Origin: a virus
Taxonomy: Duplodnaviria; Heunggongvirae; Uroviricota; Caudoviricetes
Strand: one strand, 5' to 3'
DNA length: 64,000 nucleotides
IMG/VR virus record: IMGVR_UViG_3300034104_004745
Coordinates: 64,001-128,000 of that record
In this document: one piece after another, positions 1 through 64,000 of the stretch
Numbering within the stretch: the stretch's first letter is position 1
How the letters are laid out: every line of letters starts with the position of its first letter
Notes under the pieces: generated by a model
Told to the model about the DNA's origin: nothing
The model's database searches: none
Seen by the model: the letters and a program-made list of their open reading frames with translations, nothing else
Made by a program: the position numbers and the translations under genes

Positions 1-449
1 CCAGAATCTGTAACCGATATACTAACCAAGGAATTGGTACCAACATTTATGTTGTTTACCTTTAAATTTCCAGTAATTTCGGTATTTGTGTTAATTAATA
101 ACCCATTTGCTTGAGAAATAGACGCGGTTGCACTTCCTTGGGAGATTTGGCTAAGATTTAGCCCGGTAACCCCACTGGCTGGTATATTATACAATTGAGC
201 ACCATCCCCACCAAAAGAACCAGTAAAGGAACCGGTAGAATATGATGAGGTAAAACTATTAAAGCTATTGGTGTGTTGATGGAAGCTTGAAGTTAGGGTA
301 TAAGCTGACGCATGTGATGTCGAAACCGCATTTTCTGCAGTACCTGAAATGGTTGCAAATAAGGTACCCAAAACGGTCAAATCACCCGAAACTTGCCCAG
401 AACCTGAGACCGACAGTGACCCTGAAACTAATGGATTAAATATATTCAT
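1..449 (-). CDS. Ser/Thr/Gly-rich tail-fibre-like structural protein, 5' part only (runs off the window)
   Basis: Not in the ORF track. ATG at 449, open to base 1: MNIFNPLVSGSLSVSG...GSFTGSFGGDGAQLYNIPASGVTGLNLSQISQGSATASIS. The same motif occurs in the fibre ORFs at 29160-34460 and 42215-46651. Confidence 0.85.
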   Translation of the reverse strand, partial: MNIFNPLVSGSLSVSGSGQVSGDLTVLGTLFATISGTAENAVSTSHASAYTLTSSFHQHTNSFNSFTSSYSTGSFTGSFGGDGAQLYNIPASGVTGLNLSQISQGSATASISQANGLLINTNTEITGNLKVNNINVGTNSLVSISVTDS

Positions 450-470
450 CTAAATGTGTATTATACTTAG

Positions 471-478
471 ATAAATAC
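471..478 (-). promoter_or_regulatory. Putative late-promoter motif GTATTTAT
   Basis: Recurrent coding-strand TATTTAT motif, 21 nt upstream of the ATG at 449. Confidence 0.5.
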
Positions 479-490
479 TTTGTCCTTCGG

Positions 491-1522
491 TTATATTAAA
501 TTATTTATTGTCTTAGGAATATATAAATCTACGATGTCGTGCATATTATGGGTACACCCGTATTTTTTATTTATTTTAACCAATTCTATTAAGAACTTAT
601 CAAATTCGGGGTGATTGTGTGACCAAATTTGTTTTAATCTAAATTCCCCTTCTGAATATGTACCCCAGTTGTCTATTTTATTAAAAAATATGTTTACGTT
701 GTTTTTAAAGATTTTCATTATCATTACATAAAAATCCCACATTTCCGTATAATTTGTGTCTTGAACAACAAATGACACATTTTTTTTATTCATGGGGATT
801 TTTGATATAAATTTTAAATTTTCAATCAGGGTTTCCCAATTACCACCTCGTCTAACCACCTCGTACGTTTCTTTTTTACTGGCGTCTACACTAATTTCAA
901 TGGTTTTTATTAAATGGTGTATATGGGATAATTTATCCCACATTTGCTTATTTAAAAGCAACCCGTTGGTGTGTAAGTGAATGTGATTTAGTCTTGGATA
1001 CTTATTAAGGTCAATATTAAATAAAAAATTTCTAAATGTTTTGGATGCAAATGGGTCAGATGTCCCTGAAAGGTATATTAGTTCAACACTGTCGCTGAAC
1101 TGAGTGATAACCTCGTTTAGTTTTGATTCAACAAAATCAATTTCGGAACCATTTGCCATTATCATTGAAGTCCTACATGTTGGGCAGGATAAATTACAAC
1201 TTCTGTCAAATGCGAAATTTAAGCTTTTGGGACCGTTTTTATATTTTTCTAAGTTAAAATCTTCTTTTTTAATAAATTTTGATGGTGGTCTCTTTGTTGA
1301 AATAAAACTAGATAGATATGGGCAAGCTGTTTTAGAACAATATTTATATGACCCATCTAAAATAGAATCTTGTACTTTTGTTAATTGATCTCCACCCCAA
1401 ACCTGACTTAATGAATTACCAACATTATTAGGTAGCCAGGTTGGGCAACAACTATGTGTACTATTTTTATGTATTTCCAAGTACATAAAAGGTGTGGGGC
1501 ATACATAATCATTCAACTTCAT
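491..1522 (-). CDS. Radical SAM protein with N-terminal twitch/SPASM-like domain
   Basis: CNLSCPTC (CxxxCxxC), N-terminal C..P....SCC..C..C, SGTSDPF in place of GGEP, HTNG, ISVD. Confidence 0.9.
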   Translation of the reverse strand: MKLNDYVCPTPFMYLEIHKNSTHSCCPTWLPNNVGNSLSQVWGGDQLTKVQDSILDGSYKYCSKTACPYLSSFISTKRPPSKFIKKEDFNLEKYKNGPKSLNFAFDRSCNLSCPTCRTSMIMANGSEIDFVESKLNEVITQFSDSVELIYLSGTSDPFASKTFRNFLFNIDLNKYPRLNHIHLHTNGLLLNKQMWDKLSHIHHLIKTIEISVDASKKETYEVVRRGGNWETLIENLKFISKIPMNKKNVSFVVQDTNYTEMWDFYVMIMKIFKNNVNIFFNKIDNWGTYSEGEFRLKQIWSHNHPEFDKFLIELVKINKKYGCTHNMHDIVDLYIPKTINNLI

Positions 1523-1526
1523 TGGG

Positions 1527-2174
1527 TTATATTAAATAAGCATGCGGTGATTCACCTTTATCAAGTCTAACTCTATTTTTATCGGCTAAAACAAATTTAT
1601 TATAAATCACGTCATTGAGTTCTACACCAACATATCTTAATATGTCTTTAACAACCGATTTGTTTCTATCCGTATAAATGTCTTCAAAATAAAATATTGG
1701 GTATCCATTTTCGGATAAGCCATGTAGTTTTTTAGACTCTTCGATTAATATTTTTTTTCTATATTCAATATCACTTTCCTCAATACCAGAAAAATCATAA
1801 TATTGTCTTTTATGCCAATCTCCCTTTGTACCTTTTATTGCATGGTATACAAAACTTTCACTTTGTAGAGTTTTATCTTTTCGGTCTAAAAGTATTATTT
1901 TTTCAAAATAATTGAAAAACCAATCCCAATACATTTCATCATTATTTAAAAAACCATTTGGTCGATGAACGTCGTTTAAAAATGTTTTAATGAAAACATT
2001 ATTTTTATTTTCATAAAAACTAGGTAAATAAACATTTCTATTTTTTAATTCGTATAGATATTGATTAAATGGCTCGCAGTGGCTGGTATAATTTAAAGAA
2101 TCTAAATGTTCTTTAATAAGGTAAAAAAGTGTTGTTGATCCGGTTCTTTCGCTACCTAATATTGCAATTCTCAT
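1527..2174 (-). CDS. PAPS-dependent sulfotransferase-like protein
   Basis: N-terminal ILGSERTGSTTL (5'-PSB loop), EPFN, LDRKD (3'-PB region), FEDI. Confidence 0.75.
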   Translation of the reverse strand: MRIAILGSERTGSTTLFYLIKEHLDSLNYTSHCEPFNQYLYELKNRNVYLPSFYENKNNVFIKTFLNDVHRPNGFLNNDEMYWDWFFNYFEKIILLDRKDKTLQSESFVYHAIKGTKGDWHKRQYYDFSGIEESDIEYRKKILIEESKKLHGLSENGYPIFYFEDIYTDRNKSVVKDILRYVGVELNDVIYNKFVLADKNRVRLDKGESPHAYLI

Positions 2175-2695
2175 ATAAGCTTGTTTTTATTTGGTTCCAT
2201 TCTGAATTTATGAATAAACATCGCAATTGACCATCTTTCCCTTTCGATTAATGGTGTTATTTGGTGAGGTATTTGTGATTGAAATATACAAACATTACCC
2301 ACTTTTTTATCAATGACTATTGGTTTATCATCTTCATCATAAATTATATAATCTCCACCAATAAAATCTTCATTTAAGATGATACCAACATTCCACTCTT
2401 TTATAGGATTTCCGGTGTCTATATGCTTACCAAATTCATCACCAACAGTGAAGTGATGTAAATTTAGTTTAATAGGTCTTAAAAAAATGTGTAACTTCAT
2501 CTCTTTTTCGAAAAAGTCACACATTCTTTTTATAATCCAGTCAACATCGGTCTTATATTCCAATGTGTAAAATTTATAATTAAAATTATCGAATTCACCC
2601 CATCTACCATTAGTACCTAATAATGGATATTTGTTTTTTAAATTTATGATAGTTTTACATTCATCTTCGGTAAATAAAATAGATTGAATTAACAT
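2171..2695 (-). CDS. 2OG-Fe(II) oxygenase
   Basis: HID...H(QITP)...R(WSIA) facial triad and 2OG-binding Arg; LNEDFIGGD. Confidence 0.85.
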   Translation of the reverse strand: MLIQSILFTEDECKTIINLKNKYPLLGTNGRWGEFDNFNYKFYTLEYKTDVDWIIKRMCDFFEKEMKLHIFLRPIKLNLHHFTVGDEFGKHIDTGNPIKEWNVGIILNEDFIGGDYIIYDEDDKPIVIDKKVGNVCIFQSQIPHQITPLIERERWSIAMFIHKFRMEPNKNKLI

Positions 2696-2722
2696 TTGTA
2701 ATGGTTGATTTTTTGTTTATTA

Positions 2723-3253
2723 CTATATGATTTTTAATTTACCATTTTTTATTTGTGATTTTCTAAAAAAAACCAATATAATGTTTCTAATCCCTTCTTT
2801 TATTTCATAAAGCTCATGTTCAAATATTGATTCAAAAAAATAACAGTTACCAATAATTTTTTGAAAATTAAATATTTCGGTATTATTAGTAATGTTCTCA
2901 ATAATAAATTCTCCTCCCTCAAAATCATCATTTAATAATAAACCTAACCCATATAATCTGTTATGAATACTATCGTTGTGCCTATTAAATTTATCTCCCT
3001 TAACATATGTTTGTAAATAAAACTCTTTACTATCCGTATTTTCCCAATCAATAGAAATATTAAATTCTTCGTTTATCCACAATATAAATCTATCTAATAT
3101 CCACTTATCTTCAACGTCATTCATATTTTTATAAGTGTAACTTATACTTGACTTACGTATTTGATTTCCATCGATAGGTTTCAGTTCATACTTTTTTAAA
3201 ATCAAATCACACTCTTCTTTTGAAAAAAGTATCTTTTGTTTTGGTGTAGTCAT
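2723..3253 (-). CDS. 2OG-Fe(II) oxygenase (start probably M13 at 3253)
   Basis: HND...LNDDFEGGEF...HEL...R. The track start at 3289 overlaps the upstream gene. Confidence 0.85.
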   Translation of the reverse strand: MTTPKQKILFSKEECDLILKKYELKPIDGNQIRKSSISYTYKNMNDVEDKWILDRFILWINEEFNISIDWENTDSKEFYLQTYVKGDKFNRHNDSIHNRLYGLGLLLNDDFEGGEFIIENITNNTEIFNFQKIIGNCYFFESIFEHELYEIKEGIRNIILVFFRKSQIKNGKLKII

Positions 3254-3254
3254 A

Positions 3255-3986
3255 TTATATAATAGATTTAGTTCTTTTAAAAGCGCCATCTACGTATTTG
3301 TCAACAAATTCTATCAATTCTGGTGTTTTTGTTATCGCACAGTAATCTATTTTTGTTTGATTAACGTGTGATAATTTGAAATCAACATTAAGTTTTTCAG
3401 ACATATAATCTTCAAATTCCTCTATTCTATCAAAATGAAATTCCTTAACTTTTACTGTATCGTTTAATATCCAATTATATTGTGAAATAAATGTCAATAT
3501 ATGAAGTGAAAAACGATGAACAAATTTATTATCTTTTTTCAATTCTTCGGGAAATTCTAATTCATCAATTAATTTAAGAAAAAGTTTTTTTACTGTATCA
3601 TTATCTCCATACGCGTTAATGAAATCATTATAATTGTTTTTTATAAAATTAATTAAAAATTCATTGTTTTTATTTTTCATTTTATCTAACGTAAAAGAAT
3701 CTAATAACTCGGAAGATTGTGCAATAAAAAATTTCCACGCTGAAATAAATCTATCTGTTGAATTTCTTAGTATACAAACGTAATCTAAATTATCCCCAAA
3801 TGTTCTAATTAAAGATTGTACTTTTGTATGAATATGTTTATTTTTTTGCCCATCCTCCTTCATTGTATTTTCCCATAAAATATTGGTATATTTTAAATCG
3901 AAATTGTATTCCTTACAGGTAAATTCTACTGACCATGATGCGTTTTTTGGTATTGGGATGAACGCAATTTTATCATTTATGACCAT
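3255..3986 (-). CDS. Sulfotransferase family 2-like protein
   Basis: FIPIPKNASWS (PKxAS 5'-PSB) and LRNSTDRFISAW (RxPxxRxxS-like 3'-PB). Confidence 0.8.
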   Translation of the reverse strand: MVINDKIAFIPIPKNASWSVEFTCKEYNFDLKYTNILWENTMKEDGQKNKHIHTKVQSLIRTFGDNLDYVCILRNSTDRFISAWKFFIAQSSELLDSFTLDKMKNKNNEFLINFIKNNYNDFINAYGDNDTVKKLFLKLIDELEFPEELKKDNKFVHRFSLHILTFISQYNWILNDTVKVKEFHFDRIEEFEDYMSEKLNVDFKLSHVNQTKIDYCAITKTPELIEFVDKYVDGAFKRTKSII

Positions 3987-3989
3987 TTA

Positions 3990-4553
3990 TTATATAAAAC
4001 TTTTAGTATTTTTAACAACATCTTTTATTTGGAATCCTAATGTTAAAGTTATTCTAGGTTTTTCACCTATTACGGGGGTACTGCCATGTTTAACTTTACC
4101 CGCAACACATCTCCACACCATCCTTTCCTTTAATTCATTTATTTTACCGTTATATATGGAATGTCCTCCTTGTTCGGGATAAGATAGTATAATATTATAT
4201 CTGACATGTGTATACCCATCCACATTCATATCAGTATGTGTGTGAATTGATCCGCCCTCTCTATTAATACCAATGGCATCTTCAAAATTTGGGTCTAATA
4301 TCCAATCGTTAATTTTTTCTACTTCAATTACCCTATCCTTTATCTTTTTTACTATATCTAATGGGGAATTTGGTATCCTATTTAATACACCGATTTGTCT
4401 AGAACCGTATGGTGCATTTATGGTATGACTATTTGTTGTGTTTATTTCAAATAGATGTGAATTAGAATTTGTCCAAAATAAAAGAATTTCTTGTTCTTCG
4501 TTTGTTATAAATTCCTCATAACCATAGGTGTCATTCAACTCTATGTGTTTCAT
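3990..4553 (-). CDS. 2OG-Fe(II) oxygenase
   Basis: HTD...HGSTP...RITL motifs. Confidence 0.85.
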   Translation of the reverse strand: MKHIELNDTYGYEEFITNEEQEILLFWTNSNSHLFEINTTNSHTINAPYGSRQIGVLNRIPNSPLDIVKKIKDRVIEVEKINDWILDPNFEDAIGINREGGSIHTHTDMNVDGYTHVRYNIILSYPEQGGHSIYNGKINELKERMVWRCVAGKVKHGSTPVIGEKPRITLTLGFQIKDVVKNTKSFI

Positions 4554-4569
4554 AAGTTAATTTTATAAT

Positions 4570-4692
4570 TTATTGACTCGTAATGTCAGTATAAATAAGA
4601 GTTGCAACCTCTTGCATTATGGTTGCAACATTTGTATTAGTTGTACCACTTGTTGGTACAACTTCTGATGATAAAATTTTTGGTTTTGACAT
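4570..4692 (-). CDS. Small 40-aa Ser/Thr-rich ORF (MSKPKILSSEVVPTSGTTNTNVATIMQEVATLIYTDITSQ)
   Basis: ATG at 4692 after an A-rich leader fills the gap between the 511-aa gene and the oxygenase. The longer 81-aa version in the track overlaps the upstream gene. Confidence 0.5.
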   Translation of the reverse strand: MSKPKILSSEVVPTSGTTNTNVATIMQEVATLIYTDITSQ

Positions 4693-4714
4693 TTTTTTAT
4701 AATTTATAAATTTA

Positions 4715-6250
4715 TTATTCTTTAGGAACTCTTTCTCCTCCGCCGCCACAATAAGAGCAACTGTTACACGACCACCAACTACATCCACCACCAGAACACC
4801 AGCTGTAACACGCATTATGTTGTATAAATGCTAAACCTAAAGTTTCATCTAAAACCGGTAGGAATACATCACTTTGTTCAACATTTATATCAAATATCAT
4901 TCTATTTACATAAACCACCTCTAAATTTGTTATTTTAGATTTAGTTAACGTATCATTAATATAATCATAAAACACAATGGAATCATCTATTCTAAATGTA
5001 TTTGTTAATGCATATGTGGTACGAAGTGTATCAAACTCTTCAATAATCATGTTACTACCAGGTAAATCTTCATATGTTAAACCATTTTCTAAAGTGACTT
5101 TAATCATTAAACATTCTTTTTGAGCTCCACTTATTTCTTCAACTATTGTTGATGAAGTTGTAAATACTGTAAGGTCGTCTGTAAAATTATTACTGTTCAC
5201 TCCAGGTATAAAATTTGGGATGCCGTCGATTAATTCATCGTCAAGGGGTACCCACGGAAGTAGTAATGTTTTTAATGTACTATTAATCGTTATTTGACTT
5301 GGTAACACTAAATCACCTTCACCATTTAAAATTTTTGTATCATTGTCTAAAATGTAAATCTCACCAAGGGTATTTGGTGATTTAGTCATCCATAGTACTC
5401 TAGATGATTGTGACATCAAACCATTTGAATCATACTCTGTTGGCCATTCATCATGTTTAACTTGTGAAGTCATTATATATGACCCCAAATGTAAACAACT
5501 AAGTGTTCCTCCATATAATATATCTAAACTTCTAATTACACCCATTTTTTCATTCACAATATTATCAGAATGAGTGTGATACTCTTCCATGTATTCCGAT
5601 TCAATTAATGATTCTTTCAATAATTGTAAATTTTCTAATGATGTGATTTTATACAATTTCGGATATGTAACAAGATTTCTATTAGGATATCTAGGTTTAA
5701 CAATGTAATTTGGTGTATCTCCATTTGTAATATGTAAATCGGTTAATTGGTCAATATTTAAATAGGTATCAACATTAGATGAATAGAATATGTTTGGTGA
5801 ATATGATTTATTTTGAATCAATCTATGAAAATTAACTTTATCTTTCGTATATTCTTCATCCACAACCGCTGTGGTATCATATGATGTTCTTATGATTAAT
5901 GTGTTATCACCGTCCTCAATATATGGAACCGTTATTGAATTATGTGCCACTTGGTGAAAGGTAAATGAACCATCTAAATCACCTATAATTTCTTCCATTT
6001 TATCTTTGATGGTAACATCATTAAGATTCGTACTAAATGCACCATCTTTTTCACTATAAATGATATTTCCCTCAGTTACAATAAGATGTAAATTATTTAT
6101 GGAATTATCTATCAAAAATTGCCTAAAAGAGTCCCAATCTAAATTTGGTACGATTTTATTATGTACATCAACATTCGTATTTGTTTCAATTATTCTTAGA
6201 TTTCCGTTTGAATCTTTTAATAGATCCGTACCAATTATTACTGCTTTCAT
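4715..6250 (-). CDS. Circularly permuted ATP-grasp + Hint (intein-like) domain + C-terminal six-Cys peptide fusion
   Basis: N-terminal GTD..D.NG..IIETN, then DK, IVKP, EEY, R. Hint-like region ILDNDTKIL...IKVTLENG...IFDINVE...FIQHN, followed by ACYSWCSGGGCSWWSCNSCSYCGGGGERVPKE. Confidence 0.7.
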   Translation of the reverse strand: MKAVIIGTDLLKDSNGNLRIIETNTNVDVHNKIVPNLDWDSFRQFLIDNSINNLHLIVTEGNIIYSEKDGAFSTNLNDVTIKDKMEEIIGDLDGSFTFHQVAHNSITVPYIEDGDNTLIIRTSYDTTAVVDEEYTKDKVNFHRLIQNKSYSPNIFYSSNVDTYLNIDQLTDLHITNGDTPNYIVKPRYPNRNLVTYPKLYKITSLENLQLLKESLIESEYMEEYHTHSDNIVNEKMGVIRSLDILYGGTLSCLHLGSYIMTSQVKHDEWPTEYDSNGLMSQSSRVLWMTKSPNTLGEIYILDNDTKILNGEGDLVLPSQITINSTLKTLLLPWVPLDDELIDGIPNFIPGVNSNNFTDDLTVFTTSSTIVEEISGAQKECLMIKVTLENGLTYEDLPGSNMIIEEFDTLRTTYALTNTFRIDDSIVFYDYINDTLTKSKITNLEVVYVNRMIFDINVEQSDVFLPVLDETLGLAFIQHNACYSWCSGGGCSWWSCNSCSYCGGGGERVPKE

Positions 6251-6271
6251 TATTATTTTTTATTATTTATA

Positions 6272-6279
6272 TATAAATA
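6272..6279 (-). promoter_or_regulatory. Putative late-promoter motif TATTTATA
   Basis: Exact motif about 21 nt upstream of the ATG at 6250. Confidence 0.5.
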
Positions 6280-6287
6280 TCCTTATT

Positions 6288-6929
6288 TTAAATTAACGAT
6301 GAGGTCTTCTTAACGAATTCCAAACCAATATTTCCCGCTAAAACTATTCTATCAATTGTCGAATTTGGGGCATTTTTAGGAGAATGGGGTACATCTGCTT
6401 GCATAATTATTAATTCGTCTTCCTCAGGTTTAACCCAATATTCGACACCTTTTTTATTTTTAAAGTACAATACCCCATCATCACCATTCATAACATCAGG
6501 CATTTGAATATAATAAACAAAGGTAAAGTCGGGGTGGAACGTCTTTAATTTTTTATTAATATCCGTATGGACGTGGTATTTGTCGACATTATTTTTCCAA
6601 AATTCTGTTTGCACTGGTTTTTTATGTCTAATTCGATTTACCCAAGTTTCTAGGTTAACTTTATTAAAAGGGATGTTATCATCCTCGTATATTTTTTTAC
6701 ACTCATTAATTCCTATTTGTGTAATTTCGTCCATTTTATTTGATATATTCAATTCACCTGATGAATTTATAGAGTCCGTCCAATATATAACACCAAATCC
6801 ATCATGTTTAGATTCCGGTTGGGACTTTATTATTTTGTTAGCCTCTTCCAATAAAGAATCTTTGTATTTTACCAAATTTAATTTTTTTTTCCATATAAAT
6901 GTATTTTCATCAAAGTATATTTTTTTCAT
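6288..6929 (-). CDS. Putative 2OG-Fe(II) oxygenase (TIGR02466-like type)
   Basis: HVHTD, FTFVYYIQMP, G.L.F, PHSP, RIVLAGN. Confidence 0.75.
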   Translation of the reverse strand: MKKIYFDENTFIWKKKLNLVKYKDSLLEEANKIIKSQPESKHDGFGVIYWTDSINSSGELNISNKMDEITQIGINECKKIYEDDNIPFNKVNLETWVNRIRHKKPVQTEFWKNNVDKYHVHTDINKKLKTFHPDFTFVYYIQMPDVMNGDDGVLYFKNKKGVEYWVKPEEDELIIMQADVPHSPKNAPNSTIDRIVLAGNIGLEFVKKTSSLI

Positions 6930-7534
6930 AATAAAACTTTAGTCTCTATTTTTTTATAAAAATTGGTTCCGTTAAATGTTGTATATTTCAACTCAAATTC
7001 ACCGTTTTTAAAATGAAGATTTTTATATGGTAATGCTTCATATTCCGCATCTGTCAATTTATGCCTAACCGCATTAAATACATTATCTTTAACTGGCGTT
7101 GAAAAAAAACCAACTATGGTTCCCTGTTTACAATTTGGTTTTACATAATCTAAAAATTTAGAAATATTTGGGTCCCTATGTGTGTCATGTAAAATACCGT
7201 CAAACTTTGATTGTAGTGTTGGTAAAACATTAATCCAATCACCTAAAATTATTTTTACTTTTGGTTTGTCTTGTGCCCATTTTAATGCGCTTTTAAACAT
7301 TTCGGGGTGTATTTCAATTATTGTATGTGATGTTATATTTGGATTAGACTGAATTCCGTCAGCAGATAAATGCATACCAAAACCAATTTCAAGTATATCT
7401 CCACCATTTTTTGTTACTATTTCTGCTAACCTATACATTAAAGATTTTTCCCCTTTATGCATTACCCAATCTTTTTCTAAATTTGTAATTCTAATCTCAT
7501 CGTCAGATATTATTACTTTTTCTGTTCCCTTCAT
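6926..7534 (-). CDS. Class I SAM methyltransferase, guanidinoacetate-MT/RMT2-like
   Basis: GGDILEIGFGMHLSA, HTIIEIHPE, ILGDW, FDGILHDT. Confidence 0.8.
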   Translation of the reverse strand: MKGTEKVIISDDEIRITNLEKDWVMHKGEKSLMYRLAEIVTKNGGDILEIGFGMHLSADGIQSNPNITSHTIIEIHPEMFKSALKWAQDKPKVKIILGDWINVLPTLQSKFDGILHDTHRDPNISKFLDYVKPNCKQGTIVGFFSTPVKDNVFNAVRHKLTDAEYEALPYKNLHFKNGEFELKYTTFNGTNFYKKIETKVLL

Positions 7535-7756
7535 TTATAAAATATTCTTATTTTTTAACCCATACTTAATCCACCTATACCATACCCTTTCATGAATATA
7601 ATATTGAATTGGTTTATATACTAATTCAGCAACACCAAATGCTGCGCCAACCTTAATCGAACCACTTATCCACCACATTATAATAAACCCAATTAGGGTG
7701 CTTATAACACGGTACGAAATGGTTTTTGCAATGTGTCTTTTACGTTCTACTACCAT
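7535..7756 (-). CDS. DUF2061-like small membrane protein
   Basis: RHIAKTISYR...two hydrophobic segments...YYIHERVW. Confidence 0.75.
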   Translation of the reverse strand: MVVERKRHIAKTISYRVISTLIGFIIMWWISGSIKVGAAFGVAELVYKPIQYYIHERVWYRWIKYGLKNKNIL

Positions 7757-8102
7757 CTGAATTTATTAATTTATTTCTTATTGCAGTTCCACTTATTTCA
7801 GCAATTTCTGTGGGTGGTTCGTGATAAATAACCTCGTATCCAACCCCTCTACCATAATTAACCGATTCAATATCTGGGATAATAGATACGAGAATCTTAT
7901 CAAAATTATTGTTGAAGAAAGGTTCTTGTATTAACATCTGAAAAACTTCTTGTGCCGTCTTTGGGTTGTTTTCGTCAACTTCAACATCTCTAATAGCAAC
8001 CCATACATTTTTACCTTGGTTTAATTGTTGATTAATCAACCATTCGTGACCTTTGTGCCAGTTCTGCCATCTACCGATGTATAGTGCGTATTTTTTACTC
8101 AT
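7740..8102 (-). CDS. HIGH-family nucleotidyltransferase (NadM/cytidylyltransferase-like)
   Basis: IGRWQNWHKGH and C-terminal ISGTAIR. Confidence 0.8.
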   Translation of the reverse strand: MSKKYALYIGRWQNWHKGHEWLINQQLNQGKNVWVAIRDVEVDENNPKTAQEVFQMLIQEPFFNNNFDKILVSIIPDIESVNYGRGVGYEVIYHEPPTEIAEISGTAIRNKLINSDGSRT

Positions 8103-8533
8103 AATGTTATGTTTTTTAATAATTTATAATATGAATCTGTTTCATTATCTGTTGTTGTGTCAATATCAATAAAGTTTTCTGTTGGTGCTTCATATTCAGT
8201 AACGTGAAATGATTCACGACCTCTAATTTCAGAAGTGTGAACATATATTTCAATAACAGAATTTTGTGATTTAAAACGATCTCTTTGATCTTTATACGGT
8301 GCAACCAATGAAACAACAACGTCGAATCCTTTGCTATTCATAAATTGAGCAATATATTGAGCTCTTTCGACATTCGCACGTCTACCATACTCACTATAGT
8401 CCTTATTATTGAATGCGTTTCGTAAATCGTCACCATCAATGTGGATGACATTGTCTTTAGGGAAGTGTTCCACTAAATATTTTGCTAATGTGGTCTTACC
8501 AGCACCTGGTTGACCTGTAAACCAGTATATCAT
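8099..8533 (-). CDS. cysC: Adenylyl-sulfate (APS) kinase (start probably M10 at 8533)
   Basis: WFTGQPGAGKTT, IDGDDLR, R.ANVER, VVSLVAPY...RDR, YEAP. Confidence 0.9.
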   Translation of the reverse strand: MIYWFTGQPGAGKTTLAKYLVEHFPKDNVIHIDGDDLRNAFNNKDYSEYGRRANVERAQYIAQFMNSKGFDVVVSLVAPYKDQRDRFKSQNSVIEIYVHTSEIRGRESFHVTEYEAPTENFIDIDTTTDNETDSYYKLLKNITL

Positions 8534-8579
8534 ACTATTAATATAAGGAATTATTTTCAAATAATCAAATAATCAAATA

Positions 8580-8696
8580 TCAATGATTATATGTAAATGG
8601 GTCGCGTTTTTTTAATTCTTCCATCTTTTTTTTATGGATTCTTTTACGTTTATACTCTTTAATTTTGGACATTAACCAATTTATTAGTTTTTTCAT
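8580..8696 (-). CDS. Small basic 38-aa protein MKKLINWLMSKIKEYKRKRIHKKKMEELKKRDPFTYNH
   Basis: Not in the track. ATG at 8696, TGA at 8580-8582; fills the intergenic gap. Confidence 0.6.
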   Translation of the reverse strand: MKKLINWLMSKIKEYKRKRIHKKKMEELKKRDPFTYNH

Positions 8697-8715
8697 ATTA
8701 ATTTTATGTTTTATA

Positions 8716-9501
8716 TTAAATAATCTCTTCCAAAAAGTTTAATTGTTCACTTATTATTGGTTTGTTTATGTGTAAATGCACAAATTTATTTGAAATAAAT
8801 GCTAATCTATCAAAACTATTAAGGTCATGTGGATTATCCGTAGCACCTTTACATATAAACCCAAAATCAATACCATATTTTATTATATATTGGTGAGATA
8901 AGAATTGTTCCAATAGGGTTGGTGTTATTTCGTGTATATCTTTATTATCTATTAATTTAAAAATTGTTTTAAAAATTGTTGACATTATAATTGGGTTTTT
9001 TACTATAACAACACAAAAACAAGGATATATCGACCAATTCATGATGGTTAATTCTTGGTCGTTATAATATTTTTTTATGTTATTAACAAATGGTTTTATA
9101 TAAGCATCCTGAGCCCAATTCACCATATGCATGTCAACATGTTCTCTATTTAGATTAACCTCCGGATATCCATAAGTTATTGTGTGTATTGATTCTAGTT
9201 TTTCGAACAATACTACATCTAGATCCATTAAGATATATGGCTCGGTTTCCTTAATCATTGCATAAATTTTAGGAATTGAAAATTGAGTTGGGTAATCATC
9301 TATAAACTCATTGATAATGATAACCTCATCAAATAAGATGTTGTTTTGTTGGAAAAAAATGTGTGAATTTAAATCACAATATATTTTAGTTTTGTAAAAC
9401 TTTTTGGCCGATTTAACAGATAATTTAGCTAACCTAATGAAATCATCGTTGATTGGTTTATAATGGTTATAAATTATTTTAAATGCGAAAATGGCTGTCA
9501 T
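8716..9501 (-). CDS. Putative nucleotide-sugar transferase-like protein (DxD; DUF6734-like)
   Basis: PKIYAM...PYILMDLDVVLF and C-terminal EQFL...HL. Confidence 0.5.
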   Translation of the reverse strand: MTAIFAFKIIYNHYKPINDDFIRLAKLSVKSAKKFYKTKIYCDLNSHIFFQQNNILFDEVIIINEFIDDYPTQFSIPKIYAMIKETEPYILMDLDVVLFEKLESIHTITYGYPEVNLNREHVDMHMVNWAQDAYIKPFVNNIKKYYNDQELTIMNWSIYPCFCVVIVKNPIIMSTIFKTIFKLIDNKDIHEITPTLLEQFLSHQYIIKYGIDFGFICKGATDNPHDLNSFDRLAFISNKFVHLHINKPIISEQLNFLEEII

Positions 9502-9513
9502 ATTATTTTAAAT

Positions 9514-11190
9514 CTATTTGTATATCAAGTAGTTACCTATAACAAGGTAATCCATTTCTGTGTTAAAAAATGTTTCTAACGCATCTTTAGGTGTTAATAC
9601 CATTGTTTTATCTTTTATGTTAAATGAGGTATTAAGTAATATTGGGTAACCACTTAATTTTTCGAATTCTAATAATAAATTATAGATCGTAGAATTTTTA
9701 TAAACAGTTTGGACTCTTGCTGTCCCATCTACATGTGTTATCGATGGTAGGTGATCTACATAGTCAGGTTTAACTTTAATGATTTGATTCATATATGGGA
9801 CGTCCCCAGATACATTAAAATATAAGTGTTGTTTTTCCTTTATAACCATAGGTGCAAATGGTCTAAAACCTTCCCTTTTTTTAATCACTTTGTTAATCTT
9901 GTCTTTCATTCCGGGAATTGTTGGGTCTGCTATAATTGATCTGTTACCCAATGCCCTTGCGCCGAATTCGATATGTCCTCTATACCACCCAATAACCTTA
10001 CCTTTTCTTAATTTTTCAGCAACTTTCTTAATTAAAACGTCTTCAGATCTAAACCTAAAGAATTTTAAATTTTTACTATTTTTGATAAAAGTATCATAGT
10101 AATAGCTTGGTCCCAGAAATGGGTTTTTAGGAATTCTTTCCTTTAATTTTTTGTTTTTAACCAAATAATGAATACAAGCCCCAATAGACGATCCAGCGTC
10201 AGATGGGGCTAATGGTATCCATAAGTTATTAAAGTGCGAATTTGAGACTATTTTACCGTTTGCGGTGCCATTATACGCGCACCCACCAGATAAACATAAA
10301 TTACCATTATCGTTTATTATTGAAATCGATTTTATGACCTCAAATAATATTTCCTCATATCGCATTTGAACCGCTGCAGCTAGATCTTTATGATCTTGCG
10401 TTATTTCACTGTCAATAACTCTTGGGTCTAAGTTTAACAACTCTATTAGTTTGTAATTGAACATACTTGTTGTTGATCTATCCCAACAAAATACCTCCAT
10501 ATTACATGTTAATGAACTATTTTTATATGTAATTAGTTTTCTAACTTTTTTTATATATTTTTCCGGGTCGCCATATGGTGCCAACCCCATAACCTTATAT
10601 TCACCCTCGTTTGGTTTAAACCCCAAGAATGCGGTTAATGCAGAATAGAATAAACCCAAAGAATGTGGGTATTCTGCCATGGATATATAATCTATGCCGG
10701 TATTATCCGCTAACCCCATAGATAAGGTGTCGATCTCACCAACACCATCTATAGACAAGCAAACAGCATTTTGAAAATTTGAACTGTAAAAAGAATAATA
10801 TTGATGAGACTCGTGGTGTGTTGAATAAAATATATTGTCAGAGTACTTTTTTAGCTCCTTATTTAAGCTCCAAGTATTCTTTTTTATTTTATACAGTGTT
10901 TGTAATGAGTATATTGGGTTTTTTAATAGTTGTGGTTTTATGTTTTTAAGAACCCTTTTAAGTTTTAGTTCCGGATATTCATAGAAACATATCATTTCAA
11001 TATCATCTCGCTTAATCTTATAATTTTTAATTATATAGTTAAGTGCTTGGTGTGGAAATGAACTATCATGTTTGATCCCTGTAAATTTTTCTTCCTCACA
11101 AGCAAAAACCAGCTGTCCGTTTTTGAATAAACAGACAGCTGAGTCGTGATAGAAAGCGGATATACCAATAATATACTGAATTTTACTCAT
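9514..11190 (-). CDS. Carbamoyltransferase (NodU/CmcH/TobZ family)
   Basis: FYHDSA, EEEKFTG.KHD, HHESH, DGVGE, EYKVMGLAPYG, EFGARALGNRS, KKREGFRPFAP, THVDGTARVQ, LNTSFN. Confidence 0.95.
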   Translation of the reverse strand: MSKIQYIIGISAFYHDSAVCLFKNGQLVFACEEEKFTGIKHDSSFPHQALNYIIKNYKIKRDDIEMICFYEYPELKLKRVLKNIKPQLLKNPIYSLQTLYKIKKNTWSLNKELKKYSDNIFYSTHHESHQYYSFYSSNFQNAVCLSIDGVGEIDTLSMGLADNTGIDYISMAEYPHSLGLFYSALTAFLGFKPNEGEYKVMGLAPYGDPEKYIKKVRKLITYKNSSLTCNMEVFCWDRSTTSMFNYKLIELLNLDPRVIDSEITQDHKDLAAAVQMRYEEILFEVIKSISIINDNGNLCLSGGCAYNGTANGKIVSNSHFNNLWIPLAPSDAGSSIGACIHYLVKNKKLKERIPKNPFLGPSYYYDTFIKNSKNLKFFRFRSEDVLIKKVAEKLRKGKVIGWYRGHIEFGARALGNRSIIADPTIPGMKDKINKVIKKREGFRPFAPMVIKEKQHLYFNVSGDVPYMNQIIKVKPDYVDHLPSITHVDGTARVQTVYKNSTIYNLLLEFEKLSGYPILLNTSFNIKDKTMVLTPKDALETFFNTEMDYLVIGNYLIYK

Positions 11191-11244
11191 TTACACATAT
11201 ACTTCTAATTTAAATATACGGATAAAAATAGTAAAAAAAGAGTC

Positions 11245-11451
11245 TTAAACTGTAATTATTTCAAAATAATGGTATTTTTCACCATTTAATTCTAATACAA
11301 CCACATCAATTTCTTCACTTAGTTCACTTATCATTAAATTATCTTTAAGATATTCTAATGCTAATTCTTTAGTCTCAAACGAATTATCTAATAATTCTAA
11401 GTCTCCTGTACCAAATTCGGTCCTTTTTAATGCATTGATTTTATAAGCCAT
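11245..11451 (-). CDS. Hypothetical protein
   Basis: 68-aa ORF preceded by the TATTTATA motif at 11467-11474. Confidence 0.65.
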   Translation of the reverse strand: MAYKINALKRTEFGTGDLELLDNSFETKELALEYLKDNLMISELSEEIDVVVLELNGEKYHYFEIITV

Positions 11452-11476
11452 AGTTTTTGTTTTTTATATAAATACT

Positions 11477-12208
11477 TTAAATTATTTGTCTTTTTTGTGA
11501 AGTGTCATTTTTTTTGCCCGATCCATAGAATTCTGAGTATAATTTTTCATTATATATAATCGTATAGTCAATAACCTCATGTAAATGCTTTGAAAGGGTT
11601 TTATGCCCATTTTCACTATAATGAGAGTCTTGTACTTTATTTTCGGTTTCTTCTTTGATGGTTTGGATTTTTGGTATGGTTATGACATCCATTCCGGGGA
11701 AAAAGCCAGAAAAAGGTGACCAATGAATTACCAGATTATTTTTAAATGTACGATTTATTAATTTAATTAAACTATTTAATTCATTAACATAGCAAGAATT
11801 ACCGTGTCTATTAACTAAGATTTCTTCCATAGTATTTATTGAAATCCCCATTAAATCACAACTTATTTTTTTTTGGTTATTGTCCCAATTAGAATGCATT
11901 GTGGTAAATTTACCAAATTTATTTGCCAATCTAGCCCTCTCAATACTAGACCAACCAATAATAATAATATCACCATCTTTTATTTCATCTATATTTTTCA
12001 CAATAATCTCAAGTATACTTTGATTATCTGCACCTCCATGCCCCCTATTAATACAAGTATATCTAAAATCTTCAGATAAAAAATCAGTAAAAACTTTAGG
12101 TACGTACTCTTTATATTCAAAGTATTTAGCTCTCCAATCCGATAGTCCTGGGACAGGGGCTAAAGATTGTGTAAAAGAATCACCAAACGCCCAAATTTTT
12201 CTTTCCAT
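11477..12208 (-). CDS. SGNH/GDSL-like esterase or acyltransferase
   Basis: FGDSFT (block I Ser), GHGGADN (block II), DSHYS (block V DxH). Confidence 0.75.
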   Translation of the reverse strand: MERKIWAFGDSFTQSLAPVPGLSDWRAKYFEYKEYVPKVFTDFLSEDFRYTCINRGHGGADNQSILEIIVKNIDEIKDGDIIIIGWSSIERARLANKFGKFTTMHSNWDNNQKKISCDLMGISINTMEEILVNRHGNSCYVNELNSLIKLINRTFKNNLVIHWSPFSGFFPGMDVITIPKIQTIKEETENKVQDSHYSENGHKTLSKHLHEVIDYTIIYNEKLYSEFYGSGKKNDTSQKRQII

Positions 12209-12225
12209 TAATGTTTATTTTTTAT

Positions 12226-12254
12226 AATATAATGTTTAAAACACATTTTATCAA
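12226..12254 (-). promoter_or_regulatory. Possible sigma70-like promoter TTGATA-N17-TATATT
   Basis: Read directly upstream of the ATG at 12208; AT-rich context lowers significance. Confidence 0.3.
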
Positions 12255-12278
12255 TGTTTACTAAATATAAATACAAAT

Positions 12279-13544
12279 CTATATCATTTTTTCATTTATG
12301 AATCCGTGTATCTTTAATCCTATCTCATTTTCAAATTTTTCCAATCTTAAAGTATCTAAAGTTTCGTTATATTTCTTAAACTCTCGATACAAATCAAATC
12401 TATTTAAATCATCAACATCACTAATACTAAAAAGATAGATAGAATCTAATAATTCTATTATCTCTTTATTAATATCGTCACTAACACCTAACGATTTTAA
12501 CTCTTGATTAAAGGTTAATAAACGAGTTTTAAACCTATCTTTAATTTCATTAGATATCCATTTACAACTTAAATAATCAGGACCATATATTGGATTTATC
12601 GCCAACATTCTTCTTCGTGAATAATCTATATTTTTTTCAATAAGACCTTGGTTAATTAATTCAAGAATCATATCAAATGTATGTAGATAATTTAGTGCCC
12701 CATAAGAAAAAGTATAAAAAATATGTGAATTAGTTAAAAATTCTGATACTTTTTTAGCATTTGTGATAAAAGTTTCAGTTTTAAATCCAGATCTTATATA
12801 CTCGCCTACACTACCTAAACCGTCTAAACTAGGAAATAATGTGATGTTATTAAAATGAGACCAATAATCAAAAATATGTTTATTTTTAAACGTTATTTTT
12901 GATAAATTGGTGCTATATCTTAAATAAACTTGTTTGTTTCTTTTTATTATCTCATCTAATATTTCATAATGATGCTCACTTATTAATGGTTCGCCACCAG
13001 CAAAATATATTTCATCCACATATTCATAATGATCACCTAATTGTTTTAAAAAATCATTTGTATCATCTAAAGTTATTATTGCTTGGTTACTATGTGACAT
13101 ATTCATACTAACAGCATCATTAAACCAAGATGAACTAAACCCATGATAACACATCCTACATTTAAAATTACATAGATTAGTGATTCTAATATCCCACAAA
13201 TGAAACTTTGTTTCGTCATAATCAACATAGTCAACACATTGTGGATAATCTCTATTTAATCTTTGTCTATATGATTCCGAGTTTAATTTCTCATTATTGA
13301 TACAATTAGAACATTGTTTAACAAAATCACCAGATATCATTTTACTCTTAATATCTTTAGATTTATCTGATTTATAAATCTCATTTAATGTTGATTTATT
13401 AATATTGCCAAGAGGATCATTTAAATCCCAATTACAACACGGAAGAACATTACCATTAGGATGAACATAGACACTCATCCAAGGCGCAACACAAAAAGAT
13501 TTTGAATCAACTAGTAAAGATTTCTTCTCATTTTCATTCATCAC
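12279..13544 (-). CDS. N-terminal twitch radical SAM protein
   Basis: FCVAPW..PNG..PCC, C..C, CNFKCRMC, AGGEP, YSTN. Confidence 0.92.
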   Translation of the reverse strand: MMNENEKKSLLVDSKSFCVAPWMSVYVHPNGNVLPCCNWDLNDPLGNINKSTLNEIYKSDKSKDIKSKMISGDFVKQCSNCINNEKLNSESYRQRLNRDYPQCVDYVDYDETKFHLWDIRITNLCNFKCRMCYHGFSSSWFNDAVSMNMSHSNQAIITLDDTNDFLKQLGDHYEYVDEIYFAGGEPLISEHHYEILDEIIKRNKQVYLRYSTNLSKITFKNKHIFDYWSHFNNITLFPSLDGLGSVGEYIRSGFKTETFITNAKKVSEFLTNSHIFYTFSYGALNYLHTFDMILELINQGLIEKNIDYSRRRMLAINPIYGPDYLSCKWISNEIKDRFKTRLLTFNQELKSLGVSDDINKEIIELLDSIYLFSISDVDDLNRFDLYREFKKYNETLDTLRLEKFENEIGLKIHGFINEKMI

Positions 13545-14749
13545 ATAAAGTAGTTTACTAAAGTTGGGTAATTTGTTTTAACGATATCGATAGTCGATTC
13601 ACTTCTATAACCATCTAATATCGTGAATTTAGTGTATTCTCTTCTTAGTTCATCATCAGTTGGTTGTTTACTGTACATAAATTCAATCAACGCATTGATA
13701 TCGTTTGTTTGTTCCTTAAAATCAAATGTTTCCCAGTGTGATTTTATTCTATCTTTTTCTTCTTTAGGTAACATATAGATTGACATATGTGGTGGGTAGT
13801 GAACAATGTTTAACCAAAAATCAAATAGAGGCGTGTTATCTCTCATCCATTGGATAGTTTTTGGTAACTCGTACGCATTTACCCAAGAAGTTGTATGTGT
13901 GTAGGTAAACCCTAAATTCCTATACTTCTTTCTTAGTTCGTGGTACTTAAATAAGTTTTCTTTTACCTCACCCCACACCGCATTTTTTCTTAGGTACTCA
14001 AACGTACCTTCGGTTCCGTCAATACTTAACCCAATACCAACTGCTTTAAATCCTTCACAGATTTTAATCATTAGATCTTCGTTAAGAATGGTGCCGTTGG
14101 TGGACATATTTAACAATATATTTTTACTATGTCCTTCGTTAATCATATGTGTTAAGACTCTTTCCCAGGTGTTCGAATAGAAAGGTTCCCCACCAACAAT
14201 TTCAAGCCTTCTAACGTGAGGTAACCAAGTATCCATACTAGAAATAAATTCACTTGTTTGGTGACCTGGTTGCCCATGTTTTAACCCGAAATAACGAATA
14301 CCAAATTTTTCCCATTCTGATTCTGGAATATCGTTTACTTCCTTCAACCAACTAGTACTATGACTAGGTGAACAACTTCTACATTTTAAATTACAAGAAT
14401 TATTTAAAATTATCTGGTAGTCTTCAGGATATTCAGGGACTTTACCATAATCGACTGTTGTTCCATTGTTTTTTAAAATTTCAATATATATTTGCCTTTT
14501 GCTTTTATAACCATTCTCTTCATCCTTCCAACACGTTTCACATCCTTTTGGTTTTTCGCCATTTAAAAATTGTGTTCTTAAATTTTCCATGTACTGACTA
14601 TGAAATATGTCTTTAACTGTATCGTTTTGAACATAAAAAAAAGAACCGTCTGGTTTTACTACATAATCTTTATTTATACAACAAGGTTTTACGCTTCCAT
14701 ATGGATCATTTGAAAACCCGACCCAAGGTAGTGGACATATATGTTCCAT
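13541..14749 (-). CDS. N-terminal twitch radical SAM protein (start probably M10 at 14749)
   Basis: ICPLPW...KPCC, CETC, CNLKCRSC, VGGEP, STNG. Confidence 0.92.
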   Translation of the reverse strand: MEHICPLPWVGFSNDPYGSVKPCCINKDYVVKPDGSFFYVQNDTVKDIFHSQYMENLRTQFLNGEKPKGCETCWKDEENGYKSKRQIYIEILKNNGTTVDYGKVPEYPEDYQIILNNSCNLKCRSCSPSHSTSWLKEVNDIPESEWEKFGIRYFGLKHGQPGHQTSEFISSMDTWLPHVRRLEIVGGEPFYSNTWERVLTHMINEGHSKNILLNMSTNGTILNEDLMIKICEGFKAVGIGLSIDGTEGTFEYLRKNAVWGEVKENLFKYHELRKKYRNLGFTYTHTTSWVNAYELPKTIQWMRDNTPLFDFWLNIVHYPPHMSIYMLPKEEKDRIKSHWETFDFKEQTNDINALIEFMYSKQPTDDELRREYTKFTILDGYRSESTIDIVKTNYPTLVNYFM

Positions 14750-14750
14750 A

Positions 14751-15944
14751 TTACTTAAAATATTTTTTCCATTCATTTAAGTAGTCTGTTATTTTTACAT
14801 TTCTAGATGTATCCAATAAATTAACAAACCCATAAAATTTTTCTTCATCATTATTATTTTTTGGCTTAAACAATTCAATTTTTAATCTTTCAACTTCATC
14901 TGGCCTCATGTATTTGATATTAGTAATAATTTCAGTTTTCATATCATCTGGAATAATATTAACCTGTTGAAATGAAGGATAATGTACATAGTTGTGTGAA
15001 ATAACTAAATCATAATCTAATGTGAATTTTTTAAAATTATCAATATTAAAAACATTATACGCACTAACTGTTTGGCAAACTTCTAAATTGAAAATATCTT
15101 TATATTCGACGATTTTTTTAAAATTTTCAAGTATTTGTCCCCAACTAGATCCATGTCTTATATAATCGTTTCTTTCTTCTAAATCATCTATTGATAAGTG
15201 AATTCTAACTTTCCTAAATTTCTTCCATATCTCTATGAATTTATCAGGTACTGCTGTCATATTGATACTATAATGTAAATCAACGTTTCCACTAGTACCA
15301 TCCGAAATAAATTTCTCTAAGAAATACCCGTGTTCCCTAATTAAGGTAGGTTCTCCCCCATTTATCCATATTTCTTTTAGCTTATTACACTTAGTGTATA
15401 GTTCGTCATAGAATGAGTGGTCTCTAAACCATTCAGTTCGTATATCACATTTGAAATAATCGTTTTCAAATTGAGTACCTTTAAATGAATGTATATCTTC
15501 ATTCCATCTATTTGATGAAAAAGGATTACAAGTAACACATTTTAAATTACAAACAGTACCAAGTCTCAATTCAACATAGTTGTAATTCACATCTTTAAGT
15601 GAGCCGTCTTCGTTAGTGTTAGTAAAACATTTCTCAATAAACTCTTCAAATTTTTTATTTGATTCGATTCTTTTTGATTCAACACCACCTTGTTCGTACT
15701 TGTAACATTTTTGACAAACGGATGGGAATTCCCCATTCATCATTTGTTTTCTAATATTATTAAACTTACTAGTATTTGTTATATCATTCAATTTATCTTT
15801 ACCCAAAAAAAGATGTTTACCATCAGGGTGAGCTGCGGTTGAAATACTATTAGTCATATCGGTTATACAACAAGGTGTAACCGTTCCAATTGGGTGTGTA
15901 GCTAAATGTATCCAAGGTAAAACACAAAATGATTTACTTTCCAT
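14751..15944 (-). CDS. N-terminal twitch radical SAM protein
   Basis: FCVLPW...TPCC, CQKC, CNLKCVTC, NGGEP. Confidence 0.92.
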   Translation of the reverse strand: MESKSFCVLPWIHLATHPIGTVTPCCITDMTNSISTAAHPDGKHLFLGKDKLNDITNTSKFNNIRKQMMNGEFPSVCQKCYKYEQGGVESKRIESNKKFEEFIEKCFTNTNEDGSLKDVNYNYVELRLGTVCNLKCVTCNPFSSNRWNEDIHSFKGTQFENDYFKCDIRTEWFRDHSFYDELYTKCNKLKEIWINGGEPTLIREHGYFLEKFISDGTSGNVDLHYSINMTAVPDKFIEIWKKFRKVRIHLSIDDLEERNDYIRHGSSWGQILENFKKIVEYKDIFNLEVCQTVSAYNVFNIDNFKKFTLDYDLVISHNYVHYPSFQQVNIIPDDMKTEIITNIKYMRPDEVERLKIELFKPKNNNDEEKFYGFVNLLDTSRNVKITDYLNEWKKYFK

Positions 15945-17296
15945 TAAATTAATATTTTACTATTATTTTGCCACCATTGAAGTACTCGTGGGTTTTGACT
16001 GAATATCTCATCAATCACCCCCACATTGTTTCTCCATAAATCAACAGCGTTTAAATTTTTTATTCCTCTTTGTAGCCCTTCTTGCCAATTAGGATACTTC
16101 TCTTGAAAAGTCTGTCTATTTTTTAAATCCTCAAGACACGTTATCCAATAATCATATTTATGATTCTGTTGGATTTTAGGTCTAATATAATCTAAAATAT
16201 CATCAATTACTTCGTTATAAATTTCTCTAGGTAGTACCTGTGGACACATAATGATACTACTATCAAACGCAAATGTGGTTTTAATTAATGTGTGAACATT
16301 TAACTCTAAGGACAAGTCAAATAATTCCTTTAAACTAAAAAGACCTGGTGTTGTGATTGTTAAATCAAACGCAATACCGTAATCACCATATCTTTGATTT
16401 AAGAACATAAAGTCCTTAAAGTTTTTGATCCATTCATCCCATCTTATACCGTGACGAACATATTCAACTATCTTACCTGTACCATCAATTGATGCGCATA
16501 TTTGTACTTGTTTGAAATGTGGTAAGAGAGTTCTTAAATCATAGTCTTTATAAGTTGTTCTTGAGAAATTAGAATTATATCTAACCCACACATTTTTTGC
16601 CCCACCTGTTTTAACTAGGTAATCCATAATCTCCCAGTGAATGTCCCACATTAATGGTTCGCCACCAACCCAATAAATCTCCTCAATTGTACCATTCTTA
16701 ACCGCTTCCCATAGTTCCTTTTCAGCAACGTCTTTTTGAAATGATTCAATAATTGGTTTATTTTGTTTTTGTGCCCAGTAATCGGTATTACCCTGTGCAT
16801 CATAGTGGCCCATAGATCTTCTTTCTGCTTCCCAAGAAGATGATAATTGATCCCCACACATTCTACATTTGAAATTACATAAGTTTTTAATTCGATAATC
16901 AAATGAAATAGGTTTCATCTCAGTATGACCGTCATCATTTGTCTTTTCAAATGCTTCCTCAATCTTGTGTGGAAATAGTGTTTTATTAAAGTAGTCACGG
17001 TATATTGAAATGTTCAATAGTTTATCGTTACAAACAGCACACTGAGGTATTTCTTTACCTTCCATTAAATCTTTTCTGATACCTTTCATATAATCAGAAT
17101 TCCAATGGTCGTCTAATGTTCCTGGATTATATTGTGAACCATTATCAGCACTTTCAGAATCAAGGTATTGTGTTGCCCAAGATGCTTTCTCCCTACTCGC
17201 ACAACAAAGTCTTCTTTCACTTTGTGGTGAAAGATAGGTGTGTGACCAAGGAGCCATACAAAATGTTTTATTTCCCTCAGATGGTTTTAATTTCAT
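15944..17296 (-). CDS. N-terminal twitch radical SAM protein
   Basis: FCMAPW...RLCC, CAVC, CNFKCRMC, VGGEP, NSN. Confidence 0.92.
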   Translation of the reverse strand: MKLKPSEGNKTFCMAPWSHTYLSPQSERRLCCASREKASWATQYLDSESADNGSQYNPGTLDDHWNSDYMKGIRKDLMEGKEIPQCAVCNDKLLNISIYRDYFNKTLFPHKIEEAFEKTNDDGHTEMKPISFDYRIKNLCNFKCRMCGDQLSSSWEAERRSMGHYDAQGNTDYWAQKQNKPIIESFQKDVAEKELWEAVKNGTIEEIYWVGGEPLMWDIHWEIMDYLVKTGGAKNVWVRYNSNFSRTTYKDYDLRTLLPHFKQVQICASIDGTGKIVEYVRHGIRWDEWIKNFKDFMFLNQRYGDYGIAFDLTITTPGLFSLKELFDLSLELNVHTLIKTTFAFDSSIIMCPQVLPREIYNEVIDDILDYIRPKIQQNHKYDYWITCLEDLKNRQTFQEKYPNWQEGLQRGIKNLNAVDLWRNNVGVIDEIFSQNPRVLQWWQNNSKILI

Positions 17297-18533
17297 CTAT
17301 ATTTTCTTTTTCAAATACCTCAATAAGATAAGGATATAATGACCTCCAATCTGTGTTTCGTCTTTGGTCGATTTTATCTAAATAATCCCTCAATCTTTTA
17401 AGTTGTGTTTTATCAACATCGTGAGTTGTCACTTGTTTCTCAAAACCATATAAGTAAAGTTTTCTGTGATCTTCTTCCGGTACTGCGGAAAGTAAATCTT
17501 CAAAAAATGATTTAGCGTGATGCCCTAAATTTTCAGGATTCATAAACGTTGGTCTAGCAACTGTGTTCCAACCAAAATCAACTTTCTTTATTTTATTCCA
17601 CTCGATTATCTTTCTGTAGAATTCACCCATCGTAGGTAAAGTAACAGGTGTAATGGTTGAGTGTACTGATATCTTTACAAGTGGTGATGTTAAAAGAGTA
17701 TTAAAATTAGTTTCCCATTCAATTAAATCCATACCAAATCTAGCAAATTCCGCTTGTGGCCCCCAACAATCCATACTGCAAACAATTTCAAAAGATTCTA
17801 ATTTTTTTTGTTCAATTAGTTTTGAAATTCTTTCTATTTTTTCTTTGAATTTACTTGGGTTGTGTTTGAGATTACTGAATATTTTAAAATTTGTGTTTGG
17901 ATGTTCATGTCTTTCAAAAAATTCTAAACATTCCTCAAATTCTGGTTGATACATAGGTTCACCACCTAAAATTTGGAAATGATATAAATCTCTAGAATTT
18001 TTTTCCATCCAAACCCAGAAATCCGCTTTAAGTTTGTCATAATCATCCCTACCGTGGAAACCATCCAAATCGTATTCACTCTCAAGTGGCCCAAATTTTT
18101 CAATCTCATTTTGAATTAGTGAGCTAAAAAAAGGTGAACAATAAACACATTTTTGATTACAAACATTAGTAAAATACACCTCCAATATTCTTGGTGTTAC
18201 ACTTAATTCTTTTGGATTAAGTTTTAGCTCTTTAGGTGATAATAAACTATCATTAATGTATGCTGTTCTTTCACTAATTCCTCCAGAGTCTTCTATTTTT
18301 TTACAATATTCACAACCATTACCTGGCCATTGTCCATCTAACATTTTTTGTCTATCCGATAATTTACCAGGATGGTTATGGAAGTCTTGCATGTGTTGAG
18401 TAACATCCCATCCCTTACATCTATGACAACTTGACGATGTTCCAACAGACAAAAATAAAGTGCTCCATGTCCATTTAAATTGACAAGCAGTTTGTGTTTT
18501 AATTGGAAATATATCTTCTATATTATGTGGCAT
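17277..18533 (-). CDS. N-terminal twitch radical SAM protein (C..KW/SCH subtype)
   Basis: ACQFKW...SSCHRC, CEYC, CNQKCVYC, LGGEP. Confidence 0.92.
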   Translation of the reverse strand: MPHNIEDIFPIKTQTACQFKWTWSTLFLSVGTSSSCHRCKGWDVTQHMQDFHNHPGKLSDRQKMLDGQWPGNGCEYCKKIEDSGGISERTAYINDSLLSPKELKLNPKELSVTPRILEVYFTNVCNQKCVYCSPFFSSLIQNEIEKFGPLESEYDLDGFHGRDDYDKLKADFWVWMEKNSRDLYHFQILGGEPMYQPEFEECLEFFERHEHPNTNFKIFSNLKHNPSKFKEKIERISKLIEQKKLESFEIVCSMDCWGPQAEFARFGMDLIEWETNFNTLLTSPLVKISVHSTITPVTLPTMGEFYRKIIEWNKIKKVDFGWNTVARPTFMNPENLGHHAKSFFEDLLSAVPEEDHRKLYLYGFEKQVTTHDVDKTQLKRLRDYLDKIDQRRNTDWRSLYPYLIEVFEKENIDEIKTI

Positions 18534-20101
18534 TATTTATTTTTTATAAAGTTTAACATTTCATCTTGTTGGTCAGGTTCAACAAAGTCTTGTGCTCCCG
18601 GGTTTGCCCATTGAGGGTCCAAAACCCACCCTTCTTTCTTAGCTGTTTCCATAACTTCATCAACATACCTATTTGATTTTGCATCATCACCATCAATAAC
18701 ACTTTTTAATGGTTCTAATTTGGTTTCAGGTATTGAATCCCACCATTCTTTTAACTCTGGAAATGTCTCAACAAAGTTTTTGTTTCTTCTTATATCATAT
18801 TGAGTGTAAAAAGATTTCCAATCTCTTTCTCTAGTCTCAATTGAAGATGTAAAACTATGCCCCGTTTCTACTTGTCTAATATAGGCCACCATTCTTAACA
18901 TACCATCTCTTTCCCAATCTTGGAAAAAATTAGCACCGCCGTCGTAGTTTTTATTTATCCAAGCTTCAATGTGATCTGCTCTTTCTTCCCTAATATGTTT
19001 TGGTAATGTAACAATAGACATAAAAGATGGAAAACGAAGAATATTGAAAGAACAATGTGGGGATGGTGTTTTATATTTTCTTTTTAGTCTTAAGATTTCA
19101 TCCATAAAATCTGTAATTTTAAATAAACAAAGAGCATTAATTGTCATCATACAATTTATAGATTTAACATTACCTTCACTTAACATTCTTTCAACGTTTC
19201 TTAACCATTTTTCCCATACAAGGCCGTCACGAATGTATTCAGCTTGAGCTCCAACAGTTTCACAACTGGTATAAAGATGAAAACTTTTAATATTATGGCT
19301 AGCTTTTATTAACTCTTCAAATAACTCATCTTTTTGACCTAAATTAGAATTAACAGCGAAATCAACATTACAGTCTTTATGATTTTCCCACCATTTCATC
19401 AATTTCCAAAAATCTTGTGACATGGTTGGTTCACCACCAGTTACTCTTAGTTCTCTTAAACTAAACTGCAATTCACCTTCCCACCATTTCCAAAAAGCCT
19501 CAACATATGGATTATCTTTATTTTTCTTACCATATGGTAATGCATGCGCACCATCATGTTGAAATGCTGCTGCACCGTCACTAACTAAATTTTGATATGG
19601 GCCATTCTTTTTAATGTCATTTTGCCACGTTGTTGAAAACGATGCGTTACAATACGAACATGCAAAATTACAATTAGGGTCAAAAGCAATCTCTAATGTT
19701 TTTAGATCAACATCTTCTGTCCAACCAAATTTAGTTTTAGCCTCCAACAATTCCTTGTCAGTGTAAATTATAGATTTATAAACTCTATCAGATACTTTAT
19801 CAGGGCCAAGATCTTCAATTTTCCAACAATACTCACACTCTTTAGGTCTTTCACCCTCAAGCATTTGTTTTCTGATTAATTTTTTATATTGAGTATTATG
19901 GATAGCTTTATAGCTTTGTGCAACCTCTTCTAAAGGTATTTTATGTGCAGGTGGGTGATGACAACTAGCCGTTGTACCATTTCCTAACCATATGGTTGCA
20001 TTATACCATTTAGCACCGCAAAATGCTGGTGATATTGAATTAACTGCACGATTTCTATATTCAATATAGTTTTCGCCTTCTTTTTTTGAGAAAATACCCA
20101 T
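18533..20101 (-). CDS. N-terminal twitch radical SAM protein (C..KW/SCH subtype)
   Basis: FCGAKW...SCHHP, CEYC, CNFACSYC, TGGEP, NSN. Confidence 0.92.
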   Translation of the reverse strand: MGIFSKKEGENYIEYRNRAVNSISPAFCGAKWYNATIWLGNGTTASCHHPPAHKIPLEEVAQSYKAIHNTQYKKLIRKQMLEGERPKECEYCWKIEDLGPDKVSDRVYKSIIYTDKELLEAKTKFGWTEDVDLKTLEIAFDPNCNFACSYCNASFSTTWQNDIKKNGPYQNLVSDGAAAFQHDGAHALPYGKKNKDNPYVEAFWKWWEGELQFSLRELRVTGGEPTMSQDFWKLMKWWENHKDCNVDFAVNSNLGQKDELFEELIKASHNIKSFHLYTSCETVGAQAEYIRDGLVWEKWLRNVERMLSEGNVKSINCMMTINALCLFKITDFMDEILRLKRKYKTPSPHCSFNILRFPSFMSIVTLPKHIREERADHIEAWINKNYDGGANFFQDWERDGMLRMVAYIRQVETGHSFTSSIETRERDWKSFYTQYDIRRNKNFVETFPELKEWWDSIPETKLEPLKSVIDGDDAKSNRYVDEVMETAKKEGWVLDPQWANPGAQDFVEPDQQDEMLNFIKNK

Positions 20102-20104
20102 ATT

Positions 20105-20686
20105 TTAAATTTTATGTATAAAGTTACAGTTTCCTGTTAGATCAAAGCTTTTATTGTGAATGTACTTTTCAAAAGTATGTTCAGCTATTATTTCATTGTC
20201 TTTCTCAATTAAGAGATATTCTAATATAAATGAAAAATAGTTTAAATTAAAGCCGTTTTGTGGGAAATTACCTGAGCCAAATATTATGTGAGATTCATTA
20301 TTTCTCGCTAATTTCTCAATGATTTCATGACTTATTAGTACCTCATCATTTATTGATAAAGTAATATTATTATCGATCTTATTTATTTCTAAAACAGTTA
20401 TTTTATTGGGTTCTAGAGAAAAATTAGCTTGTAGATACTTTGAATCTTTAGTGTTATCAGTTAATATCAATGTAACATAATTTTGATCAAAATCAACACC
20501 AAAATATGATGGTAATTTAGAAAATAATGTAGATCTTTTTTCTATCTTTTCCTCAGTTTTAAAGATCATTTTAAATTTAAAATTACCATCGTAATCAAAG
20601 ATTTTATTAGCGGGAAAATCAATAAAATTCGCGACTAAAATATCGGGCCACATTAGCCAAGGTTCACCTTTATTTATTTTTAACAT
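20105..20686 (-). CDS. Hypothetical protein, possible LamG/concanavalin-like beta-sandwich (start probably M31 at 20686)
   Basis: Beta-rich pattern ITLSINDEV...IIFGSG..P....F resembling the LamG inserts of the neighbouring GT7 genes. Confidence 0.5.
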   Translation of the reverse strand: MLKINKGEPWLMWPDILVANFIDFPANKIFDYDGNFKFKMIFKTEEKIEKRSTLFSKLPSYFGVDFDQNYVTLILTDNTKDSKYLQANFSLEPNKITVLEINKIDNNITLSINDEVLISHEIIEKLARNNESHIIFGSGNFPQNGFNLNYFSFILEYLLIEKDNEIIAEHTFEKYIHNKSFDLTGNCNFIHKI

Positions 20687-22052
20687 AATTGTATAATTTT
20701 TCAAATTCTGGAAAGGTTTCCAAAAAATTAGTTCCTCTTCTTCTATCATGTTCGTCAACAAATAAAATAAAATCATTTCTATTTAAGTCTACATTGAAAT
20801 CATCTTCACTTATTGAATAATCATATAGTCTCTTTATTTTTTGTACTTCGACGTCTGAAAATCCATAATTGTCATGATTAAAACTAGGTGATGCATGATA
20901 AAACACCTTTTTAGCCATATCTAAAATTAAATCTTTATGATCTTTTTCTAGAATTTTAACAGACATGTGGGAAGGCCACCTTAAATAGGTGGTATCTAAC
21001 TGCACAGCAGATATCCAATATCTTTGTCCGTTATGATATTTCTTTTTTAGTTCGAAAACTTTATCTATAAGTTTTGAATAACCAAAAACAGACATTGCAT
21101 TAAATGTTGCCATTATATTTATTGTTACTTTAGGTAATTCACTCAAAATATATTCAACATTTTCTAAAAATAGATCAAAATTTAAACCATTTCTAATATA
21201 TTCGGCTTGACTACCCCATGACTCACAGGAAGTAAAAATAATAAATTCATTTACCTTTTTTTCATTTATTATTATTTTTGCTTTCTCAACAAATTTCTCA
21301 ATTAAACTTTTAGGTGAACCTAAATTAGTGTTAATGGAGAAATTAAGTTGTCTATTTGGGTTTTCATTTGTACATAAAAAATCTAAAACTTCCCAAGTAT
21401 CTTTAGATAATAATGGTTCACCACCAGTAATTCTGAATGTATGTAAGTCTCTATATAATTCTGGCCACCAATTCCAAAAAGAATCTACATAAGGATTTTG
21501 TTCGGAATGTTTATATGGCATTTGACCAGATTTTCTTAAATGCTCAATTTCATTGAACTTAAATGAAGTTGGATAAGCACCATAACGTTCGATCTCCTCC
21601 ACCCATTTGGACGAAAATGACGGGCCACAATATGAACATTTGAAGTTACATGTATTTGAGAAACTTACTTCAACATATTTTGGATTATAATTTGCTCTCC
21701 AGTCTGCTGTTTTAATTTCATTTAAAAATGGTTTAGACCACGGTTCACTACTTTTAAAAATTCTATCTGAATGTGAATTTGAATTCTCTTCAATTTTCCA
21801 ACAATAGTTACATTCACCTGGTTTTATACCAGATAACATTTCTTTTCTAACCTCCTTTTTGTACCTAGTATTATGTAAAGCTGTTGGATTGTTTTTTATT
21901 TCACTTAAAGGTATTTTATGTGGTGTTGGATGATGACAAGAATGTGTCATACCATTATGTAAATGCATTGTTACTTGCGTCCATTTTGCAAGACAAAACC
22001 CACAACCAACACTGTCTAATTTTTCTTTTATATCGTCGTGATCTCTTTTCAT
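20670..22052 (-). CDS. N-terminal twitch radical SAM protein (C..KW/SCH subtype)
   Basis: FCLAKW...SCHHP, CNYC, CNFKCSYC, TGGEP, NTN. Confidence 0.92.
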   Translation of the reverse strand: MKRDHDDIKEKLDSVGCGFCLAKWTQVTMHLHNGMTHSCHHPTPHKIPLSEIKNNPTALHNTRYKKEVRKEMLSGIKPGECNYCWKIEENSNSHSDRIFKSSEPWSKPFLNEIKTADWRANYNPKYVEVSFSNTCNFKCSYCGPSFSSKWVEEIERYGAYPTSFKFNEIEHLRKSGQMPYKHSEQNPYVDSFWNWWPELYRDLHTFRITGGEPLLSKDTWEVLDFLCTNENPNRQLNFSINTNLGSPKSLIEKFVEKAKIIINEKKVNEFIIFTSCESWGSQAEYIRNGLNFDLFLENVEYILSELPKVTINIMATFNAMSVFGYSKLIDKVFELKKKYHNGQRYWISAVQLDTTYLRWPSHMSVKILEKDHKDLILDMAKKVFYHASPSFNHDNYGFSDVEVQKIKRLYDYSISEDDFNVDLNRNDFILFVDEHDRRRGTNFLETFPEFEKLYNYVKNK

Positions 22053-23443
22053 TTCATTTTTACATTTATGAATTTTGTATTTTCATATTGATTACTATCA
22101 ATATTAATAATATCTAATGTGTTCAATACTTGCTTCAAACCATCATTTTTATAATCAATTTTTTTCTGCTGCATTTCAGTAACAAATCTTTTTTCATTCC
22201 TAGCGGTTGTTTCACCTTTAGCCCATGTGCCATTAACAAATCCTTCATCTATATGTGGTAAACAATAAAATTTACTCTCTCTTCTATATGGTACAACATT
22301 TTCAATAATTTCAATATCCTCATTTGTAAATGTGACATTTTGATTAACAAAATCTTGAGAATTGAAGTCACAATCTAATACCAAATTTTCTTTATTATCG
22401 GCTAAGTCAGATATGTTTGAAAAATACTTGTTATATATTTTCACATCACATATTTTCCCTTTGTAATAGACATTAGAATGGTTGCAGAACCCAAGTAAAA
22501 ATGGCTTAACGGAATCGTGAGCTTTTAAATCATTTTTAACAGGAAATGGGATATTTTGTTTCACACCATTCATTTGACTAATCAATTCGTCATTTACATA
22601 AAAGTATGCATTTTTTTCTTCATTATCAAAACTAAAAACTATTTGTGTCCACATACCCTCAAATCTCTTAGCCCAGTTATAATGATGCATCCCATTTCTA
22701 TCAAACAATTGCATAGTAACTGCTCTAGAATTATTAAAAGAAACCCCCCAGGTCCAGCTTCCGTCTTTTCTAATTAATGGATACTCAATGAATTTCTTTT
22801 CAACATCACCCACAAGCCAAATTGGGACTTTATGGTCTTGTTGTTCCGCATTGAATGTGATGGTTATTGTATGGTCGCCGTGTAAACAAGAACTTATTTC
22901 TCTGTTCGTTGATATTGCTAGATAAGAATTATCACCATTAAAATTAGCAACCAATTTATCAGCTACTTTTTTAATTATTCGACCAGTTGTTAGAGACTCA
23001 AAATAACATCTCCAAAATAGATCATCATCTTCCTGTCCCCAATCCCAATAATCATTTGAATATCCGTTTGTTAGATATGCTTGTTCTTTATTAAACAACA
23101 CAACACCACCGAAGTACTGATCATAACCTAAATTATAACCGTACTTTGATAATTTAGTTGCGATATGTATCGGTGTTTCTTCCGGATAAGAATAGTCCGC
23201 TTCTTGATCTGGTAGCATATCAACATCGTGCCAGGCTATGTAATCACAACCATCTTCAAATGCAATATGTGCTGCAATATTTTTCATTGCACCGCGGTTA
23301 AATAATTTATCATCAATTTGATGTCCAACATAAAAGGAATGTTCGATACCTCTTTCATTTAAATGTTTGGTTAAATGTGGTATCAATCTATCGATATGTT
23401 CTTTTCTGTTTCTATATGGTATACAAATTCCTAATTTATGCAT
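22049..23443 (-). CDS. GT7 (beta-1,4-galactosyltransferase-like) glycosyltransferase with inserted LamG domain
   Basis: IPYRNR, FNRG..KN, HDVD, YFGGV, NGYSN.YW.WGQEDDD; then FNG..SYL...W..IV...FYVN...F.LG...YYKGKI.DV.IY; then LPH...DGL. Confidence 0.85.
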   Translation of the reverse strand: MHKLGICIPYRNRKEHIDRLIPHLTKHLNERGIEHSFYVGHQIDDKLFNRGAMKNIAAHIAFEDGCDYIAWHDVDMLPDQEADYSYPEETPIHIATKLSKYGYNLGYDQYFGGVVLFNKEQAYLTNGYSNDYWDWGQEDDDLFWRCYFESLTTGRIIKKVADKLVANFNGDNSYLAISTNREISSCLHGDHTITITFNAEQQDHKVPIWLVGDVEKKFIEYPLIRKDGSWTWGVSFNNSRAVTMQLFDRNGMHHYNWAKRFEGMWTQIVFSFDNEEKNAYFYVNDELISQMNGVKQNIPFPVKNDLKAHDSVKPFLLGFCNHSNVYYKGKICDVKIYNKYFSNISDLADNKENLVLDCDFNSQDFVNQNVTFTNEDIEIIENVVPYRRESKFYCLPHIDEGFVNGTWAKGETTARNEKRFVTEMQQKKIDYKNDGLKQVLNTLDIINIDSNQYENTKFINVKMK

Positions 23444-24870
23444 TATATTCCAACATTAACGTGTAAAATTTTATTATTGTATATTTCACCATATTCAATG
23501 AAATTTAAATCAGACAAACCATCTGTTTTCATTAATTGGATATTTTGTGAAACCTCATTATGAAACCTTAGTTGATTCCATCTCGTCGCCTGATCTTTCC
23601 AACGATTACCTAAAAATCCATTTTCTTCATGTTTTAAAGATTTAAATAATGATATTCTTCTGTATGGTATTTTAACTTTTACACTATAATCATATTTTTG
23701 ATTTATTATTTCGCAATTTACAATCTCCCCATCATTTCCATTATTTGTTAAATCTTTCAATTTATAATTTTCAATATGATCCGCATCATAGTATATTTTA
23801 AGTGAATCTTTTGACTTATATTCACCGAATGATTCATTTAAATAATGTTTCGTGTTGTGTGATATTTCTTTAATTTCATCATCAGTAAGAATGTCGTCAT
23901 AATAAGCGAAAGAATCTATTTTTCCATTAAAAAAATTAGGTATATTTTCTCTACCCGGATTACCAGCACCTAAATAAAAATTTGGTTCTTTTCTATAAAA
24001 ATATAATTTTTTAAATTGTTCAGTTTGGCCTAGAAATTCACCATCTTGGTATACTTTAATAACATTATTTTCTTTATCTAAAACAACTACCATATTTGTT
24101 TTATAGTTTGTTTTAATTTTAGAATTAATAAAATATGGTTTGTACAAATTATCAAAAGCGCAAAAATTATATCTCATAAATGAATTATAACAAATTGCAA
24201 AATCCCATCCTGGTATACTAAACACGGTGAACTCATCAGATTCTTTTTTATGGTTTAAAATATTCTTTTCCGGGTAAAAAGAAACAAAAAAAGTGGCATT
24301 ATTATTTAAATCTATTGTATTATCACAGTTAACGTAAGCATTAACACCATTGAAACTTAATGCGTTACCGACCCTACCAAAGTTTTTAAATTCAAGTGTG
24401 TCTAAGTCTAAACCATTAACTCTACATCTTAACAAAAGCTCGGTATCTTCATAACCCCATCCCCAATACTTGTTTGAATATCCATTAATTTTTTCAAAGT
24501 CTTCTATTGTGAACATTGTAACCCCACCAAAATATTCATCAAATATCTCTCTAGTTTTCTCACCTTTTTCCAATACAAAATTGGTTGCTAAATGTAATGG
24601 TTTTTTTGAATATGAATAATCAACATTTATTGGTAACATGTCAACATCATGAAAAACAATATAGTCACAGCCCAATTTTTTTGCATAGGTATACCCAATG
24701 TTTAATAACATTCCTCTATTGAACTGTTTAGCATTATCCTGATTGACTATAATAACATCATAATCAATTTCCCTATCTTTAAAATATTGAGTTATGTGAT
24801 TTGAAAATTTTTTTAAATCAGTTTCTCTATTTCTATAAGGAACAATAATACCTAGCTTATGCTTATCCAT
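23443..24870 (-). CDS. GT7 glycosyltransferase with inserted LamG domain (start probably M32 at 24870)
   Basis: VPYRNR, FNRGMLLN, HDVD, YFGGV, WGWGYEDTE, LamG-like insert (VYQDG...FYLGAG...FNGKID), LKH...DGL. Confidence 0.85.
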   Translation of the reverse strand: MDKHKLGIIVPYRNRETDLKKFSNHITQYFKDREIDYDVIIVNQDNAKQFNRGMLLNIGYTYAKKLGCDYIVFHDVDMLPINVDYSYSKKPLHLATNFVLEKGEKTREIFDEYFGGVTMFTIEDFEKINGYSNKYWGWGYEDTELLLRCRVNGLDLDTLEFKNFGRVGNALSFNGVNAYVNCDNTIDLNNNATFFVSFYPEKNILNHKKESDEFTVFSIPGWDFAICYNSFMRYNFCAFDNLYKPYFINSKIKTNYKTNMVVVLDKENNVIKVYQDGEFLGQTEQFKKLYFYRKEPNFYLGAGNPGRENIPNFFNGKIDSFAYYDDILTDDEIKEISHNTKHYLNESFGEYKSKDSLKIYYDADHIENYKLKDLTNNGNDGEIVNCEIINQKYDYSVKVKIPYRRISLFKSLKHEENGFLGNRWKDQATRWNQLRFHNEVSQNIQLMKTDGLSDLNFIEYGEIYNNKILHVNVGI

Positions 24871-25069
24871 TAATTGTTGGGTCTTTTGGTTTAACGGTAT
24901 TATGCCATTCTGATAAATAATATTGGATTCTATCGCTCCACTCCTGTTTATCAATTTCTTCAAACCAAATGGTTAACGCATCTAATGAATTTGCGATTTT
25001 TTCTAACGCTTTTACTTTTCTTTCTTCTAGTTTTTGAAGTTGTTCTTCTTTTTCTACTTTTGTGCTCAT
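24863..25069 (-). CDS. Hypothetical protein
   Basis: 68-aa ORF tightly coupled to both neighbours. Confidence 0.65.
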   Translation of the reverse strand: MSTKVEKEEQLQKLEERKVKALEKIANSLDALTIWFEEIDKQEWSDRIQYYLSEWHNTVKPKDPTING

Positions 25070-25917
25070 ATTGACATTATTTTTTTTATTAGTTTATCCC
25101 ATTGCCTATATCTTCTGTATTCTGCTTGACCATCACTGGATTCAAACATAAACTCTGGGTCGTTTAAATCAATTTTAAATTTTGTTTTAAAAAGTTCTTT
25201 ATACATTGTTCTATATTCATCAGAATATGCATATTCCTTACTTACTGATGCAACAGATTTTATTCTGTCTATAGATGTTTTATCCCATTTGAAATGATGA
25301 ACTTGAACAAATCTATGTGGGTGAATTAATGGGTGATTCCATCCTTGCCATCTCCACGTTGTTTGTCCATTTATTTTAGCATAATGCTGTCCTGCAGTTA
25401 TTTCAACATAACCTTTCATAACACAAACCTTATTAGGACAGGCTTTACTCATTGGATATCTAAAAAATCCCATATTGGGGAATTGTTTAAAAATATTAAC
25501 GTCGTCCTTTAGCTCTGAAAATTCACCATCTAGACCTATTCTGTCAATAAACCCACCCCTAACTAAATCCCAACCATATTCTTCACATGTTTTGATAATG
25601 TTGGCTAAACTATCATCTGGATATAAATGAAATTCATCAATATCGGCTATAACCCACCAATCATTTGGTTTTTTCGATTTAACCATATTGTATAGTGCAG
25701 TTACCTTTTCCCAATCAAAAGCACGATCTTCAATAGTTTTAACGATTTTTACATTTTTGTATTCTTTAACCAATTCTTTAACATCACTGATTAATGTAGG
25801 ATGTACAACAGATTGATAAACAATTAGTTGTATCTCGTCAACATACTTTGAATAATGTTCTACAAAATGTGGGATAAGGTTTGTTCCGTGACCTATAACT
25901 GATAAAGCTCTAATCAT
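25066..25917 (-). CDS. GT2-like glycosyltransferase
   Basis: IPHFVEHYSKYVD, WWVIADIDEF (DxD), NK, GQH, HHFKW. Confidence 0.7.
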   Translation of the reverse strand: MIRALSVIGHGTNLIPHFVEHYSKYVDEIQLIVYQSVVHPTLISDVKELVKEYKNVKIVKTIEDRAFDWEKVTALYNMVKSKKPNDWWVIADIDEFHLYPDDSLANIIKTCEEYGWDLVRGGFIDRIGLDGEFSELKDDVNIFKQFPNMGFFRYPMSKACPNKVCVMKGYVEITAGQHYAKINGQTTWRWQGWNHPLIHPHRFVQVHHFKWDKTSIDRIKSVASVSKEYAYSDEYRTMYKELFKTKFKIDLNDPEFMFESSDGQAEYRRYRQWDKLIKKIMSI

Positions 25918-26642
25918 TTTTTTCGGTTAATAATGGTGACACCGCTCGATGACGGTTTATCCATTAATATACGAAAATTATGTAAATTAATCAAGTTCCA
26001 GTCTGGATTTTCTTCAAGTTCTTTAACAAACTTGGATGGGCCATCAAAAGAGTGATGGTCTTTTTTTGCGTCTTCAGAAACTAATAAGGTTTCTTCATAA
26101 TTTGAATCGGTGTCATGAATAATGATAACCCCGTTGTCAGATAGTATTTTTGAATATAGATCAAAATCGGTTTTAACCCCTTCATAAGAATGGTCTCCAT
26201 CGATCCAAAGTAAATCTATTTTAATATCTTGTCTAATAAAAAAGTCATGGTAGGCATCGACTGAAGTCGCCTTAATAAGTCGCGGGTAAAACGTGCTCCT
26301 GAAGAATGAGGACTCGTTTTCAAGGTCGTTAGGGCCACCAATACCATTACAAGCATCGACAAGATAAGTGCTGCCAATATCCCCCCAATTATAATCACTG
26401 TTTCCATCAAATATTTTTTGTTTATGTAAATCAACTCTTGCTTGTGTCATTATTCTGGGAATGAAACCACCGCCAGACCCAATACAAACACAATTTTTTG
26501 CTCTCATATGCTGTATAAGAGAATACACAATAATACCGTCTCCCATATGTAAATCTGTGGCGCCATGCGTCCAGCGATAAGGTACAGGTTCATCATTATT
26601 GTTAGTGATGTTCTTTCTAATATATTCATTATTCGTTATCAT
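25914..26642 (-). CDS. Class I SAM methyltransferase (Methyltransf_24-like; start probably M7 via ATGA overlap)
   Basis: CIGSGGG, IDLLWIDGDHSYEGVKTDF, GVIIIHD. Confidence 0.85.
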   Translation of the reverse strand: MITNNEYIRKNITNNNDEPVPYRWTHGATDLHMGDGIIVYSLIQHMRAKNCVCIGSGGGFIPRIMTQARVDLHKQKIFDGNSDYNWGDIGSTYLVDACNGIGGPNDLENESSFFRSTFYPRLIKATSVDAYHDFFIRQDIKIDLLWIDGDHSYEGVKTDFDLYSKILSDNGVIIIHDTDSNYEETLLVSEDAKKDHHSFDGPSKFVKELEENPDWNLINLHNFRILMDKPSSSGVTIINRKK

Positions 26643-27382
26643 TTCATCCATTCTGGCCAAAACTCGGGTCTTGTATATCTTCTACTAACACTCTCCATTT
26701 TGTCTTTCAATATGTTATAAAGATCCAAATCTCTCTCAATATTGATTTCACATAATTTTGATGCAAGCTGTATTGATATACCTTCACCTGCGCCGTTTAT
26801 TTCTTTATTCATGTGTAAATCACAAAATTCTTTTGCTAATTGTAATTTTTCATAATATTCATAAAAAGACGTCTGATTAAATCCCTTTTTGTTAATTATT
26901 AAAAAATATTCCCATATTGTAGCGAAATCGCCATAATTAGGGTATAATTTATTAGCATATAAATGATATGAATTCCATTCTTGGCTTTCTGGTACAATTA
27001 GTTCTTTAACCCAAGCTTTTTTAGCTTTATGATTTTCTAATGTATCAATATAACTAATTCCTTCCTTAAAATCAAATATTTTTAATTTATTTAAAAGTGA
27101 ATAGTCTTTAATGTGTGTATCGGCATCGAGTAGAATACAAATATCGTGTTGTTTTAAAACATATTTAGGTAAAATCATTTTATCAGCATATGATTTATAT
27201 GTTCTATTGTATTCAAATACGTGAATGTTTGGTGTTGTAAATCTTTTTGTAAAATATTCTGTGTCTTCTGTTAATATGTAACAATCAAAACCATGTTCAA
27301 GAATATTATTTATTTTATCTACACTTCCTTTATAGTAATATTCTTCACCAAAACAGAAAATACCAAAACCTATGTTATTCAT
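26639..27382 (-). CDS. Putative glycosyltransferase-like protein (DxD)
   Basis: SYADK...ILLDADT, GEG motif; located in the glycosylation cluster. Confidence 0.45.
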   Translation of the reverse strand: MNNIGFGIFCFGEEYYYKGSVDKINNILEHGFDCYILTEDTEYFTKRFTTPNIHVFEYNRTYKSYADKMILPKYVLKQHDICILLDADTHIKDYSLLNKLKIFDFKEGISYIDTLENHKAKKAWVKELIVPESQEWNSYHLYANKLYPNYGDFATIWEYFLIINKKGFNQTSFYEYYEKLQLAKEFCDLHMNKEINGAGEGISIQLASKLCEINIERDLDLYNILKDKMESVSRRYTRPEFWPEWMK

Positions 27383-27419
27383 AGGGAAAATATAAATAAA
27401 ATTGTTTGTAAAATAAAGT

Positions 27420-27785
27420 TTACACTTTAGGAAACTGCGTTTTAACTTCGTTTATACTTTGAAACCAAGATCCGTTTGTACTAATTGAACCACTAGTGTT
27501 TAATTCATGCCATAACATGTCCAATTGTTCAGTTATTTGTGGATAATTAGTCATTCTCAATGCAGTATATGGTGGGACATAACTTAAGTCCGGTTGACCT
27601 AAGTAATCAATATCTTGCTCAATCCACCCCTCTCCTGGTATTTCGTCTTTAAGAATTGTATGAATATCACCATTTGGTGCTTCATACCTTTTATATTTTT
27701 CAACCAATTCAGTCCAACCTGCAGGTATTTCTTGGCCATCTAATATTGGTTGAATTCTACCTTCGTTATCAATAAATTTTCTCAT
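27420..27785 (-). CDS. Tail-fibre-associated (assembly/chaperone-like) protein
   Basis: C-terminal Y..LR...YPQITEQLDMLWH...W...I.EVK..FPK, a motif typical of phage fibre-adjacent small proteins. Confidence 0.55.
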   Translation of the reverse strand: MRKFIDNEGRIQPILDGQEIPAGWTELVEKYKRYEAPNGDIHTILKDEIPGEGWIEQDIDYLGQPDLSYVPPYTALRMTNYPQITEQLDMLWHELNTSGSISTNGSWFQSINEVKTQFPKV

Positions 27786-27809
27786 TTTAATATTTTTTTA
27801 TTTTATTTA

Positions 27810-28295
27810 TTATTGTACAGGTCCACCATAATAGTTACCACCATCACTAGTTTGAACTGAAGCAATTATACTAACATTAGATTGGGTTACATCACTTCTA
27901 GTTGCGTATGCGTTTATTGTGAATCCATTATAATATTGACTTGCGGCATATGCTCTTAATACAATATAACCGTCAGAAGCAATATACACTCCGTGGGGTG
28001 TTAACCCATTATATTGACTTACTAACCCTATATTATATAAAAATCCATTGGTGTATGGCGCACCCGCAGTACTTATATGAAACCCCCAAGAACATCTTAC
28101 AGGAGCAGCTAACCCATAGTTATAACCAACAGCTTCAAACATCCACATATTATATGTTGTTGCACCAATTAAACTTGTTTTTAAATGAATATATAGTGGT
28201 GATCCCGAAGTAGTGTTAAAATTATAAATGTATTTTTGTTGAAAATACCAACTACTAATCGATGAGACTCTAAAAGGTGGGGTTAAATTTGCCAT
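27810..28295 (-). CDS. Fibre-associated paralog 3 (putative adhesin or tip domain)
   Basis: Shares YIHLKT...MFEAVGYNYG...RCSW.F...HGVY...DG with the two adjacent ORFs. Confidence 0.65.
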   Translation of the reverse strand: MANLTPPFRVSSISSWYFQQKYIYNFNTTSGSPLYIHLKTSLIGATTYNMWMFEAVGYNYGLAAPVRCSWGFHISTAGAPYTNGFLYNIGLVSQYNGLTPHGVYIASDGYIVLRAYAASQYYNGFTINAYATRSDVTQSNVSIIASVQTSDGGNYYGGPVQ

Positions 28296-28298
28296 AGT

Positions 28299-28739
28299 TT
28301 AATAATAAGAAGCTGATGATGTTTGAACCGCAGATACTACGGACATTATGGTTCCATAACCATTTCCTGCTGTGTTATATGCATTTAATGTAAATCCACA
28401 ATAGTATAAACTACTAGCATACAATACAATTACAATTCTATTATCCGCCGCAACATAATGACTATGTGCCGTTGCCCCACCATATGCTGATGTTTGAACA
28501 TTACCAAAGAAGTAACTGTAACAATAGAAATTCCAAGCGCATCTAATGGGTAATGCAGTTCCATAGTTATATCCAACCGCTTCAATCATAATCATTGCAT
28601 ATGATTGATGTGTGACATTTGTTTTTATATGATAGTAAGAACCCCCACCTGACGATAAATTCGCAGCACTAAAAAAGCCTAACTGTTCTAAATAACCACC
28701 GTCTGGATATATTCCCGTACCTCCTAGTAAATTTGCCAT
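28299..28739 (-). CDS. Fibre-associated paralog 2 (putative adhesin or tip domain)
   Basis: YHIKTN...MIEAVGYNYG..IRCAW.FY. Confidence 0.65.
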   Translation of the reverse strand: MANLLGGTGIYPDGGYLEQLGFFSAANLSSGGGSYYHIKTNVTHQSYAMIMIEAVGYNYGTALPIRCAWNFYCYSYFFGNVQTSAYGGATAHSHYVAADNRIVIVLYASSLYYCGFTLNAYNTAGNGYGTIMSVVSAVQTSSASYY

Positions 28740-29167
28740 TAATAATAATTTCCTGCGTTATCTGTTTGGACACTAGCTATTATGCCAACATTAAAATTAT
28801 ACCCAGTGGGATTTAAACAATAAGCATTAAGTACCCAGCCACTATAATATGACGCACCACTTGCCCTAATTACCGCATAACCATCTGAAGATTTATAAAC
28901 ACCGTGAGCGGATAAACCACTATACGTGTTTTGTAAACCAACATTTATAACATCATTTGCGGGCGCGTAGGTATAAAAACACCAAGCACATCTAATTGCG
29001 GTATTATTACCATATGAATAACCCACAGCCTCAATCATACACATAGTATAATTCAACGGTATGTTTGTCTTATAGTGATAATAACTGTTACCACCATAAT
29101 ACCTATCCTTAAAAAACCCAAGTTGTACACCTGGTGCTGGTCTTGTATTTGCTAAAAAATTAGCCAT
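28739..29167 (-). CDS. Fibre-associated paralog 1 (putative adhesin or tip domain)
   Basis: YHYKTN...MIEAVGYSYG..IRCAWCFY; start overlaps the stop of the 1766-aa fibre. Confidence 0.65.
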   Translation of the reverse strand: MANFLANTRPAPGVQLGFFKDRYYGGNSYYHYKTNIPLNYTMCMIEAVGYSYGNNTAIRCAWCFYTYAPANDVINVGLQNTYSGLSAHGVYKSSDGYAVIRASGASYYSGWVLNAYCLNPTGYNFNVGIIASVQTDNAGNYY

Positions 29168-32100
29168 TGTTCTTTAATTCGTTTATTTCTTTTTTCAAAT
29201 CTTTTATTGCTTCAATTAATAGTGCGGTAATTCTTCCATAAGATACAGAATCCGGACGACCTTCTGTATCATAATTTACTAATTCAGGTAAAATTTCTGC
29301 AATTTCTTCAGCAATCACCCCCACTTCTTTTATGTCGTTTTCTTTTTTAAGATACGTAACACCTCTCATTTGTAAAACTTTATCTAAACCATATGAAATA
29401 GTTTCAATATCTTTTTTATATCGAATGGATGAATTTTCGGTTAATGTACCACCTATTGTTGCATTACCTGTGGTGGTAAGTGTTATGGTGTTTATATCAC
29501 CACCAAACTCTGCATTATTATTTGCTAAATTAACTCTAAATGGCCATCTACTATTTGCGGCTATTGACCATCCAGCATCGGTAGCACCTCCAGGACCAGT
29601 TAAAACATAAAACCAATCACTATTTACGTGGATATAACCAGTTCTGTTATCAGTATCTTTAAAAGTTATGGTTGGTGCGGTACCTTCCAGTCTAAGACCA
29701 TCATCGTTAGCATTTGTTATGGTTAAATCATCTTCAAAACCACCAGTACCTTTAACGTGTAATTTATAGGATGGATCACCTGCACTAAAGTTACCTATAC
29801 CAACATTATTAGCGGGACCAACAACAAGACCATCTGTAGGTCTTGCAATATCTGCCGGCTCACCATTATATCCATTGGCTAAGAATATCATACCGTTATT
29901 ATTTACGGTCCATATTCTTAATTCCGCATCGGCATCATCGTGTTGTCTAATACCACATCTCCAAGTTGTACTTGATCCAAATAAAATTGAACCCTCATAT
30001 GAACCACCATTTAGATATAATCTACCTGTTAAGTCTGCACCAGCAAACGTTGGTGTGTTAGATGTGTTTAAATTCTGATTTGCTGAATAACCAGCACCAG
30101 CCATTGCATATGATGTGTAGTTGCCGGCATGCAATGCAACATTACCCGCAATTCTTACAGTGTTACCTACTGGATTCAACTCTAATGGCTGACTACTGTG
30201 TGACTGTACGTAAGAATATGTGCCGTTATTACCTATGGAAATTGTGAAGTTACCAACAGAACCCGGATTGGTTGTACCAATTAAAAATTTACTGTCTGCT
30301 GATGATGTGCTATATGCGTATGAGGTAAAATTTGAACTATTAAGAACTAAATTACCAGTTGTTGTTCCATTGCCATTAGTATAAATGTTACCAACTGTAT
30401 ATAGATCACCATTACTATCAAATGTTCCACTTACTGTTCTATTTTGTCTATAAAAATATAATCTGGCGCTTTCACCTGACGCAGTTGAAGATTTGATTTG
30501 CATTCCAATACCACCATATTCGTAGAATGTACCTGAACTATTGTTAGCACAGAAATATAAGTTAGCCCCATTACCTACGGTATTATCGTTCATGTATAAT
30601 TGAAGAATACCATAAGAACCACCAGCACCACTATAACCGGCTTTTGTCATTCTAAATGGAACTGGTGTATTTGCACCATTATGAACAAATAATTCGGTGG
30701 TGCCTGCTGGGTTTCCTAAATTATGTGAGAATGAACCACCACTGCCAGAATATGTGCTATTATTTGTAATTCCAGCAAATGTAACAGCACTTGATGTATT
30801 TAAATTTTGATTTGCAGAATAACCAGCACCAGCCATTGCATATGATGTGTAATTTGCCGCATCTAAAATTACATTTCCAGCATATGTTGGTCTAGCTCTT
30901 GGAAAATCAACTACACCACCATTTGTTGCTGTCATAAATAATTGTGGCCCACTAGCATATGAGTTTGTTGTGGCAAACCCCATAGATGTGCCATAACTAC
31001 TATTATTTAAAACATAGATACCAGCTTGCGCTTCTGATGAAGACCCCCCTTGAAAGGTTATTGCTGCCTGATTACTATTGTCATTACCTACGCCTGAACC
31101 ATTTTGTATGTGAATGTTACCTATAGTTGTTTTTGCAACACTAAATCCTAAATTTGATCTACCTGTTGCTGTGTTATATGTTGAATATATGATATTACTT
31201 CCACTATATGTTGAAGTGTTTGTTATACCATTAAATGTAACCGTTGAACCAGATTTTACCGCTTGATCCAAGTATGTACTAAAACCTGTTGTTGATGCTA
31301 TCGATACTTGAGCAGAACCAGAAACCAATCCAGATGGAATACTAGAAATACTACCAAAAGATATTTGACTTGATCCGGAAACCAAACCAGATGGAATACT
31401 AGAAATATTACCAAAGGTTATTTGAGAAGATCCCGATACTATCCCTGATGGTATACTAGATATACCACTGTATGTGATTTGTGATGACCCAGACACAATT
31501 CCCGATGGTATACTAGATATACCACTGTATGTGATTTGTGACGAACCCGACACTAACGCAGGTTTATCTACTATACCGTTGAAAGACACTTGTGATGATC
31601 CAGACACCAACGTTGGTTTATCTGTTATACCATTGAAAGATATTTGACCTGAACCAGACACAACACTAATACCATTAAAGAACGCACCAGAGTGAATTGT
31701 TGTTCCAGCTAACACTTGTGAACTACCTGACACAACACCACTTGGTAATTGTGCTGAACCTGACCATATACCAGTACCAGATAAAACTTGTGATGATCCT
31801 GAAACGGTACCACTTGGTAATGCCGCAACAACTTGTGCACTACCACTAATAACACCATCTGTATTCATCTTTGATTTAACACCAGAGGTGAATGTTGCTG
31901 ATGCCGTGTCTAATGTTAATGTTCTTGTTGCTGATATATCACCACCACCACTTAAACCATTACCGGCAGATATTGAAACTGAAGTATGATCGATATGTCT
32001 ATTTGCAACATATCCTGTTGTTGAATCATGTGATATTTGTGAAGATCCAGAAACTATCGTTGTTCCGGTTGCACTAATTGTACCATTAATAATAGTATTA

Positions 32101-34460
32101 GATAAAATAGTTACCGTTGTTCCATCGTCACTAATATTACTATTAGTTAAATGTTCAATACCTGTACTTTTTACTAATCTATTTGCTGTTATGTATGTTT
32201 CATTACCTATATTATTATAAGTTTCTGGCCCCATCAATAAAACAGACGATGTAACGGTTCCTTGATTTTGATGAACAAACAACCATTGGTTATTAACCGA
32301 ATCGAATAACATTGAACCGGAAACAGTAGGTGAAGAACCGCTATCAATAACCGCAAGACCACCAAATCTAACTGATGGGTTAATGGCATTAACTGTAATA
32401 ATATTATCAGCAATATTAACTACCGATGAGCTAATATGTTGAATGGATGAAGAGCCAGCAATAATTAAATCTTGCGAAACATAAAGAGATCCAGTAATCG
32501 TCTGATTACCAATAAAAATATTACTACCAGTTGTTGCATAACTACCAGTTTTACCTTCAATTGAATCTAATCTACCGCTTTGTGCCGTGTTTGTAGTTAA
32601 TATACTACCACTTGTTGTTTCTAATGAATCAAGTCTACTATTTTGTGTTGTATTAACACCTATAATACTACCAGTAGTTGTTTCAATAGATGATAATCTA
32701 CTGTTAGCAGAAGATGTAAATGTATTAATTGATCCAGTAGATGTCTCAATAATTCCTAATCTTGTATTATTAGAAGCTGTATATGAATTTAAACTACTAG
32801 TTGCAGTATGAATAGCATTTATATTAGTTGTGTTAGAACTTGTATATGAATTCAAACTACTTGTTGCAGTATGAATTGAATTTATATTAGTTGTGTTAGA
32901 ACTTGTATATGAATTTAAACTACCTGTTGTTCCTTCTATATTACTTAACCTTGTATTGTTACTTGATGTATATGAATTTAAACTACCTGTTGTACTCTCT
33001 AAAGAATTAAGTCTACTATTAGCAGAAGATGTAAATGAATTTAAACTTCCACTACTACTTTCTAAGTTATTAATTCTATTATTAATTGATGAACTAAAAT
33101 CAGTAAGGTTAATTCCTTCAATTGTGCCCGTTATGTCAATCGATCCAGAAACAACAATATCATTTGCAAAAACTACAGGTGTACCGCCAACTGATGATTG
33201 GATTTTATTTCCACTCAAAACTTCAACAGTCCCTTTTAATAATATCTTACCATTTGTTGGATCTAATAAAATATCACCATCCCCGTTTGATTTTAATTCA
33301 ACATCACCATCGGCAGTTTGTAAAATAATTGAATCAGTTCCACTTTCTAATATCTTAATTGACTGACCATTATCTGTTGTAATTGTTAATTCTTGAGTTG
33401 TTGATGAAAGTACTTTTGTTCCATCGATATAAAGTGAACCAGAAGAAATATAAACATCTCTCCATTGATAATCTGGGCTACCTAAGTCGTATGTATTATC
33501 AACTGATGGTAATATAGATCCGCTAAGTGTTTGTGTACCTTTAAATAAATTTGAACCTGTTGTTGCAAATCCATATGCAGTAACTTGTGCTGAACTTGAA
33601 ACAATATTTGAACCATTTAATATTTGAACTGACCCAGAAATAACACCATCAAGATTTAATTTATCTTTAATTATTGTGTTAATAGAGGCACTAAAATTAT
33701 TTAAACTACTTGTTGTGTTTTCAATTGCTACTAATCTATTAGTTTGATTTAAATCAGTTGTTGCGACTGAAGAACTTAAGCTACCGATACTTGAACTTAA
33801 TCCACTTGTTGTTGTTGCAACAGATGATGAAATATCCGCAATTGATGTTGATATTGAAGAGCTAAAAGTTGAATACCCTGTTGTACCAGTTAATACAACT
33901 TGAATACTACCTGAAATAACATTATCAGCATCTAATTTAGATTTGATTGTTGTATTAATAGATGAAGTAAAACTATTTAAACTTCCTGATGATGTTTCAA
34001 GTGATGAAATTTTACCATTATTACTTGATGTATATGATTGGAATGTAGTTTCGTCTAATTTTCCTGTACCAATCGCTTGCCCATTTAATGAAATTGATCC
34101 GGTGATCTGAACAGATCCCGTAAATTGATGTACATCATTATTATCATTACCAAATGCAGATGATCCACTAGCAAAACTTGTGGTCATATATGTTACTGAT
34201 GAACTTACAATATATTCAGTAGCAATAAGTGCTCCGGTAACAGATAAATTACCTTGAATTTGTGTATTTTTGTTTACAGTAAACCCTGTTGATGAAATGG
34301 ATGCTGTAGCATTTCCATTGGAGATTTGTGATAGGTTTAAACCTGTCACACCTGAGGCTTGGATTCCGGTTAATCCTGAACCATCACCAATAAATGAGCC
34401 GGTAAATGCTGAGGCCGTGACTGACCCCGAAATATTGTGTAACGAACCGTATAATTCCAT
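29160..34460 (-). CDS. Long tail fibre with C-terminal peptidase S74-type intramolecular chaperone
   Basis: S/T/G-rich repeats; C-terminal SSIRYKKDIE...GVIAEE...LV...SVSY...LIEAIKDL (about 29160-29432). Confidence 0.9.
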   Translation of the reverse strand: MELYGSLHNISGSVTASAFTGSFIGDGSGLTGIQASGVTGLNLSQISNGNATASISSTGFTVNKNTQIQGNLSVTGALIATEYIVSSSVTYMTTSFASGSSAFGNDNNDVHQFTGSVQITGSISLNGQAIGTGKLDETTFQSYTSSNNGKISSLETSSGSLNSFTSSINTTIKSKLDADNVISGSIQVVLTGTTGYSTFSSSISTSIADISSSVATTTSGLSSSIGSLSSSVATTDLNQTNRLVAIENTTSSLNNFSASINTIIKDKLNLDGVISGSVQILNGSNIVSSSAQVTAYGFATTGSNLFKGTQTLSGSILPSVDNTYDLGSPDYQWRDVYISSGSLYIDGTKVLSSTTQELTITTDNGQSIKILESGTDSIILQTADGDVELKSNGDGDILLDPTNGKILLKGTVEVLSGNKIQSSVGGTPVVFANDIVVSGSIDITGTIEGINLTDFSSSINNRINNLESSSGSLNSFTSSANSRLNSLESTTGSLNSYTSSNNTRLSNIEGTTGSLNSYTSSNTTNINSIHTATSSLNSYTSSNTTNINAIHTATSSLNSYTASNNTRLGIIETSTGSINTFTSSANSRLSSIETTTGSIIGVNTTQNSRLDSLETTSGSILTTNTAQSGRLDSIEGKTGSYATTGSNIFIGNQTITGSLYVSQDLIIAGSSSIQHISSSVVNIADNIITVNAINPSVRFGGLAVIDSGSSPTVSGSMLFDSVNNQWLFVHQNQGTVTSSVLLMGPETYNNIGNETYITANRLVKSTGIEHLTNSNISDDGTTVTILSNTIINGTISATGTTIVSGSSQISHDSTTGYVANRHIDHTSVSISAGNGLSGGGDISATRTLTLDTASATFTSGVKSKMNTDGVISGSAQVVAALPSGTVSGSSQVLSGTGIWSGSAQLPSGVVSGSSQVLAGTTIHSGAFFNGISVVSGSGQISFNGITDKPTLVSGSSQVSFNGIVDKPALVSGSSQITYSGISSIPSGIVSGSSQITYSGISSIPSGIVSGSSQITFGNISSIPSGLVSGSSQISFGSISSIPSGLVSGSAQVSIASTTGFSTYLDQAVKSGSTVTFNGITNTSTYSGSNIIYSTYNTATGRSNLGFSVAKTTIGNIHIQNGSGVGNDNSNQAAITFQGGSSSEAQAGIYVLNNSSYGTSMGFATTNSYASGPQLFMTATNGGVVDFPRARPTYAGNVILDAANYTSYAMAGAGYSANQNLNTSSAVTFAGITNNSTYSGSGGSFSHNLGNPAGTTELFVHNGANTPVPFRMTKAGYSGAGGSYGILQLYMNDNTVGNGANLYFCANNSSGTFYEYGGIGMQIKSSTASGESARLYFYRQNRTVSGTFDSNGDLYTVGNIYTNGNGTTTGNLVLNSSNFTSYAYSTSSADSKFLIGTTNPGSVGNFTISIGNNGTYSYVQSHSSQPLELNPVGNTVRIAGNVALHAGNYTSYAMAGAGYSANQNLNTSNTPTFAGADLTGRLYLNGGSYEGSILFGSSTTWRCGIRQHDDADAELRIWTVNNNGMIFLANGYNGEPADIARPTDGLVVGPANNVGIGNFSAGDPSYKLHVKGTGGFEDDLTITNANDDGLRLEGTAPTITFKDTDNRTGYIHVNSDWFYVLTGPGGATDAGWSIAANSRWPFRVNLANNNAEFGGDINTITLTTTGNATIGGTLTENSSIRYKKDIETISYGLDKVLQMRGVTYLKKENDIKEVGVIAEEIAEILPELVNYDTEGRPDSVSYGRITALLIEAIKDLKKEINELKNNG
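30085..30851. repeat. 35-bp perfect direct repeat (30085-30119 and 30817-30851) inside the fibre gene
   Basis: gaataaccagcaccagccattgcatatgatgtgta occurs twice, 732 nt apart (YTSYAMAGAGYS). Confidence 0.9.
31260..31860. repeat. In-frame 57-nt (19-aa) tandem repeats VSGSSQI(T/S)(Y/F)xxIxxxPxGx
   Basis: Repeated SGSSQITYSGISSIPSGIV units; a similar array occurs at about 39230-39720. Confidence 0.85.
32580..33070. repeat. In-frame 63-nt (21-aa) coiled-coil-like repeats (SLNSYTSSN..R/N...)
   Basis: Repeated ttgtatatgaatttaaacta units; counterpart at about 40430-40860. Confidence 0.8.
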
Positions 34461-34462
34461 TA

Positions 34463-34484
34463 ATTTATAGTTTAACTATAAATA
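34463..34484 (-). promoter_or_regulatory. TATTTATA motif overlapping a 9-bp hairpin just 5' of the fibre start codon
   Basis: atttatagt-tta-actataaat at 34463-34483; motif at 34477-34484; ATG at 34460. Confidence 0.5.
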
Positions 34485-34513
34485 TTAACAGAACTGATTA
34501 GGGTTGGGATTAT

Positions 34514-35287
34514 TTAACAATTTGAACACCCAGGGTCATATTCATATAATTGACATCCATAACCACAATCATAATATTTGTGATATCTTGGTCTAAAATA
34601 GTTGGTTAACTGTAATATTTCCATTCTAGACAATACTCTATTATAAACTAATACAGCACCAATCTGCCCATTTGCAAATTCTGAGCCTCCAACATATGAA
34701 CCTAATCTAAAACCATTAGGTCCTTGTGAACCAGCGTTATTTGATACTGTTGAATTACCATTAACATAAATTTCATAAGTGTCACTAGAAATATTACCAG
34801 TTCCAGCTAAAAATTTCCAGTTAGTGTCCGATGTACCTGCACCCACACCTGAAACCCATCCTTCAGCATAATAATTACCGGTATAACCACCCCAGTGACC
34901 TAAAAGCCAGTTGTTACTTCTCGCTGAAATTAATCTACCAGCCTCATAACCAGCTGGATATATTGATGAATCTATTGTAACATACCTAGCAACACCAAAA
35001 ACAGTATAATTTGTTGATGTCATATTTGGTGTAGATACATCAACATAATCATTTGTACCATCTAATGTTATGACACCACCAAATTGTGTTGAATATCCCG
35101 CACCATTTATTAATGTTCCGTGATTACCATTTCCGGTTAAATCAAACCAAGTAGACCCCGAACCAGGATATGAATTTGACACTCCGGCGTCTAAATACAT
35201 AACCAAACCATCACGGATTACCGTTGTTTCGTTGTAATATTTTACTTGACTATCTGTTAATATGTTTCCGTTTATATCAAATGGCAT
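34514..35287 (-). CDS. LamG/concanavalin-like virion protein with Cys-rich tail
   Basis: LDAG...SYPGSG.TW.DL, LDGTNDYV, W.FL, YVNG, NGQIG.V.VYNRVLS; tail CGYGC...CSNC. Confidence 0.8.
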   Translation of the reverse strand: MPFDINGNILTDSQVKYYNETTVIRDGLVMYLDAGVSNSYPGSGSTWFDLTGNGNHGTLINGAGYSTQFGGVITLDGTNDYVDVSTPNMTSTNYTVFGVARYVTIDSSIYPAGYEAGRLISARSNNWLLGHWGGYTGNYYAEGWVSGVGAGTSDTNWKFLAGTGNISSDTYEIYVNGNSTVSNNAGSQGPNGFRLGSYVGGSEFANGQIGAVLVYNRVLSRMEILQLTNYFRPRYHKYYDCGYGCQLYEYDPGCSNC

Positions 35288-35994
35288 TATCTTCCGAATC
35301 TTTTTCTTGTTGAATTATAATTTTGTATTATTTGTGCTTGTGTATGGTTCGTGTTATAGTGCGAAACATGTGCAATTGCACCATTAAAATATGCCCATCC
35401 CCAGTTAACACCAATACTACCGATATTTGAACTATAATGGCCCCCAGGAATTGCCACTGTATAATTTAAAACACCATCAGCATAAAATTGTAATGAACCA
35501 TTAGACGCTGCCGGTGAAACAAATGACAAATAAACCCAGTTACCTGTGTTAACACTAGCGCCATTACTAACAACGGTTCTCCAATCTCCATTATAATACC
35601 AATATCCCATTTTACCGCCAGTAATATACATCGCGTTATTAACGGGGCCTCCACTCCAGTGTGACATCAATCCATTATCACCACCACTACTAGTTCTACA
35701 CCAAAAATTAACAGTCCAGGGAGGTGATAATGTCCAAGTAGGTATTGACACAAAATCATTTGAACCATCAAAATTAAAAATACCTCCATTTGCACTAGAA
35801 AATGAAGGGCCGTTTTCTAATGTACCATTTCTACTACCACCAATAAAATCAACCCAACTTGTTCCTGTTCCCACATATGAACTTGGTAGTGATGGGTCCC
35901 ATAAGTTTACTAAATTAGTTTTAACATATGATGTTTCATTTAGTAATTTACTAGTTGAAGAGTTAAAAATATTTGTTCCTATATCTAATGGCAT
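35287..35994 (-). CDS. LamG/concanavalin-like virion protein
   Basis: FDGSNDFV, WT..FW, W.YL.F, FYADG, FNGAIA...YN. Confidence 0.8.
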   Translation of the reverse strand: MPLDIGTNIFNSSTSKLLNETSYVKTNLVNLWDPSLPSSYVGTGTSWVDFIGGSRNGTLENGPSFSSANGGIFNFDGSNDFVSIPTWTLSPPWTVNFWCRTSSGGDNGLMSHWSGGPVNNAMYITGGKMGYWYYNGDWRTVVSNGASVNTGNWVYLSFVSPAASNGSLQFYADGVLNYTVAIPGGHYSSNIGSIGVNWGWAYFNGAIAHVSHYNTNHTQAQIIQNYNSTRKRFGR

Positions 35995-36005
35995 AACTTT
36001 ATTTA

Positions 36006-36725
36006 TTAAACACCAAAACGATGTCTCGTTGAATTATAATTTTGTAATATTTGCGCTGAGCTTAATGTTGTGTCATAAACCATAACAGACCCAATTGAAC
36101 CATTAAAATATCCAGCCCAACTTGCTCCCATTATATCAATTGGATTGTTATTACCGGAAGCACTATAACCATTATTATGATCTAAAACACCATTTACATA
36201 CATATCCATATAATAATTTGATTTTTGTGCCCAACATAAAAAATTCCATCTGTTATTATTCACTGTTGTTGAACCCATAATTCTAAACCATCCATTACTA
36301 TATGTCCAATATGTTATTTTACCAGCATTTATTGATAATGCAGAATAAACTGGTCCGCCACTAGAATTACTTAAAATAGATCCAGCACCTAAACCATCCG
36401 CGCCTGTTGATGTTCTTACCCAAGCACATATTGTCCAAGGTAATTGTCCATTCCCCAATGTAAATGTCGAAAAGGTTGCACTGTCATTTGAACCATCAAA
36501 TGTTATAAATCCACCGTTAGTTGAATTGTTGTATGTTGGCCCATTATTTAAAGTTGCAGTCCTTGAATTAGAAGTTAAGCTAAACCAAGAAGTACCAGAT
36601 CCGGGGTATGATGCCATATTATTAGCATCCCAATGATATACTAAATTACTATTAATAATAGTTGATTCATTTAAAAAATCAACACCTAAAGAATCTAATA
36701 CATTGTTGTTTACATTAATTGGCAT
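36006..36725 (-). CDS. LamG/concanavalin-like virion protein
   Basis: WDA...SYPGSG, FDGSND, WT.CAWV, YVNG, FNGSIG...Y...LS. Confidence 0.8.
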   Translation of the reverse strand: MPINVNNNVLDSLGVDFLNESTIINSNLVYHWDANNMASYPGSGTSWFSLTSNSRTATLNNGPTYNNSTNGGFITFDGSNDSATFSTFTLGNGQLPWTICAWVRTSTGADGLGAGSILSNSSGGPVYSALSINAGKITYWTYSNGWFRIMGSTTVNNNRWNFLCWAQKSNYYMDMYVNGVLDHNNGYSASGNNNPIDIMGASWAGYFNGSIGSVMVYDTTLSSAQILQNYNSTRHRFGV

Positions 36726-36976
36726 TATCTCATTGGTTCTTTATTTGGATTATTCCATACTTCAGTATCCAATATGTTTAAAAATTCATAATGTGAATAT
36801 GGTCCTTGTTTTGTTTCTAATTGTTCAACACTATCTGGCATTTCACCATTGTATTTAACGAATGTTAATTGTTCATCAACAGATTTTCTTAAGGTATCTA
36901 CAGATGTTTCTAAAACTTCATTAAAATCTATTTTATTTATTTCGCTTACATTAAAAACTATATAATTTCTTTCCAT
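36725..36976 (-). CDS. Conserved-looking phage hypothetical protein
   Basis: IDFNEVLETS..TLRKSVD...FVKY; translationally coupled between structural genes. Confidence 0.65.
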   Translation of the reverse strand: MERNYIVFNVSEINKIDFNEVLETSVDTLRKSVDEQLTFVKYNGEMPDSVEQLETKQGPYSHYEFLNILDTEVWNNPNKEPMR

Positions 36977-36979
36977 AAT

Positions 36980-39900
36980 TTATGATTTTTTCGGTGTTGC
37001 TGTTGCTGGATCTTCTTCTTGTAAAACAAAAGAATATACCTTATTATTTTTATTATTATATAAGTATAGTTTTTCTTCACCCTCAACAATAGTATAGTCA
37101 CCAATACCGTTTGAAAGAGATAAATCCGAAGTGAATACAGTACCCCATCTTAATGATGCAGAACCTAAATTTTGTGTTCCGTTTGCTCCTGGATGAATGT
37201 GCCCGGTTTCAGCTTTAAAAACCATTCTTGAGGTCATTGTACCACCAACATTTTGTCTAATATGAATATCACCAAAAACTTGGCCCGAACTTAATGGGTA
37301 TGTACTATCAATATAACACAACGCATTATTAGGGTTATACCTCATTTCCAAACCTGTTCCCGACGTCCATCTTGCTGCAACAACAGCGTCATTTGAAGCA
37401 ACTGTTGACATTGAAACAATTAATGATGATCCAGCATAAGCTCTTATTTGACCAGCGACATCTAGTTTGTACCCCGAATTGAATGTGCTACCAATTTCCA
37501 CATTCCCGTTGCCCCAAATGTTAAACACATCATCAACAGAATGTAATCCCAATGATAATCTGTTACTCGTAGACCCCGCCCCATTATATTGGAAATAGAA
37601 TTGACCCATGTTTCTAGAACCATCCGCCTGACCTACGGCCATCATAATATGATCACCAGCATTCATTCCACTATTAAGAAGTCTTACACCTCTTTGAAAT
37701 GTTCCTGTTCCAGTGGCGGTTAAATTAACTAATGGTGCACTTGAACTATTTGACCCCGATAATGATAATTGACCAGACCCATTGACAGCCATTGTTTGAG
37801 TACCATTAGCGTACCAAGTATGTGTTCCATTAAATGAATTATATCTTAAATTACCAGTATTATTTTCTGTACCAATATATCCTTGCCATTGTGCTGTTGC
37901 ATTATAATATTCAATACCGGCGAAACCAGCAACACTCACAATTGTTGTTGCTGAAAATGTTTTTGTTCCACCAATTGTTTGATTTCCAGTTGTATAAACA
38001 CCATTTGTTACCGTCCCTGCACTATCAGCATAACCTGCAGAAATTTTATTCCAAGACCCCCATGTTGTTGCCTCTCTAGTTCTAAATGATATATATTTGT
38101 CTGAAGATCCATATCTTGGTATAGCTAATTGTAACGCATAGTCACTATATGCATAATCATTACCAAGACCAATACTAAATCCATAGAATTGAGAAGAACC
38201 AGTTCCTGGACCATTTGTTGATCCTTGTACGTATCTAAATCCAAAATTACTAATACTATTAAAATCAGTATGGGTGCTATGGTTATTACCCATATTGTTA
38301 AAGAACTGAACTGGTGTTAAATTCGCAACAGTTGATGCATTAGAAACCGACTGTGAACCAATATTACCGGTTGTAATCGCATCTGTAATCCCATAACCAC
38401 TGATTGTTGTTGGCTTTGAAGAAACGTTTGCGAATGAGATACCAGTAATGTACCCATTTGGATTTGTTGCGTTATATGGTGTATAACCTAATGCTGTTGT
38501 TACATTACTAGAAGTGATACCAGTTATATAACCTGGTCCATTAGTAAGTTGGTTAAGGTTAGTTAAGTTACCAGCATGATATATTGCGTTACCATTAAAA
38601 CTGAAATTATCTCTAGCAACTATGAATAAAGACGTGAATGTTGCCGCGCCACCAATAGTTGCCCCAGAAAACACATTTAAATCCATGCCACCACCAGAAG
38701 TATTAAAGTTCAAATATGCACCTGTAGTACTTGTTGCCTGCCATCCACCATTAAAAAATGCACCTCTACTTATAATACCACTATCTGATGTTATAAAAAT
38801 ACCGTTTGCTGTTGATCCAAATAACGCTACTGTTTGATAATTTGCTGTGCTTGGCTTGTTAAACGTATAATAAGCCGCACCGGAAACACTAAGACCGGCC
38901 GTAGATGTTAATCCTGCTGCTGTTATGTTACCAGCAGTGTTTATTGTAACTAGATTTGCAGTTCCACCATTAGGTCTAAAATTAAATCCATTTCCAGTTG
39001 AAGCTGTAAAATACATACCATCTGTAGTTCCAGTAGCAGCAAATATTCTATTGCCCCCATCTGCTGTAGAATTAAAACCAATAACTTTATATGGAGAACC
39101 ATATGTGGTATCATTACCAAGTAAAATACCATTTGCATTCATGTTACTTGTTGAAGTTACACCAGCAAATGTTGGTGATGATGTTGTTAAAACCGCTTGG
39201 TTTAAAACAGAACCGTATCCTGTTGTAGATGATAAAGTAATTTGAGATGAACCAGAAACTAAACCAGAAGGAATGCTTGATATACTTCCAAAAGATATTT
39301 GGGATGAACCAGAAACAACACCTTCGGCATTTAATCTTGTTTTTATTCCGGTTGAATAGTTCGTTGTTGCTGTTAAATCAATTTGAACTGAACCTGAAAC
39401 AATACCACTAGGTATACCACTTAAACTAGGATATGAAACTTGTGAAGAACCAGAAACAATACCTGATGGTATGCTACTTAATCCTGTATATGAGATTTGT
39501 GATGAACCAGAAACTAATCCAGATGGTACACCGGTTATTCCGCCAAATGAAATTTGAGCAGATCCCGAAACAACAGATATACCATTAAAGAATGAACCTG
39601 AATGAATTGTTGTACCAGCCAATACTTGAGATGAACCAGAGACAATACCACTTGGTATTCCACTTAATCCACTATATGTTATTTGTGATGAACCAGATAC
39701 AACACCTTCAGTGTTTAATTCTTTTTTAACACCATCTAAGAAGTGTACAGAACCGGTATCTAATGTTATTGTTCTTGTTGATGCAATTGTTCCACCACCA
39801 CTTAAACCACTACCTGCTGTTATTGAAACTGCGGTATGGTCAACGTGTTGATTTGCATCATAGTTTGTTGTTGCGTTATGATTTATCTGTGATGAACCAG

Positions 39901-42163
39901 ACACTAAAGTTGTACCAGTTGCACTAAACGTACCATTAACAACAGTATTTGAAAGCATTGTGACAGTTGTTCCATTATCACTAATATTACTAGCAGCTAA
40001 ATGTTCAATACCTGTGCTTTTTACTAATCTATTTTGTGTAATATATAATTCACCACCTAAATCATTATAGGTTTCTGGGCCCATTAATAAAACAGATGAT
40101 GTTACAGTTCCCTGATTTTGGTGTACAAATATCCATTGATTATTTGTTGAATCAAATAACATTGAACCAGAAACAGTCGGTGAAGAACCACTATCTATTA
40201 CAGCAAGACCACCAAAACGAATACTTGGATTTTGTGCGTTTACTGTAATAATATTATCGCCAATATTAACTACCGATGAACTAATATGTTGAATCGATGA
40301 TGAACCCGCAATAATTAAATTTTCGGAAACAAATAACGATCCAGTTATTGTTTGATTACCTTGAAATATATTAGAACCAGTAGTTGCATAACTTCCGGTT
40401 TTATTTTCTAAAGATGTTATTCTACCATCTTGTGTTGTGTTAGCTGACGATAAACTAGCAGTTGTAGATTCAATTGAAGTTAATCTATTGTTTGTACTTG
40501 AACTATATGTGTTTAAACTTGATGTACTTGTTTCGATTGCACTTAGTCTTCCATTGGTTGTACCACTATAAGAAGCGAATGAACCTGTAACAGTTTCAAT
40601 GCCACTAAATTTAGTATTAGCACTTGATGTAAAACTATTTAAACTTGCAGTTGTACTTTCAATTGTTGATACTCTTGTATTATTACTTGATGTATATGAA
40701 TTTAAACTACTTGTTGTTGATTCAATAATACCTAATCTTGTATCGTTACTTGTTGTATATGAATTTAAACTACTTGTTGTGGTTTCTATAGCATTTAATC
40801 TACTAATCGCAGATGCAGTAAAACTATTTAAACTTCCTCCACTACTTTCTAAGTTACTAATTCTAGTATTAACTGATGAACTAAAATCAGTAAGGTTTAT
40901 TCCTTCAATTGTACCAGTAATATCAATAGATCCAGAAACAACAATATCATTTGCAAATACAACTGGTGTTCCACCAACTGATGATTGAATTTTATTACCA
41001 TTCAATATTTCTACGGTACCCTTCAACATGATTTTACCATTTGTTGGGTCTAATAAGATGTCACCATCTGCATTAGATTTTAATTCAATATCACCGTCAG
41101 CTGTCTGAAGAATAATTGAATCGGTACCGCCTTCTAATATTTTAATTGATTGCCCGTTATCTGTTGTAATTTGTAATTCTTGTGAAGTACTACTAATAAC
41201 TTTTGTTCCGTCAATATAAAGAGACCCAGAAGAGATATAAACATCTCTCCATTGGTAATCAGCACTACCTAAATCATATGTGTTATCTACTGAAGGTATA
41301 ATTGAACCTGATAAGGTTTGTGTACCTTTAAATAAATTAGATCCAGTTATTGCAAAACCGTAGTTTGTTACTTGAACTGAACTTGAAACAATATTAGAAC
41401 CATTTAATACTTGAGAAGATCCAGAAATAACACCATCAAGATTTAATTTATCTTTAATTGTTGTATTAATTGATGAAGTAAATGAATTTAAACTTCCTGT
41501 TGATGTTTCAACAGTTGATAATCTATTATTAACAGATGAAGTAAAACTATATAAACTAGATGTTGCAGATTCAATAGATGTTAATCGCCCATTTGTGCTG
41601 CTTGTATATGAATTTAATGATCCTGTTGTAGTATCAATAACATTCAATCTATTTTCTAAACTACTTGTATATGAATTTAAACTTGATGTATAACTTTTAA
41701 TTGAACTTGAGAAGTTACCAAATTCAACCTCACTAACAAACGAAGTATCTAAAGATGAACTAAATGATTCTAATCCACCAATTCGTGCATTGAATGAAGA
41801 ACTATCACTAATATAAGATGTTGTAAACGAATTATATGATCCTGTTAAGTTGTTAAAGTCTGTTGTTGCAACTTTATAGGATGAAGTATAGGTATTAAAT
41901 GTTGTTTCATCTAATTTTCCCGTTCCAATTGCCTGGCCATTCAAAGAAATGGACCCAGTAATATTCATTGAACCGGTAAATGTATGAATATCATCTCCCG
42001 AGTTACCAAATCTGGTAGAACCAGACTCATAAATTATTGAAGACGTGGTAATTGATGTATGAAATTCATCTACCGTTAACGTACCTCTAACGCGTAAATC
42101 TTGTTCGATTTCCGCAGAACCGGACACAACAAGTCCGTTTTTGACTTTAAATTCGTTTGCCAT
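36980..42163 (-). CDS. Long tail fibre, paralog of the 1766-aa fibre
   Basis: Shares proximal blocks with 29160-34460; distinct distal part ending TSDLSLSNGIGDYTIVEGEEKLYL. Confidence 0.88.
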   Translation of the reverse strand: MANEFKVKNGLVVSGSAEIEQDLRVRGTLTVDEFHTSITTSSIIYESGSTRFGNSGDDIHTFTGSMNITGSISLNGQAIGTGKLDETTFNTYTSSYKVATTDFNNLTGSYNSFTTSYISDSSSFNARIGGLESFSSSLDTSFVSEVEFGNFSSSIKSYTSSLNSYTSSLENRLNVIDTTTGSLNSYTSSTNGRLTSIESATSSLYSFTSSVNNRLSTVETSTGSLNSFTSSINTTIKDKLNLDGVISGSSQVLNGSNIVSSSVQVTNYGFAITGSNLFKGTQTLSGSIIPSVDNTYDLGSADYQWRDVYISSGSLYIDGTKVISSTSQELQITTDNGQSIKILEGGTDSIILQTADGDIELKSNADGDILLDPTNGKIMLKGTVEILNGNKIQSSVGGTPVVFANDIVVSGSIDITGTIEGINLTDFSSSVNTRISNLESSGGSLNSFTASAISRLNAIETTTSSLNSYTTSNDTRLGIIESTTSSLNSYTSSNNTRVSTIESTTASLNSFTSSANTKFSGIETVTGSFASYSGTTNGRLSAIETSTSSLNTYSSSTNNRLTSIESTTASLSSANTTQDGRITSLENKTGSYATTGSNIFQGNQTITGSLFVSENLIIAGSSSIQHISSSVVNIGDNIITVNAQNPSIRFGGLAVIDSGSSPTVSGSMLFDSTNNQWIFVHQNQGTVTSSVLLMGPETYNDLGGELYITQNRLVKSTGIEHLAASNISDNGTTVTMLSNTVVNGTFSATGTTLVSGSSQINHNATTNYDANQHVDHTAVSITAGSGLSGGGTIASTRTITLDTGSVHFLDGVKKELNTEGVVSGSSQITYSGLSGIPSGIVSGSSQVLAGTTIHSGSFFNGISVVSGSAQISFGGITGVPSGLVSGSSQISYTGLSSIPSGIVSGSSQVSYPSLSGIPSGIVSGSVQIDLTATTNYSTGIKTRLNAEGVVSGSSQISFGSISSIPSGLVSGSSQITLSSTTGYGSVLNQAVLTTSSPTFAGVTSTSNMNANGILLGNDTTYGSPYKVIGFNSTADGGNRIFAATGTTDGMYFTASTGNGFNFRPNGGTANLVTINTAGNITAAGLTSTAGLSVSGAAYYTFNKPSTANYQTVALFGSTANGIFITSDSGIISRGAFFNGGWQATSTTGAYLNFNTSGGGMDLNVFSGATIGGAATFTSLFIVARDNFSFNGNAIYHAGNLTNLNQLTNGPGYITGITSSNVTTALGYTPYNATNPNGYITGISFANVSSKPTTISGYGITDAITTGNIGSQSVSNASTVANLTPVQFFNNMGNNHSTHTDFNSISNFGFRYVQGSTNGPGTGSSQFYGFSIGLGNDYAYSDYALQLAIPRYGSSDKYISFRTREATTWGSWNKISAGYADSAGTVTNGVYTTGNQTIGGTKTFSATTIVSVAGFAGIEYYNATAQWQGYIGTENNTGNLRYNSFNGTHTWYANGTQTMAVNGSGQLSLSGSNSSSAPLVNLTATGTGTFQRGVRLLNSGMNAGDHIMMAVGQADGSRNMGQFYFQYNGAGSTSNRLSLGLHSVDDVFNIWGNGNVEIGSTFNSGYKLDVAGQIRAYAGSSLIVSMSTVASNDAVVAARWTSGTGLEMRYNPNNALCYIDSTYPLSSGQVFGDIHIRQNVGGTMTSRMVFKAETGHIHPGANGTQNLGSASLRWGTVFTSDLSLSNGIGDYTIVEGEEKLYLYNNKNNKVYSFVLQEEDPATATPKKS

Positions 42164-42199
42164 ATTATATTAGTTTCACTGTCCACTAATGTGTTACTA

Positions 42200-42207
42200 A
42201 TAAATAC
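42200..42207 (-). promoter_or_regulatory. Putative late-promoter motif GTATTTAT
   Basis: 36 nt upstream of the ATG at 42163. Confidence 0.45.
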
Positions 42208-42214
42208 TTACTTT

Positions 42215-45200
42215 TTAACAAGCATATTGATTAATTACGAAACCATTAGAGTCAATTCTTAGAGTTGTGCCGTAATCCGCTGTAGAATTTCCATAATACT
42301 TGTTGTTACCATTAAATGGTGTTACTAAGCTTGAATTTGTAAAGAATCTAGTGACCTCTAACCAATCAGATGCGTTACCATATACTGTTTGATCTTGACC
42401 AAACAATCCAGAGCAATAATCTGGGGCAGTGCTACCTGTACTTATTTGATAAGTCGTTGATGCGCAGTAACCTTTCGCAACTAAAACACCATTTGCGCCT
42501 ATTTGATACCATGCGGTAATTCCTGTTGTCTCTGTTCTATAAAATCCAACTGGAACAAACGTGGTTTGAATTTGGTTAGTGTACCAAACAGCCCCTACAT
42601 CATAAATTGCTTGGGAAGTGTATGCTGATACATATATATTAAATGGCGCCCCAGTATTGATATTTGTACAAACATTTCCCGCACTAGATCCACTATACAC
42701 ATCTAAAATAACCCACATTTGTGGACCAGATGAAGTTGCTGTAGGCGTTGGTGTTGCAGTAATAGTCGGGGTCGAGGTTGGTGTTGGTGTCACCATTGGT
42801 GTTGAAGTAGGTGTTGGTGTTGGTTGAGCAATAACTTGATCACCAAGTGCTCGATATAATACCTCAATTGTCCATGTTCCAGAACTTATTGTAGCATTTA
42901 ATTTACCTGCACCTGAAACATTAAAACCAACTGCAGTTGTATTACCTAAATCAATTGTTGTTGTTTCATTGAATGTCGAATTTGTACCATCCCAAGCACT
43001 CATTATGCTACCGGCTCTCATATTGGAACCATTTTTAACAACGTAATCAAAAAACGCTCCATCAAATGACCCTAAATCAAATATTTCAGCGTTACCTGAA
43101 ATTGTTGTAGTGGTTGCACACATCTTAGCGTTGTTAATAGTTAAACAACCATTAATAGTTTGATTACCATTGAATACATTTGATCCAGTTGTTGCATATC
43201 CATAACCTGAAATTTGAGCACTACTACTTACAATAGTACTACCACTAAAATTTATATTACTGGTATCAATTGAACCAGAAATAATATGCCCACCTTTTGC
43301 CACATTTAAATGTCCAGCAACTGGTGCAGAAAAATAAACCTCAATATTATCACCATCAATAGATCTGATTTCTTGTGGGAAAATTATTTTTCTATTGTTA
43401 TCATAAACAGTAACAATTGGGTAATCTGTACCCATATTGTGTGATATTGACCAAGTTGTTGCCGCACTAAATTGTTCTGTCATTCCGCCAGGGCCAGTAC
43501 CAAGTGAAGCAATTGCTCTACCACTTTGTGCTGATGGGAATGTTATAGTTGCACTATCAGAAGTTACTGCTGTTATTTGTGATGGAATAATCACATTATC
43601 ATTTGTATCAAAAATTTGGAAAATTGGATACTTCTGACCTAAATTGTGATTAAATGTCCAAGTTGTACTAGGTGTTGTTTGATTTAATTCAGCAAACCCG
43701 CCACCACTACCACCACTACCACCTGAACCAGCATTAAGCGCAAATGCCGCAGTTAATGCGTATGATGCACTTAATACAGTCATTGATGATGTTTGACTTG
43801 TATAAACAACACTAGAAGTAAAATTATCTAACGCTGAAATATGTGTATTAACTGAACCACTGAATAAACTAAATGAACTTGTGAAAGATTCGAACGACCC
43901 AGTAATAATATCAACTCTGTCATTAAGAGATGATGAAAGGTTAGTTGTACTAAATTTTAATTCTTTTGTATATCCATTTGTATTTGTATCTGTGTTTGAT
44001 ACTGTAATATCAACACCACCTTCGCTAACAACCTCAAACGCATCCGATCCAGTTGCTCTTAACATTCCTGAACCCGATACAAAAATATCTCTAAAGTGTG
44101 AACCAATTGATATGAATGCTGTCCCAGGAACAGATTCACTAACATTTAATCCCGTACTATCATCAAAATGTAATTTAGTAAATTGCTTGTCATATGTACC
44201 ACCATCAACATCAGAACCTGTGATATGGAATGGGACATTTGTTAAACCAAGTGCACTACCTGTAAATTCGTTAGCGGTAACATAACCTAAAACATTTAGA
44301 TTATGACCAGCTTTAATACTACCACTAAATTCATATGTGTATCCACTACTTACCGAACCAGTATTAAATGAAATTTGTTTTGACCCACTAATTTGAATTT
44401 GTGGATTTTGCCAATTACTTTGTGCAAATAAATTTAAATTTGATGGGTGAGCAATTCCACCTAATGTACCAACATATAAATCTTTTCCCGCGTTTATGAG
44501 GTATGCATCATTCGCATATCCAACATAACCCTCATCATATGTTGATGAATTAATACCCAAATCAACGTAATGAATTGATTCATTACCATTGTCTGCCGTT
44601 ATAACCACATCACCACTAGCTCCTGAACCAGAATTATGGTTTTGTACTTTTATTTGGGTGTACGCCGTATAATCACCCTCAAAATGTGCAACATTAAAAC
44701 TACCACTATTCTGTACGTGTAAAATTTCGGGGTTATTCACATGGAATGATCCTGTACCAATTAATAATGAGCCTGTTACACTTTGGTTACCATGTAAATT
44801 AAAACTACCGCTAATGAATACAGAACCTGTAAAATTATGTGTATCATCAGACGTGTCACCAAATTTTGTTGAACCGGATTGATATAAAACAGATGATGTT
44901 ACATAATCAATATGTAATTCTTTTGCTGTTAATGTACCATCAATGTAAACATCTCTGTTTACGTATAAACCAGTATTGTCGATTGATGCACTAGCATTAC
45001 CACTAACGATTTTATCTAGTTGTAATCCAGTAACACCACTCGCTGGAATATTATATAAACCAATACCATCACCAATAAATGATCCTGTGAATGCACCTGT
45101 TGTATATGAAGATGTAAATGAATTAAAATCACTTCTAATACTTCCACTTTCAGTTTCTAAAGAATCAATTCTTTCATCAAGAAGATTTGTTGTTGTTGCA

Positions 45201-46651
45201 ATAGATGAACTTAAATCAGTTATTGATCCTGTAACAACATCTATACTATCTTTAATAGAAGAACTGAATGTTGAATATCCTGTTGTTCCTGTAATTTCAA
45301 TTTGTGATGATCCAGATACTAATGTTGGTCGATTAATTAAACCAAAGAAATCAAATGAACCTGTAATTGAATTTGCAACTAAATTACCATCAATATTAAT
45401 TGTTGTTCCTGTTTCTGAAATAATAGAAACATCTAAATGGTCTCCGCCAATAGATTTTACTATTCTTCCATCAATTAATCCTGGCTCATCGCCTAAAGAA
45501 CCACTGTTTCTTGGCCCAGAAAGTAGCATACCTCCGGAATATGATGCCCCGTCAACATTTTGATAAACCCAATGATTGTGTTGGCTATCCCAAGCTAAAG
45601 ACGCTGTTGCATTTGAACTTCCACTATCATAAACTTTTAACCCACCAAATCTTTCTGCAGGTTCAAAGACATTAACACTTATGAAAGATGCACTTACCGC
45701 TAATTGTGATGATGTAACATAAACAAGTGAAGATGAACCTAAAACAGTTAAATTTTGTGTAACTGTTAGACTTCCTGTAACAACATAATCACCTTCTAAT
45801 GATTTACTATTTTTCCAAAGACTACCACTTCTAACTAGTAAGTCACCGTGGGTTATTCCTGTGTATATAACGTCGTGAGCCTCATTTAACTCTATACCAT
45901 TATCAACACGAACATAAATTGAACCTTGGTTTTGTTGGATTCTTAATACTTCACCAAGACGAACACCGTGATTGGGTGCAGTTGGTGGTGTGGTTGTAAA
46001 AGTACCATTTAACCCCAAGAATAATAACGCACCGGCAGTCATTCCATTGGTATTAACTCCCGTCAATACACCTTCTGTAATCACTAAACCAAAATCATCA
46101 TTTGGTATGTTTACTGTTGCAATACCTAATACGTTTGCTGAACCCTCTTCTGAAGTTGGATCTGCTACACCAATTAATGGATTGTCACCGGTTGAACCAA
46201 CAATTCTAACAACTGTACCTTTATTAATCTGTGCACCAGTAATGTTCTTACAATAAACATCTGTTTGTAATGTCCTAAATGACATTGAAGACGATGGTAC
46301 CAATTGTGAACCGCTATATGCTTCTAAACTATCTAAACGATCATCGAATGAACCCGATATTGTAACTAAGTTTGTTACACCAGATAATGGTATATTATAT
46401 AAACCAGAACCATCCCCAATAAATGAACTTGAAACTTGAGATGCTGAAATAGCACCTATTAAATTAATTGAACCTGTATTAACCGTGTTTGTTGAGATTA
46501 ACTCTTCCACTGATGGTCCGAGAGAACCTGATTTTGCCATATAAACCTTACCGTCGGTAGTGTTTAATGCTAATTCACCTAATTGTAAATTTGAATTAGT
46601 GGGTTTTTGACCAGATACACTGCTCCTACGCAGTTTTACTATTTGTGCCAT
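42215..46651 (-). CDS. Large tail or fibre structural protein (Mtd-N-like N-terminus, TWxxxHNLG modules, Pro/Thr linker)
   Basis: MAQIVKLRRS...P...LQLGELALNTTDGKVY, two TW.(F/I).HN(L/M)G..YP modules, TPTPTPT linker before the C-terminal domain. Confidence 0.8.
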   Translation of the reverse strand: MAQIVKLRRSSVSGQKPTNSNLQLGELALNTTDGKVYMAKSGSLGPSVEELISTNTVNTGSINLIGAISASQVSSSFIGDGSGLYNIPLSGVTNLVTISGSFDDRLDSLEAYSGSQLVPSSSMSFRTLQTDVYCKNITGAQINKGTVVRIVGSTGDNPLIGVADPTSEEGSANVLGIATVNIPNDDFGLVITEGVLTGVNTNGMTAGALLFLGLNGTFTTTPPTAPNHGVRLGEVLRIQQNQGSIYVRVDNGIELNEAHDVIYTGITHGDLLVRSGSLWKNSKSLEGDYVVTGSLTVTQNLTVLGSSSLVYVTSSQLAVSASFISVNVFEPAERFGGLKVYDSGSSNATASLAWDSQHNHWVYQNVDGASYSGGMLLSGPRNSGSLGDEPGLIDGRIVKSIGGDHLDVSIISETGTTINIDGNLVANSITGSFDFFGLINRPTLVSGSSQIEITGTTGYSTFSSSIKDSIDVVTGSITDLSSSIATTTNLLDERIDSLETESGSIRSDFNSFTSSYTTGAFTGSFIGDGIGLYNIPASGVTGLQLDKIVSGNASASIDNTGLYVNRDVYIDGTLTAKELHIDYVTSSVLYQSGSTKFGDTSDDTHNFTGSVFISGSFNLHGNQSVTGSLLIGTGSFHVNNPEILHVQNSGSFNVAHFEGDYTAYTQIKVQNHNSGSGASGDVVITADNGNESIHYVDLGINSSTYDEGYVGYANDAYLINAGKDLYVGTLGGIAHPSNLNLFAQSNWQNPQIQISGSKQISFNTGSVSSGYTYEFSGSIKAGHNLNVLGYVTANEFTGSALGLTNVPFHITGSDVDGGTYDKQFTKLHFDDSTGLNVSESVPGTAFISIGSHFRDIFVSGSGMLRATGSDAFEVVSEGGVDITVSNTDTNTNGYTKELKFSTTNLSSSLNDRVDIITGSFESFTSSFSLFSGSVNTHISALDNFTSSVVYTSQTSSMTVLSASYALTAAFALNAGSGGSGGSGGGFAELNQTTPSTTWTFNHNLGQKYPIFQIFDTNDNVIIPSQITAVTSDSATITFPSAQSGRAIASLGTGPGGMTEQFSAATTWSISHNMGTDYPIVTVYDNNRKIIFPQEIRSIDGDNIEVYFSAPVAGHLNVAKGGHIISGSIDTSNINFSGSTIVSSSAQISGYGYATTGSNVFNGNQTINGCLTINNAKMCATTTTISGNAEIFDLGSFDGAFFDYVVKNGSNMRAGSIMSAWDGTNSTFNETTTIDLGNTTAVGFNVSGAGKLNATISSGTWTIEVLYRALGDQVIAQPTPTPTSTPMVTPTPTSTPTITATPTPTATSSGPQMWVILDVYSGSSAGNVCTNINTGAPFNIYVSAYTSQAIYDVGAVWYTNQIQTTFVPVGFYRTETTGITAWYQIGANGVLVAKGYCASTTYQISTGSTAPDYCSGLFGQDQTVYGNASDWLEVTRFFTNSSLVTPFNGNNKYYGNSTADYGTTLRIDSNGFVINQYAC

Positions 46652-46726
46652 ATATATGGTTCTCTCTCTATTTTTTTGTGGTATATACCACGGTTAATTG
46701 ACCTATATAGGTCTTAACTATAAATA
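46648..46726. promoter_or_regulatory. Cluster of three TATA-cored palindromes plus the TATTTATA motif
   Basis: CCATATATATGG at 46648-46659, GGTATATACC at 46680-46689, GACCTATATAGGTC at 46700-46713, motif at 46719-46726. Confidence 0.45.
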
Positions 46727-46750
46727 CATAAAAAATTAGATTAAATAAAT

Positions 46751-46778
46751 AAAAAAGGGAGGTTTTTAGTCCTCCCTT
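46751..46778 (-). terminator. Rho-independent terminator
   Basis: aagggagg/cctccctt stem, 8-nt loop, T-tract on the minus strand after the gene ending at 46802. Confidence 0.8.
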
Positions 46779-46801
46779 AATTTTATATTTAAAATAAACG
46801 T

Positions 46802-48844
46802 TTAGTACGTTCCGCCATCAATAACTGTCGAGAAGACTAATGCTCCTGTTGAGTTTTTATATCCTAAAACACCGTCAAGTACATCTTCAGTTTCTGTTGT
46901 AGAAACAAATCCAACAACGTTTGATGAATTTCTGAACATGATTGCTGAAGTATTGCTTCCATTATCAGTACCACCCGAGTAAGATAATGTAAAGTTACCA
47001 CTTACTAATGTATCACCAGTTCCTGAATCTATTGTGAATTTGTTTGTATTAAAAGATAATGTTGTTCCACTATATCTCAATAAACTATCACCAATTGTAT
47101 TTGGTCCTGTTGCAATTGGGAAATATGTGTCAGTTAAACTATTTTCTGATCCGTAAGTTCCAGCAGTTGTACCAATCATTTTACTTGATTGACCACTTGA
47201 AGAAACAAACATCCAATAATCATTTAAACCATCCCATACAAGTGAAGCTGAAACCCCAGTTGACCCTGAATCGATAACTTCAAAACCAGCATATCTTTCG
47301 AATGGTGAATATGCGTTTAATCTGATTATATTGTCATCTAATTCAACAGTTGTTGATTGGATTATCACATTTGTTGATGATCCCAATACTTCAAGGTTAC
47401 CAGAAACATATAAATTAGATTGTAATTCTGTGTTTCCAGTTACAGTTAAGACACCGTTTACTGTTACATCACCATTGATCGTTTGTCCGCCCTCAACAGT
47501 TAATGAGCCAGATGTTCTAATGTCGCCATCAGCGTTATCTACCTCAAATTGACCATTACCAACTTTTAATGTTGTTCCATCATAGGTTAGTCCGCTATAA
47601 TCAATTAAGGCTCCACCAGAACCAACACCCACAACTCTATATTGTGTTAAATCTTCAACAACAGAAGATGAAACTGTAGCAATACCGTCAACATTAATTG
47701 TTGATGAGAATTGTGCAGAACCTGTAACATCTAATAAAGTACTAACAGACACACCATTTACACCAACAATTGTTGCTGTTCCTGCATTGTCATCTATTTT
47801 TAGATAATTTGTATCATCACCAAAGAAACTTAATCCACCATTAGATTTGATGTGAGTATCACTTGCACCAGTGTTATAAATCTCAAAATATCTTGAATCA
47901 GCTTCGTCTGCTTTTAGATATAATGAGCCAGTACCTTGAATGTTTGTAACTTCAAGAGCACCAGATAAATTTAAATTACCGTTGTCAAAAGTTAATCCAC
48001 TGTAGTCTGTTAATAAACCATCAACACCCGCAACAACTAATCTTTTTTCTGTTAATTGGTCATTATATATTGAACCAGAAACAATTACTTGGTCCCCAGC
48101 ACCGTGTCCTAAATAAGAAGAACCGCTAACAACTAAATCTTCAAATACTGTGATACCATCAAGTGAAATTGATTGTGCTTCTAATATATTAACATATGCC
48201 GTTCCGCTAACATGTAAATTTCTCCAATTTTTACTTGATGAACCTAAGTCAAACGAATTATGAACTATTGGTAAAATTGATGAACTTACCTCACCACCAA
48301 ATTGAATGATATCGGTTGTTTGATTACCAATTGTGATGTTACCACCTAGTGTGATGTCACCAGTAATATCAATAGAACCAGTCTGATATGTGCTACCAGT
48401 AATATATAAATTACTACCCAAGTTGGTTGTTCCAGTAACGGTTAATGTTCCACCAGTTATATTTGTAACAAATGCGTTACTACCTGTTAGGTTGTTAATT
48501 GTAACACCACTTATAGTGTTACCTTCAATATTACCTGTAAGATCTAATCTAGCGTTACCATCTTTACTAAGGATATAAAGAGATTTATTACCTGAAGCAT
48601 AAAAAGGTGTTCCATCAACTACTGAACCATGTGAACCAACAGTAATTGTTGGGGCTGCAGAACCTTGATAAATCTTTGAAACTGATCTATAAGCACCTGC
48701 CACACCTTCTGTTTCACCCACAAAAAGAAAAGGACCATTAAGGTCACCAATCGATCCTGTGGCTACAACAAGTTCAGAAATTCTGGCTGTAACATCTTTT
48801 AGTTGGGTAATACTACCTCTTCTGTGTTTAATTATTTGTGCCAT
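46802..48844 (-). CDS. Virion structural or tail protein (beta-helix/fibre-like)
   Basis: MAQIIKHRRG N-terminus related to 42215-46651; GDITLGGNITIG, VELDDNII.LN and FEVIDSG motifs shared with the fibres. Confidence 0.75.
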   Translation of the reverse strand: MAQIIKHRRGSITQLKDVTARISELVVATGSIGDLNGPFLFVGETEGVAGAYRSVSKIYQGSAAPTITVGSHGSVVDGTPFYASGNKSLYILSKDGNARLDLTGNIEGNTISGVTINNLTGSNAFVTNITGGTLTVTGTTNLGSNLYITGSTYQTGSIDITGDITLGGNITIGNQTTDIIQFGGEVSSSILPIVHNSFDLGSSSKNWRNLHVSGTAYVNILEAQSISLDGITVFEDLVVSGSSYLGHGAGDQVIVSGSIYNDQLTEKRLVVAGVDGLLTDYSGLTFDNGNLNLSGALEVTNIQGTGSLYLKADEADSRYFEIYNTGASDTHIKSNGGLSFFGDDTNYLKIDDNAGTATIVGVNGVSVSTLLDVTGSAQFSSTINVDGIATVSSSVVEDLTQYRVVGVGSGGALIDYSGLTYDGTTLKVGNGQFEVDNADGDIRTSGSLTVEGGQTINGDVTVNGVLTVTGNTELQSNLYVSGNLEVLGSSTNVIIQSTTVELDDNIIRLNAYSPFERYAGFEVIDSGSTGVSASLVWDGLNDYWMFVSSSGQSSKMIGTTAGTYGSENSLTDTYFPIATGPNTIGDSLLRYSGTTLSFNTNKFTIDSGTGDTLVSGNFTLSYSGGTDNGSNTSAIMFRNSSNVVGFVSTTETEDVLDGVLGYKNSTGALVFSTVIDGGTY

Positions 48845-48869
48845 CTTTCTTTTTTAATTGTTTTATTTA

Positions 48870-48877
48870 TATAAATA
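48870..48877 (-). promoter_or_regulatory. Putative late-promoter motif TATTTATA
   Basis: About 25 nt upstream of the ATG at 48844. Confidence 0.5.
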
Positions 48878-48889
48878 CTTTATTTTTAA

Positions 48890-49627
48890 TTAGAAAAAGC
48901 CGTCGCCGCAGTCGATGACCGAATTTTTATTACGATCACTTAGCGCCCCTAAATTTTCTATAACTAACGATGCTGACACTATTTGGCTGTTAACAATGTT
49001 TTTCACTATTGCCATAGCCCCAGACACAGTTAAAGTGTCTTTATCATGTGTTGTTTGAACTAATGTGGTCCCACCCTCTACTTTTAAATCACCTATAATT
49101 CTAACAGATCCACTCATTAATATTGTTGCGCCATTATCTGAAACTCTAGAGTTAACCAAAGTACCACTAGGGCCAGCTTTTTGTAAATAATCGAGAGTAC
49201 CAGTACCACCCAATAATAAAGGAAGTTCAGCCCCTAATGGACCTGCTATCCACCTATCATTAAGTGAATCCCATAAAAATGAACCTGAAATTGTGTTTGG
49301 GGCAGTGGGATCTTTAACTAATAAACCACCAAATGCTGCGGATGTACCGTTTAATTCAACAATATTGTCACCAATTGTTACAATATTGGACTCAACAGAA
49401 GTTGTTGAACCTTTTACAGTTAAGTTACCGCTAACCACAAGGTTACCCGGTATATCCAGGTCTCCACCAACAACTAATGAACCAGAAGCGTATAAATTTC
49501 TAGCATAAACCGCTTCTAAATAATTTGAGCCAGTATTACCTAATATAATTAAAGAAGCCGATCCGCTAGAATTTAACGGAACGGTTTGGGTGTCTATCTG
49601 TAACCAATTTATCTGTTGTAAAGGCAT
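48890..49627 (-). CDS. Virion structural protein, fibre-related
   Basis: VTIGDNIVELN...FGGL.V.D...SGSFLWD motif shared with the fibres; ends IDCGDGFF. Confidence 0.75.
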   Translation of the reverse strand: MPLQQINWLQIDTQTVPLNSSGSASLIILGNTGSNYLEAVYARNLYASGSLVVGGDLDIPGNLVVSGNLTVKGSTTSVESNIVTIGDNIVELNGTSAAFGGLLVKDPTAPNTISGSFLWDSLNDRWIAGPLGAELPLLLGGTGTLDYLQKAGPSGTLVNSRVSDNGATILMSGSVRIIGDLKVEGGTTLVQTTHDKDTLTVSGAMAIVKNIVNSQIVSASLVIENLGALSDRNKNSVIDCGDGFF

Positions 49628-49655
49628 GTAAAAGTAAAGTCTTTTACATAAATAC
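49626..49655 (-). promoter_or_regulatory. GTATTTAT motif overlapping a 9-bp hairpin that includes the start codon
   Basis: atgtaaaag-taaagt-cttttacat at 49626-49649; motif at 49648-49655; ATG at 49627. Confidence 0.55.
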
Positions 49656-49676
49656 TTTTATTATGGTTCTTCGCAT

Positions 49677-49703
49677 AAAAAAAGGGATTTTTTTTAAATC
49701 CCT
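49677..49703 (-). terminator. Rho-independent terminator
   Basis: agggattt/aaatccct stem followed by a T-tract on the minus strand after the glutaredoxin gene. Confidence 0.75.
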
Positions 49704-49715
49704 CTTTCATTTTTT

Positions 49716-49988
49716 TTACAGATATTTTTTTATTTTTTCTATCGCTTCTTCTTTTGTGTTAAAATCTCTCCCAGCAACAAATATGGGACCAGAAAGCGTT
49801 TCTGGATCTTGTAAATATACAGTTGGTAAAGCGTCTAGGTTTGTTAACTTAACAACTTCATCATAAACTTTTCTATTTTTATTAACTTCAAACTCATCAT
49901 AAGCAATCCCCTGCTTATTTAATTCTTCCTTCAATATTTTACAATGAGAACAGCCATTAAGTGTGAAAATATTAATAGTGTATGCCAT
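49716..49988 (-). CDS. Glutaredoxin-like protein
   Basis: GCSHC active site and LPTV cis-Pro motif. Confidence 0.85.
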   Translation of the reverse strand: MAYTINIFTLNGCSHCKILKEELNKQGIAYDEFEVNKNRKVYDEVVKLTNLDALPTVYLQDPETLSGPIFVAGRDFNTKEEAIEKIKKYL

Positions 49989-49989
49989 T

Positions 49990-50295
49990 TTATAAATCGT
50001 TTAAAATTTTCTTATAGAACGCGTCTGAATTAGCACCACTAGATCTATCAATCAAATCCCCATTTTTATAAATCATAATTGTTGGGACTGATCTAATACC
50101 AACTTTCATTGAGTGATCAGTATTTTCATCAACATCTACCGATACAAATTTCGCATTTGGGTACTCTGACTCTAATGCGGTTAGTCTTGGCATAAGTGTT
50201 TTACATGGACCACACCACTTAGCGAAATAATCAACCAAAACAACTTTGTCTTGGGTTAATAATTGTTCTACAACTTCTCCTGATACATTTTCCAT
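49990..50295 (-). CDS. trxA: Thioredoxin
   Basis: WCGPCK, VDVD, IRSVPT. Confidence 0.92.
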   Translation of the reverse strand: MENVSGEVVEQLLTQDKVVLVDYFAKWCGPCKTLMPRLTALESEYPNAKFVSVDVDENTDHSMKVGIRSVPTIMIYKNGDLIDRSSGANSDAFYKKILNDL

Positions 50296-50298
50296 AAT

Positions 50299-51369
50299 TT
50301 AAAATCCTATTTTACTTGTTTTTTTATTTGACGATTTATGAACCTCAACATCTATATTATATATATCAGCCAAAACCATTCCTTCTTTTGATACGGTATC
50401 TTTTTTTAGATGTTTTAGTAGTTTATTTGTTTCTTCTAGCGATAGTTTATCAAACTTATGTTCTGCGATCAATCTACCCTTCCTTAACAACGCTTGATCG
50501 ATTCTTTCTCTCTTCATATTAAAGGTGGCAATCACTTGGATGTTTAAACAATCCCCCAATATACCATCTGTTAGGTTTAATAAGTTAGAAACCCCAGATG
50601 CTGATCCATTACCTTCTCTATCTGAAATTACTCTTTCAGCATCTTCAATAATAAGAACAGTATTTCTATGATCCATTAAAAACGGTATGATACTTGGTTC
50701 AGATAGCATCTCAGCCATTGACGGAGGGATAAATAAAATATCCTTCTCCTTAACTAATTTTGTTAAGTACTTTATATACGAAGTCTTACCTGTTCCTGGT
50801 TCACCGTGTAATAAAATAATACCTTTATCATTTGGTTTATTTAATCTTTTTACAATAATATCATGTATTTCTTTAAACTCTTCCCCATAGTTTAAAACTA
50901 AATCAATGTCAGGAACTGCAAGATCATACTCTTCAGTATCTAAATGACCCATCTCACTTTTAACAAGATTAATGTTCGCTTTTTTCTTATTCTTCGCGAA
51001 TTTTTTAATTGCATCAAAGTTTAATTGTTTTTCTAATTCACCAGCTTTGATATCATAAAAAAAAGTTAACGTTAGTAATGGATTTTTTTCGGTAGTTTTA
51101 CCGTGTGAAAATAGAATAAAAATCTTTTTATCGAAGTTTAAGAATAAACGTTCTGACGAATTCATTTCTCTACTTGATAATTCAATTCTTGATAATTCAA
51201 CAAAATCATTATTCTCAAAATATGATATGATCTCATGAGAATATGTTTGCTTATAAAGACGCTTAGATGGGATTGTGTTGAAATGAATCAAAAACATCTG
51301 TTCTACTGGAGCTTCGTTTCCGTAGGATGTCTCATATAAATTATAATTTTGTGGATATTCTATCTTCAT
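50299..51369 (-). CDS. AAA+ ATPase (BCS1-like core)
   Basis: Walker A GEPGTGKT, Walker B LIIEDAE, LLNLTDG, ATFN, DQALLRKGR. Confidence 0.9.
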   Translation of the reverse strand: MKIEYPQNYNLYETSYGNEAPVEQMFLIHFNTIPSKRLYKQTYSHEIISYFENNDFVELSRIELSSREMNSSERLFLNFDKKIFILFSHGKTTEKNPLLTLTFFYDIKAGELEKQLNFDAIKKFAKNKKKANINLVKSEMGHLDTEEYDLAVPDIDLVLNYGEEFKEIHDIIVKRLNKPNDKGIILLHGEPGTGKTSYIKYLTKLVKEKDILFIPPSMAEMLSEPSIIPFLMDHRNTVLIIEDAERVISDREGNGSASGVSNLLNLTDGILGDCLNIQVIATFNMKRERIDQALLRKGRLIAEHKFDKLSLEETNKLLKHLKKDTVSKEGMVLADIYNIDVEVHKSSNKKTSKIGF

Positions 51370-51373
51370 GTAT

Positions 51374-51404
51374 TAAATATACATGAAAAAAATCATAAAA
51401 CAAA
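51374..51404 (-). promoter_or_regulatory. Bacteroidota sigmaA-like promoter TTTG-N19-TATATTTA
   Basis: Matches TTTG-N19-21-TAnnTTTG except for the last base; 4 nt upstream of the ATG at 51369. Confidence 0.45.
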
Positions 51405-51407
51405 ATA

Positions 51408-51701
51408 CTAATTCATAGAAGTTGGAGGGAAATCTCTAAAAAACATAAAAAGGCCATCCTCACTATAAAAAACATCTTGCTTACTAATAGTAACGGCTAA
51501 GATAGTTTTACGTAATAATTCAAACTGCTCTCTTGTTAATTCAGGTTGCCCGTTATCTTCAAAGTTTTTTTCAGATATAATGGTTAGATGTTTATAAAAT
51601 TCATCGATGTCAGATTCCCCAATGAAATAATCTCTTGCTTCATCATTTGAGTTTAAATAATTTTTTACTTTCTGTAAATAAACAAGTATCTCAGTTTGCA
51701 T
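51408..51701 (-). CDS. Hypothetical protein
   Basis: 97-aa ORF coupled to nusG. Confidence 0.7.
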   Translation of the reverse strand: MQTEILVYLQKVKNYLNSNDEARDYFIGESDIDEFYKHLTIISEKNFEDNGQPELTREQFELLRKTILAVTISKQDVFYSEDGLFMFFRDFPPTSMN

Positions 51702-51703
51702 CT

Positions 51704-52225
51704 TTAATTTTTTGATATCTGCTCAATATTAACTTCAACGACAGTATCTCTCCCAAAAACTTTAACGTTAAGTTGGACCTTGTCATTATAGATATGACTA
51801 ACCACCCCATTAAATGAGGCAAATGGTCCTTCGTTAATAATAGCATTTTCACCTATCATGAATCTAATACTTTTATTTTCTTTGTGTTTTTCTAAGACTT
51901 CATCTTTCAAGATTTTATTGATGTCCTCTTCGCTCATTCTTCTTGGTTTTTTATCCCCAAGCATACCCATAACCGCAGGAAAAGCCGCAACCGTTTTTAA
52001 TTGATCCTCAGTTAGTTGGTTTTGAGATTCAAAGTAAAGATAACCATTATATATGATTTTTTCCCTTGAAACTTTCTTTTTTCTAAGGACAACAAACTCT
52101 TTTTCCATTGGGCAGACAAACCTATCAATAAAACCGATCTTACCCAACCCTATTTGAGTGTTAAATTGCTCATTCAGTTGTCTTTCCTTACCAGGCATCA
52201 CCTTAATTACATACCATTTAGACAT
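51704..52225 (-). CDS. nusG: Transcription elongation/antitermination factor NusG
   Basis: NGN domain KWYVIK...GKE, GYLYFE, VMGMLG; KOW domain IGE...GPFASFNGVV...VKVFGRDT.VE. Confidence 0.9.
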   Translation of the reverse strand: MSKWYVIKVMPGKERQLNEQFNTQIGLGKIGFIDRFVCPMEKEFVVLRKKKVSREKIIYNGYLYFESQNQLTEDQLKTVAAFPAVMGMLGDKKPRRMSEEDINKILKDEVLEKHKENKSIRFMIGENAIINEGPFASFNGVVSHIYNDKVQLNVKVFGRDTVVEVNIEQISKN

Positions 52226-52300
52226 ATACGTTCTTTTAATATAAATATTTATTTTTTACCCTAGTATTAATATAGGGATAAATTTCAAAATAAGCAAATG

Positions 52301-52332
52301 TTTGGTTTTTAGCTAAATTTTATCTATATTTA
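52301..52332 (+). promoter_or_regulatory. Bacteroidota sigmaA-like promoter TTTG-N20-TATATTTA
   Basis: TTTG at 52301-52304, TATATTTA at 52325-52332, ATG at 52336. Confidence 0.45.
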
Positions 52333-52335
52333 ATT

Positions 52336-52488
52336 ATGTCTTGCAAAAGTTGTAAAAATAAAAAGTCGTTTATCGAAGAAAAGGAAGAGTTGTTATCCGG
52401 CTTCAATAGTACTGCAATTGGATTTGCTGTGATTTGGTCTATTTTGGCTCTATACGGGCTTTATTCCTTAATTATGTTACTGGTATGA
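52336..52488 (+). CDS. Small 50-aa membrane protein with N-terminal CxxC (MSCKSCKNKK...)
   Basis: Not in the track. One C-terminal hydrophobic helix; TGA overlaps the ATG at 52485 (ATGA). Confidence 0.7.
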   Translation: MSCKSCKNKKSFIEEKEELLSGFNSTAIGFAVIWSILALYGLYSLIMLLV

Positions 52489-53135
52489 GTAAAGAACCAA
52501 AATATATGATTGTTGTGATGTTGAACAAAAAAAGAAAGAAGGTTCTACATAAAAGCAACAAAAGAACAACCATAAATGAGTACTGGAGAGAGTGTAAAAC
52601 ACAGAAAAAACCACCTTATTGTGCAGAAAATAGAGGTAGATCTAGGGCTAAATTAAATTTTCATTTAATGCTTGTTTACCCAAATAATAGATGGGCAAAA
52701 AATGATGAGAAATTCCATATTACAGATCATTTAGGTAGGAGCCAGGAGGTTTTTATTGAAAGTGACGAATATAGAATAAAAGAAATCATTCCTTGGTGGG
52801 AGCCAGAAAAGATATACGATTTCCAACAGAAAAAACACATCTATTTTGAAGAGATGTTCGAGATTATTAATAAGATAACCGAATATGCTCAAATCTTTAC
52901 ATTAAATAATAAAATATTTGTACAGATTGACGATGATGTAACTGTATATAAAAACAAAAACCTCAACGATACGCAGAGGTTATTCACTTTATTACAATCA
53001 GAACTATTAAAAAAGAAAAGAACAAACTTTATGTTTGTTAAAGATGTTACTTCATATCAGAGAAAATTACTTTATGATATCCTAGAACCAAAAGGATTCT
53101 CTAGAAATGAATTGTTTAGACATTACTCATATTAA
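52485..53135 (+). CDS. Hypothetical basic protein (start corrected to 52485)
   Basis: MSKEPKYMIVV...; ATGA coupling with the upstream small ORF. Confidence 0.75.
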   Translation: MSKEPKYMIVVMLNKKRKKVLHKSNKRTTINEYWRECKTQKKPPYCAENRGRSRAKLNFHLMLVYPNNRWAKNDEKFHITDHLGRSQEVFIESDEYRIKEIIPWWEPEKIYDFQQKKHIYFEEMFEIINKITEYAQIFTLNNKIFVQIDDDVTVYKNKNLNDTQRLFTLLQSELLKKKRTNFMFVKDVTSYQRKLLYDILEPKGFSRNELFRHYSY

Positions 53136-53349
53136 AGATAATATTAACGTCGCCAATTTTAATGTTAAATGTATTTTTGGGTCTTTCGCTCATGAACCTA
53201 CCCTTAGATTCAACCATTTTATAAATTCTATAGAATTCACTTTCAGGTACTTCCAATATAAATGTTTGGCTTTTCGAGTCGATATTAACTTTCTCTAATA
53301 GGTCTGATATAATTGCTAACTGATTAAAAACATCACCCTTTTTTTCCAT
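53116..53349 (-). CDS. Hypothetical protein
   Basis: ORF convergent with the plus-strand gene; start probably M3. Confidence 0.65.
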   Translation of the reverse strand: MEKKGDVFNQLAIISDLLEKVNIDSKSQTFILEVPESEFYRIYKMVESKGRFMSERPKNTFNIKIGDVNIIFNMSNV

Positions 53350-53536
53350 AACCAAAAATTATAAGTAGTTTATCCCACATAGATATTTTCTTTTTTGGTT
53401 TTTGAATAAACATCTGGGATTTATCGAGTGACTTAATTTCTTTTAGTTGGTTTTTTTTGTGTTCTAGTATCTCCTTCTTGTCCTTCTCCATCTCTTTCGA
53501 GAGCCAACTCATCCCCTGTTGAATCTTCTTGTCCAT
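53333..53536 (-). CDS. Hypothetical Lys-rich protein (start probably MDKK at 53536)
   Basis: Charged helix with a C-terminal amphipathic SMWDKLLIIFG segment. Confidence 0.6.
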   Translation of the reverse strand: MDKKIQQGMSWLSKEMEKDKKEILEHKKNQLKEIKSLDKSQMFIQKPKKKISMWDKLLIIFGYGKKG

Positions 53537-53906
53537 TTTCAGCAATAAAGTTTATTTCTTTCAATTTATGTAGAGACTCTTTTCTGAAAAGGGTTTCCAA
53601 TTCTCTAACCTTCTCTTTAAAAAGTCTGTCTTTTTCTTCCAATTCAATATTATATTTAATTATTTCTTCAGCACATATTCTGGCAGTATCATAACCATCT
53701 TGTGTTGCCAATGAAATAATAGACACTAATTGACTCTTGTCATTCTTATCTTGAACTTTGAGTTGTAGTGATTTATATTGTGAAAGGATATTCTGAATAT
53801 TTTCCAGTCTCCATGTTGTTGGTATTCTTAGATCTAAACTAACATTATCACTAATCTCTCTTAGAGAAAAGAAATATGGCCTTAAACTTGAAATTAATTC
53901 GTACAC
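53433..53906 (-). CDS. Hypothetical coiled-coil protein
   Basis: 157-aa ORF; its 3' end overlaps the next gene by about 100 nt. Confidence 0.7.
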   Translation of the reverse strand: MYELISSLRPYFFSLREISDNVSLDLRIPTTWRLENIQNILSQYKSLQLKVQDKNDKSQLVSIISLATQDGYDTARICAEEIIKYNIELEEKDRLFKEKVRELETLFRKESLHKLKEINFIAENGQEDSTGDELALERDGEGQEGDTRTQKKPTKRN

Positions 53907-54088
53907 TATATTGTAATTAAAAATGTTATTATAAAAGCTACTGCAACATAAATTGCTATTTCAGTAACTTTATTTATTGTCATTGGTTTTGGATTATCGC
54001 TTCTTAGCATAATGAGAAATTCTACTGCATATCTCAGCAAAAAAATAATACTAAAAACGAAGAAGAATATACTAGTTATCTTGATCAT
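53906..54088 (-). CDS. Small two-helix membrane protein
   Basis: Two hydrophobic segments. Confidence 0.6.
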   Translation of the reverse strand: MIKITSIFFFVFSIIFLLRYAVEFLIMLRSDNPKPMTINKVTEIAIYVAVAFIITFLITI

Positions 54089-54260
54089 GATTCTTGATTT
54101 CTTCTAGAATTTCTTTTCTATATACACCAATGAGAGCTTTAAGCTCTTGTGCGTGTTTTCTAGCTCGAATAGATGCACTTCGATTACCCTTAATAAAAAC
54201 CTTTTGGGTATCGACAGACATTTTTTCTACTAAGTCTTTTATTTTTTTTAATGTTTCCAT
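54072..54260 (-). CDS. Histone H1-like Hc1-domain nucleoid protein (short Bacteroidota type)
   Basis: KIKDLVE....D..K...GNRSASIRARK....LKAL...YRKE. Confidence 0.75.
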   Translation of the reverse strand: METLKKIKDLVEKMSVDTQKVFIKGNRSASIRARKHAQELKALIGVYRKEILEEIKNHDQDN

Positions 54261-54332
54261 TTTTTAGATATTTTATCTATAATAATATAAATAAAAATAT
54301 CCGGTTTTTAAAGTCAAAAACGAGATTTTTTT

Positions 54333-54785
54333 TCACTTTTTGATATTTGCTTCTAAAATCTTGTAGATTTCAGTAAGCATATCTAGTTCGGATCTGGTTT
54401 TCCTGTAATCGAATTGAAACAGCTTTGTGAAGTATTCTTTAATTCTATTGTTAGAACTATTTTCGTTTAAATAAAAGGCTTCATAGAAGAAATTCCATAA
54501 ATAATCTCGGTGTTGACCGGTTTCTCGGAATTTAATTGATTCTTTTTCAAAGTTTTTGATAACCTTGTTCCAACACCAGTTAAAATGATTTTTTTGTTCC
54601 TGTTCGGTGACAATAGCATCAGGACCTAGATAGGTTTCATCTATAGTATCATGTAGAGAAAGCACAAAGTCGTGAAACAATTCGACTTTCTCTCGTATGA
54701 TATTATACGCTTTATACCAAACTTCTATTTGATTGCGGAAATTTTCAGATGCAATAAATTCTAAATAACTTTCGTCCTTTTTCAT
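54333..54785 (-). CDS. Hypothetical protein
   Basis: 150-aa aromatic-rich ORF. Confidence 0.75.
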   Translation of the reverse strand: MKKDESYLEFIASENFRNQIEVWYKAYNIIREKVELFHDFVLSLHDTIDETYLGPDAIVTEQEQKNHFNWCWNKVIKNFEKESIKFRETGQHRDYLWNFFYEAFYLNENSSNNRIKEYFTKLFQFDYRKTRSELDMLTEIYKILEANIKK

Positions 54786-54836
54786 ATTCCTTATATACCT
54801 TTAATATAAGGATAAAAGAATTGAAAAAAAAGAGAG

Positions 54837-56360
54837 TTATTGAGTTTTCTTATTGTAAGAAGCCATTTGCTTAATTCTTTGAATTTCTTCAGAAATAACT
54901 TTTTTAGACTCTTCTTTGGATTCTTTAACTTCTCTTGAAGGCTGTACATCTTTATTGTACATTTTCATACTTGCCTCTTGTTTATCTTTTCTCTTAACCT
55001 TTTTAATAATTTTTTCACCTAGTTTGCTTGGGATTACGTTTGCAGCATCTTGTGAGTTACCCATTTTAGTATCACCTTTTAATGCTTTTTCGTGTCTATC
55101 CTGAGCTTCTTTTGATGGATCTACATCATAAATTAAATCTTCTAATCCACCACCTCTATTGTCAGCAACTTCTTCAGATTCTTCATCATCTGTTCTTCTT
55201 GCTTTCACTTCTCCACCGATTTGATTTGGAAATTCTGGATTATCGTTACCATCGAAATTTAAAAATTCTTTAATCTTTTTTTCAACATCAGATAACGCGT
55301 CATCGTTTTCTTTACCACTTTGCTTGTGTACCGTTTGTTGTAATTCAACACCTGGAACAGCTTCACTTACCATTTTTTTAATAAGTTTAATTAAATCTGA
55401 TTCATTTAAACGAATTGATTTTTTACTTTCGTTTGTCATAGAACCGCACTCACATAATTCTTTACCACACTTTTCACACATACCACCTTGGCCCTCATCT
55501 ATATCATCGTCAGGATTATAGTCTGAAGACGTAACACTATAAGGTTCATTTTCACTGTTTGAAGCTTCAACATAAAAGAAAGAATTAGGGAACATATCAG
55601 ATAAGCTATTAACTCTACTTTTAGCCTCTTCTTCTGTGTCATAAACACCTTGATACCCTATTTCGCCATAACCACCATCTTGTAATACGTGGTAATATGT
55701 TTTTTTATGATCATCTTCCTTCATATCGGAACCACACTCATAACATTCTTCTTCCTCATCCATTGCTTCATCAGCATCAGCATCTTGAACAGGATAGGTT
55801 TCACCATCAACAGTGAATTCATCTTCACCATTTTTTATTGCTTCAGCTCTAGCAGCGCTAAATGCGTTACCTTCTGCTGGCTCAACTTTTTTAATTTTAG
55901 CAGTCAATTCTGACATATCATAGTCTTCTAAAATGTCGAAAACACGTTGTGCTGGTACTTTACCTTCATATGCCTCACATAATTCCATTAAATCTTCTTT
56001 AGCTTCTGAAATAACATTTCCAGCCTTATTTGCTAGTTTAGTTACTTGATCAATTGTAAAGTGACCTTTATGTTTTGTTTCATTAATATTTTCCATGTTT
56101 TCTAGTTTTTCTGACATTTTATCTAATTCTTCAAATGATAATTTTTCACCAGGTTCAATGATTAACTCTTGATCTGGGTTATCTTTTTTATATGTTTCTA
56201 AGGCTTTTTGAGCTTCTTCTTCAGTTTCAAACTGTTCAATTGGCTCACCTTGTTTATTTTTAATAATATAAACCTCACCTGAAATCCCTTCCAGAATAGC
56301 GTTTTTTATTTCTCTGGTAATTGATTCTTTTATAATGTTTTTCAATTCTTCGGTTTTCAT
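54837..56360 (-). CDS. Acidic protein, putative head-internal or scaffold protein
   Basis: Glu-rich; IRLNESDLIKLIKKMVSE, VISEEIQRIKQM, AFSAARAEA..GEDEFTVDG motifs. Confidence 0.45.
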   Translation of the reverse strand: MKTEELKNIIKESITREIKNAILEGISGEVYIIKNKQGEPIEQFETEEEAQKALETYKKDNPDQELIIEPGEKLSFEELDKMSEKLENMENINETKHKGHFTIDQVTKLANKAGNVISEAKEDLMELCEAYEGKVPAQRVFDILEDYDMSELTAKIKKVEPAEGNAFSAARAEAIKNGEDEFTVDGETYPVQDADADEAMDEEEECYECGSDMKEDDHKKTYYHVLQDGGYGEIGYQGVYDTEEEAKSRVNSLSDMFPNSFFYVEASNSENEPYSVTSSDYNPDDDIDEGQGGMCEKCGKELCECGSMTNESKKSIRLNESDLIKLIKKMVSEAVPGVELQQTVHKQSGKENDDALSDVEKKIKEFLNFDGNDNPEFPNQIGGEVKARRTDDEESEEVADNRGGGLEDLIYDVDPSKEAQDRHEKALKGDTKMGNSQDAANVIPSKLGEKIIKKVKRKDKQEASMKMYNKDVQPSREVKESKEESKKVISEEIQRIKQMASYNKKTQ

Positions 56361-56361
56361 A

Positions 56362-57441
56362 CTAAATAAATATCTCTTTAATCTGATTTAACACCAGTCT
56401 TTCTACTTCTTTAACTGGTAAATTATATTTGTTTGCGGTTTCTTGAATAGCTTTGTCCAAATCCTGAGATTCTAATAGTTCTAAAACACTTTTATCCCCC
56501 TGATTACAGTATGGGAATTTTTTACATTTATCAGCTATTTTAACGAATTTACCACCAGGTCCACCCCACTTTGGGAAGTTTTTATCTTTGACTGCCCTTC
56601 CTTTATATATTGTATCTGGTCCACCAATACTTAATGGATTTTTTCTACCTTTTGTACCACCAAATAAAGGAACATCATATGAACCAGCAGAACTACCATC
56701 GGTAACTTCATCGATCTCTTGCTCTTGTTCAGTCATGTTGTGTATTTTGGTTATGTGTTTCTTTTTTATAACCTGACCAAAAGCCGGAGCACTATACGAA
56801 CCAGATGAATCACCACCAGTCATCTCTTTAGCTTCAACCTTCTTTAATTTTGTGTAATATGATGGGTCTTCCCATAAATGGTCCATAGCAATTTCTTTCG
56901 CTCTTTTTTCATTATCAGTGTGTTCCATCTCAACTTTTATACCCATCTCCAATTGTTTTTTTAGAGATTTCATCATATCGTTGATGTGATAATAACTTTT
57001 AGCATTATGTTTTTTTGCTAGTTGAACTAGAGACTTGTTATCTGCTAATCCACCTTTTAATTCTTCCGCTTCATTCATTTCATAATCATATTTAGATAGA
57101 TCAACTACCCATAATTTAGGGTTAATACCATTTTTAATTAATCCAGCTAATCTGGTGTTACCACCCAATAAATCATAGTCTTCATCACTAAATTTCACAA
57201 CCATTGGTATTTCTACCACACCCATTTCAAACGCCTCTTCAAATCTTTTCTTTTTATCTTCCTCTAAACTATCGAAATCTAAATTGGTGTTGTTTAAAAC
57301 ATCTTTAATTTTCTTGTAATTAGTTATTTTAAAGTTGTTTTGTGCAACGTCTAACCAACCCTCATAACCCATTTCTTCAAACTCTGGATAACGCAAAGCT
57401 TCCATCCACTCTTCATCAAAATCGGGCTTACTATATTTCAT
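56362..57441 (-). CDS. ParB/Srx-like N-terminus + DUF5661-like domain protein
   Basis: PMVVK....YDLLGGNTRL; GIKVEMEH...AKEIAMDHL.EDPSYYTKL. Confidence 0.6.
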   Translation of the reverse strand: MKYSKPDFDEEWMEALRYPEFEEMGYEGWLDVAQNNFKITNYKKIKDVLNNTNLDFDSLEEDKKKRFEEAFEMGVVEIPMVVKFSDEDYDLLGGNTRLAGLIKNGINPKLWVVDLSKYDYEMNEAEELKGGLADNKSLVQLAKKHNAKSYYHINDMMKSLKKQLEMGIKVEMEHTDNEKRAKEIAMDHLWEDPSYYTKLKKVEAKEMTGGDSSGSYSAPAFGQVIKKKHITKIHNMTEQEQEIDEVTDGSSAGSYDVPLFGGTKGRKNPLSIGGPDTIYKGRAVKDKNFPKWGGPGGKFVKIADKCKKFPYCNQGDKSVLELLESQDLDKAIQETANKYNLPVKEVERLVLNQIKEIFI

Positions 57442-57680
57442 TATTTAACGTTCTTTAATGCACTAACCCAGAAGTTATTTCTGGTCCATAAAGTTTTATA
57501 TAGTTCAACAACAACTTTAGTAGCTAGATCAACGATTTTATCATCTATCTTTTTTGTGCCTAATTCTTTTTGAATTATCTTAACCACAATGTCGTGAGCT
57601 TTGGTAGTATCAAGGAAATCTTTAATCTCTTTTTTAACGATTTTTTCAATCTCCTTTTTATCATCATTTGTTAATGCCAT
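57441..57680 (-). CDS. Hypothetical protein
   Basis: 79-aa coupled ORF. Confidence 0.7.
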   Translation of the reverse strand: MALTNDDKKEIEKIVKKEIKDFLDTTKAHDIVVKIIQKELGTKKIDDKIVDLATKVVVELYKTLWTRNNFWVSALKNVK

Positions 57681-57682
57681 TG

Positions 57683-58177
57683 TTAGTTATTTTTTCTATT
57701 GTTCATTATTTCCATTACAACATCTTCAAACGTATGTTGGAATTTCTCTAATTTGTTAATTGTCTCAACTGTCTCTGCCTCTATTTTTAACATATTAGCA
57801 TTTAAATATAAACCTCTTTCATTACCAGCAATAAGAACAAAACTTAGATCTTCTTCGATACTACCATCAAGTCTAACTGAATCAACATAAATGTTAAAAC
57901 CTTCTTCAAAATTAACTAACTCACTTACTTGTGACTTAAAATTTTGTACTAATTGGTTTAATGATGCTTTTTCTTCATCAGATAAAGAAAGGTCTTCCTG
58001 ATCTGTACTATGGATTTTTACTTCCACATTATCATTAAGAACTAGGTTAAATAATTTTTCATCTTCTTCTTTTAGGATGCTCTTTGATTTTACATTTTCA
58101 TTAAGATTTCTCATTGTATTGAGCATCTTTTTTGTTAAATCATATCCTGGGTTCTGTTTGTGTAACATTTTCTTCAA
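57683..58177 (-). CDS. Hypothetical protein
   Basis: 164-aa ORF preceded by TATTTATA at 58211-58218. Confidence 0.7.
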   Translation of the reverse strand: MKKMLHKQNPGYDLTKKMLNTMRNLNENVKSKSILKEEDEKLFNLVLNDNVEVKIHSTDQEDLSLSDEEKASLNQLVQNFKSQVSELVNFEEGFNIYVDSVRLDGSIEEDLSFVLIAGNERGLYLNANMLKIEAETVETINKLEKFQHTFEDVVMEIMNNRKNN

Positions 58178-58763
58178 ATATATTAAAATTAAACGATGGG
58201 TTTATATCTGTATAAATATCCGAGAAATTCGATTTACTGACTATCCCATTGAAGTTTTTAGCGTTCTCGAAGAATCCGGAAGATGGAACGGATTGATAAG
58301 GTATATCATAATGTGCACAAAGCAGCAAACATAGGTCTGCTAATGCGTTTAATTGTTCTTTTGAGTAGGTGTCCCAATAGAAATACCCTCTCCAACCTCT
58401 TAGATGTGGCTCCCCTCGATAAATGTCATTAATCCAATTACTATAGGTACCCATTATGGTATTCTTGTTTAACCATCCTAGATTTTCTATAGCAATTTTG
58501 ATTTGTTTTTTGTCAACGGAGGTATCACCAAAAGTCTTGGTCATGTAATCGGGCTCGATTAACTTGTATATTTTACCGGTTTTTGTAATGCAGAAATGGG
58601 GAATATCTTCATATTTCCCCTCTCTTCTATACTTCAGCATCTTTATAAAATCATCAATCCTTCTTTTAGTATCATAAAGAAGGATCTGTGTTTTATTATA
58701 TTTTCTCTTTTTGTGATTTAAATTACTTAAATCAAAAACTTCTGCGCCTAGAATTTCTAACAT
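58140..58763 (-). CDS. Amidase_2 (N-acetylmuramoyl-L-alanine amidase)-fold protein, probably inactive
   Basis: QILLYDT, HFCI...G.IY, IAIEN.G, YSKEQ..AL..L, GIVSKSN...TDINP; the expected Zn-ligand His residues are replaced. Confidence 0.7.
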
Positions 58764-59040
58764 TTCTTTGGAATGTTTTATTACTTATTATTGGTTGCGG
58801 TGCTTCAATAATCCCATCTTCCCAATATAAATCATCCGGCGTATCGCTTGGCGTAGCCGAAGGAATAAACGTCTCTGTTGGCGTTTCAGTTGGGGTTCCT
58901 GTTATAAAAAATGTGGGTGTAGGCGTAGGTGTTGGTATAACAGTTTCTGTTGGTGTGAATGTCGGCGTAACAGTTTCTGTTGGACTAGGTGTTGGTGTCT
59001 CAGTCGGTGTAGGTGTTAAAGTTGGGGTGAACTGAGGCAT
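58732..59040 (-). CDS. Pro/Thr-repeat protein; probable -1-frame continuation of 59061-60326
   Basis: TPTPTETP repeats; the frame is open upstream to the A10 run at 59067-59076. Confidence 0.6.
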
Positions 59041-59060
59041 TTCTGTAATAAAAGGTGTCG

Positions 59061-60326
59061 TTATGATTTTTTTTTTAAGTCATCATCCTCATTTTCCTGG
59101 ATATGATCTCGCCAAAAGCTATCATTGTTGATTTCTTTAAATTCTTCTTCTCTAGGTATTGAGTCATCAATATTATATTTTGGCATTTCTTCGATTGTTG
59201 TAAATGGTTCAACTACCGTTTCTTCTTCCCATTCGTTAATCTGATCTTCATAATCCTGAACAGGATCTTGGAAAATATTCTCATAATTTGGCTCTATAGT
59301 AGAAAAATTTTCTTCTATTTCTTCTTCAGTTGGTTCTTCTTGGATAATTTCCCCCAATTCTTCTTCGGTTTGTGGATTTACATAATCCTCTAACTTTTGT
59401 AATTGCGTTTTTTCAATTAAGGCCGGTGCTTCATCACTAACTAAATCTTCGTCTTGAATATCCTCAAATTTTCTTTCCCATTCATTGATAAACATCTCTC
59501 TTACTTCCTCATCTGATAAAGCAGGAATAACTTCTGTTTTAATTAATGGATTATCAAAAGGTTCATCATATAAACCCAATTCTTCATCCAATCTCATCAT
59601 TTCACTAAGAACCTCATCAATTCTTTCTTTAGATGGTGTTTCATTTACTTTTGGTTGCTCATTCTCAATCTTTTCCTTATATTTTTTAGCCGCTTCTTTT
59701 AATGCTTCATTTGGCTCTGGTGGGTTTTCTAAAAATCTTTGTAGAATTTCTAAATCTTTTTCGGTTAATTTAAGTCTAGCAGATTCATCAGCAAGATCAG
59801 CATTAATTATGTTATCTTGAATTTGTTTATCAACACTAGGTTTATTATCCTCTTTCAATCTATCTTCCTCTGTGAATTTAACTAACATATGTAAGAATGA
59901 TAATGAAATCATTGGTAACATACCGCCGGCAAATAAAGCTAGGAATCTTTTATGACCAACAAGATTTGTTGCTTCAACACCCATAAACTCTAATAATGGT
60001 GCAACAAGATCAACCCAGTCTTTAAATGATTGTGAATTGATATCAATAAAAGAATAAGCGAAAAATATATTTCCAATAAATTGAACTAGGGTAACAATAG
60101 CAAAAGGGAAGTAAACCTTTTTACCCATATCTGCAGATATTGCAGCTAATGCAGATAATGCTGCTATTTCTATACCAATTGAAAGGTACAATGCCCAACT
60201 CACTGGGTTTGAAATACCATACCATATTGTAACGTGTGATATTGAAACTATCGCCACGGTAATGATAGGTACTAAAAACGCTGTTATAATTAACGTTTTA
60301 TAATTTTTATTAATCCAATTTTTCAT
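59061..60326 (-). CDS. Multi-pass membrane protein with long acidic C-terminal region
   Basis: About four N-terminal hydrophobic helices (IEIAAL, LVQFIGN), then an E/D-rich tail. Confidence 0.75.
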
Positions 60327-60327
60327 A

Positions 60328-60621
60328 TTAATATTTGCCCAATTCTTTAGTCAATGTTGTTATTTCCTCATCAATTTTTGTTTGACGTTGAACATCTAAC
60401 ATTTTTCGATCGGTTGCCTGGATCATTCTTTTTTCAGACTTAAGCCCTTCGATTTGTAAAACAATATTCAATTCTTTCTTTGTATATGTCGAATCTTTAA
60501 TTGTTTTAATCTCGTTTTTTATTTTAGTTATCTCCCTAGTATCACTACACCCTTTAAAGAATGTTAATAATGTAATAGCTAATACAATAACAGTAAAATT
60601 TCCTTCGATAAACTTTTTCAT
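60328..60621 (-). CDS. Membrane-anchored coiled-coil protein
   Basis: N-terminal hydrophobic helix, then a charged helix. Confidence 0.7.
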   Translation of the reverse strand: MKKFIEGNFTVIVLAITLLTFFKGCSDTREITKIKNEIKTIKDSTYTKKELNIVLQIEGLKSEKRMIQATDRKMLDVQRQTKIDEEITTLTKELGKY

Positions 60622-60623
60622 TT

Positions 60624-61433
60624 TTATAAATATTTTAAGAGAGAAAAGCTTTCATTTCTAAGCTTTTTTATTGCTTTATCTTTTAGTTGTCTAATTCTTT
60701 CTTTAGTACAACCAAATTCTTCACCTAAATCATCCAAATTCTTTTCAGTGCCTGTTAAACCAAAATAACCTTCAATGATGGCGCTTTCTCTTTCATCCAA
60801 GAAAGACATCATATACTTGATTCTATGTTTTAAATCTTCAGCACTATTTGCCATATCTTCTGGAGATGTGGCATTTGGATTAACAATTATTTCAAGTAAC
60901 GTATCACCTTCTTCATTTATTTCTCTAAACAAATCAATGGTTGTTGGAATTCCATTTAATGGTGTTTCTCTATATTCAAGATAGAAGCCATCTTCACTTG
61001 ATGCTTCTTCCTTCTTTAATTTTTGAGCTTCTTGAATTACGTTTGATGGAATTCTTATTGTTCTAGCATATTCATTTAATGAATAAAGTATTTGTTGTTT
61101 GATCCACCAAACAGCATATGATATAAATTTAAACCCAGATGTAATATCATAGCGTTCGATAGCTTTGATTAATCCTATATTACCTTCTGAAATTAAATCC
61201 GAAACATCAAGACCTTGATTTTGATAAGTCTTTGCAATTGAAATTACAAATCTCAAATTACCTCTAACAACTTCATCACTCAGCTTCTGTCGCTCCGACT
61301 TAGACAAATTCTTTTCTTTGAGTTTGAGAAAAATTTCATTTTCTCTCTCATGAGTTATCACTGGGATTTTCTTGAGATCTTTGATGTAATAGTTGATCTC
61401 ATCTGTTCTTACGATTGGAGCGGTCTTTTTCAT
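60624..61433 (-). CDS. RNA polymerase sigma-70 factor (RpoD/RpoS-like, short Bacteroidota type)
   Basis: Region 1.2 YIKDLKKIP; region 2 NLRFVISIAK...DLISEGNIGLIKA..RYD...GFKFISYAVWWI; region 4 LDDLGEEFGCTKERIRQL. Confidence 0.93.
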   Translation of the reverse strand: MKKTAPIVRTDEINYYIKDLKKIPVITHERENEIFLKLKEKNLSKSERQKLSDEVVRGNLRFVISIAKTYQNQGLDVSDLISEGNIGLIKAIERYDITSGFKFISYAVWWIKQQILYSLNEYARTIRIPSNVIQEAQKLKKEEASSEDGFYLEYRETPLNGIPTTIDLFREINEEGDTLLEIIVNPNATSPEDMANSAEDLKHRIKYMMSFLDERESAIIEGYFGLTGTEKNLDDLGEEFGCTKERIRQLKDKAIKKLRNESFSLLKYL

Positions 61434-61479
61434 TTGTTAAAAGTAAAAGGTTTGTTCAGCTAAAATAAGCAAAAAAAAC

Positions 61480-61920
61480 CTAATTACCAAATCCATCAAG
61501 AAATTTTTTTTCATCTTCAGTTAAACTGTCCATTCCTTGATCTTGGATTTTTTCTAAAATCTCATCTAATTCAAATTTTCTGTCTAACTTTCTAATAGAA
61601 ACCTTAAACGCATCATGTGAGGAATTTTGTGGTTTGAAGATAAACTCTCTAAGTGCTTCCGGGATTTCAGCCCAAAAAACATTCTCCTTTTCAAATATAA
61701 AATAAAATTTAATGTGTTCTAAGTCTAGAAGCTTTTTTAAGTCATCTATAAGGGTTTCTTTATCTTTTTCACTATCAAATATAATGATGCAGTTTCCAAG
61801 ACTTTCAATGACATATTTGACACCGGATTCTGAAACCTGGGTAAAATGCTCCATGCAGAAGAATTCTAGGTCCTCGTGATCCTCAAACGCACCATAAATA
61901 AAGAGTATATATGATTTCAT
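61480..61920 (-). CDS. Hypothetical protein with C-terminal DUF6576-like motif
   Basis: LDEILEKIQDQGMDSLTEDEKKFL. Confidence 0.6.
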   Translation of the reverse strand: MKSYILFIYGAFEDHEDLEFFCMEHFTQVSESGVKYVIESLGNCIIIFDSEKDKETLIDDLKKLLDLEHIKFYFIFEKENVFWAEIPEALREFIFKPQNSSHDAFKVSIRKLDRKFELDEILEKIQDQGMDSLTEDEKKFLDGFGN

Positions 61921-61953
61921 AATTAACGATAGGTAACATAAAATGAAATAAAA

Positions 61954-62601
61954 CTATTTCTTTTTCTTTACGTTTATCTTCCAGTAAACCCCACCACCTA
62001 CATATGGTTGAAATTCGCCGGTTAAACCGTTCACAACCGTGTTATTAACCCCAGTTGATACTTTGTATAATCTATCGTTTTTATCCTTTATAATAAAGCC
62101 TAAACCCATTAATCTCACTACGTTAAGCCTATCAAAGTTCGCGTCAAACCCAAAATACATTTGAGTTTTTTTAGGTTCCAGGGTATAAATCGTGTCTTTA
62201 ACTACTTTTTGTTTAACTTTTGCATCAAAACTCCTAGACAAAACTTTATTTTCGCTAATGGTTTCTGTTAATTCAATAACACCTAAACCATTAGGTAAAT
62301 TTAAATTCTCTTTGGTTTCAATTTTTGCATAGAAATTCTTAAGAATTACCGCTGTGTCTACCGGCATTAATACGGTATCATGTACAGCATATGGTATTTG
62401 AACTTCATACGGTACATCGACTTCAACCTCAACCAGTGAATCAACAGTAATTGTATCATACACTGGGTAAGGTATTGAATCGATTTTGTGGTGATACTTA
62501 GTTCTATTGGGCATTATACCTTTCGGGTTAATTGCTATTATAGCCGTTGTTGCTAGTAATAGTAAAATAATAATATTCCTAATATCTAAGTATTTTTTCA
62601 T
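61954..62601 (-). CDS. Membrane-anchored exported protein rich in D-(S/T) sequons
   Basis: N-terminal TM helix; DSI, DTI, DSL, DTV, DTA, DTI; C-terminal beta-hairpins ending GVYWKI. Confidence 0.7.
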   Translation of the reverse strand: MKKYLDIRNIIILLLLATTAIIAINPKGIMPNRTKYHHKIDSIPYPVYDTITVDSLVEVEVDVPYEVQIPYAVHDTVLMPVDTAVILKNFYAKIETKENLNLPNGLGVIELTETISENKVLSRSFDAKVKQKVVKDTIYTLEPKKTQMYFGFDANFDRLNVVRLMGLGFIIKDKNDRLYKVSTGVNNTVVNGLTGEFQPYVGGGVYWKINVKKKK

Positions 62602-62602
62602 T

Positions 62603-63019
62603 TTATTTAACTAATAAAAAAGATGTAGCAATTATACCAACAAAAGAAGCCACCTTGTAAAGGAAAGTTTTTCTTCTCTGTCCTTTAAGTTCTTTTAATA
62701 AACTTTCAGACTTAGCTCGTTCCAAATCAAATTGTTGGTCTTTTTTGGTAATGATCAATTCAAGATTTGAAATCTTTTGATCTTTAAGTGTGTCTTTTTG
62801 TTTGAACAAGCTTATTTGTTCATCTTTAAGGCCAATAACTTTATTTAATTCCTTGATTTCTTCAACCGCGCCATCACCTTTTATTAAATCTTTAATAACC
62901 AATTTCGCAACTGGAACCTTTAAAGGGACTAAAGTATCAATATTGGTCTTTGTAACGGTCTGTGAAAAACTTTTCAAGGTCACTAAAGTTATAATTGTTA
63001 ACAGAATCAATTTTTTCAT
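62603..63019 (-). CDS. Signal peptide + coiled coil + C-terminal TM protein (spanin-like partner)
   Basis: MKKLILLTIITLVTLKSFS|Q, heptad region, RRKTFLYKVASFVGIIATSFLLVK. Confidence 0.65.
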   Translation of the reverse strand: MKKLILLTIITLVTLKSFSQTVTKTNIDTLVPLKVPVAKLVIKDLIKGDGAVEEIKELNKVIGLKDEQISLFKQKDTLKDQKISNLELIITKKDQQFDLERAKSESLLKELKGQRRKTFLYKVASFVGIIATSFLLVK

Positions 63020-63281
63020 GTGTTTGTGTTTTAATAATTGTTATGTTTTTACTAACGTTATTGATGTCTCCATCAATATTATCGATTTCCTTATCGATAG
63101 TCAAAATTTGTTGAGTTAATGCTGTGTTAACGTCTTGGATAGAATCAATTTCGGTTTGAATTGAGTCTATTTTAGCATTATATCCAGCGACATCGGTTCT
63201 TATTCCGTGACTTTGAAAAATACTATAAGCCGCCAAACAAGCAATAATAACCAATAAAACTGTTTGTTTATTTACTTTCAT
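62937..63281 (-). CDS. N-anchored coiled-coil protein (spanin-like)
   Basis: TVLLVIIAC hydrophobic segment or possible lipobox, followed by long heptad repeats. Confidence 0.65.
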   Translation of the reverse strand: MKVNKQTVLLVIIACLAAYSIFQSHGIRTDVAGYNAKIDSIQTEIDSIQDVNTALTQQILTIDKEIDNIDGDINNVSKNITIIKTQTHEKIDSVNNYNFSDLEKFFTDRYKDQY

Positions 63282-63296
63282 AGTTTATGTTTTATA

Positions 63297-63304
63297 TATA
63301 AATA
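63297..63304 (-). promoter_or_regulatory. Putative late-promoter motif TATTTATA
   Basis: 15 nt upstream of the ATG at 63281. Confidence 0.5.
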
Positions 63305-63305
63305 C

Positions 63306-63329
63306 AAAGAGGTCGCAAAAAGCGACCTC
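63306..63329 (-). terminator. Rho-independent terminator
   Basis: gaggtcgc-aaaaa-gcgacctc 8-bp GC-rich stem followed by TTTGTATTT on the minus strand. Confidence 0.7.
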
Positions 63330-63355
63330 AAAGTAAGACCTTGTGATTAGTTTAT

Positions 63356-64000
63356 TTAGTATTTTGTTCCGCAGTGTGGGCAGAACTTATGATTATCTTT
63401 TTTGCGTTTTGAACCACATTCTGTGCAGTAAACAACTAAATCCTCAGCTACCAATGGTTTAGTGGACTGTGGCTTTAATTTCCACCAATTTGTTTGAAAT
63501 GGAAAGTTATAAAATGACGAATTATCATATGTGAATGATTGATCCGAATTTGATCCCTTTTCAACCCTACCAGTCTCAAGTTGTCTTGTTGATTTTTTAG
63601 GTTTGTCTGAGTTATTAAAAAACGAATTGGTACTAATCGTTCCACTTGTTAAAGATGTGTTGTTGTAAAGCATATTTGTTGAACTAGTGGATGTTGTGGT
63701 AAAGATGTTACCATAATATGGTGATCCTGTTGTTGTGGTCCAACCAATATTTGGGTTATTAATTGTTAAAGTTGAGCCACTACCTACTGTAAAAGTAGCC
63801 GGTGTTTCGTTATAAAACTTAACAGTTACGTCCCCGTTTTCTGCAATAGCTTGCTTTACTTCTTCATTTTTCCCATCTACAGTGTAGGTTTCGAACAAAA
63901 ACTTTTTGGCTTCATTCAAGTATCTTTCCAAGAATACTCGTTCACCAGGACGAAGTATAATACCATTACCAATGGAATTACCATTCATCTCAATTTTTGC
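63356..64000 (-). CDS. Zinc-ribbon protein, 5'-truncated by the window edge
   Basis: C-terminal CTECG...FCPHCG; frame open past 64000 (AKIE precedes the track's M). Confidence 0.75.
   Translation of the reverse strand, partial: AKIEMNGNSIGNGIILRPGERVFLERYLNEAKKFLFETYTVDGKNEEVKQAIAENGDVTVKFYNETPATFTVGSGSTLTINNPNIGWTTTTGSPYYGNIFTTTSTSSTNMLYNNTSLTSGTISTNSFFNNSDKPKKSTRQLETGRVEKGSNSDQSFTYDNSSFYNFPFQTNWWKLKPQSTKPLVAEDLVVYCTECGSKRKKDNHKFCPHCGTKY

Follow-up and report, generated by a model that had tools for sequence, protein, structure and literature searches.

The window, i.e., the whole 64,000-nucleotide stretch of DNA that we analysed, contains at positions 491 to 27382 a block of ~32 densely packed genes in one orientation, with a fibre gene on each side; this 27-kb block resides in a widespread lake-water phage. 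The minus strand encodes every open reading frame (ORF) between 491 and 34460; neighbouring ones overlap or are separated by very small gaps, and the 15-kb core operon (27382 to 12279) runs without real gaps. On one flank, a gene start on the minus strand (3 to 449) encodes the first part of a 2184-aa fibre that is 55% identical, over 86 aa, to the N terminus of the S74-chaperone fibre (29160 to 34460) on the other. That other flank (27420 to 34460) additionally holds three paralogous genes of 142 to 161 aa and one of 121 aa. The Ser and Thr content of the flanking fibres is 24 to 31%, versus a genome mean of 15%. A TATTTATA box (27391 to 27398 on the minus strand, read in the sense orientation) precedes 26639, with which the core operon starts, by 9 nt, and the box likewise stands upstream of the genes at 11477, 11245, and 4715 as well as the fibre genes at 29160, 46802, and 48890. 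Thus, the initial annotation, which had described a co-oriented and tightly coupled gene block, fibre genes flanking it on both sides, and an upstream motif common to cluster units and structural genes, was borne out on each of these points. No transmembrane enzyme was found in the cluster; all its enzymes are soluble.

The core operon opens with a possible GT8-like GT-A glycosyltransferase of 247 aa with a DxD motif (26639 to 27382), a lead only, which had no match in Pfam or the PDB; its Atlas neighbours are 100% viral, a minority of them with GT8 or Mannosyl_trans3, and orthologues occur in 5 loci. Next to it lie a class I SAM methyltransferase (25914 to 26660; Methyltransf_24, 50.1 bits against a cut-off of 26.3; orthologues in 18 loci) and a near-threshold GT2-like glycosyltransferase (25066 to 25917; PF13704, GT2_4, 26.0 bits against 27.5; orthologues in 24 loci). 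The best-conserved gene of the module encodes a helical 68-aa protein without Cys (24863 to 25069; 70 to 98% identity in relatives), perhaps an adaptor or scaffold. Two GT7 galactosyltransferase-like enzymes follow, each with an inserted LamG domain. In the first (ORF 23443 to 24963, with its probable start at 24867), which carries DVD and WGYEDT motifs, LamG is inserted after WGYEDT (Glyco_transf_7N 75 bits, 7C 69 bits, Laminin_G_3 34.5 bits); the second (22049 to 23443; Glyco_transf_7N/7C and Laminin_G_3) has DVD and WGQEDD motifs. Both match beta4GalT7/T1 in the PDB at about E = 1e-31 (5.6e-31 for the second). Of the glycosyltransferase-like proteins proposed initially (at least three to five), these two GT7 enzymes are firm, whereas the GT2-like and GT8-like calls remain below threshold and a lead, respectively. 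A stand-alone LamG/ConA-like lectin-fold protein (20105 to 20686; 193 aa from Met31) aligned, with TM scores of 0.75 to 0.84 among Atlas structures, to LamG domains such as the ones in the phage GT7 enzymes, and its orthologues are kept between the same two radical SAM genes in 20 loci. This LamG lectin module, recurring through the cluster in both GT7 enzymes and as a free protein, had escaped the first reading.

We found eight radical SAM enzymes, as had been claimed: seven assigned by the N-twitch profile and one by PF04055. The seven tandem genes (12279 to 22052) each scored 226 to 342 bits on NCBIfam NF033640 (N_Twi_rSAM; cut-off 170 bits), and their membership in this catalogued family is an addition to the initial annotation. 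The 460-aa type at 20670 to 22052 (335 bits) is common to Bdellovibrio and the Ralstonia phage RsoM2USA, with matches to L052:13781-15169 at E = 3e-130 and to RsoM2USA_349 at 40% identity and E = 4e-109. The six paralogues that follow (18533 to 20101, 17277 to 18533, 15944 to 17296, 14751 to 15944, 13541 to 14776, and 12279 to 13544; AF2 pLDDT 85.7 for the model of 14751 to 15944) are mutually 20 to 35% identical in pairwise BLAST, and the CxxxCxxC motif and an N-terminal Cys are invariant. The eighth gene (491 to 1522) is divergent, with 43 bits on PF04055 and 61 bits on NF033640, i.e., below the cut-off of the latter. The auxiliary domain is a BtrN-like twitch. Because nucleotide-, sugar-, peptide-, and protein-acting enzymes tied in the fold search (Z = 10.6 to 11.6), sugar is not singled out as the substrate of these enzymes.

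The downstream tailoring half (12208 to 491) encodes enzymes for group transfer and hydroxylation with calls of varying strength. Both the NodU/CmcH-family O-carbamoyltransferase (9514 to 11190; Carbam_trans_N 204 bits, C 210 bits) and the APS kinase CysC (8099 to 8560; PF01583 61.4 bits, cut-off 21.1; P-loop GQPGAGKTT) scored above their cut-offs, in agreement with the initial annotation. Coupled to CysC is a 120-aa HIGH-motif nucleotidyltransferase-like protein (7740 to 8102), which matched phrog_10255 "kinase" (E = 2e-9, profile positions 133 to 227 of 230) and CTP_transf_like (E = 0.05), and whose homologue adjoins CysC in five relatives (L015, L043, L045, L130, and L131). Since no ATP sulfurylase was recognised, the supply of PAPS would rest on the host or on this small protein. 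Among the two sulfotransferases proposed earlier, the one at 3255 to 3986 is probable by its fold, although sub-threshold in sequence (Sulfotransfer_2-like, Pfam E = 0.01): Its AF2 model (pLDDT 89.5) had sulfotransferases as 50 of its 50 best Foldseek matches, all at E >= 0.045, and PF03567 is present in two orthologues. The other, a 215-aa protein (1527 to 2174; Sulfotransfer_3 E = 0.13), has only sulfotransferase-like PAPS-loop motifs, and PDB and profile searches gave no sulfotransferase support. Similarly, of four claimed 2OG oxygenases, that at 2171 to 2695 is firm (2OG-FeII_Oxy_3, 36.3 bits), while its 27% identical paralogue at 2723 to 3289 (23.3 bits) and a P4H-type enzyme at 6288 to 6929 (24.6 bits) fall just below the cut-off and a fourth (3990 to 4553) is weak (PF13640, E = 0.074). 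Whereas the methyltransferase of the core operon is secure, the second one claimed (6926 to 7534) is weak (Methyltransf_25, 20.3 bits, cut-off 27), and the SGNH/GDSL-like call (11477 to 12208) has a GDS motif at residue 9 but reaches only E = 0.04 on PF00657.

The same half contains several smaller or less typical genes: a 68-aa protein with its own box (11245 to 11451; orthologue in L043), a DUF6734-like protein (8716 to 9501; E = 1.4e-4) with DUF6734 genes at the equivalent position in L043, L045, and L130, and a small DUF2061 membrane protein (7535 to 7756; 58 bits). A 511-aa protein (4715 to 6250) consists of an N-terminal domain, a Hint-like part, and a Cys-rich tail at its end; it had no match of its own in a Pfam search, and its L043 homologue matches PT-HINT and Intein_splicing. 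Two small conserved ORFs add to the initial annotation. Directly upstream of the APS kinase, an unannotated 38-aa basic ORF (8580 to 8696) is found at the same position in L043 and L044. An unannotated, Ser/Thr-rich 40-aa ORF (4570 to 4692), in which a C-terminal YTD(V/I)T is conserved, has copies in six relatives (L130 to L132 and L134 to L136), located 18 to 680 nt upstream of the sulfotransferase-like gene; these copies are 63 to 86% identical, more than the sulfotransferase-like enzyme itself (51 to 55%).

About 40 viral contigs keep the gene order of the first 15 kb, mostly with fibre or tail-sheath genes as neighbours, so the arrangement is not due to chance, and the tailoring half keeps its order in relatives of 200 to 320 kb. 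Radical SAMs and glycosyltransferases occur together in 27 viral loci, the remaining loci being cut by contig ends. Ten loci (L027, L028, L031 to L037, and L040) have fibre or S74 genes immediately upstream, L015 and L131 have them at the opposite end, tail sheath and tube genes follow the array in 14 loci, and in RsoM2USA the 20670-type enzyme is 5 kb from sheath and tube genes. Sugar-nucleotide functions also appear, with a UDP-Glc/GDP-Man dehydrogenase between the second GT7 and the radical SAMs in L045 and NAD epimerase/dehydratase homologues in the clusters of L013, L016, L033, and L039. Among bacteria, mainly Bdellovibrionota, relatives of the radical SAMs are likewise arrayed alongside glycosyltransferases and carbamoyltransferases; 16 Bdellovibrionota loci held 128 ORFs <=6 kb from matches, including 39 radical SAM, 9 GT2, 3 GT7C, 2 carbamoyltransferase, and 2 PMT_2 genes. 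Of 80 bacterial loci, 8 had carbamoyltransferase homologues near the arrays and only 2 had S74 proteins there; genomes G002 and G003, with 10 to 11 copies each, had no S74 gene, and in one cultured Bdellovibrio, 2.4 kb separate an S74 fibre-like gene from a 36-kb island of radical SAM and glycosyltransferase genes.

These data support the notion of a glycan-type tailoring cluster inside a fibre module, and, judging from sequence, the block is likely a phage pathway of soluble, cytoplasmic enzymes that build and extensively tailor a glycan. In the order of steps that we infer, the GT-A set of the core operon (the two lectin-bearing GT7 enzymes, the GT2-like enzyme, and possibly the GT8-like one) would lay down sugars, the methyltransferase would methylate them, and the seven N-twitch radical SAMs would edit them by oxidation, epimerisation, deoxygenation, or C-C/C-X bond formation. 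The downstream half would then add carbamoyl, sulfate, hydroxyl, methyl, or acyl groups, with the phage APS kinase helping to make PAPS as the sulfate donor. Present in both GT7 enzymes and free beside the radical SAMs, the LamG modules could serve as a shared handle by which the enzymes stay attached to a polymeric acceptor. Three observations suggest a target that is cytoplasmic and virus-specific: the enzymes are soluble, polytopic ORFs are scarce (2/631 in viral versus 93/1046 in bacterial loci), and the Atlas clusters that contain the radical SAMs, the LamG protein, or the GT7-LamG enzymes are 96 to 100% viral. As acceptors we tentatively favour Ser/Thr-rich fibre or tail proteins of the phage itself, which would be decorated before they assemble; the fibre adjacency may reflect only a hypervariable T4-like fibre region where accessory genes collect. 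We put the whole statement, a glycan pathway acting on virion proteins, at a probability of roughly 0.4.

Alternatively, the host envelope might be the target. At the cytoplasmic face, the enzymes could alter lipid-linked precursors of host O-antigen, capsule, or glycoproteins, and host flippase and ligase would export the changed glycan to the surface of the infected cell, to exclude superinfection or to keep progeny from being trapped on debris. Soluble glycosyltransferases working on undecaprenyl-linked units are common, and the bacterial relatives accompany GT2 and PMT_2 genes. In pelagimyophages, whose "host recognition cluster" includes fibre genes, the cassettes of glycosyltransferases and radical SAMs in that cluster have been read as modifying the host O-chain (PMC7029224). 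We nevertheless regard such envelope remodelling as rather unlikely, given that no initiating (lipid-linked) phosphoglycosyltransferase, flippase, polymerase, or ligase was found in the cluster or 43 viral loci, that nearly all members of the module families in the Atlas are viral, that cluster and fibre genes have the box in common, and that a lytic phage would probably be short of time to replace its host's outer-surface polymer. A soluble product, released or packaged, is a still less probable outcome. Possible products are a metabolite resembling an aminoglycoside or nucleoside, as gene clusters for aminoglycosides combine a twitch radical SAM (here BtrN-like), a TobZ-type carbamoyltransferase, glycosyltransferases, and methyltransferases, or else a sulfated, glycosylated, or cross-linked peptide from the 40-aa ORF or the Cys-rich tail of the 511-aa protein. 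The strong conservation of the 40-aa ORF fits the latter, as would its conserved Tyr beside Asp, which may resemble Tyr-sulfation contexts. Pfam and profile searches, however, detected no scaffold-forming enzyme (cyclitol synthase, aminotransferase), RRE/PqqD domain, leader peptidase, or exporter; most loci have the radical SAM/GT7 core without a homologue of the 511-aa protein or a peptide in reach, and polymeric acceptors suit the LamG modules better.

Fold ties with anSME, SkfB, CteB, and SuiB, together with the proximity of fibres and three Cys/Tyr-rich tip paralogues, would fit radical SAMs that cross-link, epimerise, or oxidise residues of the fibre or tip adhesin while the glycosyltransferases act separately. 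An RRE domain is again lacking, the radical SAMs are strictly coupled to glycosyltransferases in viruses and bacteria, and arrays exist in bacterial genomes without S74 fibres, which makes such direct modification very improbable. Last, hydroxymethyl-pyrimidine bases could be glycosylated, carbamoylated, or otherwise decorated against restriction. Some DNA modification clusters include 2OG oxygenases and glycosyltransferases, and 5-carbamoyloxymethylcytosine is the product of phage carbamoyltransferases from the Pfam families seen here (PMC8670742). Yet those 5hmC-modifying enzymes are accompanied by thymidylate-synthase-like genes, not by glycosyltransferases, and glycosyltransferase-flanked carbamoyltransferases are on unmodified contigs (PMC8670742). 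The only thymidylate-synthase homologue here is 36 kb away and canonical (318 bits to ThyA, dUMP-specific Asn kept in PFNIASY), which disfavours DNA hypermodification; a TET/JBP search, the control for which was uninformative, gave no match. With P4H-type 2OG enzymes and a location in a structural rather than a nucleotide-metabolism module, we consider DNA as the target scarcely credible, in line with the initial annotation, where it already was the weaker reading.

Among known systems, the enzyme set of the proposed glycan pathway had been compared with Nod-factor tailoring. As the carbamoyltransferase reached just 168 of the 1000 bits that the NodU equivalog model requires and both sulfotransferase assignments fall below threshold, the phage cluster is not a member of that system, and its likeness to Nod-factor tailoring holds as a functional analogy.

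The cluster at window positions 491-27382 (minus strand, ~32 genes) is real, conserved and richer than the initial annotation had listed, and we put the probability that it builds and tailors a glycan at about 0.75. It belongs to a single 198,825-bp IMG/VR virus sequence (CheckV completeness, ~60%), within a window of ~31% G+C whose minus strand carries almost all transcription units, and which encodes a tail sheath of the T4 type (PF04984, 45.7 bits) as well as a sigma factor and several very large fibres rich in Ser/Thr. All ORFs between 491 and 34460 lie on the minus strand. From 27382 down to 12279, the 14 genes of a 15.1-kb core operon overlap their neighbours or are spaced by at most ~16 nt, and larger intergenic gaps are found only at 12208/12279, 11451/11477, 11190/11245, 8560/8716, 6250/6288, and 2695/2723. 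We refer to the genes from 12208 down to 491 as the tailoring half. The fibre genes noted earlier on both sides, i.e., the start of a 2184-aa fibre at 3-449 and an S74-chaperone fibre at 29160-34460, were confirmed by family and paralogue comparison. Directly behind the S74 fibre, three paralogous genes of 142-161 aa (27810-29167, minus strand; 38-41% identical) all begin with MAN, and their homologues occupy the equivalent place in a related viral locus (L034). An upstream motif common to cluster units and structural genes had also been reported: The box TATTTATA (sense strand) precedes four cluster genes by 9-58 nt (those with lower coordinates 26639, 11477, 11245, and 4715), and likewise precedes the three fibre genes 29160, 46802, and 48890. 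The raw count of this octamer is not above chance (17 observed versus 16.8 expected); 13 of the 17 copies are in the sense orientation, the majority of these, by our reading, in what little intergenic DNA there is. Nineteen DNA sequencing runs from 19 study codes (18 with a lake-water or freshwater label and one with an aquatic label) contained half or more of the words sampled from window 20000-29000, which marks the phage as common; one of these runs may be the source sample. In a polyA metatranscriptome run (X20), short exact contigs occurred at 24904-25339 and 27574-27818, although contigs from an RNA library prove neither transcription nor timing.

Seven tandem radical SAM genes (12279-22052, minus strand) score 226-342 bits on NF033640 (N_Twi_rSAM; cut-off 170), while an eighth (491-1522, minus strand) passes Pfam but, with 61 bits on NF033640, is a non-member. 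The count of eight radical SAMs in the initial annotation was thus borne out, seven as members of this "N-twitch" family and one by Pfam only. In the NF033640-type genes, an N-terminal auxiliary Cys cluster precedes the CxxxCxxC core. C132, C136, and C139 together with the N-terminal C7/C26 are invariant across all eight paralogues, C25, C77, and C80 are additionally invariant among the orthologues of gene 14751-15944, and residues 7-86 give a SPASM/BtrN auxiliary-domain match, the N-terminal domain being similar to the auxiliary-cluster domain of BtrN. The paralogues are old: they are 20-35% identical to one another, too divergent for an alignment of all eight to drive a genome scan, and each has its own orthologues at 60-90% identity. 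This combination points to seven distinct jobs rather than redundancy. A fold search with a model of 14751-15944 (pLDDT 85.7) did not discriminate between substrate classes, as viperin, PFL-activase, anSME, BlsE, and SkfB tied at Z scores of 10.6-11.6. The clusters that hold N-twitch radical SAMs in the Atlas, a protein structure-cluster resource, are 96-100% viral, and overall the family is large and almost wholly viral or from Bdellovibrionota. NF033640 is catalogued, and a literature search returned no experimental study of it, nor any paper on the N-twitch family, on a GT7-LamG link, or on phage-encoded glycan sulfation. Seven distinct and separately conserved paralogues in one operon promise new radical chemistry on sugars or glycoproteins.

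Upstream of the array, two GT7 enzymes (genes 22049 and 23443) carry both Pfam halves (Glyco_transf_7N and 7C) over cut-off, match beta4GalT7 and beta4GalT1 at E 1e-31, and keep the DVD and WGxED(D/T) motifs, with a LamG domain of ~200 aa inserted within each. Neither a Megablast of 9000-24000 nor a tblastn of GT7 found a match among cultured phages. These two are the firm part of the glycosyltransferase set that had been listed; the GT2-like gene (25066-25917, minus strand) stays near threshold at 26.0 bits against a cut-off of 27.5, and 26639-27382 (minus strand) is a lead only, since the Atlas led to GT8-like clusters alone and PDB sequence and profile searches gave nothing meaningful. LamG recurs as a stand-alone LamG/ConA-like protein (20105-20686, minus strand), of which the Atlas model aligns at TM 0.75-0.84 to LamG domains including those of phage GT7 enzymes, and also to a viral cluster in which 55% of the members have a radical SAM domain. 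In 20 loci, its gene is flanked by the same pair of radical SAMs. A lectin-fold module common to transferases and radical SAMs suggests that all of these enzymes act on one polymeric acceptor. The predicted complex of the radical SAM 18533-20101 with the LamG protein scored 0.01, a value that speaks neither for nor against such a contact.

Synteny in related phages had been proposed as a check, and an ordered core indeed recurs among 43 viral loci, which comprise 40 from two IMG/VR scans seeded with one radical SAM and one GT7, and three more from exact protein look-up. GT7 and N-twitch genes occur together in 27 loci, the remaining ones being cut by contig ends. Wherever the flank is long enough, the order is kept: methyltransferase, GT2-like, 68-aa gene, GT7-LamG, GT7-LamG, 20670-type radical SAM, LamG protein, 18533-type radical SAM, and further N-twitch radical SAMs. 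The 68-aa protein (24863-25069, minus strand) is the most conserved of the module, with 70-98% identity where its neighbours have 60-80%; given its helical core and lack of Cys, it is unlike a RiPP precursor. One relative (L045) has a UDP-Glc/GDP-Man dehydrogenase between the second GT7 and the radical SAMs, and homologues of NAD epimerase/dehydratase occur in others; such sugar-nucleotide enzymes link the block with carbohydrate metabolism.

The tailoring half is likewise more than a chance collection. On the 318-kb L043, the order is DUF6734, radical SAM, 68-aa gene, carbamoyltransferase, APS kinase, 126-aa gene, DUF2061, two 2OG genes, 243-aa gene, and Hint protein. On L130 (200 kb) and L131 (260 kb), it is APS kinase, small nucleotidyltransferase-like gene, DUF2061, 2OG genes, 511-513-aa protein, 38-aa ORF, sulfotransferase-like gene, and 215-aa gene, followed downstream by more glycosyltransferases and an S74 protein in L131 and by a 1466-aa gene of an unconfirmed candidate family in L130.

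In relatives too, the module usually borders structural genes. Immediately upstream of it are fibre-like or S74 genes in L027, L028, L031-L037, and L040, with L039 as an exception, and a second lineage (14 loci) has tail sheath and tube genes right after the array. A 20670-type enzyme (40% identity, E 4e-109) is also encoded by RsoM2USA, a jumbo phage of Ralstonia that has been cultured (genes 349-361), at 5 kb from the sheath and tube genes, between which lies an NAD epimerase/dehydratase; around RsoM2USA_349, Pfam matched this radical SAM and nothing else. Several phage lineages thus carry the module in the part of the genome devoted to virion structure. The cultured Vibrio phage K566 (255 kb; genes 303-308 and 322) has five distant N-twitch-like radical SAMs (20-26% identity), whose neighbours are all hypothetical.

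Outside viruses, a scan of 185,579 species genomes gave 80 loci, overwhelmingly in Bdellovibrionota and in tandem arrays of 2-7 genes; three Bdellovibrionota genomes had 8, 10, and 11 family members over cut-off, versus 0 in 14 control genomes. Within 6 kb of the matches in 16 chromosomal loci, the commonest neighbours other than radical SAMs were glycosyltransferases (9 GT2, 3 Glyco_transf_7C, and 2 PMT_2), which is independent support for the radical SAM family working with sugar transferases. Two carbamoyltransferases were also among these neighbours, and homologues of the carbamoyltransferase occur in 8 of the 80 bacterial loci. Bdellovibrio sp. HCB2-146 (contig 1, 1858482-1900943) carries a 36-kb island with seven N-twitch radical SAMs, one of them very close to 20670-22052 (E 3e-130), together with additional radical SAMs, six or more GT2 genes, and one GT7C protein. 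A distance of 2.4 kb separates the end of this island from an ORF of 2001 aa whose product carries an S74 chaperone domain; in 3.9 Mb there are four genes of this kind. The resemblance to the phage arrangement is striking, yet anecdotal: Peptidase_S74 was near 2 of the 80 loci and absent from two further Bdellovibrionota genomes (G002 and G003), so that a general S74 adjacency in bacteria was rejected.

Among the tailoring enzymes, a NodU/CmcH-type carbamoyltransferase, an APS kinase, a Methyltransf_24 protein, one 2OG-FeII_Oxy_3 enzyme, and a DUF2061 protein score above cut-offs. The carbamoyltransferase and CysC of the initial annotation thereby stand, as does its likeness to Nod-factor tailoring for the kinds of decoration, but not for membership, the carbamoyltransferase reaching 168 bits on the NodU equivalog NF041651 (cut-off 1000) and belonging to the broader NodU/CmcH family only. 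The APS kinase (PF01583, 61.4 bits versus a cut-off of 21.1) has the P-loop GQPGAGKTT; the cluster of this ~60% complete record has no recognisable ATP sulfurylase (CysDN or Sat). Always adjoining CysC is a 120-aa HIGH-motif protein (7740-8102, minus strand) with weak nucleotidyltransferase matches. It covers only positions 133-227 of the 230-position PHROG 10255 ("kinase"), and its homologues may therefore be joined to an APS-kinase-like part in other phages. Several other calls held in part. Of four 2OG oxygenases, 2171-2695 exceeds the PF13640 cut-off of 27 bits (36.3 bits), whereas 2723, 6288, and 3990 fall below it (23.3, 24.6, and 14.5 bits); the fibres showed no collagen-like repeats that would account for P4H-type oxygenases. 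Methyltransf_24 is firm while the second methyltransferase is sub-threshold, as is the match of the SGNH protein. Of the two sulfotransferases, 3255-3986 is probably a PAPS-dependent one, to judge from its predicted fold: The AlphaFold model (21 orthologues, pLDDT 89.5) had sulfotransferases as its top 50 of 50 Foldseek matches, all at E ≥ 0.045. Its Pfam match is at E 0.01, two orthologues carry PF03567, and K14, S17/S19, R74, and S82 (a Lys/Ser loop and an Arg...Ser motif) are invariant. The other, 1527-2174, has a sulfotransferase-like motif resemblance only. PDB sequence and profile searches gave nothing meaningful for either candidate, and hhalign found no relation between the two.

The tailoring half also holds small unannotated ORFs. 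A Ser/Thr-rich 40-aa ORF (4570-4692, minus strand) with a conserved C-terminal YTD(V/I)T is 63-86% identical in six relatives, where it lies 18-680 nt upstream of the sulfotransferase-like gene and is more conserved than that enzyme; its product could be a sulfated or glycosylated peptide. The 81-aa ORF listed at 4570-4815 owes its extra length to a long upstream frame and is an artefact; its last 40 codons alone are conserved. A very basic 38-aa ORF (8580-8696, minus strand) fills part of the 155-nt "gap" directly upstream of the APS kinase, with a near-identical ORF at the corresponding place in L043 and its relative L044. In the 511-aa protein 4715-6250 (minus strand), QHNA gives way to a terminal stretch of 31 residues with six Cys and Gly runs. 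As the L043 homologue of this protein has Pfam PT-HINT and Intein_splicing matches, a self-cleaving Hint domain that would free this Cys-rich tail is plausible.

The cluster enzymes have no predicted transmembrane segments, and the 73-aa DUF2061 protein alone is hydrophobic. ORFs with at least three such segments number 2 of 631 in the 43 viral loci (both small), versus 93 of 1046 in the bacterial loci, and hence the phage supplies neither a flippase nor a polymerase, and neither a lipid-linked initiating transferase nor a GT-C enzyme. Nor does the cluster encode any polytopic membrane protein or show the genes that mark a Wzx/Wzy- or ABC-type surface polysaccharide locus, namely an initiating phosphoglycosyltransferase, flippase, polymerase, or transporter. 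As predicted from its genes, the pathway is cytoplasmic, which fits the decoration of cytoplasm-made proteins or a borrowing of host export machinery. The latter would be needed if the enzymes remodelled the host surface, the published reading for similar pelagimyophage regions (PMC7029224), which we consider improbable here. DNA hypermodification, already disfavoured by the initial annotation, is unlikely: The one thymidylate-synthase homologue, 36 kb away, is a canonical ThyA, there is no TET/JBP match and no hydroxymethylase beside the transferases, and in the study that discovered 5hmC carbamoyltransferases, those flanked by glycosyltransferases lay on unmodified contigs (PMC8670742). A RiPP-type or small-molecule product is possible but improbable. 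The cluster does contain two conserved small ORFs (4570-4692 and 8580-8696); against such a product, these ORFs and the Cys-rich tail do not track the radical SAM core, Pfam and NCBIfam searches gave no RRE/PqqD, peptidase, or transporter/exporter, and there is no scaffold enzyme.

Our best single guess is that the putative glycan ends on virion fibres. A bolder version, which as a whole we regard as doubtful, is that the GT7-LamG/N-twitch module, extended by the PAPS, carbamoyl, and 2OG enzymes, is a dedicated post-translational decorator of adhesive fibres, common to phage tail fibres and to the S74 fibre adhesins, themselves phage-like, of predatory Bdellovibrio. The fibre would first acquire its glycan, which the radical SAM battery would then rewrite in place, each enzyme gripping through a lectin module. 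If so, such fibres would wear a sulfated, carbamoylated sugar coat of a kind known in no virus. Should the product be on virions, it would be the first sign of phages sulfating, carbamoylating, and radically editing their own surface glycans, with a bearing on how hosts are recognised, how well virions withstand proteases and grazers, and how sticky they are in lake water. Both RsoM2USA and Bdellovibrio sp. HCB2-146 can be cultured, and the question is therefore testable.

Virus-encoded cytoplasmic glycosyltransferases and methyltransferases decorate the viruses' own structural proteins in giant-virus fibrils, chlorovirus capsids, and mycobacteriophage capsids and tails, and we know of no virion glycosylation system that uses radical SAM arrays, PAPS-dependent sulfation, or carbamoylation. 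In aquatic T4-like phages, the occurrence of glycosyltransferases together with radical-SAM cassettes around the fibres is already known, as gene content only, from the "host recognition cluster" of pelagimyophages and cyanomyophages, likewise a large hypervariable region with tail fibres and many glycosyltransferases, which was proposed to modify the host O-chain (Zaragoza-Solas et al. 2020, PMC7029224). That description lacks the ordered GT7-LamG/N-twitch core and the PAPS, carbamoyl, and 2OG half, and is silent on the absent export genes and on the Bdellovibrionota link. The 5hmC carbamoyltransferase system (PMC8670742) shares the phage-borne carbamoyltransferase Pfam domains, whereas here glycosyltransferases form the context and no thymidylate-synthase-like hydroxymethylase, deaminase, or MazG is adjacent. 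Rhizobial NodU, NodH, NodPQ, and NodS imply similar kinds of decoration (carbamoyl, PAPS sulfate, and methyl) on a sugar backbone from the cytoplasm; the phage cluster, in contrast, is without the NodABC chitin-oligomer genes, its sulfotransferase calls are sub-threshold, and nothing in the Nod system corresponds to its radical SAMs, GT7, and LamG. The likeness to animal beta4GalT7 and beta4GalT1 covers the catalytic N-terminal two-thirds of the phage GT7 enzymes, which differ in carrying LamG ahead of the C-terminal segment, in being soluble without a signal anchor, and in their viral origin. NF033640, elsewhere a catalogued family, here forms a seven-gene array wired to GT7 and LamG genes.

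Follow-up and report, generated by a model that had tools for sequence, protein, structure and literature searches.

In bacterial polymorphic toxins of the PT-HINT type (PF07591), a conserved body is followed by a Hint domain and by a fast-changing C-terminal cargo that is thought to be released by the Hint domain. The A-type BIL domains and the Tetrahymena BUBL proteins (BIL-ubiquitin-like-BIL; 6Y75, 6TMM) are Hint domains that cleave and do not splice. With inteins, the block F His assists Asn cyclisation, and C-terminal cleavage is often slow when Cys1 is lacking. In borosin precursors, such as OphMA of omphalotin, a single polypeptide holds the modifying enzyme, which is a methyltransferase, and the C-terminal core peptide, for whose release a separate protease is needed. 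Cyclotides and other six-Cys mini-proteins are about 30 residues long and contain six conserved Cys separated by hypervariable loops. Among ATP-grasp enzymes, YgiC and YjfC of E. coli are described as peptide-spermidine ligases (Pederick et al. 2023, as cited in PMC12568646). Their substrate, like that of GspS and of eukaryotic glutathione synthetase (GS), is a short peptide, which these enzymes activate at its C-terminal carboxylate.

The window (the whole stretch of 64,000 nucleotides of viral DNA that was analysed) contains an ORF, P0001, whose layout looks made for releasing and modifying a small peptide. Its features, all on the (-) strand, are the following:

4715..6250 (-), the whole ORF P0001 with ligase, Hint domain and Cys-rich tail; 511 aa plus stop, 184 homologues
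5375..6250 (-), predicted amide-ligase domain with a permuted ATP-grasp fold as in GS, GspS and YgiC, residues 1-292 (AF2, Foldseek, VIA, invariants, Mg-motif alignment)
4814..5353 (-), degenerate Hint domain, residues 300-479 (AF2, Foldseek, VIA, hhalign, HN conservation)
4814..4819 (-), codons of H478-N479, with the predicted scissile bond N479-A480 directly after (HN conservation, alignment, VIA)
4718..4813 (-), hypervariable tail, residues 480-511, with six Cys (481, 485, 490, 495, 498, 501) and a single Lys, K510
4570..4692 (-) with stop (ORF 4573-4692), gene of a conserved 40-aa micro-protein, a predicted ligase subunit with one beta-strand and one helix

The ORF is a real gene, and the motifs listed in an earlier sequence-only reading are all present, at conserved or structurally equivalent positions. 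The ligase-Hint family comprises 241 representative clusters at 50% identity and is confined to viruses. Only three matches were found in cellular genomes, among 185,579 species; each lies on a 2-5 kb MAG contig, and they are taken as mis-binned viral DNA. The family has no Pfam or PHROG model, and P0001 gave no meaningful match to either library; its combination of ligase, Hint domain and Cys-rich peptide was absent from the family libraries searched. Neither tblastn of P0001 against GenBank phage records nor blastn of window positions 54837-60326 against phage records gave a match, and a PDB search with the full-length sequence profile returned chance nanobody matches only. In the part of the literature that our searches covered, no paper was found on the family or on the fusion (ATP-grasp, Hint domain and phage), nor on the pairing of a bacterial intein-like domain with an ATP-grasp enzyme.

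A permuted ATP-grasp domain and its predicted small partner

The first ~290 residues had been read as an ATP-grasp domain with its motifs in permuted order, and the AF2 model of residues 1-292 (pLDDT 94.4; Foldseek E 2e-5) agrees with that assignment. By VIA, the model matched YgiC (7uk8) with a Z of 10.0 (rmsd 3.9 Å, 213 aligned residues), glutathione synthetase with Z of 9.6 (1m0w) and 9.5 (2hgs), and GspS (2io7) with Z 9.2. These matches were co-linear across residues 1..292; the classical ATP-grasps (TTL, LysX/ArgX and Ddl) aligned from residue 51 onward only, with Z 5-6.5. The permuted topology thus stands, but it is not new, because eukaryotic glutathione synthetase, GspS and YgiC already have it.

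Residues D9, E22, N24, R121, D131 and K185 were invariant across 69 diverse homologues. The first three form the N-terminal GTD...ExN motif and K185 is the lysine of IVKP. P0001 also has K212 and an EEY (222-224); these and K185 are candidates, by motif only, for the ATP-phosphate Lys and the adenine hinge. When the PDB was searched with the N-domain profile, the only matches were to ATP-grasp motifs and all were sub-threshold, among them an alignment of the ligase D...ExN with the Mg-binding E...ExN of biotin carboxylases (E 0.37-1.9). No Pfam ATP-grasp model exceeded the threshold for P0001 or its 69 relatives; among the relatives, GSP_synth matched only two (best E 0.0026) and RimK likewise only two (best E 0.011). 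We conclude from the model and the alignments that, at the level of fold and motifs, residues 1-292 are a predicted ATP-grasp amide ligase with invariant Mg-binding and putative ATP-binding residues.

The micro-protein gene lies downstream, beginning 22 nt past the stop of the big ORF, and was present in 75 of 77 related loci. The complex model with the micro-protein gave an ipSAE of 0.83, against 0.01 for the best control (partner pLDDT 88; runs agreeing to at least 96%); of 80 solved complexes, 58 attain the mark used here, as do 2 of 110 mismatched pairs. The modelled strand adjoins ligase strand 257-261, the helix lies on the sheet face opposite D9/E22/N24/R240, and Hint residues 381-445 are also contacted. 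Because it packs on the face opposite these residues, the micro-protein looks like a structural subunit of the ligase and not like its substrate. A LysW-like role as acyl-donor carrier was considered and rejected, since the C-terminus is variable and falls outside the modelled interface, and the protein packs opposite the catalytic residues. The proposal that enzyme, protease and precursor all reside in one gene does not hold for the system: hardly any related locus lacks this predicted subunit, and genes of the oxygenase-like and sulfotransferase-like kinds are co-conserved as well. In the window, the oxygenase-like neighbours lie at 2171-2695, 2723-3289, 3990-4553 and 6288-6929, and the sulfotransferase-like one at 3255-3986.

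The Hint domain and the Cys-rich tail

Residues 300-479 model as a Hint fold (AF2 pLDDT 86; Foldseek 1at0, E 2.5e-7). The closest structure by VIA was 4o1r (Z 15.4, rmsd 2.4 Å, 139 residues), followed by 6y75 and 6tyy (both Z 15.0), and the best matches had rmsd of 2.3-2.6 Å over 139-144 residues. In these superpositions I300 takes the place of the first intein residue, and N479 that of the terminal Asn (model positions 15..194 against the chain from 1 to last). Some relatives carry true Hint domains, and hhalign aligned the Hint domain of P0001 with them at 98.7% (E 1.9e-16).

Intein position 1 has no Cys, Ser or Thr: it is I300 in P0001 and varies between I, H and F in relatives. In the hhalign alignment to true Hints, the T and H columns of block B are occupied by L396 and S399, so that TxxH is lost, and the block F His column by D461. 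Since both the N-terminal nucleophile and TxxH are lost, the domain cannot make a thioester. Of 129 diverse relatives, 122 have the terminal His-Asn in the matching alignment column, and it was invariant in a 65-sequence full-length alignment. It is followed by A480, again no Cys, Ser or Thr; of 153 relatives, 42 have Ala at this +1 position, 36 have Pro and 30 have Gly. The domain had been described as a one-sided Hint that ends in FIQHN followed by Ala and could still cut C-terminally, a description that these data uphold as to fold, lost residues and conserved HN. The block F Asp said to be retained is indeed present (D454), but it varies between D, E and S across the family; the acidic residues that do not vary are D395 and D461.

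The tail consists of 32 residues ending in Glu and would have a mass of 3367.7 Da (computed) if released; it was modelled at low pLDDT. The earlier reading asked whether homologues have a variable Cys-rich tail, and as a class it is conserved: the tails are typically 31 aa long and 96 of 121 contain six Cys, within a range of 7 to 66 residues and 4 to 12 Cys. With HN and six Cys recurring at these rates, the pattern cannot be due to chance. Cys makes up 19.5% of the tail and 0.3% of the body. The conserved handle is not the C-terminal Glu, as had been proposed for cyclisation or ligation, but a Lys: all 121 tails have one, and in 112 it occupies the last or the penultimate position. Where the ligase is 83% identical, the non-Cys positions of the tail are 37% identical. 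The dN/dS was 0.26 for the tail and 0.10 for the body, with synonymous sites near saturation; the tail evolves faster than the body, yet its ratio is below 1, and diversifying selection is not shown.

Two further readings of the tail were discarded. A graspetide (ATP-grasp RiPP) was rejected on tail composition (D 2.8%, E 1.9%, T 3.8%), as its core should abound in Thr/Ser and Asp/Glu to form side-chain esters or amides, and on the ligase, which is of the GS/GspS type and not of the RimK type. A link between a Trp halogenase gene and tail Trp (on average 2.9 with the gene and 1.5 without it) is confined to one clade, has exceptions and is unusable.

In relatives of ~650 aa the tail is followed by a true Hint domain (PF14890, 57.9 bits), and in those of ~580 aa by a self-cleaving Peptidase_S74 chaperone (29.1 bits); some distant relatives have no tail, and true Hints follow directly after HN. 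The self-cleaving modules suggest that the tail is to be given a free C-terminus directly behind the Lys. Taken with the near-invariant HN beside a hypervariable tail, and with structural neighbours of the ligase that activate peptide carboxylates, they support the view that the tail is a separable cargo.

Proposed peptide release and alternative readings

On balance we favour, by a modest measure, the reading that P0001, from a large uncultured phage, combines an enzyme and a peptide in one protein that processes itself. The 40-aa helper would complete the ATP-grasp ligase as a structural subunit, as the complex model supports. Cyclisation of N479 would break the N479-A480 bond and free a 32-residue peptide with six Cys and one Lys. 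The ligase may then act on the C-terminal end of this peptide, activating the C-terminal carboxylate, adjacent to the conserved Lys, for attachment to an amine, which could be that of a polyamine, of another protein or of the peptide's own new N-terminus; alternatively, the ligase might use the Lys amine itself. Judging from their co-occurrence, the 2OG-oxygenase-like and sulfotransferase-like neighbours may tailor the peptide further.

Several observations count against this scheme. The His of block F, the helper of Asn cyclisation, is replaced by Asp, and inteins without Cys1 often act slowly. The Pro at +1 in part of the family would be a poor nucleophile if the new N-terminus were the amine. 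The low-confidence model of the tail and the sub-threshold Pfam results for the ligase weigh in the same direction.

A narrower version, in which Asn cyclisation by the Hint domain frees the N-terminal amine of the peptide and the ATP-grasp domain with its 40-aa subunit activates the carboxylate beside the conserved C-terminal Lys, either to make the chain circular, head to tail, or to attach it to a target in the phage or its host, would make P0001 a one-polypeptide cyclotide-like machine; we regard it as quite unlikely. An unlikely alternative, which nevertheless deserves more weight, is that the tail is never released, that the Hint domain serves as a scaffold, structural or regulatory, whose HN is retained for its part in folding or in holding the tail, and that the six Cys form a metal-binding or redox-sensing appendage of the ligase. 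The loss of Cys1, TxxH and the block F His fits such a degenerate domain, the C-x2-C-x2-C spacing at the tail end resembles metal-cluster motifs, and the modelled contact of the micro-protein with the Hint domain suggests a compact assembly. However, a purely structural HN would hardly be kept in nearly all relatives beside a hypervariable neighbour, the range in tail length and Cys number is odd for a fixed metal site, and the tail-less relatives place true Hints straight after HN.

The surroundings of the gene bear on two other readings. P0001 sits in a tailoring cluster with tail-fibre genes on its flanks, and a T4-late-like TATAAATA box lies 13 nt upstream of its start; together with the Peptidase_S74 module of the ~580-aa relatives, an intramolecular chaperone typical of trimeric fibres and spikes, this would fit a virion or fibre-assembly factor whose Cys-rich piece is a small disulfide knot displayed on, or attached by the ligase to, a tail-fibre protein. 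Fibre-like repeats and a trimeric shaft are absent, both domains are globular enzyme folds, and PHROG structural families gave no match, and we consider this reading very unlikely. Equally improbable is the reading that the released peptide is the core of a ranthipeptide-like or sactipeptide-like RiPP, matured and cross-linked by the eight radical SAM enzymes encoded nearby in the window. Seven of these are encoded by consecutive ORFs at 12279-22052, with SPASM hits for three, and the eighth at 491-1522; such genes also occur near relatives, and six Cys in about 30 residues resembles the SCIFF peptides. Against this, the nearest radical SAM gene has a homologue in only 20 of 60 dereplicated loci, compared with 48-58 for the oxygenase-like, sulfotransferase-like and micro-protein genes, and neither a leader peptide nor a RiPP recognition element was seen.

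If the steps of the self-processing scheme hold, lake and ocean phages carry a compact, self-contained maker of small Cys-rich peptides, in which one gene supplies ligase, release mechanism and precursor and the micro-protein completes the enzyme. It would offer a natural case of a Hint domain that has kept C-terminal cleavage and nothing else, a GspS-type ligase built from two subunits, one large and one tiny, and ready-made parts for peptide engineering. Should the cyclotide-like version be true, a hypervariable six-Cys mini-protein would be made without a separate protease or cyclase, by a new ATP-driven route to ribosomal peptides found in viruses only. A large virus-only family, always in cassettes of tailoring enzymes beside tail-fibre genes, likely matters for infection or for microbial competition.

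Comparison with known systems

The ligase of P0001 shares with YgiC/YjfC, GspS and GS the permuted topology, with the Mg-binding D...ExN before the putative ATP-binding Lys, at ~10% identity. It lacks their first 90-120 residues; in the model, the 40-aa protein packs on the sheet in trans instead. With inteins P0001 has in common the Hint fold and the C-terminal His-Asn, whereas Cys1, TxxH and the +1 nucleophile are absent.

The order of PT-HINT toxins, from conserved body through Hint domain to fast-changing cargo, is the same in P0001. Its Hint domain, however, lacks the N-terminal nucleophile and does not match PF07591, its body is an ATP-grasp ligase and not a secretion or filament region, and its cargo is a 30-residue Cys-rich peptide in place of a toxin domain. 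An immunity gene is not evident; the downstream 40-aa protein is modelled as a ligase subunit, and the family is viral.

BIL2 of BUBL1 ranks with the closest structures found for the P0001 Hint domain (Z 15.0), and the BUBL order is seen in the ~650-aa relatives, in which a Hint ending in HN, a small cargo and a Hint starting with Cys succeed one another. P0001 has the first, one-sided Hint only, its cargo is not ubiquitin-like, and an ATP-grasp ligase is fused upstream. The likeness of the tail to cyclotides and other six-Cys mini-proteins is one of size, Cys count and variable loops, and serves as a lead only. Like the borosin precursors, P0001 joins a predicted enzyme to a putative C-terminal core, but its release would be built in through the Hint domain.

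Family and genomic setting of the ligase-Hint gene

The window derives from an uncultured virus record of 198,825 bp, of which it is bases 64001-128000. It is AT-rich (G+C ~30 %), and nearly all of its genes are carried by the minus strand, including the following pair:

4715-6250, minus strand: ligase-Hint gene, 511-residue product (P0001)
4573-4692, minus strand: conserved micro-protein gene, 40-aa product

P0001 gave no meaningful match to Pfam or PHROG, and none by tblastn against GenBank phage records. Its family comprised 184 proteins in a 90 %-clustered collection, where any name given was "hypothetical", and 241 representative clusters at 50 % identity, with E 1e-10 or better for 141. 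A search of 185,579 prokaryote species (one genome each) returned just three matches, all on 2-5 kb MAG contigs, and hence we treat the family as viral. At 6264-6279(-), TATTTATA is followed by TATAAATA (T4 late-promoter consensus), ending 13 nt ahead of the ligase-Hint ATG; no clear Shine-Dalgarno sequence was seen before this ATG.

The neighbours of the gene were counted in 60 dereplicated loci.

Gene families recurring near the ligase-Hint gene (loci of 60; position in the window)
2OG-Fe(II)-oxygenase-like, 186 aa: 56; 2171-2695 and 2723-3289
Sulfotransferase-like, 248 aa (weak Pfam match only): 51; 3255-3986
Family without assignment, ~186 aa (215 aa in the window): 49; 1527-2174
Oxygenase-like, 214 aa, directly upstream of the ligase-Hint gene: 48; 6288-6929
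CxxC protein, 95 aa: 48; not detected in this genome
SGNH-like: 38; 11477-12208
Tryptophan halogenase (PF04820, E 2.8e-88): 35; missing from this genome
Radical SAM: 20; 491-1522

The 95-aa protein (e.g. P0290, L052:1784-2068) has a zinc-ribbon-like CxxC...CxxCxC pattern and adjoins the gene pair, up- or downstream. The flavin-dependent halogenase (e.g. L059:2295-3533) lies ~2.3 kb upstream of the ligase-Hint gene, mostly in a clade whose tails start C-W-C-P-W; relatedness confounds its link with the Trp content of the tails. An APS kinase, a 120-aa and a 73-aa gene (window 7535-8560(-)) form a trio found near the ligase-Hint gene in 23/60 loci, which hints at a putative PAPS supply for the sulfotransferase-like enzymes; the counterpart of the 73-aa gene in related loci has DUF2061. 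The window also encodes a carbamoyltransferase, GT7-like glycosyltransferases, fibre genes and, at 12279-22052(-), an uninterrupted run of seven radical SAM ORFs (397-522 aa). The first three of these have their SPASM match N-terminal to the radical SAM core (residues ~7-83 versus 120-283), an unusual order.

The ligase domain and its micro-protein

An AlphaFold model of residues 1-292, built from 69 aligned sequences, reached a mean pLDDT of 94.4. The best PDB matches by Foldseek were eukaryotic glutathione synthetases (GS), E. coli YgiC/YjfC and glutathionylspermidine synthetase (GspS), with E values of 2e-5 to 1e-3. With VIA-align, the model aligned to YgiC with Z 10.0 (rmsd 3.9 Å, 213 residues), to yeast and human GS with Z 9.5-9.6, and to GspS with Z 9.2, all co-linearly over residues 1 to 292, whereas the classical ATP-grasps (TTL, LysX/ArgX, D-Ala-D-Ala ligase) aligned only from residue 51 on (Z 5-6.5). 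The permuted order of ATP-grasp motifs proposed by the sequence-only reading is thus real, and as modelled it is the already known GS/GspS-type topology. D9, E22, N24, R121, D131, P180 and K185 were invariant in the 69 sequences. The N-terminal motif gave a sub-threshold alignment to the E...ExN motif by which biotin carboxylases bind Mg. Language-model neighbours were also ATP-grasp families, which we take as a lead only. YgiC and YjfC are peptide-spermidine ligases (Pederick et al. 2023, as cited in PMC12568646). With GS and GspS included, each of the close structural neighbours of the P0001 ligase works on a short peptide, whose C-terminal carboxylate it activates. The P0001 ligase lacks an equivalent of the N-terminal 90-120 residues of YgiC and GS.

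In 75 of 77 related loci, an ORF homologous to the micro-protein (33-52 aa) starts 2-38 nt past the stop of the large gene; of the remaining two loci, one is truncated by a contig end. An 81-aa ORF at 4570-4815 was discarded as an artefact of an in-frame ATG further upstream; the conserved product runs from 4692 to 4573. When full-length P0001 and the micro-protein were modelled together, each from its own alignment, ipSAE was 0.83, and the best of three controls reached 0.01. The micro-protein had a pLDDT of 88, and at least 96 % of contacts agreed between runs. In calibration on 80 solved complexes and 110 mismatched pairs, 58 and 2, respectively, reached the mark, figures that are approximate for custom alignments. 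In the model, micro-protein residues 10-14 pair with ligase strand 257-261, and its helix contacts ligase residues 8, 10, 18, 20, 23, 239, 241 and 243. Since these alternate with the catalytic D9, E22, N24 and R240, the helix would lie on the sheet face that points away from them. We read the micro-protein, from this model, as a probable structural subunit that completes the truncated ligase.

The Hint domain and the six-Cys tail

Residues 286-511 were modelled with a pLDDT of 86, the final ~22 residues with low confidence. Foldseek matched the autoprocessing domain of hedgehog (1at0; E 2.5e-7, TM 0.75 by target), as well as inteins and BIL2 of Tetrahymena BUBL1, and VIA-align gave Z 15.4 (rmsd 2.4 Å, 139 residues), so that the Hint fold suspected for residues 300-479 is borne out. 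In many inteins, chain residues 1 to last correspond to model residues 15 to 194, which places intein residue 1 at I300 and the terminal Asn at N479. A profile-profile comparison with the true C-terminal Hints of relatives (98.7 % probability, E 1.9e-16) assigned L396 and S399 to the T and H columns of block B, and D461 to the His column of block F. The placement of I300 and these block B columns agree with the proposal that the N-terminal nucleophile and the block B His are lacking. The terminal HN pair, whose conservation had been left to a homologue search, was found at the aligned site in 122 of 129 sequences, and H478 and N479 were invariant in a 65-sequence full-length alignment. By this mapping and the HN conservation, the domain has lost all requirements of the N-terminal acyl shift and has kept the residues for C-terminal Asn cyclisation; it may cleave.

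The tails of 121 relatives with simple tails have a median length of 31 residues. Exactly six Cys occur in 96 of them, and Cys accounts for 19.5 % of tail residues versus 0.3 % in the body. Lys is found in all of these tails (exactly one in 91), the last Lys being the final or penultimate residue in 112; the +1 residue beyond HN is Ala, Pro or Gly in most relatives. The P0001 tail (480-511; 3367.7 Da) matches this pattern, with six Cys and K510 penultimate. Non-Cys tail positions were 37 % identical where ligase domains were 83 % identical, and a crude Nei-Gojobori count gave dN/dS of 0.26 for the tail versus 0.10 for the body, a fast rate, yet not evidence of positive selection. The tail thus evolves much faster than the body, and the variable Cys-rich tail that was to be looked for in homologues is indeed present.

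In relatives of ~650 aa, the tail is followed by a true Hint (PF14890, 57.9 bits) that begins with Cys and ends with HN; in others, of ~580-650 aa, a Peptidase_S74 intramolecular chaperone starts immediately past the tail Lys (29.1 bits in P0144). These differing self-removing modules are placed so that the tail would end just past its Lys. In some distant relatives the tail is missing, and HN is followed directly by two or three true Hints. Past the extra true Hint (P0099, P0132, P0147, P0201, P0256 and others) the C-extein is short and has Lys as its first residue or further on (K, KK, AKKF, VNKKQI), and Cys, Ser or Thr was never seen at +1. Joining the P0099 flanks would yield an ending much like the uninterrupted P0106 tail, in keeping with A-type BIL splicing or cleavage; BIL domains are reportedly able to splice without a +1 nucleophile.

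Interpretation and comparison with known systems

We lean towards P0001 being a self-cleaving ligase-peptide fusion, a somewhat probable reading in which cleavage itself is what we infer. A metal or redox tail that is never cut off would suit the six Cys; set beside the HN pair kept at the end of the Hint, we regard it as rather unlikely. The tail peptide could also be a radical SAM RiPP core, and the window is rich in radical SAM genes; as a homologue of the nearest one occurs in only 20/60 loci, the proposed link is optional across the family, and we consider this reading improbable. We give equally little credence to a knot attached to virion or fibre, which would be compatible with the nearby fibre genes. 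In P0229 (L088:77-973, 298 aa), a signal-peptide-like N-terminus replaces the ligase ahead of the Hint and a six-Cys tail, and a 33-aa and a 95-aa ORF follow. Its source is a single 1.9-kb contig at 3x coverage, possibly chimeric; a genuine protein of this kind would suggest that the tail functions outside the cytoplasm.

Our literature search found no publication on the ligase-Hint-tail layout, and no library model covers it. The component parts are of known kinds, and PT-HINT toxins and BUBL cassettes already provide examples of a Hint releasing a variable C-terminal cargo, so that it is the layout, and not its parts, that appears to be new.

What the first reader, a model, noticed from the sequence alone, without database searches (positions are those of the whole stretch)
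4718..4813. The released 32-mer looks like a radical-SAM RiPP core
Seen: six Cys (C2, C6, C11, C16, C19, C22) interleaved with aromatic-X-X motifs (YSW, WCS, WWS, WSC, YCG) and Gly linkers, in a region encoding eight twitch-domain radical SAM enzymes and four 2OG oxygenases. Established: SPASM/twitch radical SAM enzymes install thioethers (sacti/ranthipeptides, e.g. the six-Cys SCIFF peptides) and three-residue aromatic cyclophanes (triceptides). Inference: the ATP-grasp/Hint part may act as a large leader and the peptide as the core. Alternatively the tail is a simple metal-binding or disulfide knot. I see no obvious RiPP recognition element in the radical SAM proteins.
Basis: inference. Interest (0 to 1): 0.72.

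Follow-up and report, generated by a model that had tools for sequence, protein, structure and literature searches.

The report
Self-released six-cysteine phage peptide cargo
The 32-residue cysteine-rich tail is real and is the fast-changing cargo of an undescribed phage protein that joins an ATP-using ligase to a self-cutting Hint domain; seven of the eight nearby radical SAM enzymes belong to a separate sugar module, and only one short radical SAM enzyme is tied to it, optionally.

Summary
Observation confirmed. Window 4718-4813 (minus strand) encodes the last 32 residues of a 511-aa protein, with Cys at 2, 6, 11, 16, 19 and 22.

The protein has three parts: an ATP-grasp-like ligase, a Hint domain that keeps only the C-terminal His-Asn cutting site, and a variable six-Cys tail ending in one Lys. 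I found about 150 distinct tails in uncultured phages and none in 185,579 cellular genomes. Six Cys and the terminal Lys are kept; the rest changes about 7 times faster than the Hint domain. In some relatives the same peptide is followed by an S74-like self-cleaving domain or a second Hint.

The radical-SAM RiPP reading is only partly supported.
- The seven-gene N-twitch radical SAM array travels with glycosyltransferases (FAM within 10 kb in 1/42 loci) and occurs in a complete phage genome that lacks the family.
- The short radical SAM at 491-1522 is specific to the family (33/33 loci) but optional (14/31). One complete genome has the family without it.
- The constant neighbours are 2OG oxygenases, a sulfotransferase-like gene and a 40-aa partner predicted to bind the ligase domain.

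No family model or paper describes this layout. The scan has met the same family before on other DNA (e1-1872743, e1-5409916, e1-5392496, e1-5392540).

The parts
4718..4813 (-). 32-residue six-Cys cargo peptide (P0001:480-511), with a single Lys at position 31
   Evidence: Translation. The Cys are invariant and the other positions variable across homologues. The non-Cys positions change about 7 times faster than the Hint domain.
4814..5353 (-). One-sided Hint domain (residues 300-479). Ile stands at intein position 1 and His478-Asn479 are invariant at the C-terminal end.
   Evidence: AF2 model with pLDDT about 90 over this part. Foldseek against PDB: E 1.8e-7 to BIL2 6y75 and 2.4e-7 to hedgehog 1at0. 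VIA-align: Z 15.8, rmsd 2.3, 139 aligned to 4o1r; Z 15.4 to 6tmm; Z 15.1 to 1at0. Invariant columns.
5381..6250 (-). ATP-grasp-like (circularly permuted type) amide-ligase domain, residues 1-290
   Evidence: All but three of the non-Hint structural matches are ATP-grasp ligases: 3k1t Z 7.0, YgiC 7uka 6.5, glutathione/homoglutathione synthetases 5.5-6.2, GspS 5.8, TTLL11 5.0. Language-model neighbours are ATP-grasp families at 0.91-0.93. No Pfam hit. The evidence is moderate.
4570..4692 (-). 40-aa partner protein, encoded 22 nt after the stop of P0001
   Evidence: A 37-52-aa homologue follows the gene directly in all clades. The complex model places it on the ligase domain: score 0.80, best of 3 controls 0.01.
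6288..6929 (-). 2OG-Fe(II) oxygenase-like gene immediately upstream
   Evidence: PF13640 at E 5.1e-5. An orthologue lies within 10 kb in 24/31 family loci and within 3 kb in 49/59.
3990..4553 (-). 187-aa protein, weakly 2OG-oxygenase-like
   Evidence: PF13640 at E 0.074 only. Orthologues occur in some family loci.
3255..3986 (-). Sulfotransferase-like protein (243 aa)
   Evidence: Sulfotransfer_1 at E 0.0098. A profile search against PDB finds heparan sulfate 2-O-sulfotransferase at E 0.013. An orthologue lies within 10 kb in 23/31 family loci. The assignment is weak.
2723..3289 (-). 2OG-Fe(II) oxygenase
   Evidence: PF13640 at E 1.3e-4. This type or its paralogue occurs in 25/31 family loci.
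2171..2695 (-). 2OG-Fe(II) oxygenase
   Evidence: PF13640 at E 1.1e-8. Co-occurrence as for the gene above.
1527..2174 (-). 215-aa protein, faintly sulfotransferase-like
   Evidence: Sulfotransfer_3 at E 0.13 only. An orthologue occurs in 22/31 family loci.
491..1522 (-). Short (343-aa) radical SAM enzyme with N-terminal Cys cluster; an optional member of the module
   Evidence: PF04055 at E 5.2e-11. NF033640 at E 9e-17, below the cut-off. Conserved N-terminal Cys plus a CxxxCxxC motif. The family lies within 10 kb in 33/33 loci anchored on this enzyme. The enzyme is present in 14/31 family-anchored loci.

Best explanation
The 32-mer is the variable cargo of a phage-only, self-processing protein family. 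The layout is an ATP-grasp-like amide ligase, a Hint domain and a Cys-rich cargo that ends in one Lys.

Shown here:
- the Hint fold;
- loss of the N-terminal nucleophile (Ile300);
- an invariant His478-Asn479 directly before the cargo;
- six fixed Cys among fast-changing residues;
- a conserved terminal Lys;
- a universally adjacent 40-aa protein that is modelled onto the ligase domain.

Inferred: cyclisation of Asn479 cuts the N479-A480 bond. This frees the peptide, or at least its alpha-amine. The six Cys then hold the peptide in a compact knot, by disulfides once outside the cell, by a metal, or by enzyme-made links.

More speculative: the ligase, together with its small partner, uses the freed peptide in an ATP-dependent amide bond. 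The amine would be the new N-terminus or the single Lys. The result would be cyclisation or attachment to a target.

The likely tailoring enzymes are those that always travel with the gene: 2OG oxygenases and a sulfotransferase-like protein with a nearby PAPS module. The short radical SAM at 491-1522 is an optional extra tailoring enzyme in about half of the phages, this one included. The seven-gene radical SAM array is not part of the system.
For: Hint fold and junction.
- Foldseek E 1.8e-7 and 2.4e-7. VIA-align Z 15-16 at rmsd 2.3-2.5 over 139-146 residues.
- H478 and N479 are invariant. Position 1 of the Hint aligns to Ile300.

The cargo behaves as a module.
- Of 151 distinct tails, 132 have six Cys, 146 have Lys in the last two residues and 120 have exactly one Lys.
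- In close pairs the non-Cys tail positions have pN 0.166 against 0.024 in the adjacent Hint domain.
- The same peptide is followed in some relatives by an S74-like domain starting at Ser-Asp-x3-Lys. All 12 members match PF13884, best E 6.4e-4, below the cut-off.
- In other relatives it is followed by a true second Hint domain, PF14890 at E 1.4e-15.
- Across 243 clusters of the ligase domain, that domain is at the N-terminus in nearly all listed hits. The cargo ranges from Lys-containing stubs of 4-8 residues to Cys-rich modules of up to about 140 residues.

Ligase domain.
- All but three of the non-Hint structural matches are ATP-grasp amidoligases, Z 5-7. Language-model neighbours are ATP-grasp families.

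Partner protein.
- The complex score is 0.80 and the best of 3 controls is 0.01. That mark was reached by 58 of 80 solved complexes and by 2 of 110 mismatched pairs. These counts hold only roughly, because my own alignments were used.
- The runs agree in at least 93% of contacts, and the partner's pLDDT is at least 86.

Neighbours.
- Any 2OG oxygenase lies within 10 kb in 28/31 loci; the sulfotransferase-like gene in 23/31; the short radical SAM in 14/31; an N-twitch radical SAM in 4/31.
- Reverse tests: short radical SAM to family 33/33; N-twitch array to family 1/42.
Against: - No cleavage, modification or ligation has been observed; everything rests on sequence and models.
- The tail has no confident predicted fold: pLDDT 24-50 in the full model and 52 when folded alone.
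- The residue after Asn is often Pro (29 of 151 tails). From my own knowledge this may slow Asn cyclisation in engineered inteins.
- The ATP-grasp assignment rests on Z 5-7 and no HMM hit.
- Tail dN/dS stays below 1, and synonymous change is also raised (pS 0.325 against 0.125). Recombination rather than positive selection may therefore drive the variability.
- All family loci come from related large aquatic phages, so gene linkage is partly inherited synteny.
- The sulfotransferase calls are weak (E 0.01-0.13).
Confidence: 0.5

Rival explanations
1. One reading: the released 32-mer is a radical-SAM RiPP core. Its Cys and aromatic residues are cross-linked (thioethers or three-residue cyclophanes) by the neighbouring twitch-type radical SAM enzymes, with the ligase-Hint part acting as a giant leader.
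For: The short radical SAM at 491-1522 lies 3.2 kb downstream on the same strand. Its relatives were found only next to family genes: 33/33 loci with full flanks, and 62/80 overall, where the misses are contigs cut off upstream. In many of those loci it sits directly after the family gene. Its weak HMM neighbours include SPASM/twitch peptide maturases. The tail is rich in Cys (21-22%) and aromatics (19%).
Against: - Only 14/31 family loci carry the short radical SAM.
- A complete 288-kb genome has the family without it. The search method was checked on a positive control.
- Tails with and without it share the same scaffolds and Cys number.
- The seven-gene array is linked to MT/GT2/GT7 genes in 24/42 loci and to the family in 1/42. 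It is present in a complete genome that lacks the family.
- No RiPP precursor model matches the tail at E up to 10.
- No recognition element was seen in the radical SAM proteins.
Confidence: 0.2
2. The tail is never released. It is a small C-terminal metal-binding or disulfide knuckle of the full-length enzyme, and the His-Asn is kept for structural reasons.
For: Six Cys at fixed spacing are typical of Zn or Fe-S knuckles. The S74-like domain in some relatives is a trimerisation chaperone of fibres, which could point to a structural end-piece. No cleavage data exist.
Against: His-Asn is invariant at the exact end of a Hint fold in clades only 30% identical, while the next residue varies freely. 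The cargo can be swapped for modules of very different size, or be almost absent. It is bracketed by a second self-cleaving module in two architectures. A structural knuckle would not be expected to change 7 times faster than its neighbour.
Confidence: 0.12
3. The family is a phage version of a polymorphic toxin or effector. The Hint domain releases an unmodified, hypervariable Cys-knot peptide that acts on host or competitor targets, and the small downstream gene is an immunity-like or chaperone factor. The ligase and neighbouring enzymes are unrelated to the peptide.
For: The layout is a constant N-terminal part, then Hint, then a polymorphic C-terminal cargo, as in PT-HINT toxins (PMC3482391). 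A small gene always follows. Raised synonymous and non-synonymous change in the tail fits cassette exchange.
Against: The downstream protein is conserved across clades rather than co-varying with the cargo, and it is modelled on the ligase domain, not on the tail. There is no secretion or trafficking domain. The ligase domain keeps its polar invariant residues. 2OG oxygenases lie within 3 kb in 53/59 loci.
Confidence: 0.15

Closest known systems
Pre-toxin HINT (PT-HINT, PF07591) modules of bacterial polymorphic toxins (Zhang et al. 2012, PMC3482391)
   Same: A Hint autopeptidase sits just before a polymorphic C-terminal cargo, and a constant N-terminal part carries many alternative C-termini.
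   Different: - The cargo is a 25-36-residue Cys-rich peptide, not a toxin domain.
- The N-terminal part is an ATP-grasp-like enzyme, not a secretion or filament module.
- The Hint here matches no Pfam model.
- The family is found only in phages.
- The downstream small protein is conserved rather than polymorphic.
BIL domains of the Tetrahymena BUBL locus (PDB 6y75/6tmm; PMC8616854) and bacterial intein-like domains (2lwy)
   Same: These are among the best structural matches. In both cases Hint domains flank a small module and process it without a downstream nucleophile. The relatives with Hint, peptide, then second Hint repeat that layout.
   Different: In BUBL the flanked module is a ubiquitin-like domain that is conjugated through a thioester. 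Here the first Hint lacks the N-terminal Cys, so it can only cut at its C-terminal end, and this window's protein has no second Hint.
Radical-SAM RiPPs with Cys-rich cores (sactipeptides, ranthipeptides including SCIFF, triceptides)
   Same: A short Cys- and aromatic-rich peptide, with a twitch-type radical SAM enzyme linked in about half of the loci.
   Different: There is no short leader-core precursor and no match to precursor models. The radical SAM is optional, and release is by a fused Hint rather than by a protease.
Cyanophage tandem-dioxygenase neighbourhoods (Iyer et al. 2010, PMC2938197; Iyer et al. 2021, PMC7824862)
   Same: Arrays of 2OG dioxygenases with halogenase, sulfotransferase/PAPS and carbamoyltransferase genes in large phages, proposed to modify a peptide or a surface polymer. 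The same gene types surround this family.
   Different: Those papers name no substrate and do not describe a ligase-Hint-peptide gene. I found no relative of the family in 50,697 deposited phage records.
Graspetides (ATP-grasp-modified RiPPs such as microviridins)
   Same: An ATP-grasp enzyme is paired with a ribosomal peptide that carries a Lys.
   Different: In graspetides the enzyme and precursor are separate genes, and the core needs Asp/Glu with Ser/Thr/Lys for side-chain rings. Here the enzyme is fused to the peptide, acidic residues are rare (Asp and Glu together 2-4%), and the ligase is of the glutathione-synthetase-like permuted type.

Membership tests
Radical-SAM-modified RiPP (sacti-/ranthipeptide, SCIFF, triceptide) | Dedicated radical SAM maturase that co-occurs with the precursor | tested here: inconclusive
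   The short radical SAM is present in 14/31 family loci, while the family is present in 33/33 loci anchored on that enzyme. One complete genome has the family without it. The seven-gene array is linked in only 1/42 loci.
Radical-SAM-modified RiPP (sacti-/ranthipeptide, SCIFF, triceptide) | Precursor matches a known precursor family model | tested here: not met
   No NCBIfam or Pfam family matches five tails from different clades, even at E up to 10.
Radical-SAM-modified RiPP (sacti-/ranthipeptide, SCIFF, triceptide) | Short precursor with a leader peptide that a protease removes | tested here: not met
   The peptide is the C-terminus of a 511-aa two-domain protein and follows a Hint His-Asn junction.
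Radical-SAM-modified RiPP (sacti-/ranthipeptide, SCIFF, triceptide) | Thioether or C-C cross-links in the mature peptide | not testable with these tools
   This needs mass spectrometry of the expressed peptide.
Hint / intein superfamily | Hint fold | tested here: met
   Z 15.8 (rmsd 2.3, 139 aligned) to 4o1r and Z 15.1-15.4 to 1at0, 6tmm and 2lwy. Foldseek E 1.8e-7.
Hint / intein superfamily | C-terminal His-Asn for Asn cyclisation | tested here: met
   H478 and N479 are invariant in 52/52 aligned sequences and present in nearly all loci.
Intein (protein splicing) | Cys/Ser/Thr at position 1 and a nucleophile at +1 | tested here: not met
   Position 1 aligns to Ile300. The +1 residue is Ala, Gly or Pro in 99 of 151 tails and Ser in 28.
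PT-HINT polymorphic toxin | Hint placed just before a polymorphic C-terminal cargo | tested here: met
PT-HINT polymorphic toxin | PF07591 match, N-terminal trafficking domain, polymorphic immunity gene | tested here: not met
   P0001 has no Pfam hit. The N-terminal domain is ATP-grasp-like. The downstream small protein is conserved across clades.
ATP-grasp amidoligase | ATP-grasp fold with conserved nucleotide- and Mg-binding residues | tested here: inconclusive
   All but three of the non-Hint structural matches are ATP-grasp ligases, but at only Z 5-7. Language-model neighbours are ATP-grasp families at 0.91-0.93. D9, E22, N24, K185, R240 and D243 are invariant. There is no HMM hit.
Peptidase_S74 intramolecular chaperone (relatives of about 582 aa only) | PF13884 match starting at the self-cleaving Ser | tested here: inconclusive
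   All 12 members match from profile position 1 at the Ser of Ser-Asp-x3-Lys, but the best E is 6.4e-4 and the scores lie below the 22-bit cut-off.
Graspetide | Separate ATP-grasp enzyme and a precursor with acid/hydroxyl/Lys ring partners | tested here: not met
   The enzyme is fused to the peptide. The tails have one Lys and few Asp or Glu.

The most novel reading that the evidence does not exclude
A leaderless, protease-free way for viruses to make tailored mini-peptides. One polypeptide carries the peptide, the knife (a one-sided Hint) and a ligase. The ligase, with a 40-aa subunit, then cyclises the freed six-Cys peptide or attaches it through its new N-terminus or its single Lys. Dioxygenases, a sulfotransferase and, in some phages, a dedicated short N-twitch radical SAM decorate the peptide. 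The cargo is polymorphic because it meets a variable host or rival target.
Probability: 0.27. Interest if true: 0.9.

Novelty: new variant of a known kind. Interest (0 to 1): 0.74.

Why it matters
Large aquatic phages carry puzzling islands of dioxygenases, halogenases, sulfotransferases and radical SAM enzymes whose substrate has never been named (PMC2938197, PMC7824862). This family offers a concrete, gene-encoded candidate substrate for part of that island.

It also separates the island into two modules. One is a peptide module: ligase-Hint-cargo, partner protein, oxygenases, a sulfotransferase-like gene and sometimes a short radical SAM. The other is a sugar module: glycosyltransferases with the N-twitch radical SAM array.

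If the peptide is cut out and ligated as proposed, this would be a new self-contained route to small cross-linked peptides. It would also be a natural source of about 150 or more six-Cys scaffolds. The proposal can be tested with a single expression construct.

Tried and rejected
- Pfam, PHROGs and NCBIfam on P0001 and on the tails gave nothing.
- megablast and tblastn against 50,697 phage records gave no match; records near the window may be masked.
- A scan of 185,579 cellular genomes found no relative.
- Folding the tail alone with a 24-row alignment gave pLDDT 52.5 and no secondary structure. Nothing can be said about a knot fold.
- An alignment of radical SAM paralogues was too divergent to seed a collection scan.
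- Pairwise BLAST of the S74-like domain against the window's own fibre S74 gave E 0.33. A profile search of it against PDB gave nothing. Only the per-member Pfam scan gave a consistent sub-threshold signal.
- The test for positive selection gave tail pN/pS 0.51 in close pairs and never above 1, so 'diversifying selection' is not shown. Only faster change is shown.
- The test for genomes without any radical SAM failed. FAM-bearing records usually hold PF04055 or N-twitch genes somewhere: 4 of the 5 FAM records scanned for PF04055, and both FAM records scanned for NF033640, including one complete genome.
- Co-variation of Cys number with radical SAM presence was not seen. Tails have six Cys in both groups.
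- Literature searches for ATP-grasp plus Hint plus Cys-rich phage peptide, for Hint-processed RiPPs, and for twitch radical SAM in phages found no description of this layout.
- I did not try docking a radical SAM enzyme with the peptide. The single complex job went to the small partner, where the answer was open.
Full report
**1.

Window 4715-6250 (minus strand) encodes a 511-aa protein, P0001. Its last 32 residues (nt 4718-4813) follow Gln-His-Asn. They carry Cys at positions 2, 6, 11, 16, 19 and 22, spaced C-x3-C-x4-C-x4-C-x2-C-x2-C. Trp or Tyr stands next to most Cys, Gly runs link them, and there is one Lys at position 31.

- seven N-terminal-twitch radical SAM genes at 12279-22052 (NCBIfam NF033640, E about 1e-93 for the two tested);
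- a shorter radical SAM at 491-1522;
- 2OG oxygenases at 2171-2695, 2723-3289 and 6288-6929, plus a weak one at 3990-4553.

Earlier notes of this scan call the genome an uncultured freshwater T4-like phage. The window also holds a fibre with an S74 chaperone, virion proteins and a sigma factor.

**2. The protein**

No Pfam, PHROG or NCBIfam model matches it. An AlphaFold2 model built on 52 homologues is confident for residues 1-480 (mean pLDDT 83) and not for the tail.

Residues 297-480 are a Hint domain.
- Foldseek gives E 1.8e-7 to the Tetrahymena BIL2 domain and 2.4e-7 to the hedgehog autoprocessing domain.
- VIA-align gives Z 15.8 (rmsd 2.3, 139 aligned) to the NpuDnaB intein, and Z 15.1-15.4 to BIL2, a Clostridium BIL domain and hedgehog.
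- Intein position 1 aligns to Ile300, so no N-terminal thioester can form. His478 and Asn479 are invariant. The domain can therefore cut only at its own C-terminal end, directly before the 32-mer.

Residues 1-290 most resemble ATP-grasp amide ligases of the glutathione-synthetase / glutathionylspermidine-synthetase type, at Z 5.0-7.0. A language-model search of this part gives ATP-grasp families at 0.91-0.93. Invariant polar residues (D9, E22, N24, K185, R240, D243) suggest an active enzyme. I treat this assignment as moderate.

**3. The family and its cargo**

The protein database holds 184 relatives. IMG/VR has 142 confirmed loci. No relative was found in 185,579 cellular genomes or in 50,697 deposited phage records.

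Among 151 distinct tails of the same architecture:
- length is 25-36 residues;
- 132 have exactly six Cys;
- 146 have a Lys in the last two residues, and 120 have exactly one Lys;
- the residue after Asn is Ala, Gly, Pro or Ser in 127;
- Cys follows at +2 in 117.

Cys spacing differs between clades; the three commonest patterns are 1-4-3-4-2, 3-4-4-2-2 and 4-6-5-2-4.

In close pairs (Hint-domain pS below 0.3, 37 pairs), the non-Cys tail codons have pN 0.166 and pS 0.325. The adjacent Hint domain has pN 0.024 and pS 0.125. Amino-acid change is thus about 7 times faster. dN/dS stays below 1, and the raised synonymous rate fits cassette exchange as well as selection.

**4. The peptide is bracketed by self-cleaving modules in relatives**

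Proteins of about 582 aa continue after the last Cys with Asp-Gln-Lys. A domain then begins Ser-Asp-x3-Lys. All 12 members match Peptidase_S74 from its first profile position, though below the cut-off (best E 6.4e-4).

Proteins of about 650 aa continue with a genuine second Hint domain that begins with Cys (PF14890, E 1.4e-15). It ends His-Asn followed by a short Lys-Lys tail.

In all three layouts the mature product would be the Cys core with a Lys near its C-terminus.

A search with the ligase domain alone finds 243 clusters at 50% identity. In nearly all listed hits that domain is at the N-terminus. The cargo after His-Asn ranges from Lys-containing stubs of 4-8 residues to Cys-rich modules of up to about 140 residues. 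This is the logic of polymorphic toxins, in which a Hint domain releases a variable C-terminal part (PMC3482391). The layout Hint, small module, second Hint recalls the Tetrahymena BUBL locus (PMC8616854).

**5. The test of the radical-SAM idea**

I anchored loci on three different genes and compared ORFs with phmmer.

(a) Family-anchored loci, 31 with at least 9 kb on both sides:

| Neighbour within 10 kb | Loci |
|---|---|
| any 2OG oxygenase | 28 |
| orthologue of 6288-6929 | 24 |
| sulfotransferase-like orthologue of 3255-3986 | 23 |
| short radical SAM | 14 |
| N-twitch radical SAM | 4 |

Within 3 kb, oxygenases occur in 53/59 loci and any radical SAM in 12/59.

(b) Loci anchored on the short radical SAM. 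The family lies within 10 kb in 33/33 loci with full flanks. Overall it is 62/80, and the misses are contigs cut off upstream. The enzyme often lies directly after the family gene, in clades with different tail scaffolds and gene orders.

(c) Loci anchored on an N-twitch array member. The family is present in 1/42 loci. A methyltransferase-GT2-GT7-GT7 block is present in 24/42. This enzyme has at least 599 relatives in IMG/VR, against 142 for the family.

Whole records:
- A complete 424-kb genome has the array but no family member.
- A complete 288-kb genome has the family with a standard six-Cys tail and no orthologue of the short radical SAM (positive control). Its two N-twitch genes lie 61 and 166 kb away.
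- Tails with and without the short radical SAM share scaffolds and Cys number.
- No RiPP precursor model matches the tail.

Conclusion. Seven of the eight radical SAM genes belong to a sugar-type module, as earlier notes of this scan also judged. The eighth is a family-specific but dispensable accessory. Whether it acts on the peptide is open.

**6. A constant partner**

A 37-52-aa ORF follows the family gene directly in every clade. It has a short strand, a Ser/Thr-rich turn and an amphipathic helix. In the window it lies at 4570-4692.

A complex model places it on the ligase domain, touching residues 8-23, 129-150 and 229-264 and part of the Hint domain.
- The score is 0.80 and the best of 3 controls is 0.01.
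- That mark was reached by 58 of 80 solved complexes and by 2 of 110 mismatched pairs. These counts hold only roughly, because my own alignments were used.
- The runs agree in at least 93% of contacts, and the partner's pLDDT is at least 86.

This supports binding; it does not show it.

**7. Most likely mechanism**

Shown: the fold, the one-sided catalytic set, the fixed Cys and Lys, the polymorphic cargo, and the gene linkage.

Inferred: Asn479 cyclises and frees the peptide. The Cys form a compact knot. The ligase with its partner uses the new amine or the Lys in an ATP-dependent amide bond. The oxygenases and the sulfotransferase-like enzyme, with the nearby APS-kinase module, tailor the peptide, much as Iyer et al. 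proposed for dioxygenase-sulfotransferase neighbourhoods (PMC2938197). The short radical SAM adds something in about half of the phages.

I put 0.5 on the core of this: a released polymorphic Cys cargo with radical SAM chemistry at most accessory.

**8. Novelty**

Four literature searches found no description of a ligase-Hint-Cys-peptide protein. The two Aravind-group papers on phage dioxygenase islands do not mention one.

The scan itself has met the family on other genomes, with similar readings (e1-1872743, e1-5409916, e1-5392496, e1-5392540).
- the asymmetric radical SAM linkage;
- the separation from the N-twitch array;
- the S74-like and second-Hint architectures;
- the range of cargos;
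- the modelled partner complex.

I class it as a new variant of a known kind, namely Hint-released polymorphic C-terminal cargo. There is a real chance that it is a new peptide-making system.

Noticed in passing
L001:12813-14357 (and L002): In the relatives that carry a second Hint domain, a flavin-dependent Trp-halogenase gene (PF04820) lies one gene after the family gene, next to a Trp-rich peptide. It may be a further tailoring enzyme.
   Followed up: no
L037:3178-5094: One relative has only seven residues and no Cys core between the first His-Asn and the Cys that starts a second Hint domain. The cargo can therefore be nearly absent.
   Followed up: partly
P0124, P0132, P0179, P0211, P0219, P0241, P0261: In these distant members the ligase-Hint protein ends 4-8 residues after His-Asn (or Gln-Tyr-Ser/Asn), and the stub still contains a Lys. 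The Lys-bearing end may be the essential part and the Cys module the payload.
   Followed up: partly
window 12279-27382: The seven-gene N-twitch radical SAM array keeps a fixed upstream block (methyltransferase, GT2, two GT7-LamG enzymes) in 24 of 42 related loci. A conserved 223-aa ORF (20105-20776) sits inside the array in 17 of them. This enzyme type has at least 599 relatives in IMG/VR.
   Followed up: partly
window 7535-8696: An APS kinase, a 120-aa nucleotidyltransferase-like protein, a DUF2061 protein and a 38-aa ORF form a block that is 60-87% identical across loci whose family proteins are only 32-64% identical. It is far more conserved than its neighbours.
   Followed up: no
G010:C1:21449-22513 and G009:C1:14062-15480: Two records with N-twitch arrays hold family-like frames of 686 and 629 aa. 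In the first, only residues 1-355 of the family profile match, so the C-terminal half may have yet another architecture.
   Followed up: no
window 491-1522 and L003, L007, L110-L112, L131-L137: The short radical SAM keeps five invariant N-terminal Cys before its CxxxCxxC motif, a miniature of the N-twitch layout. It is duplicated in several loci.
   Followed up: partly
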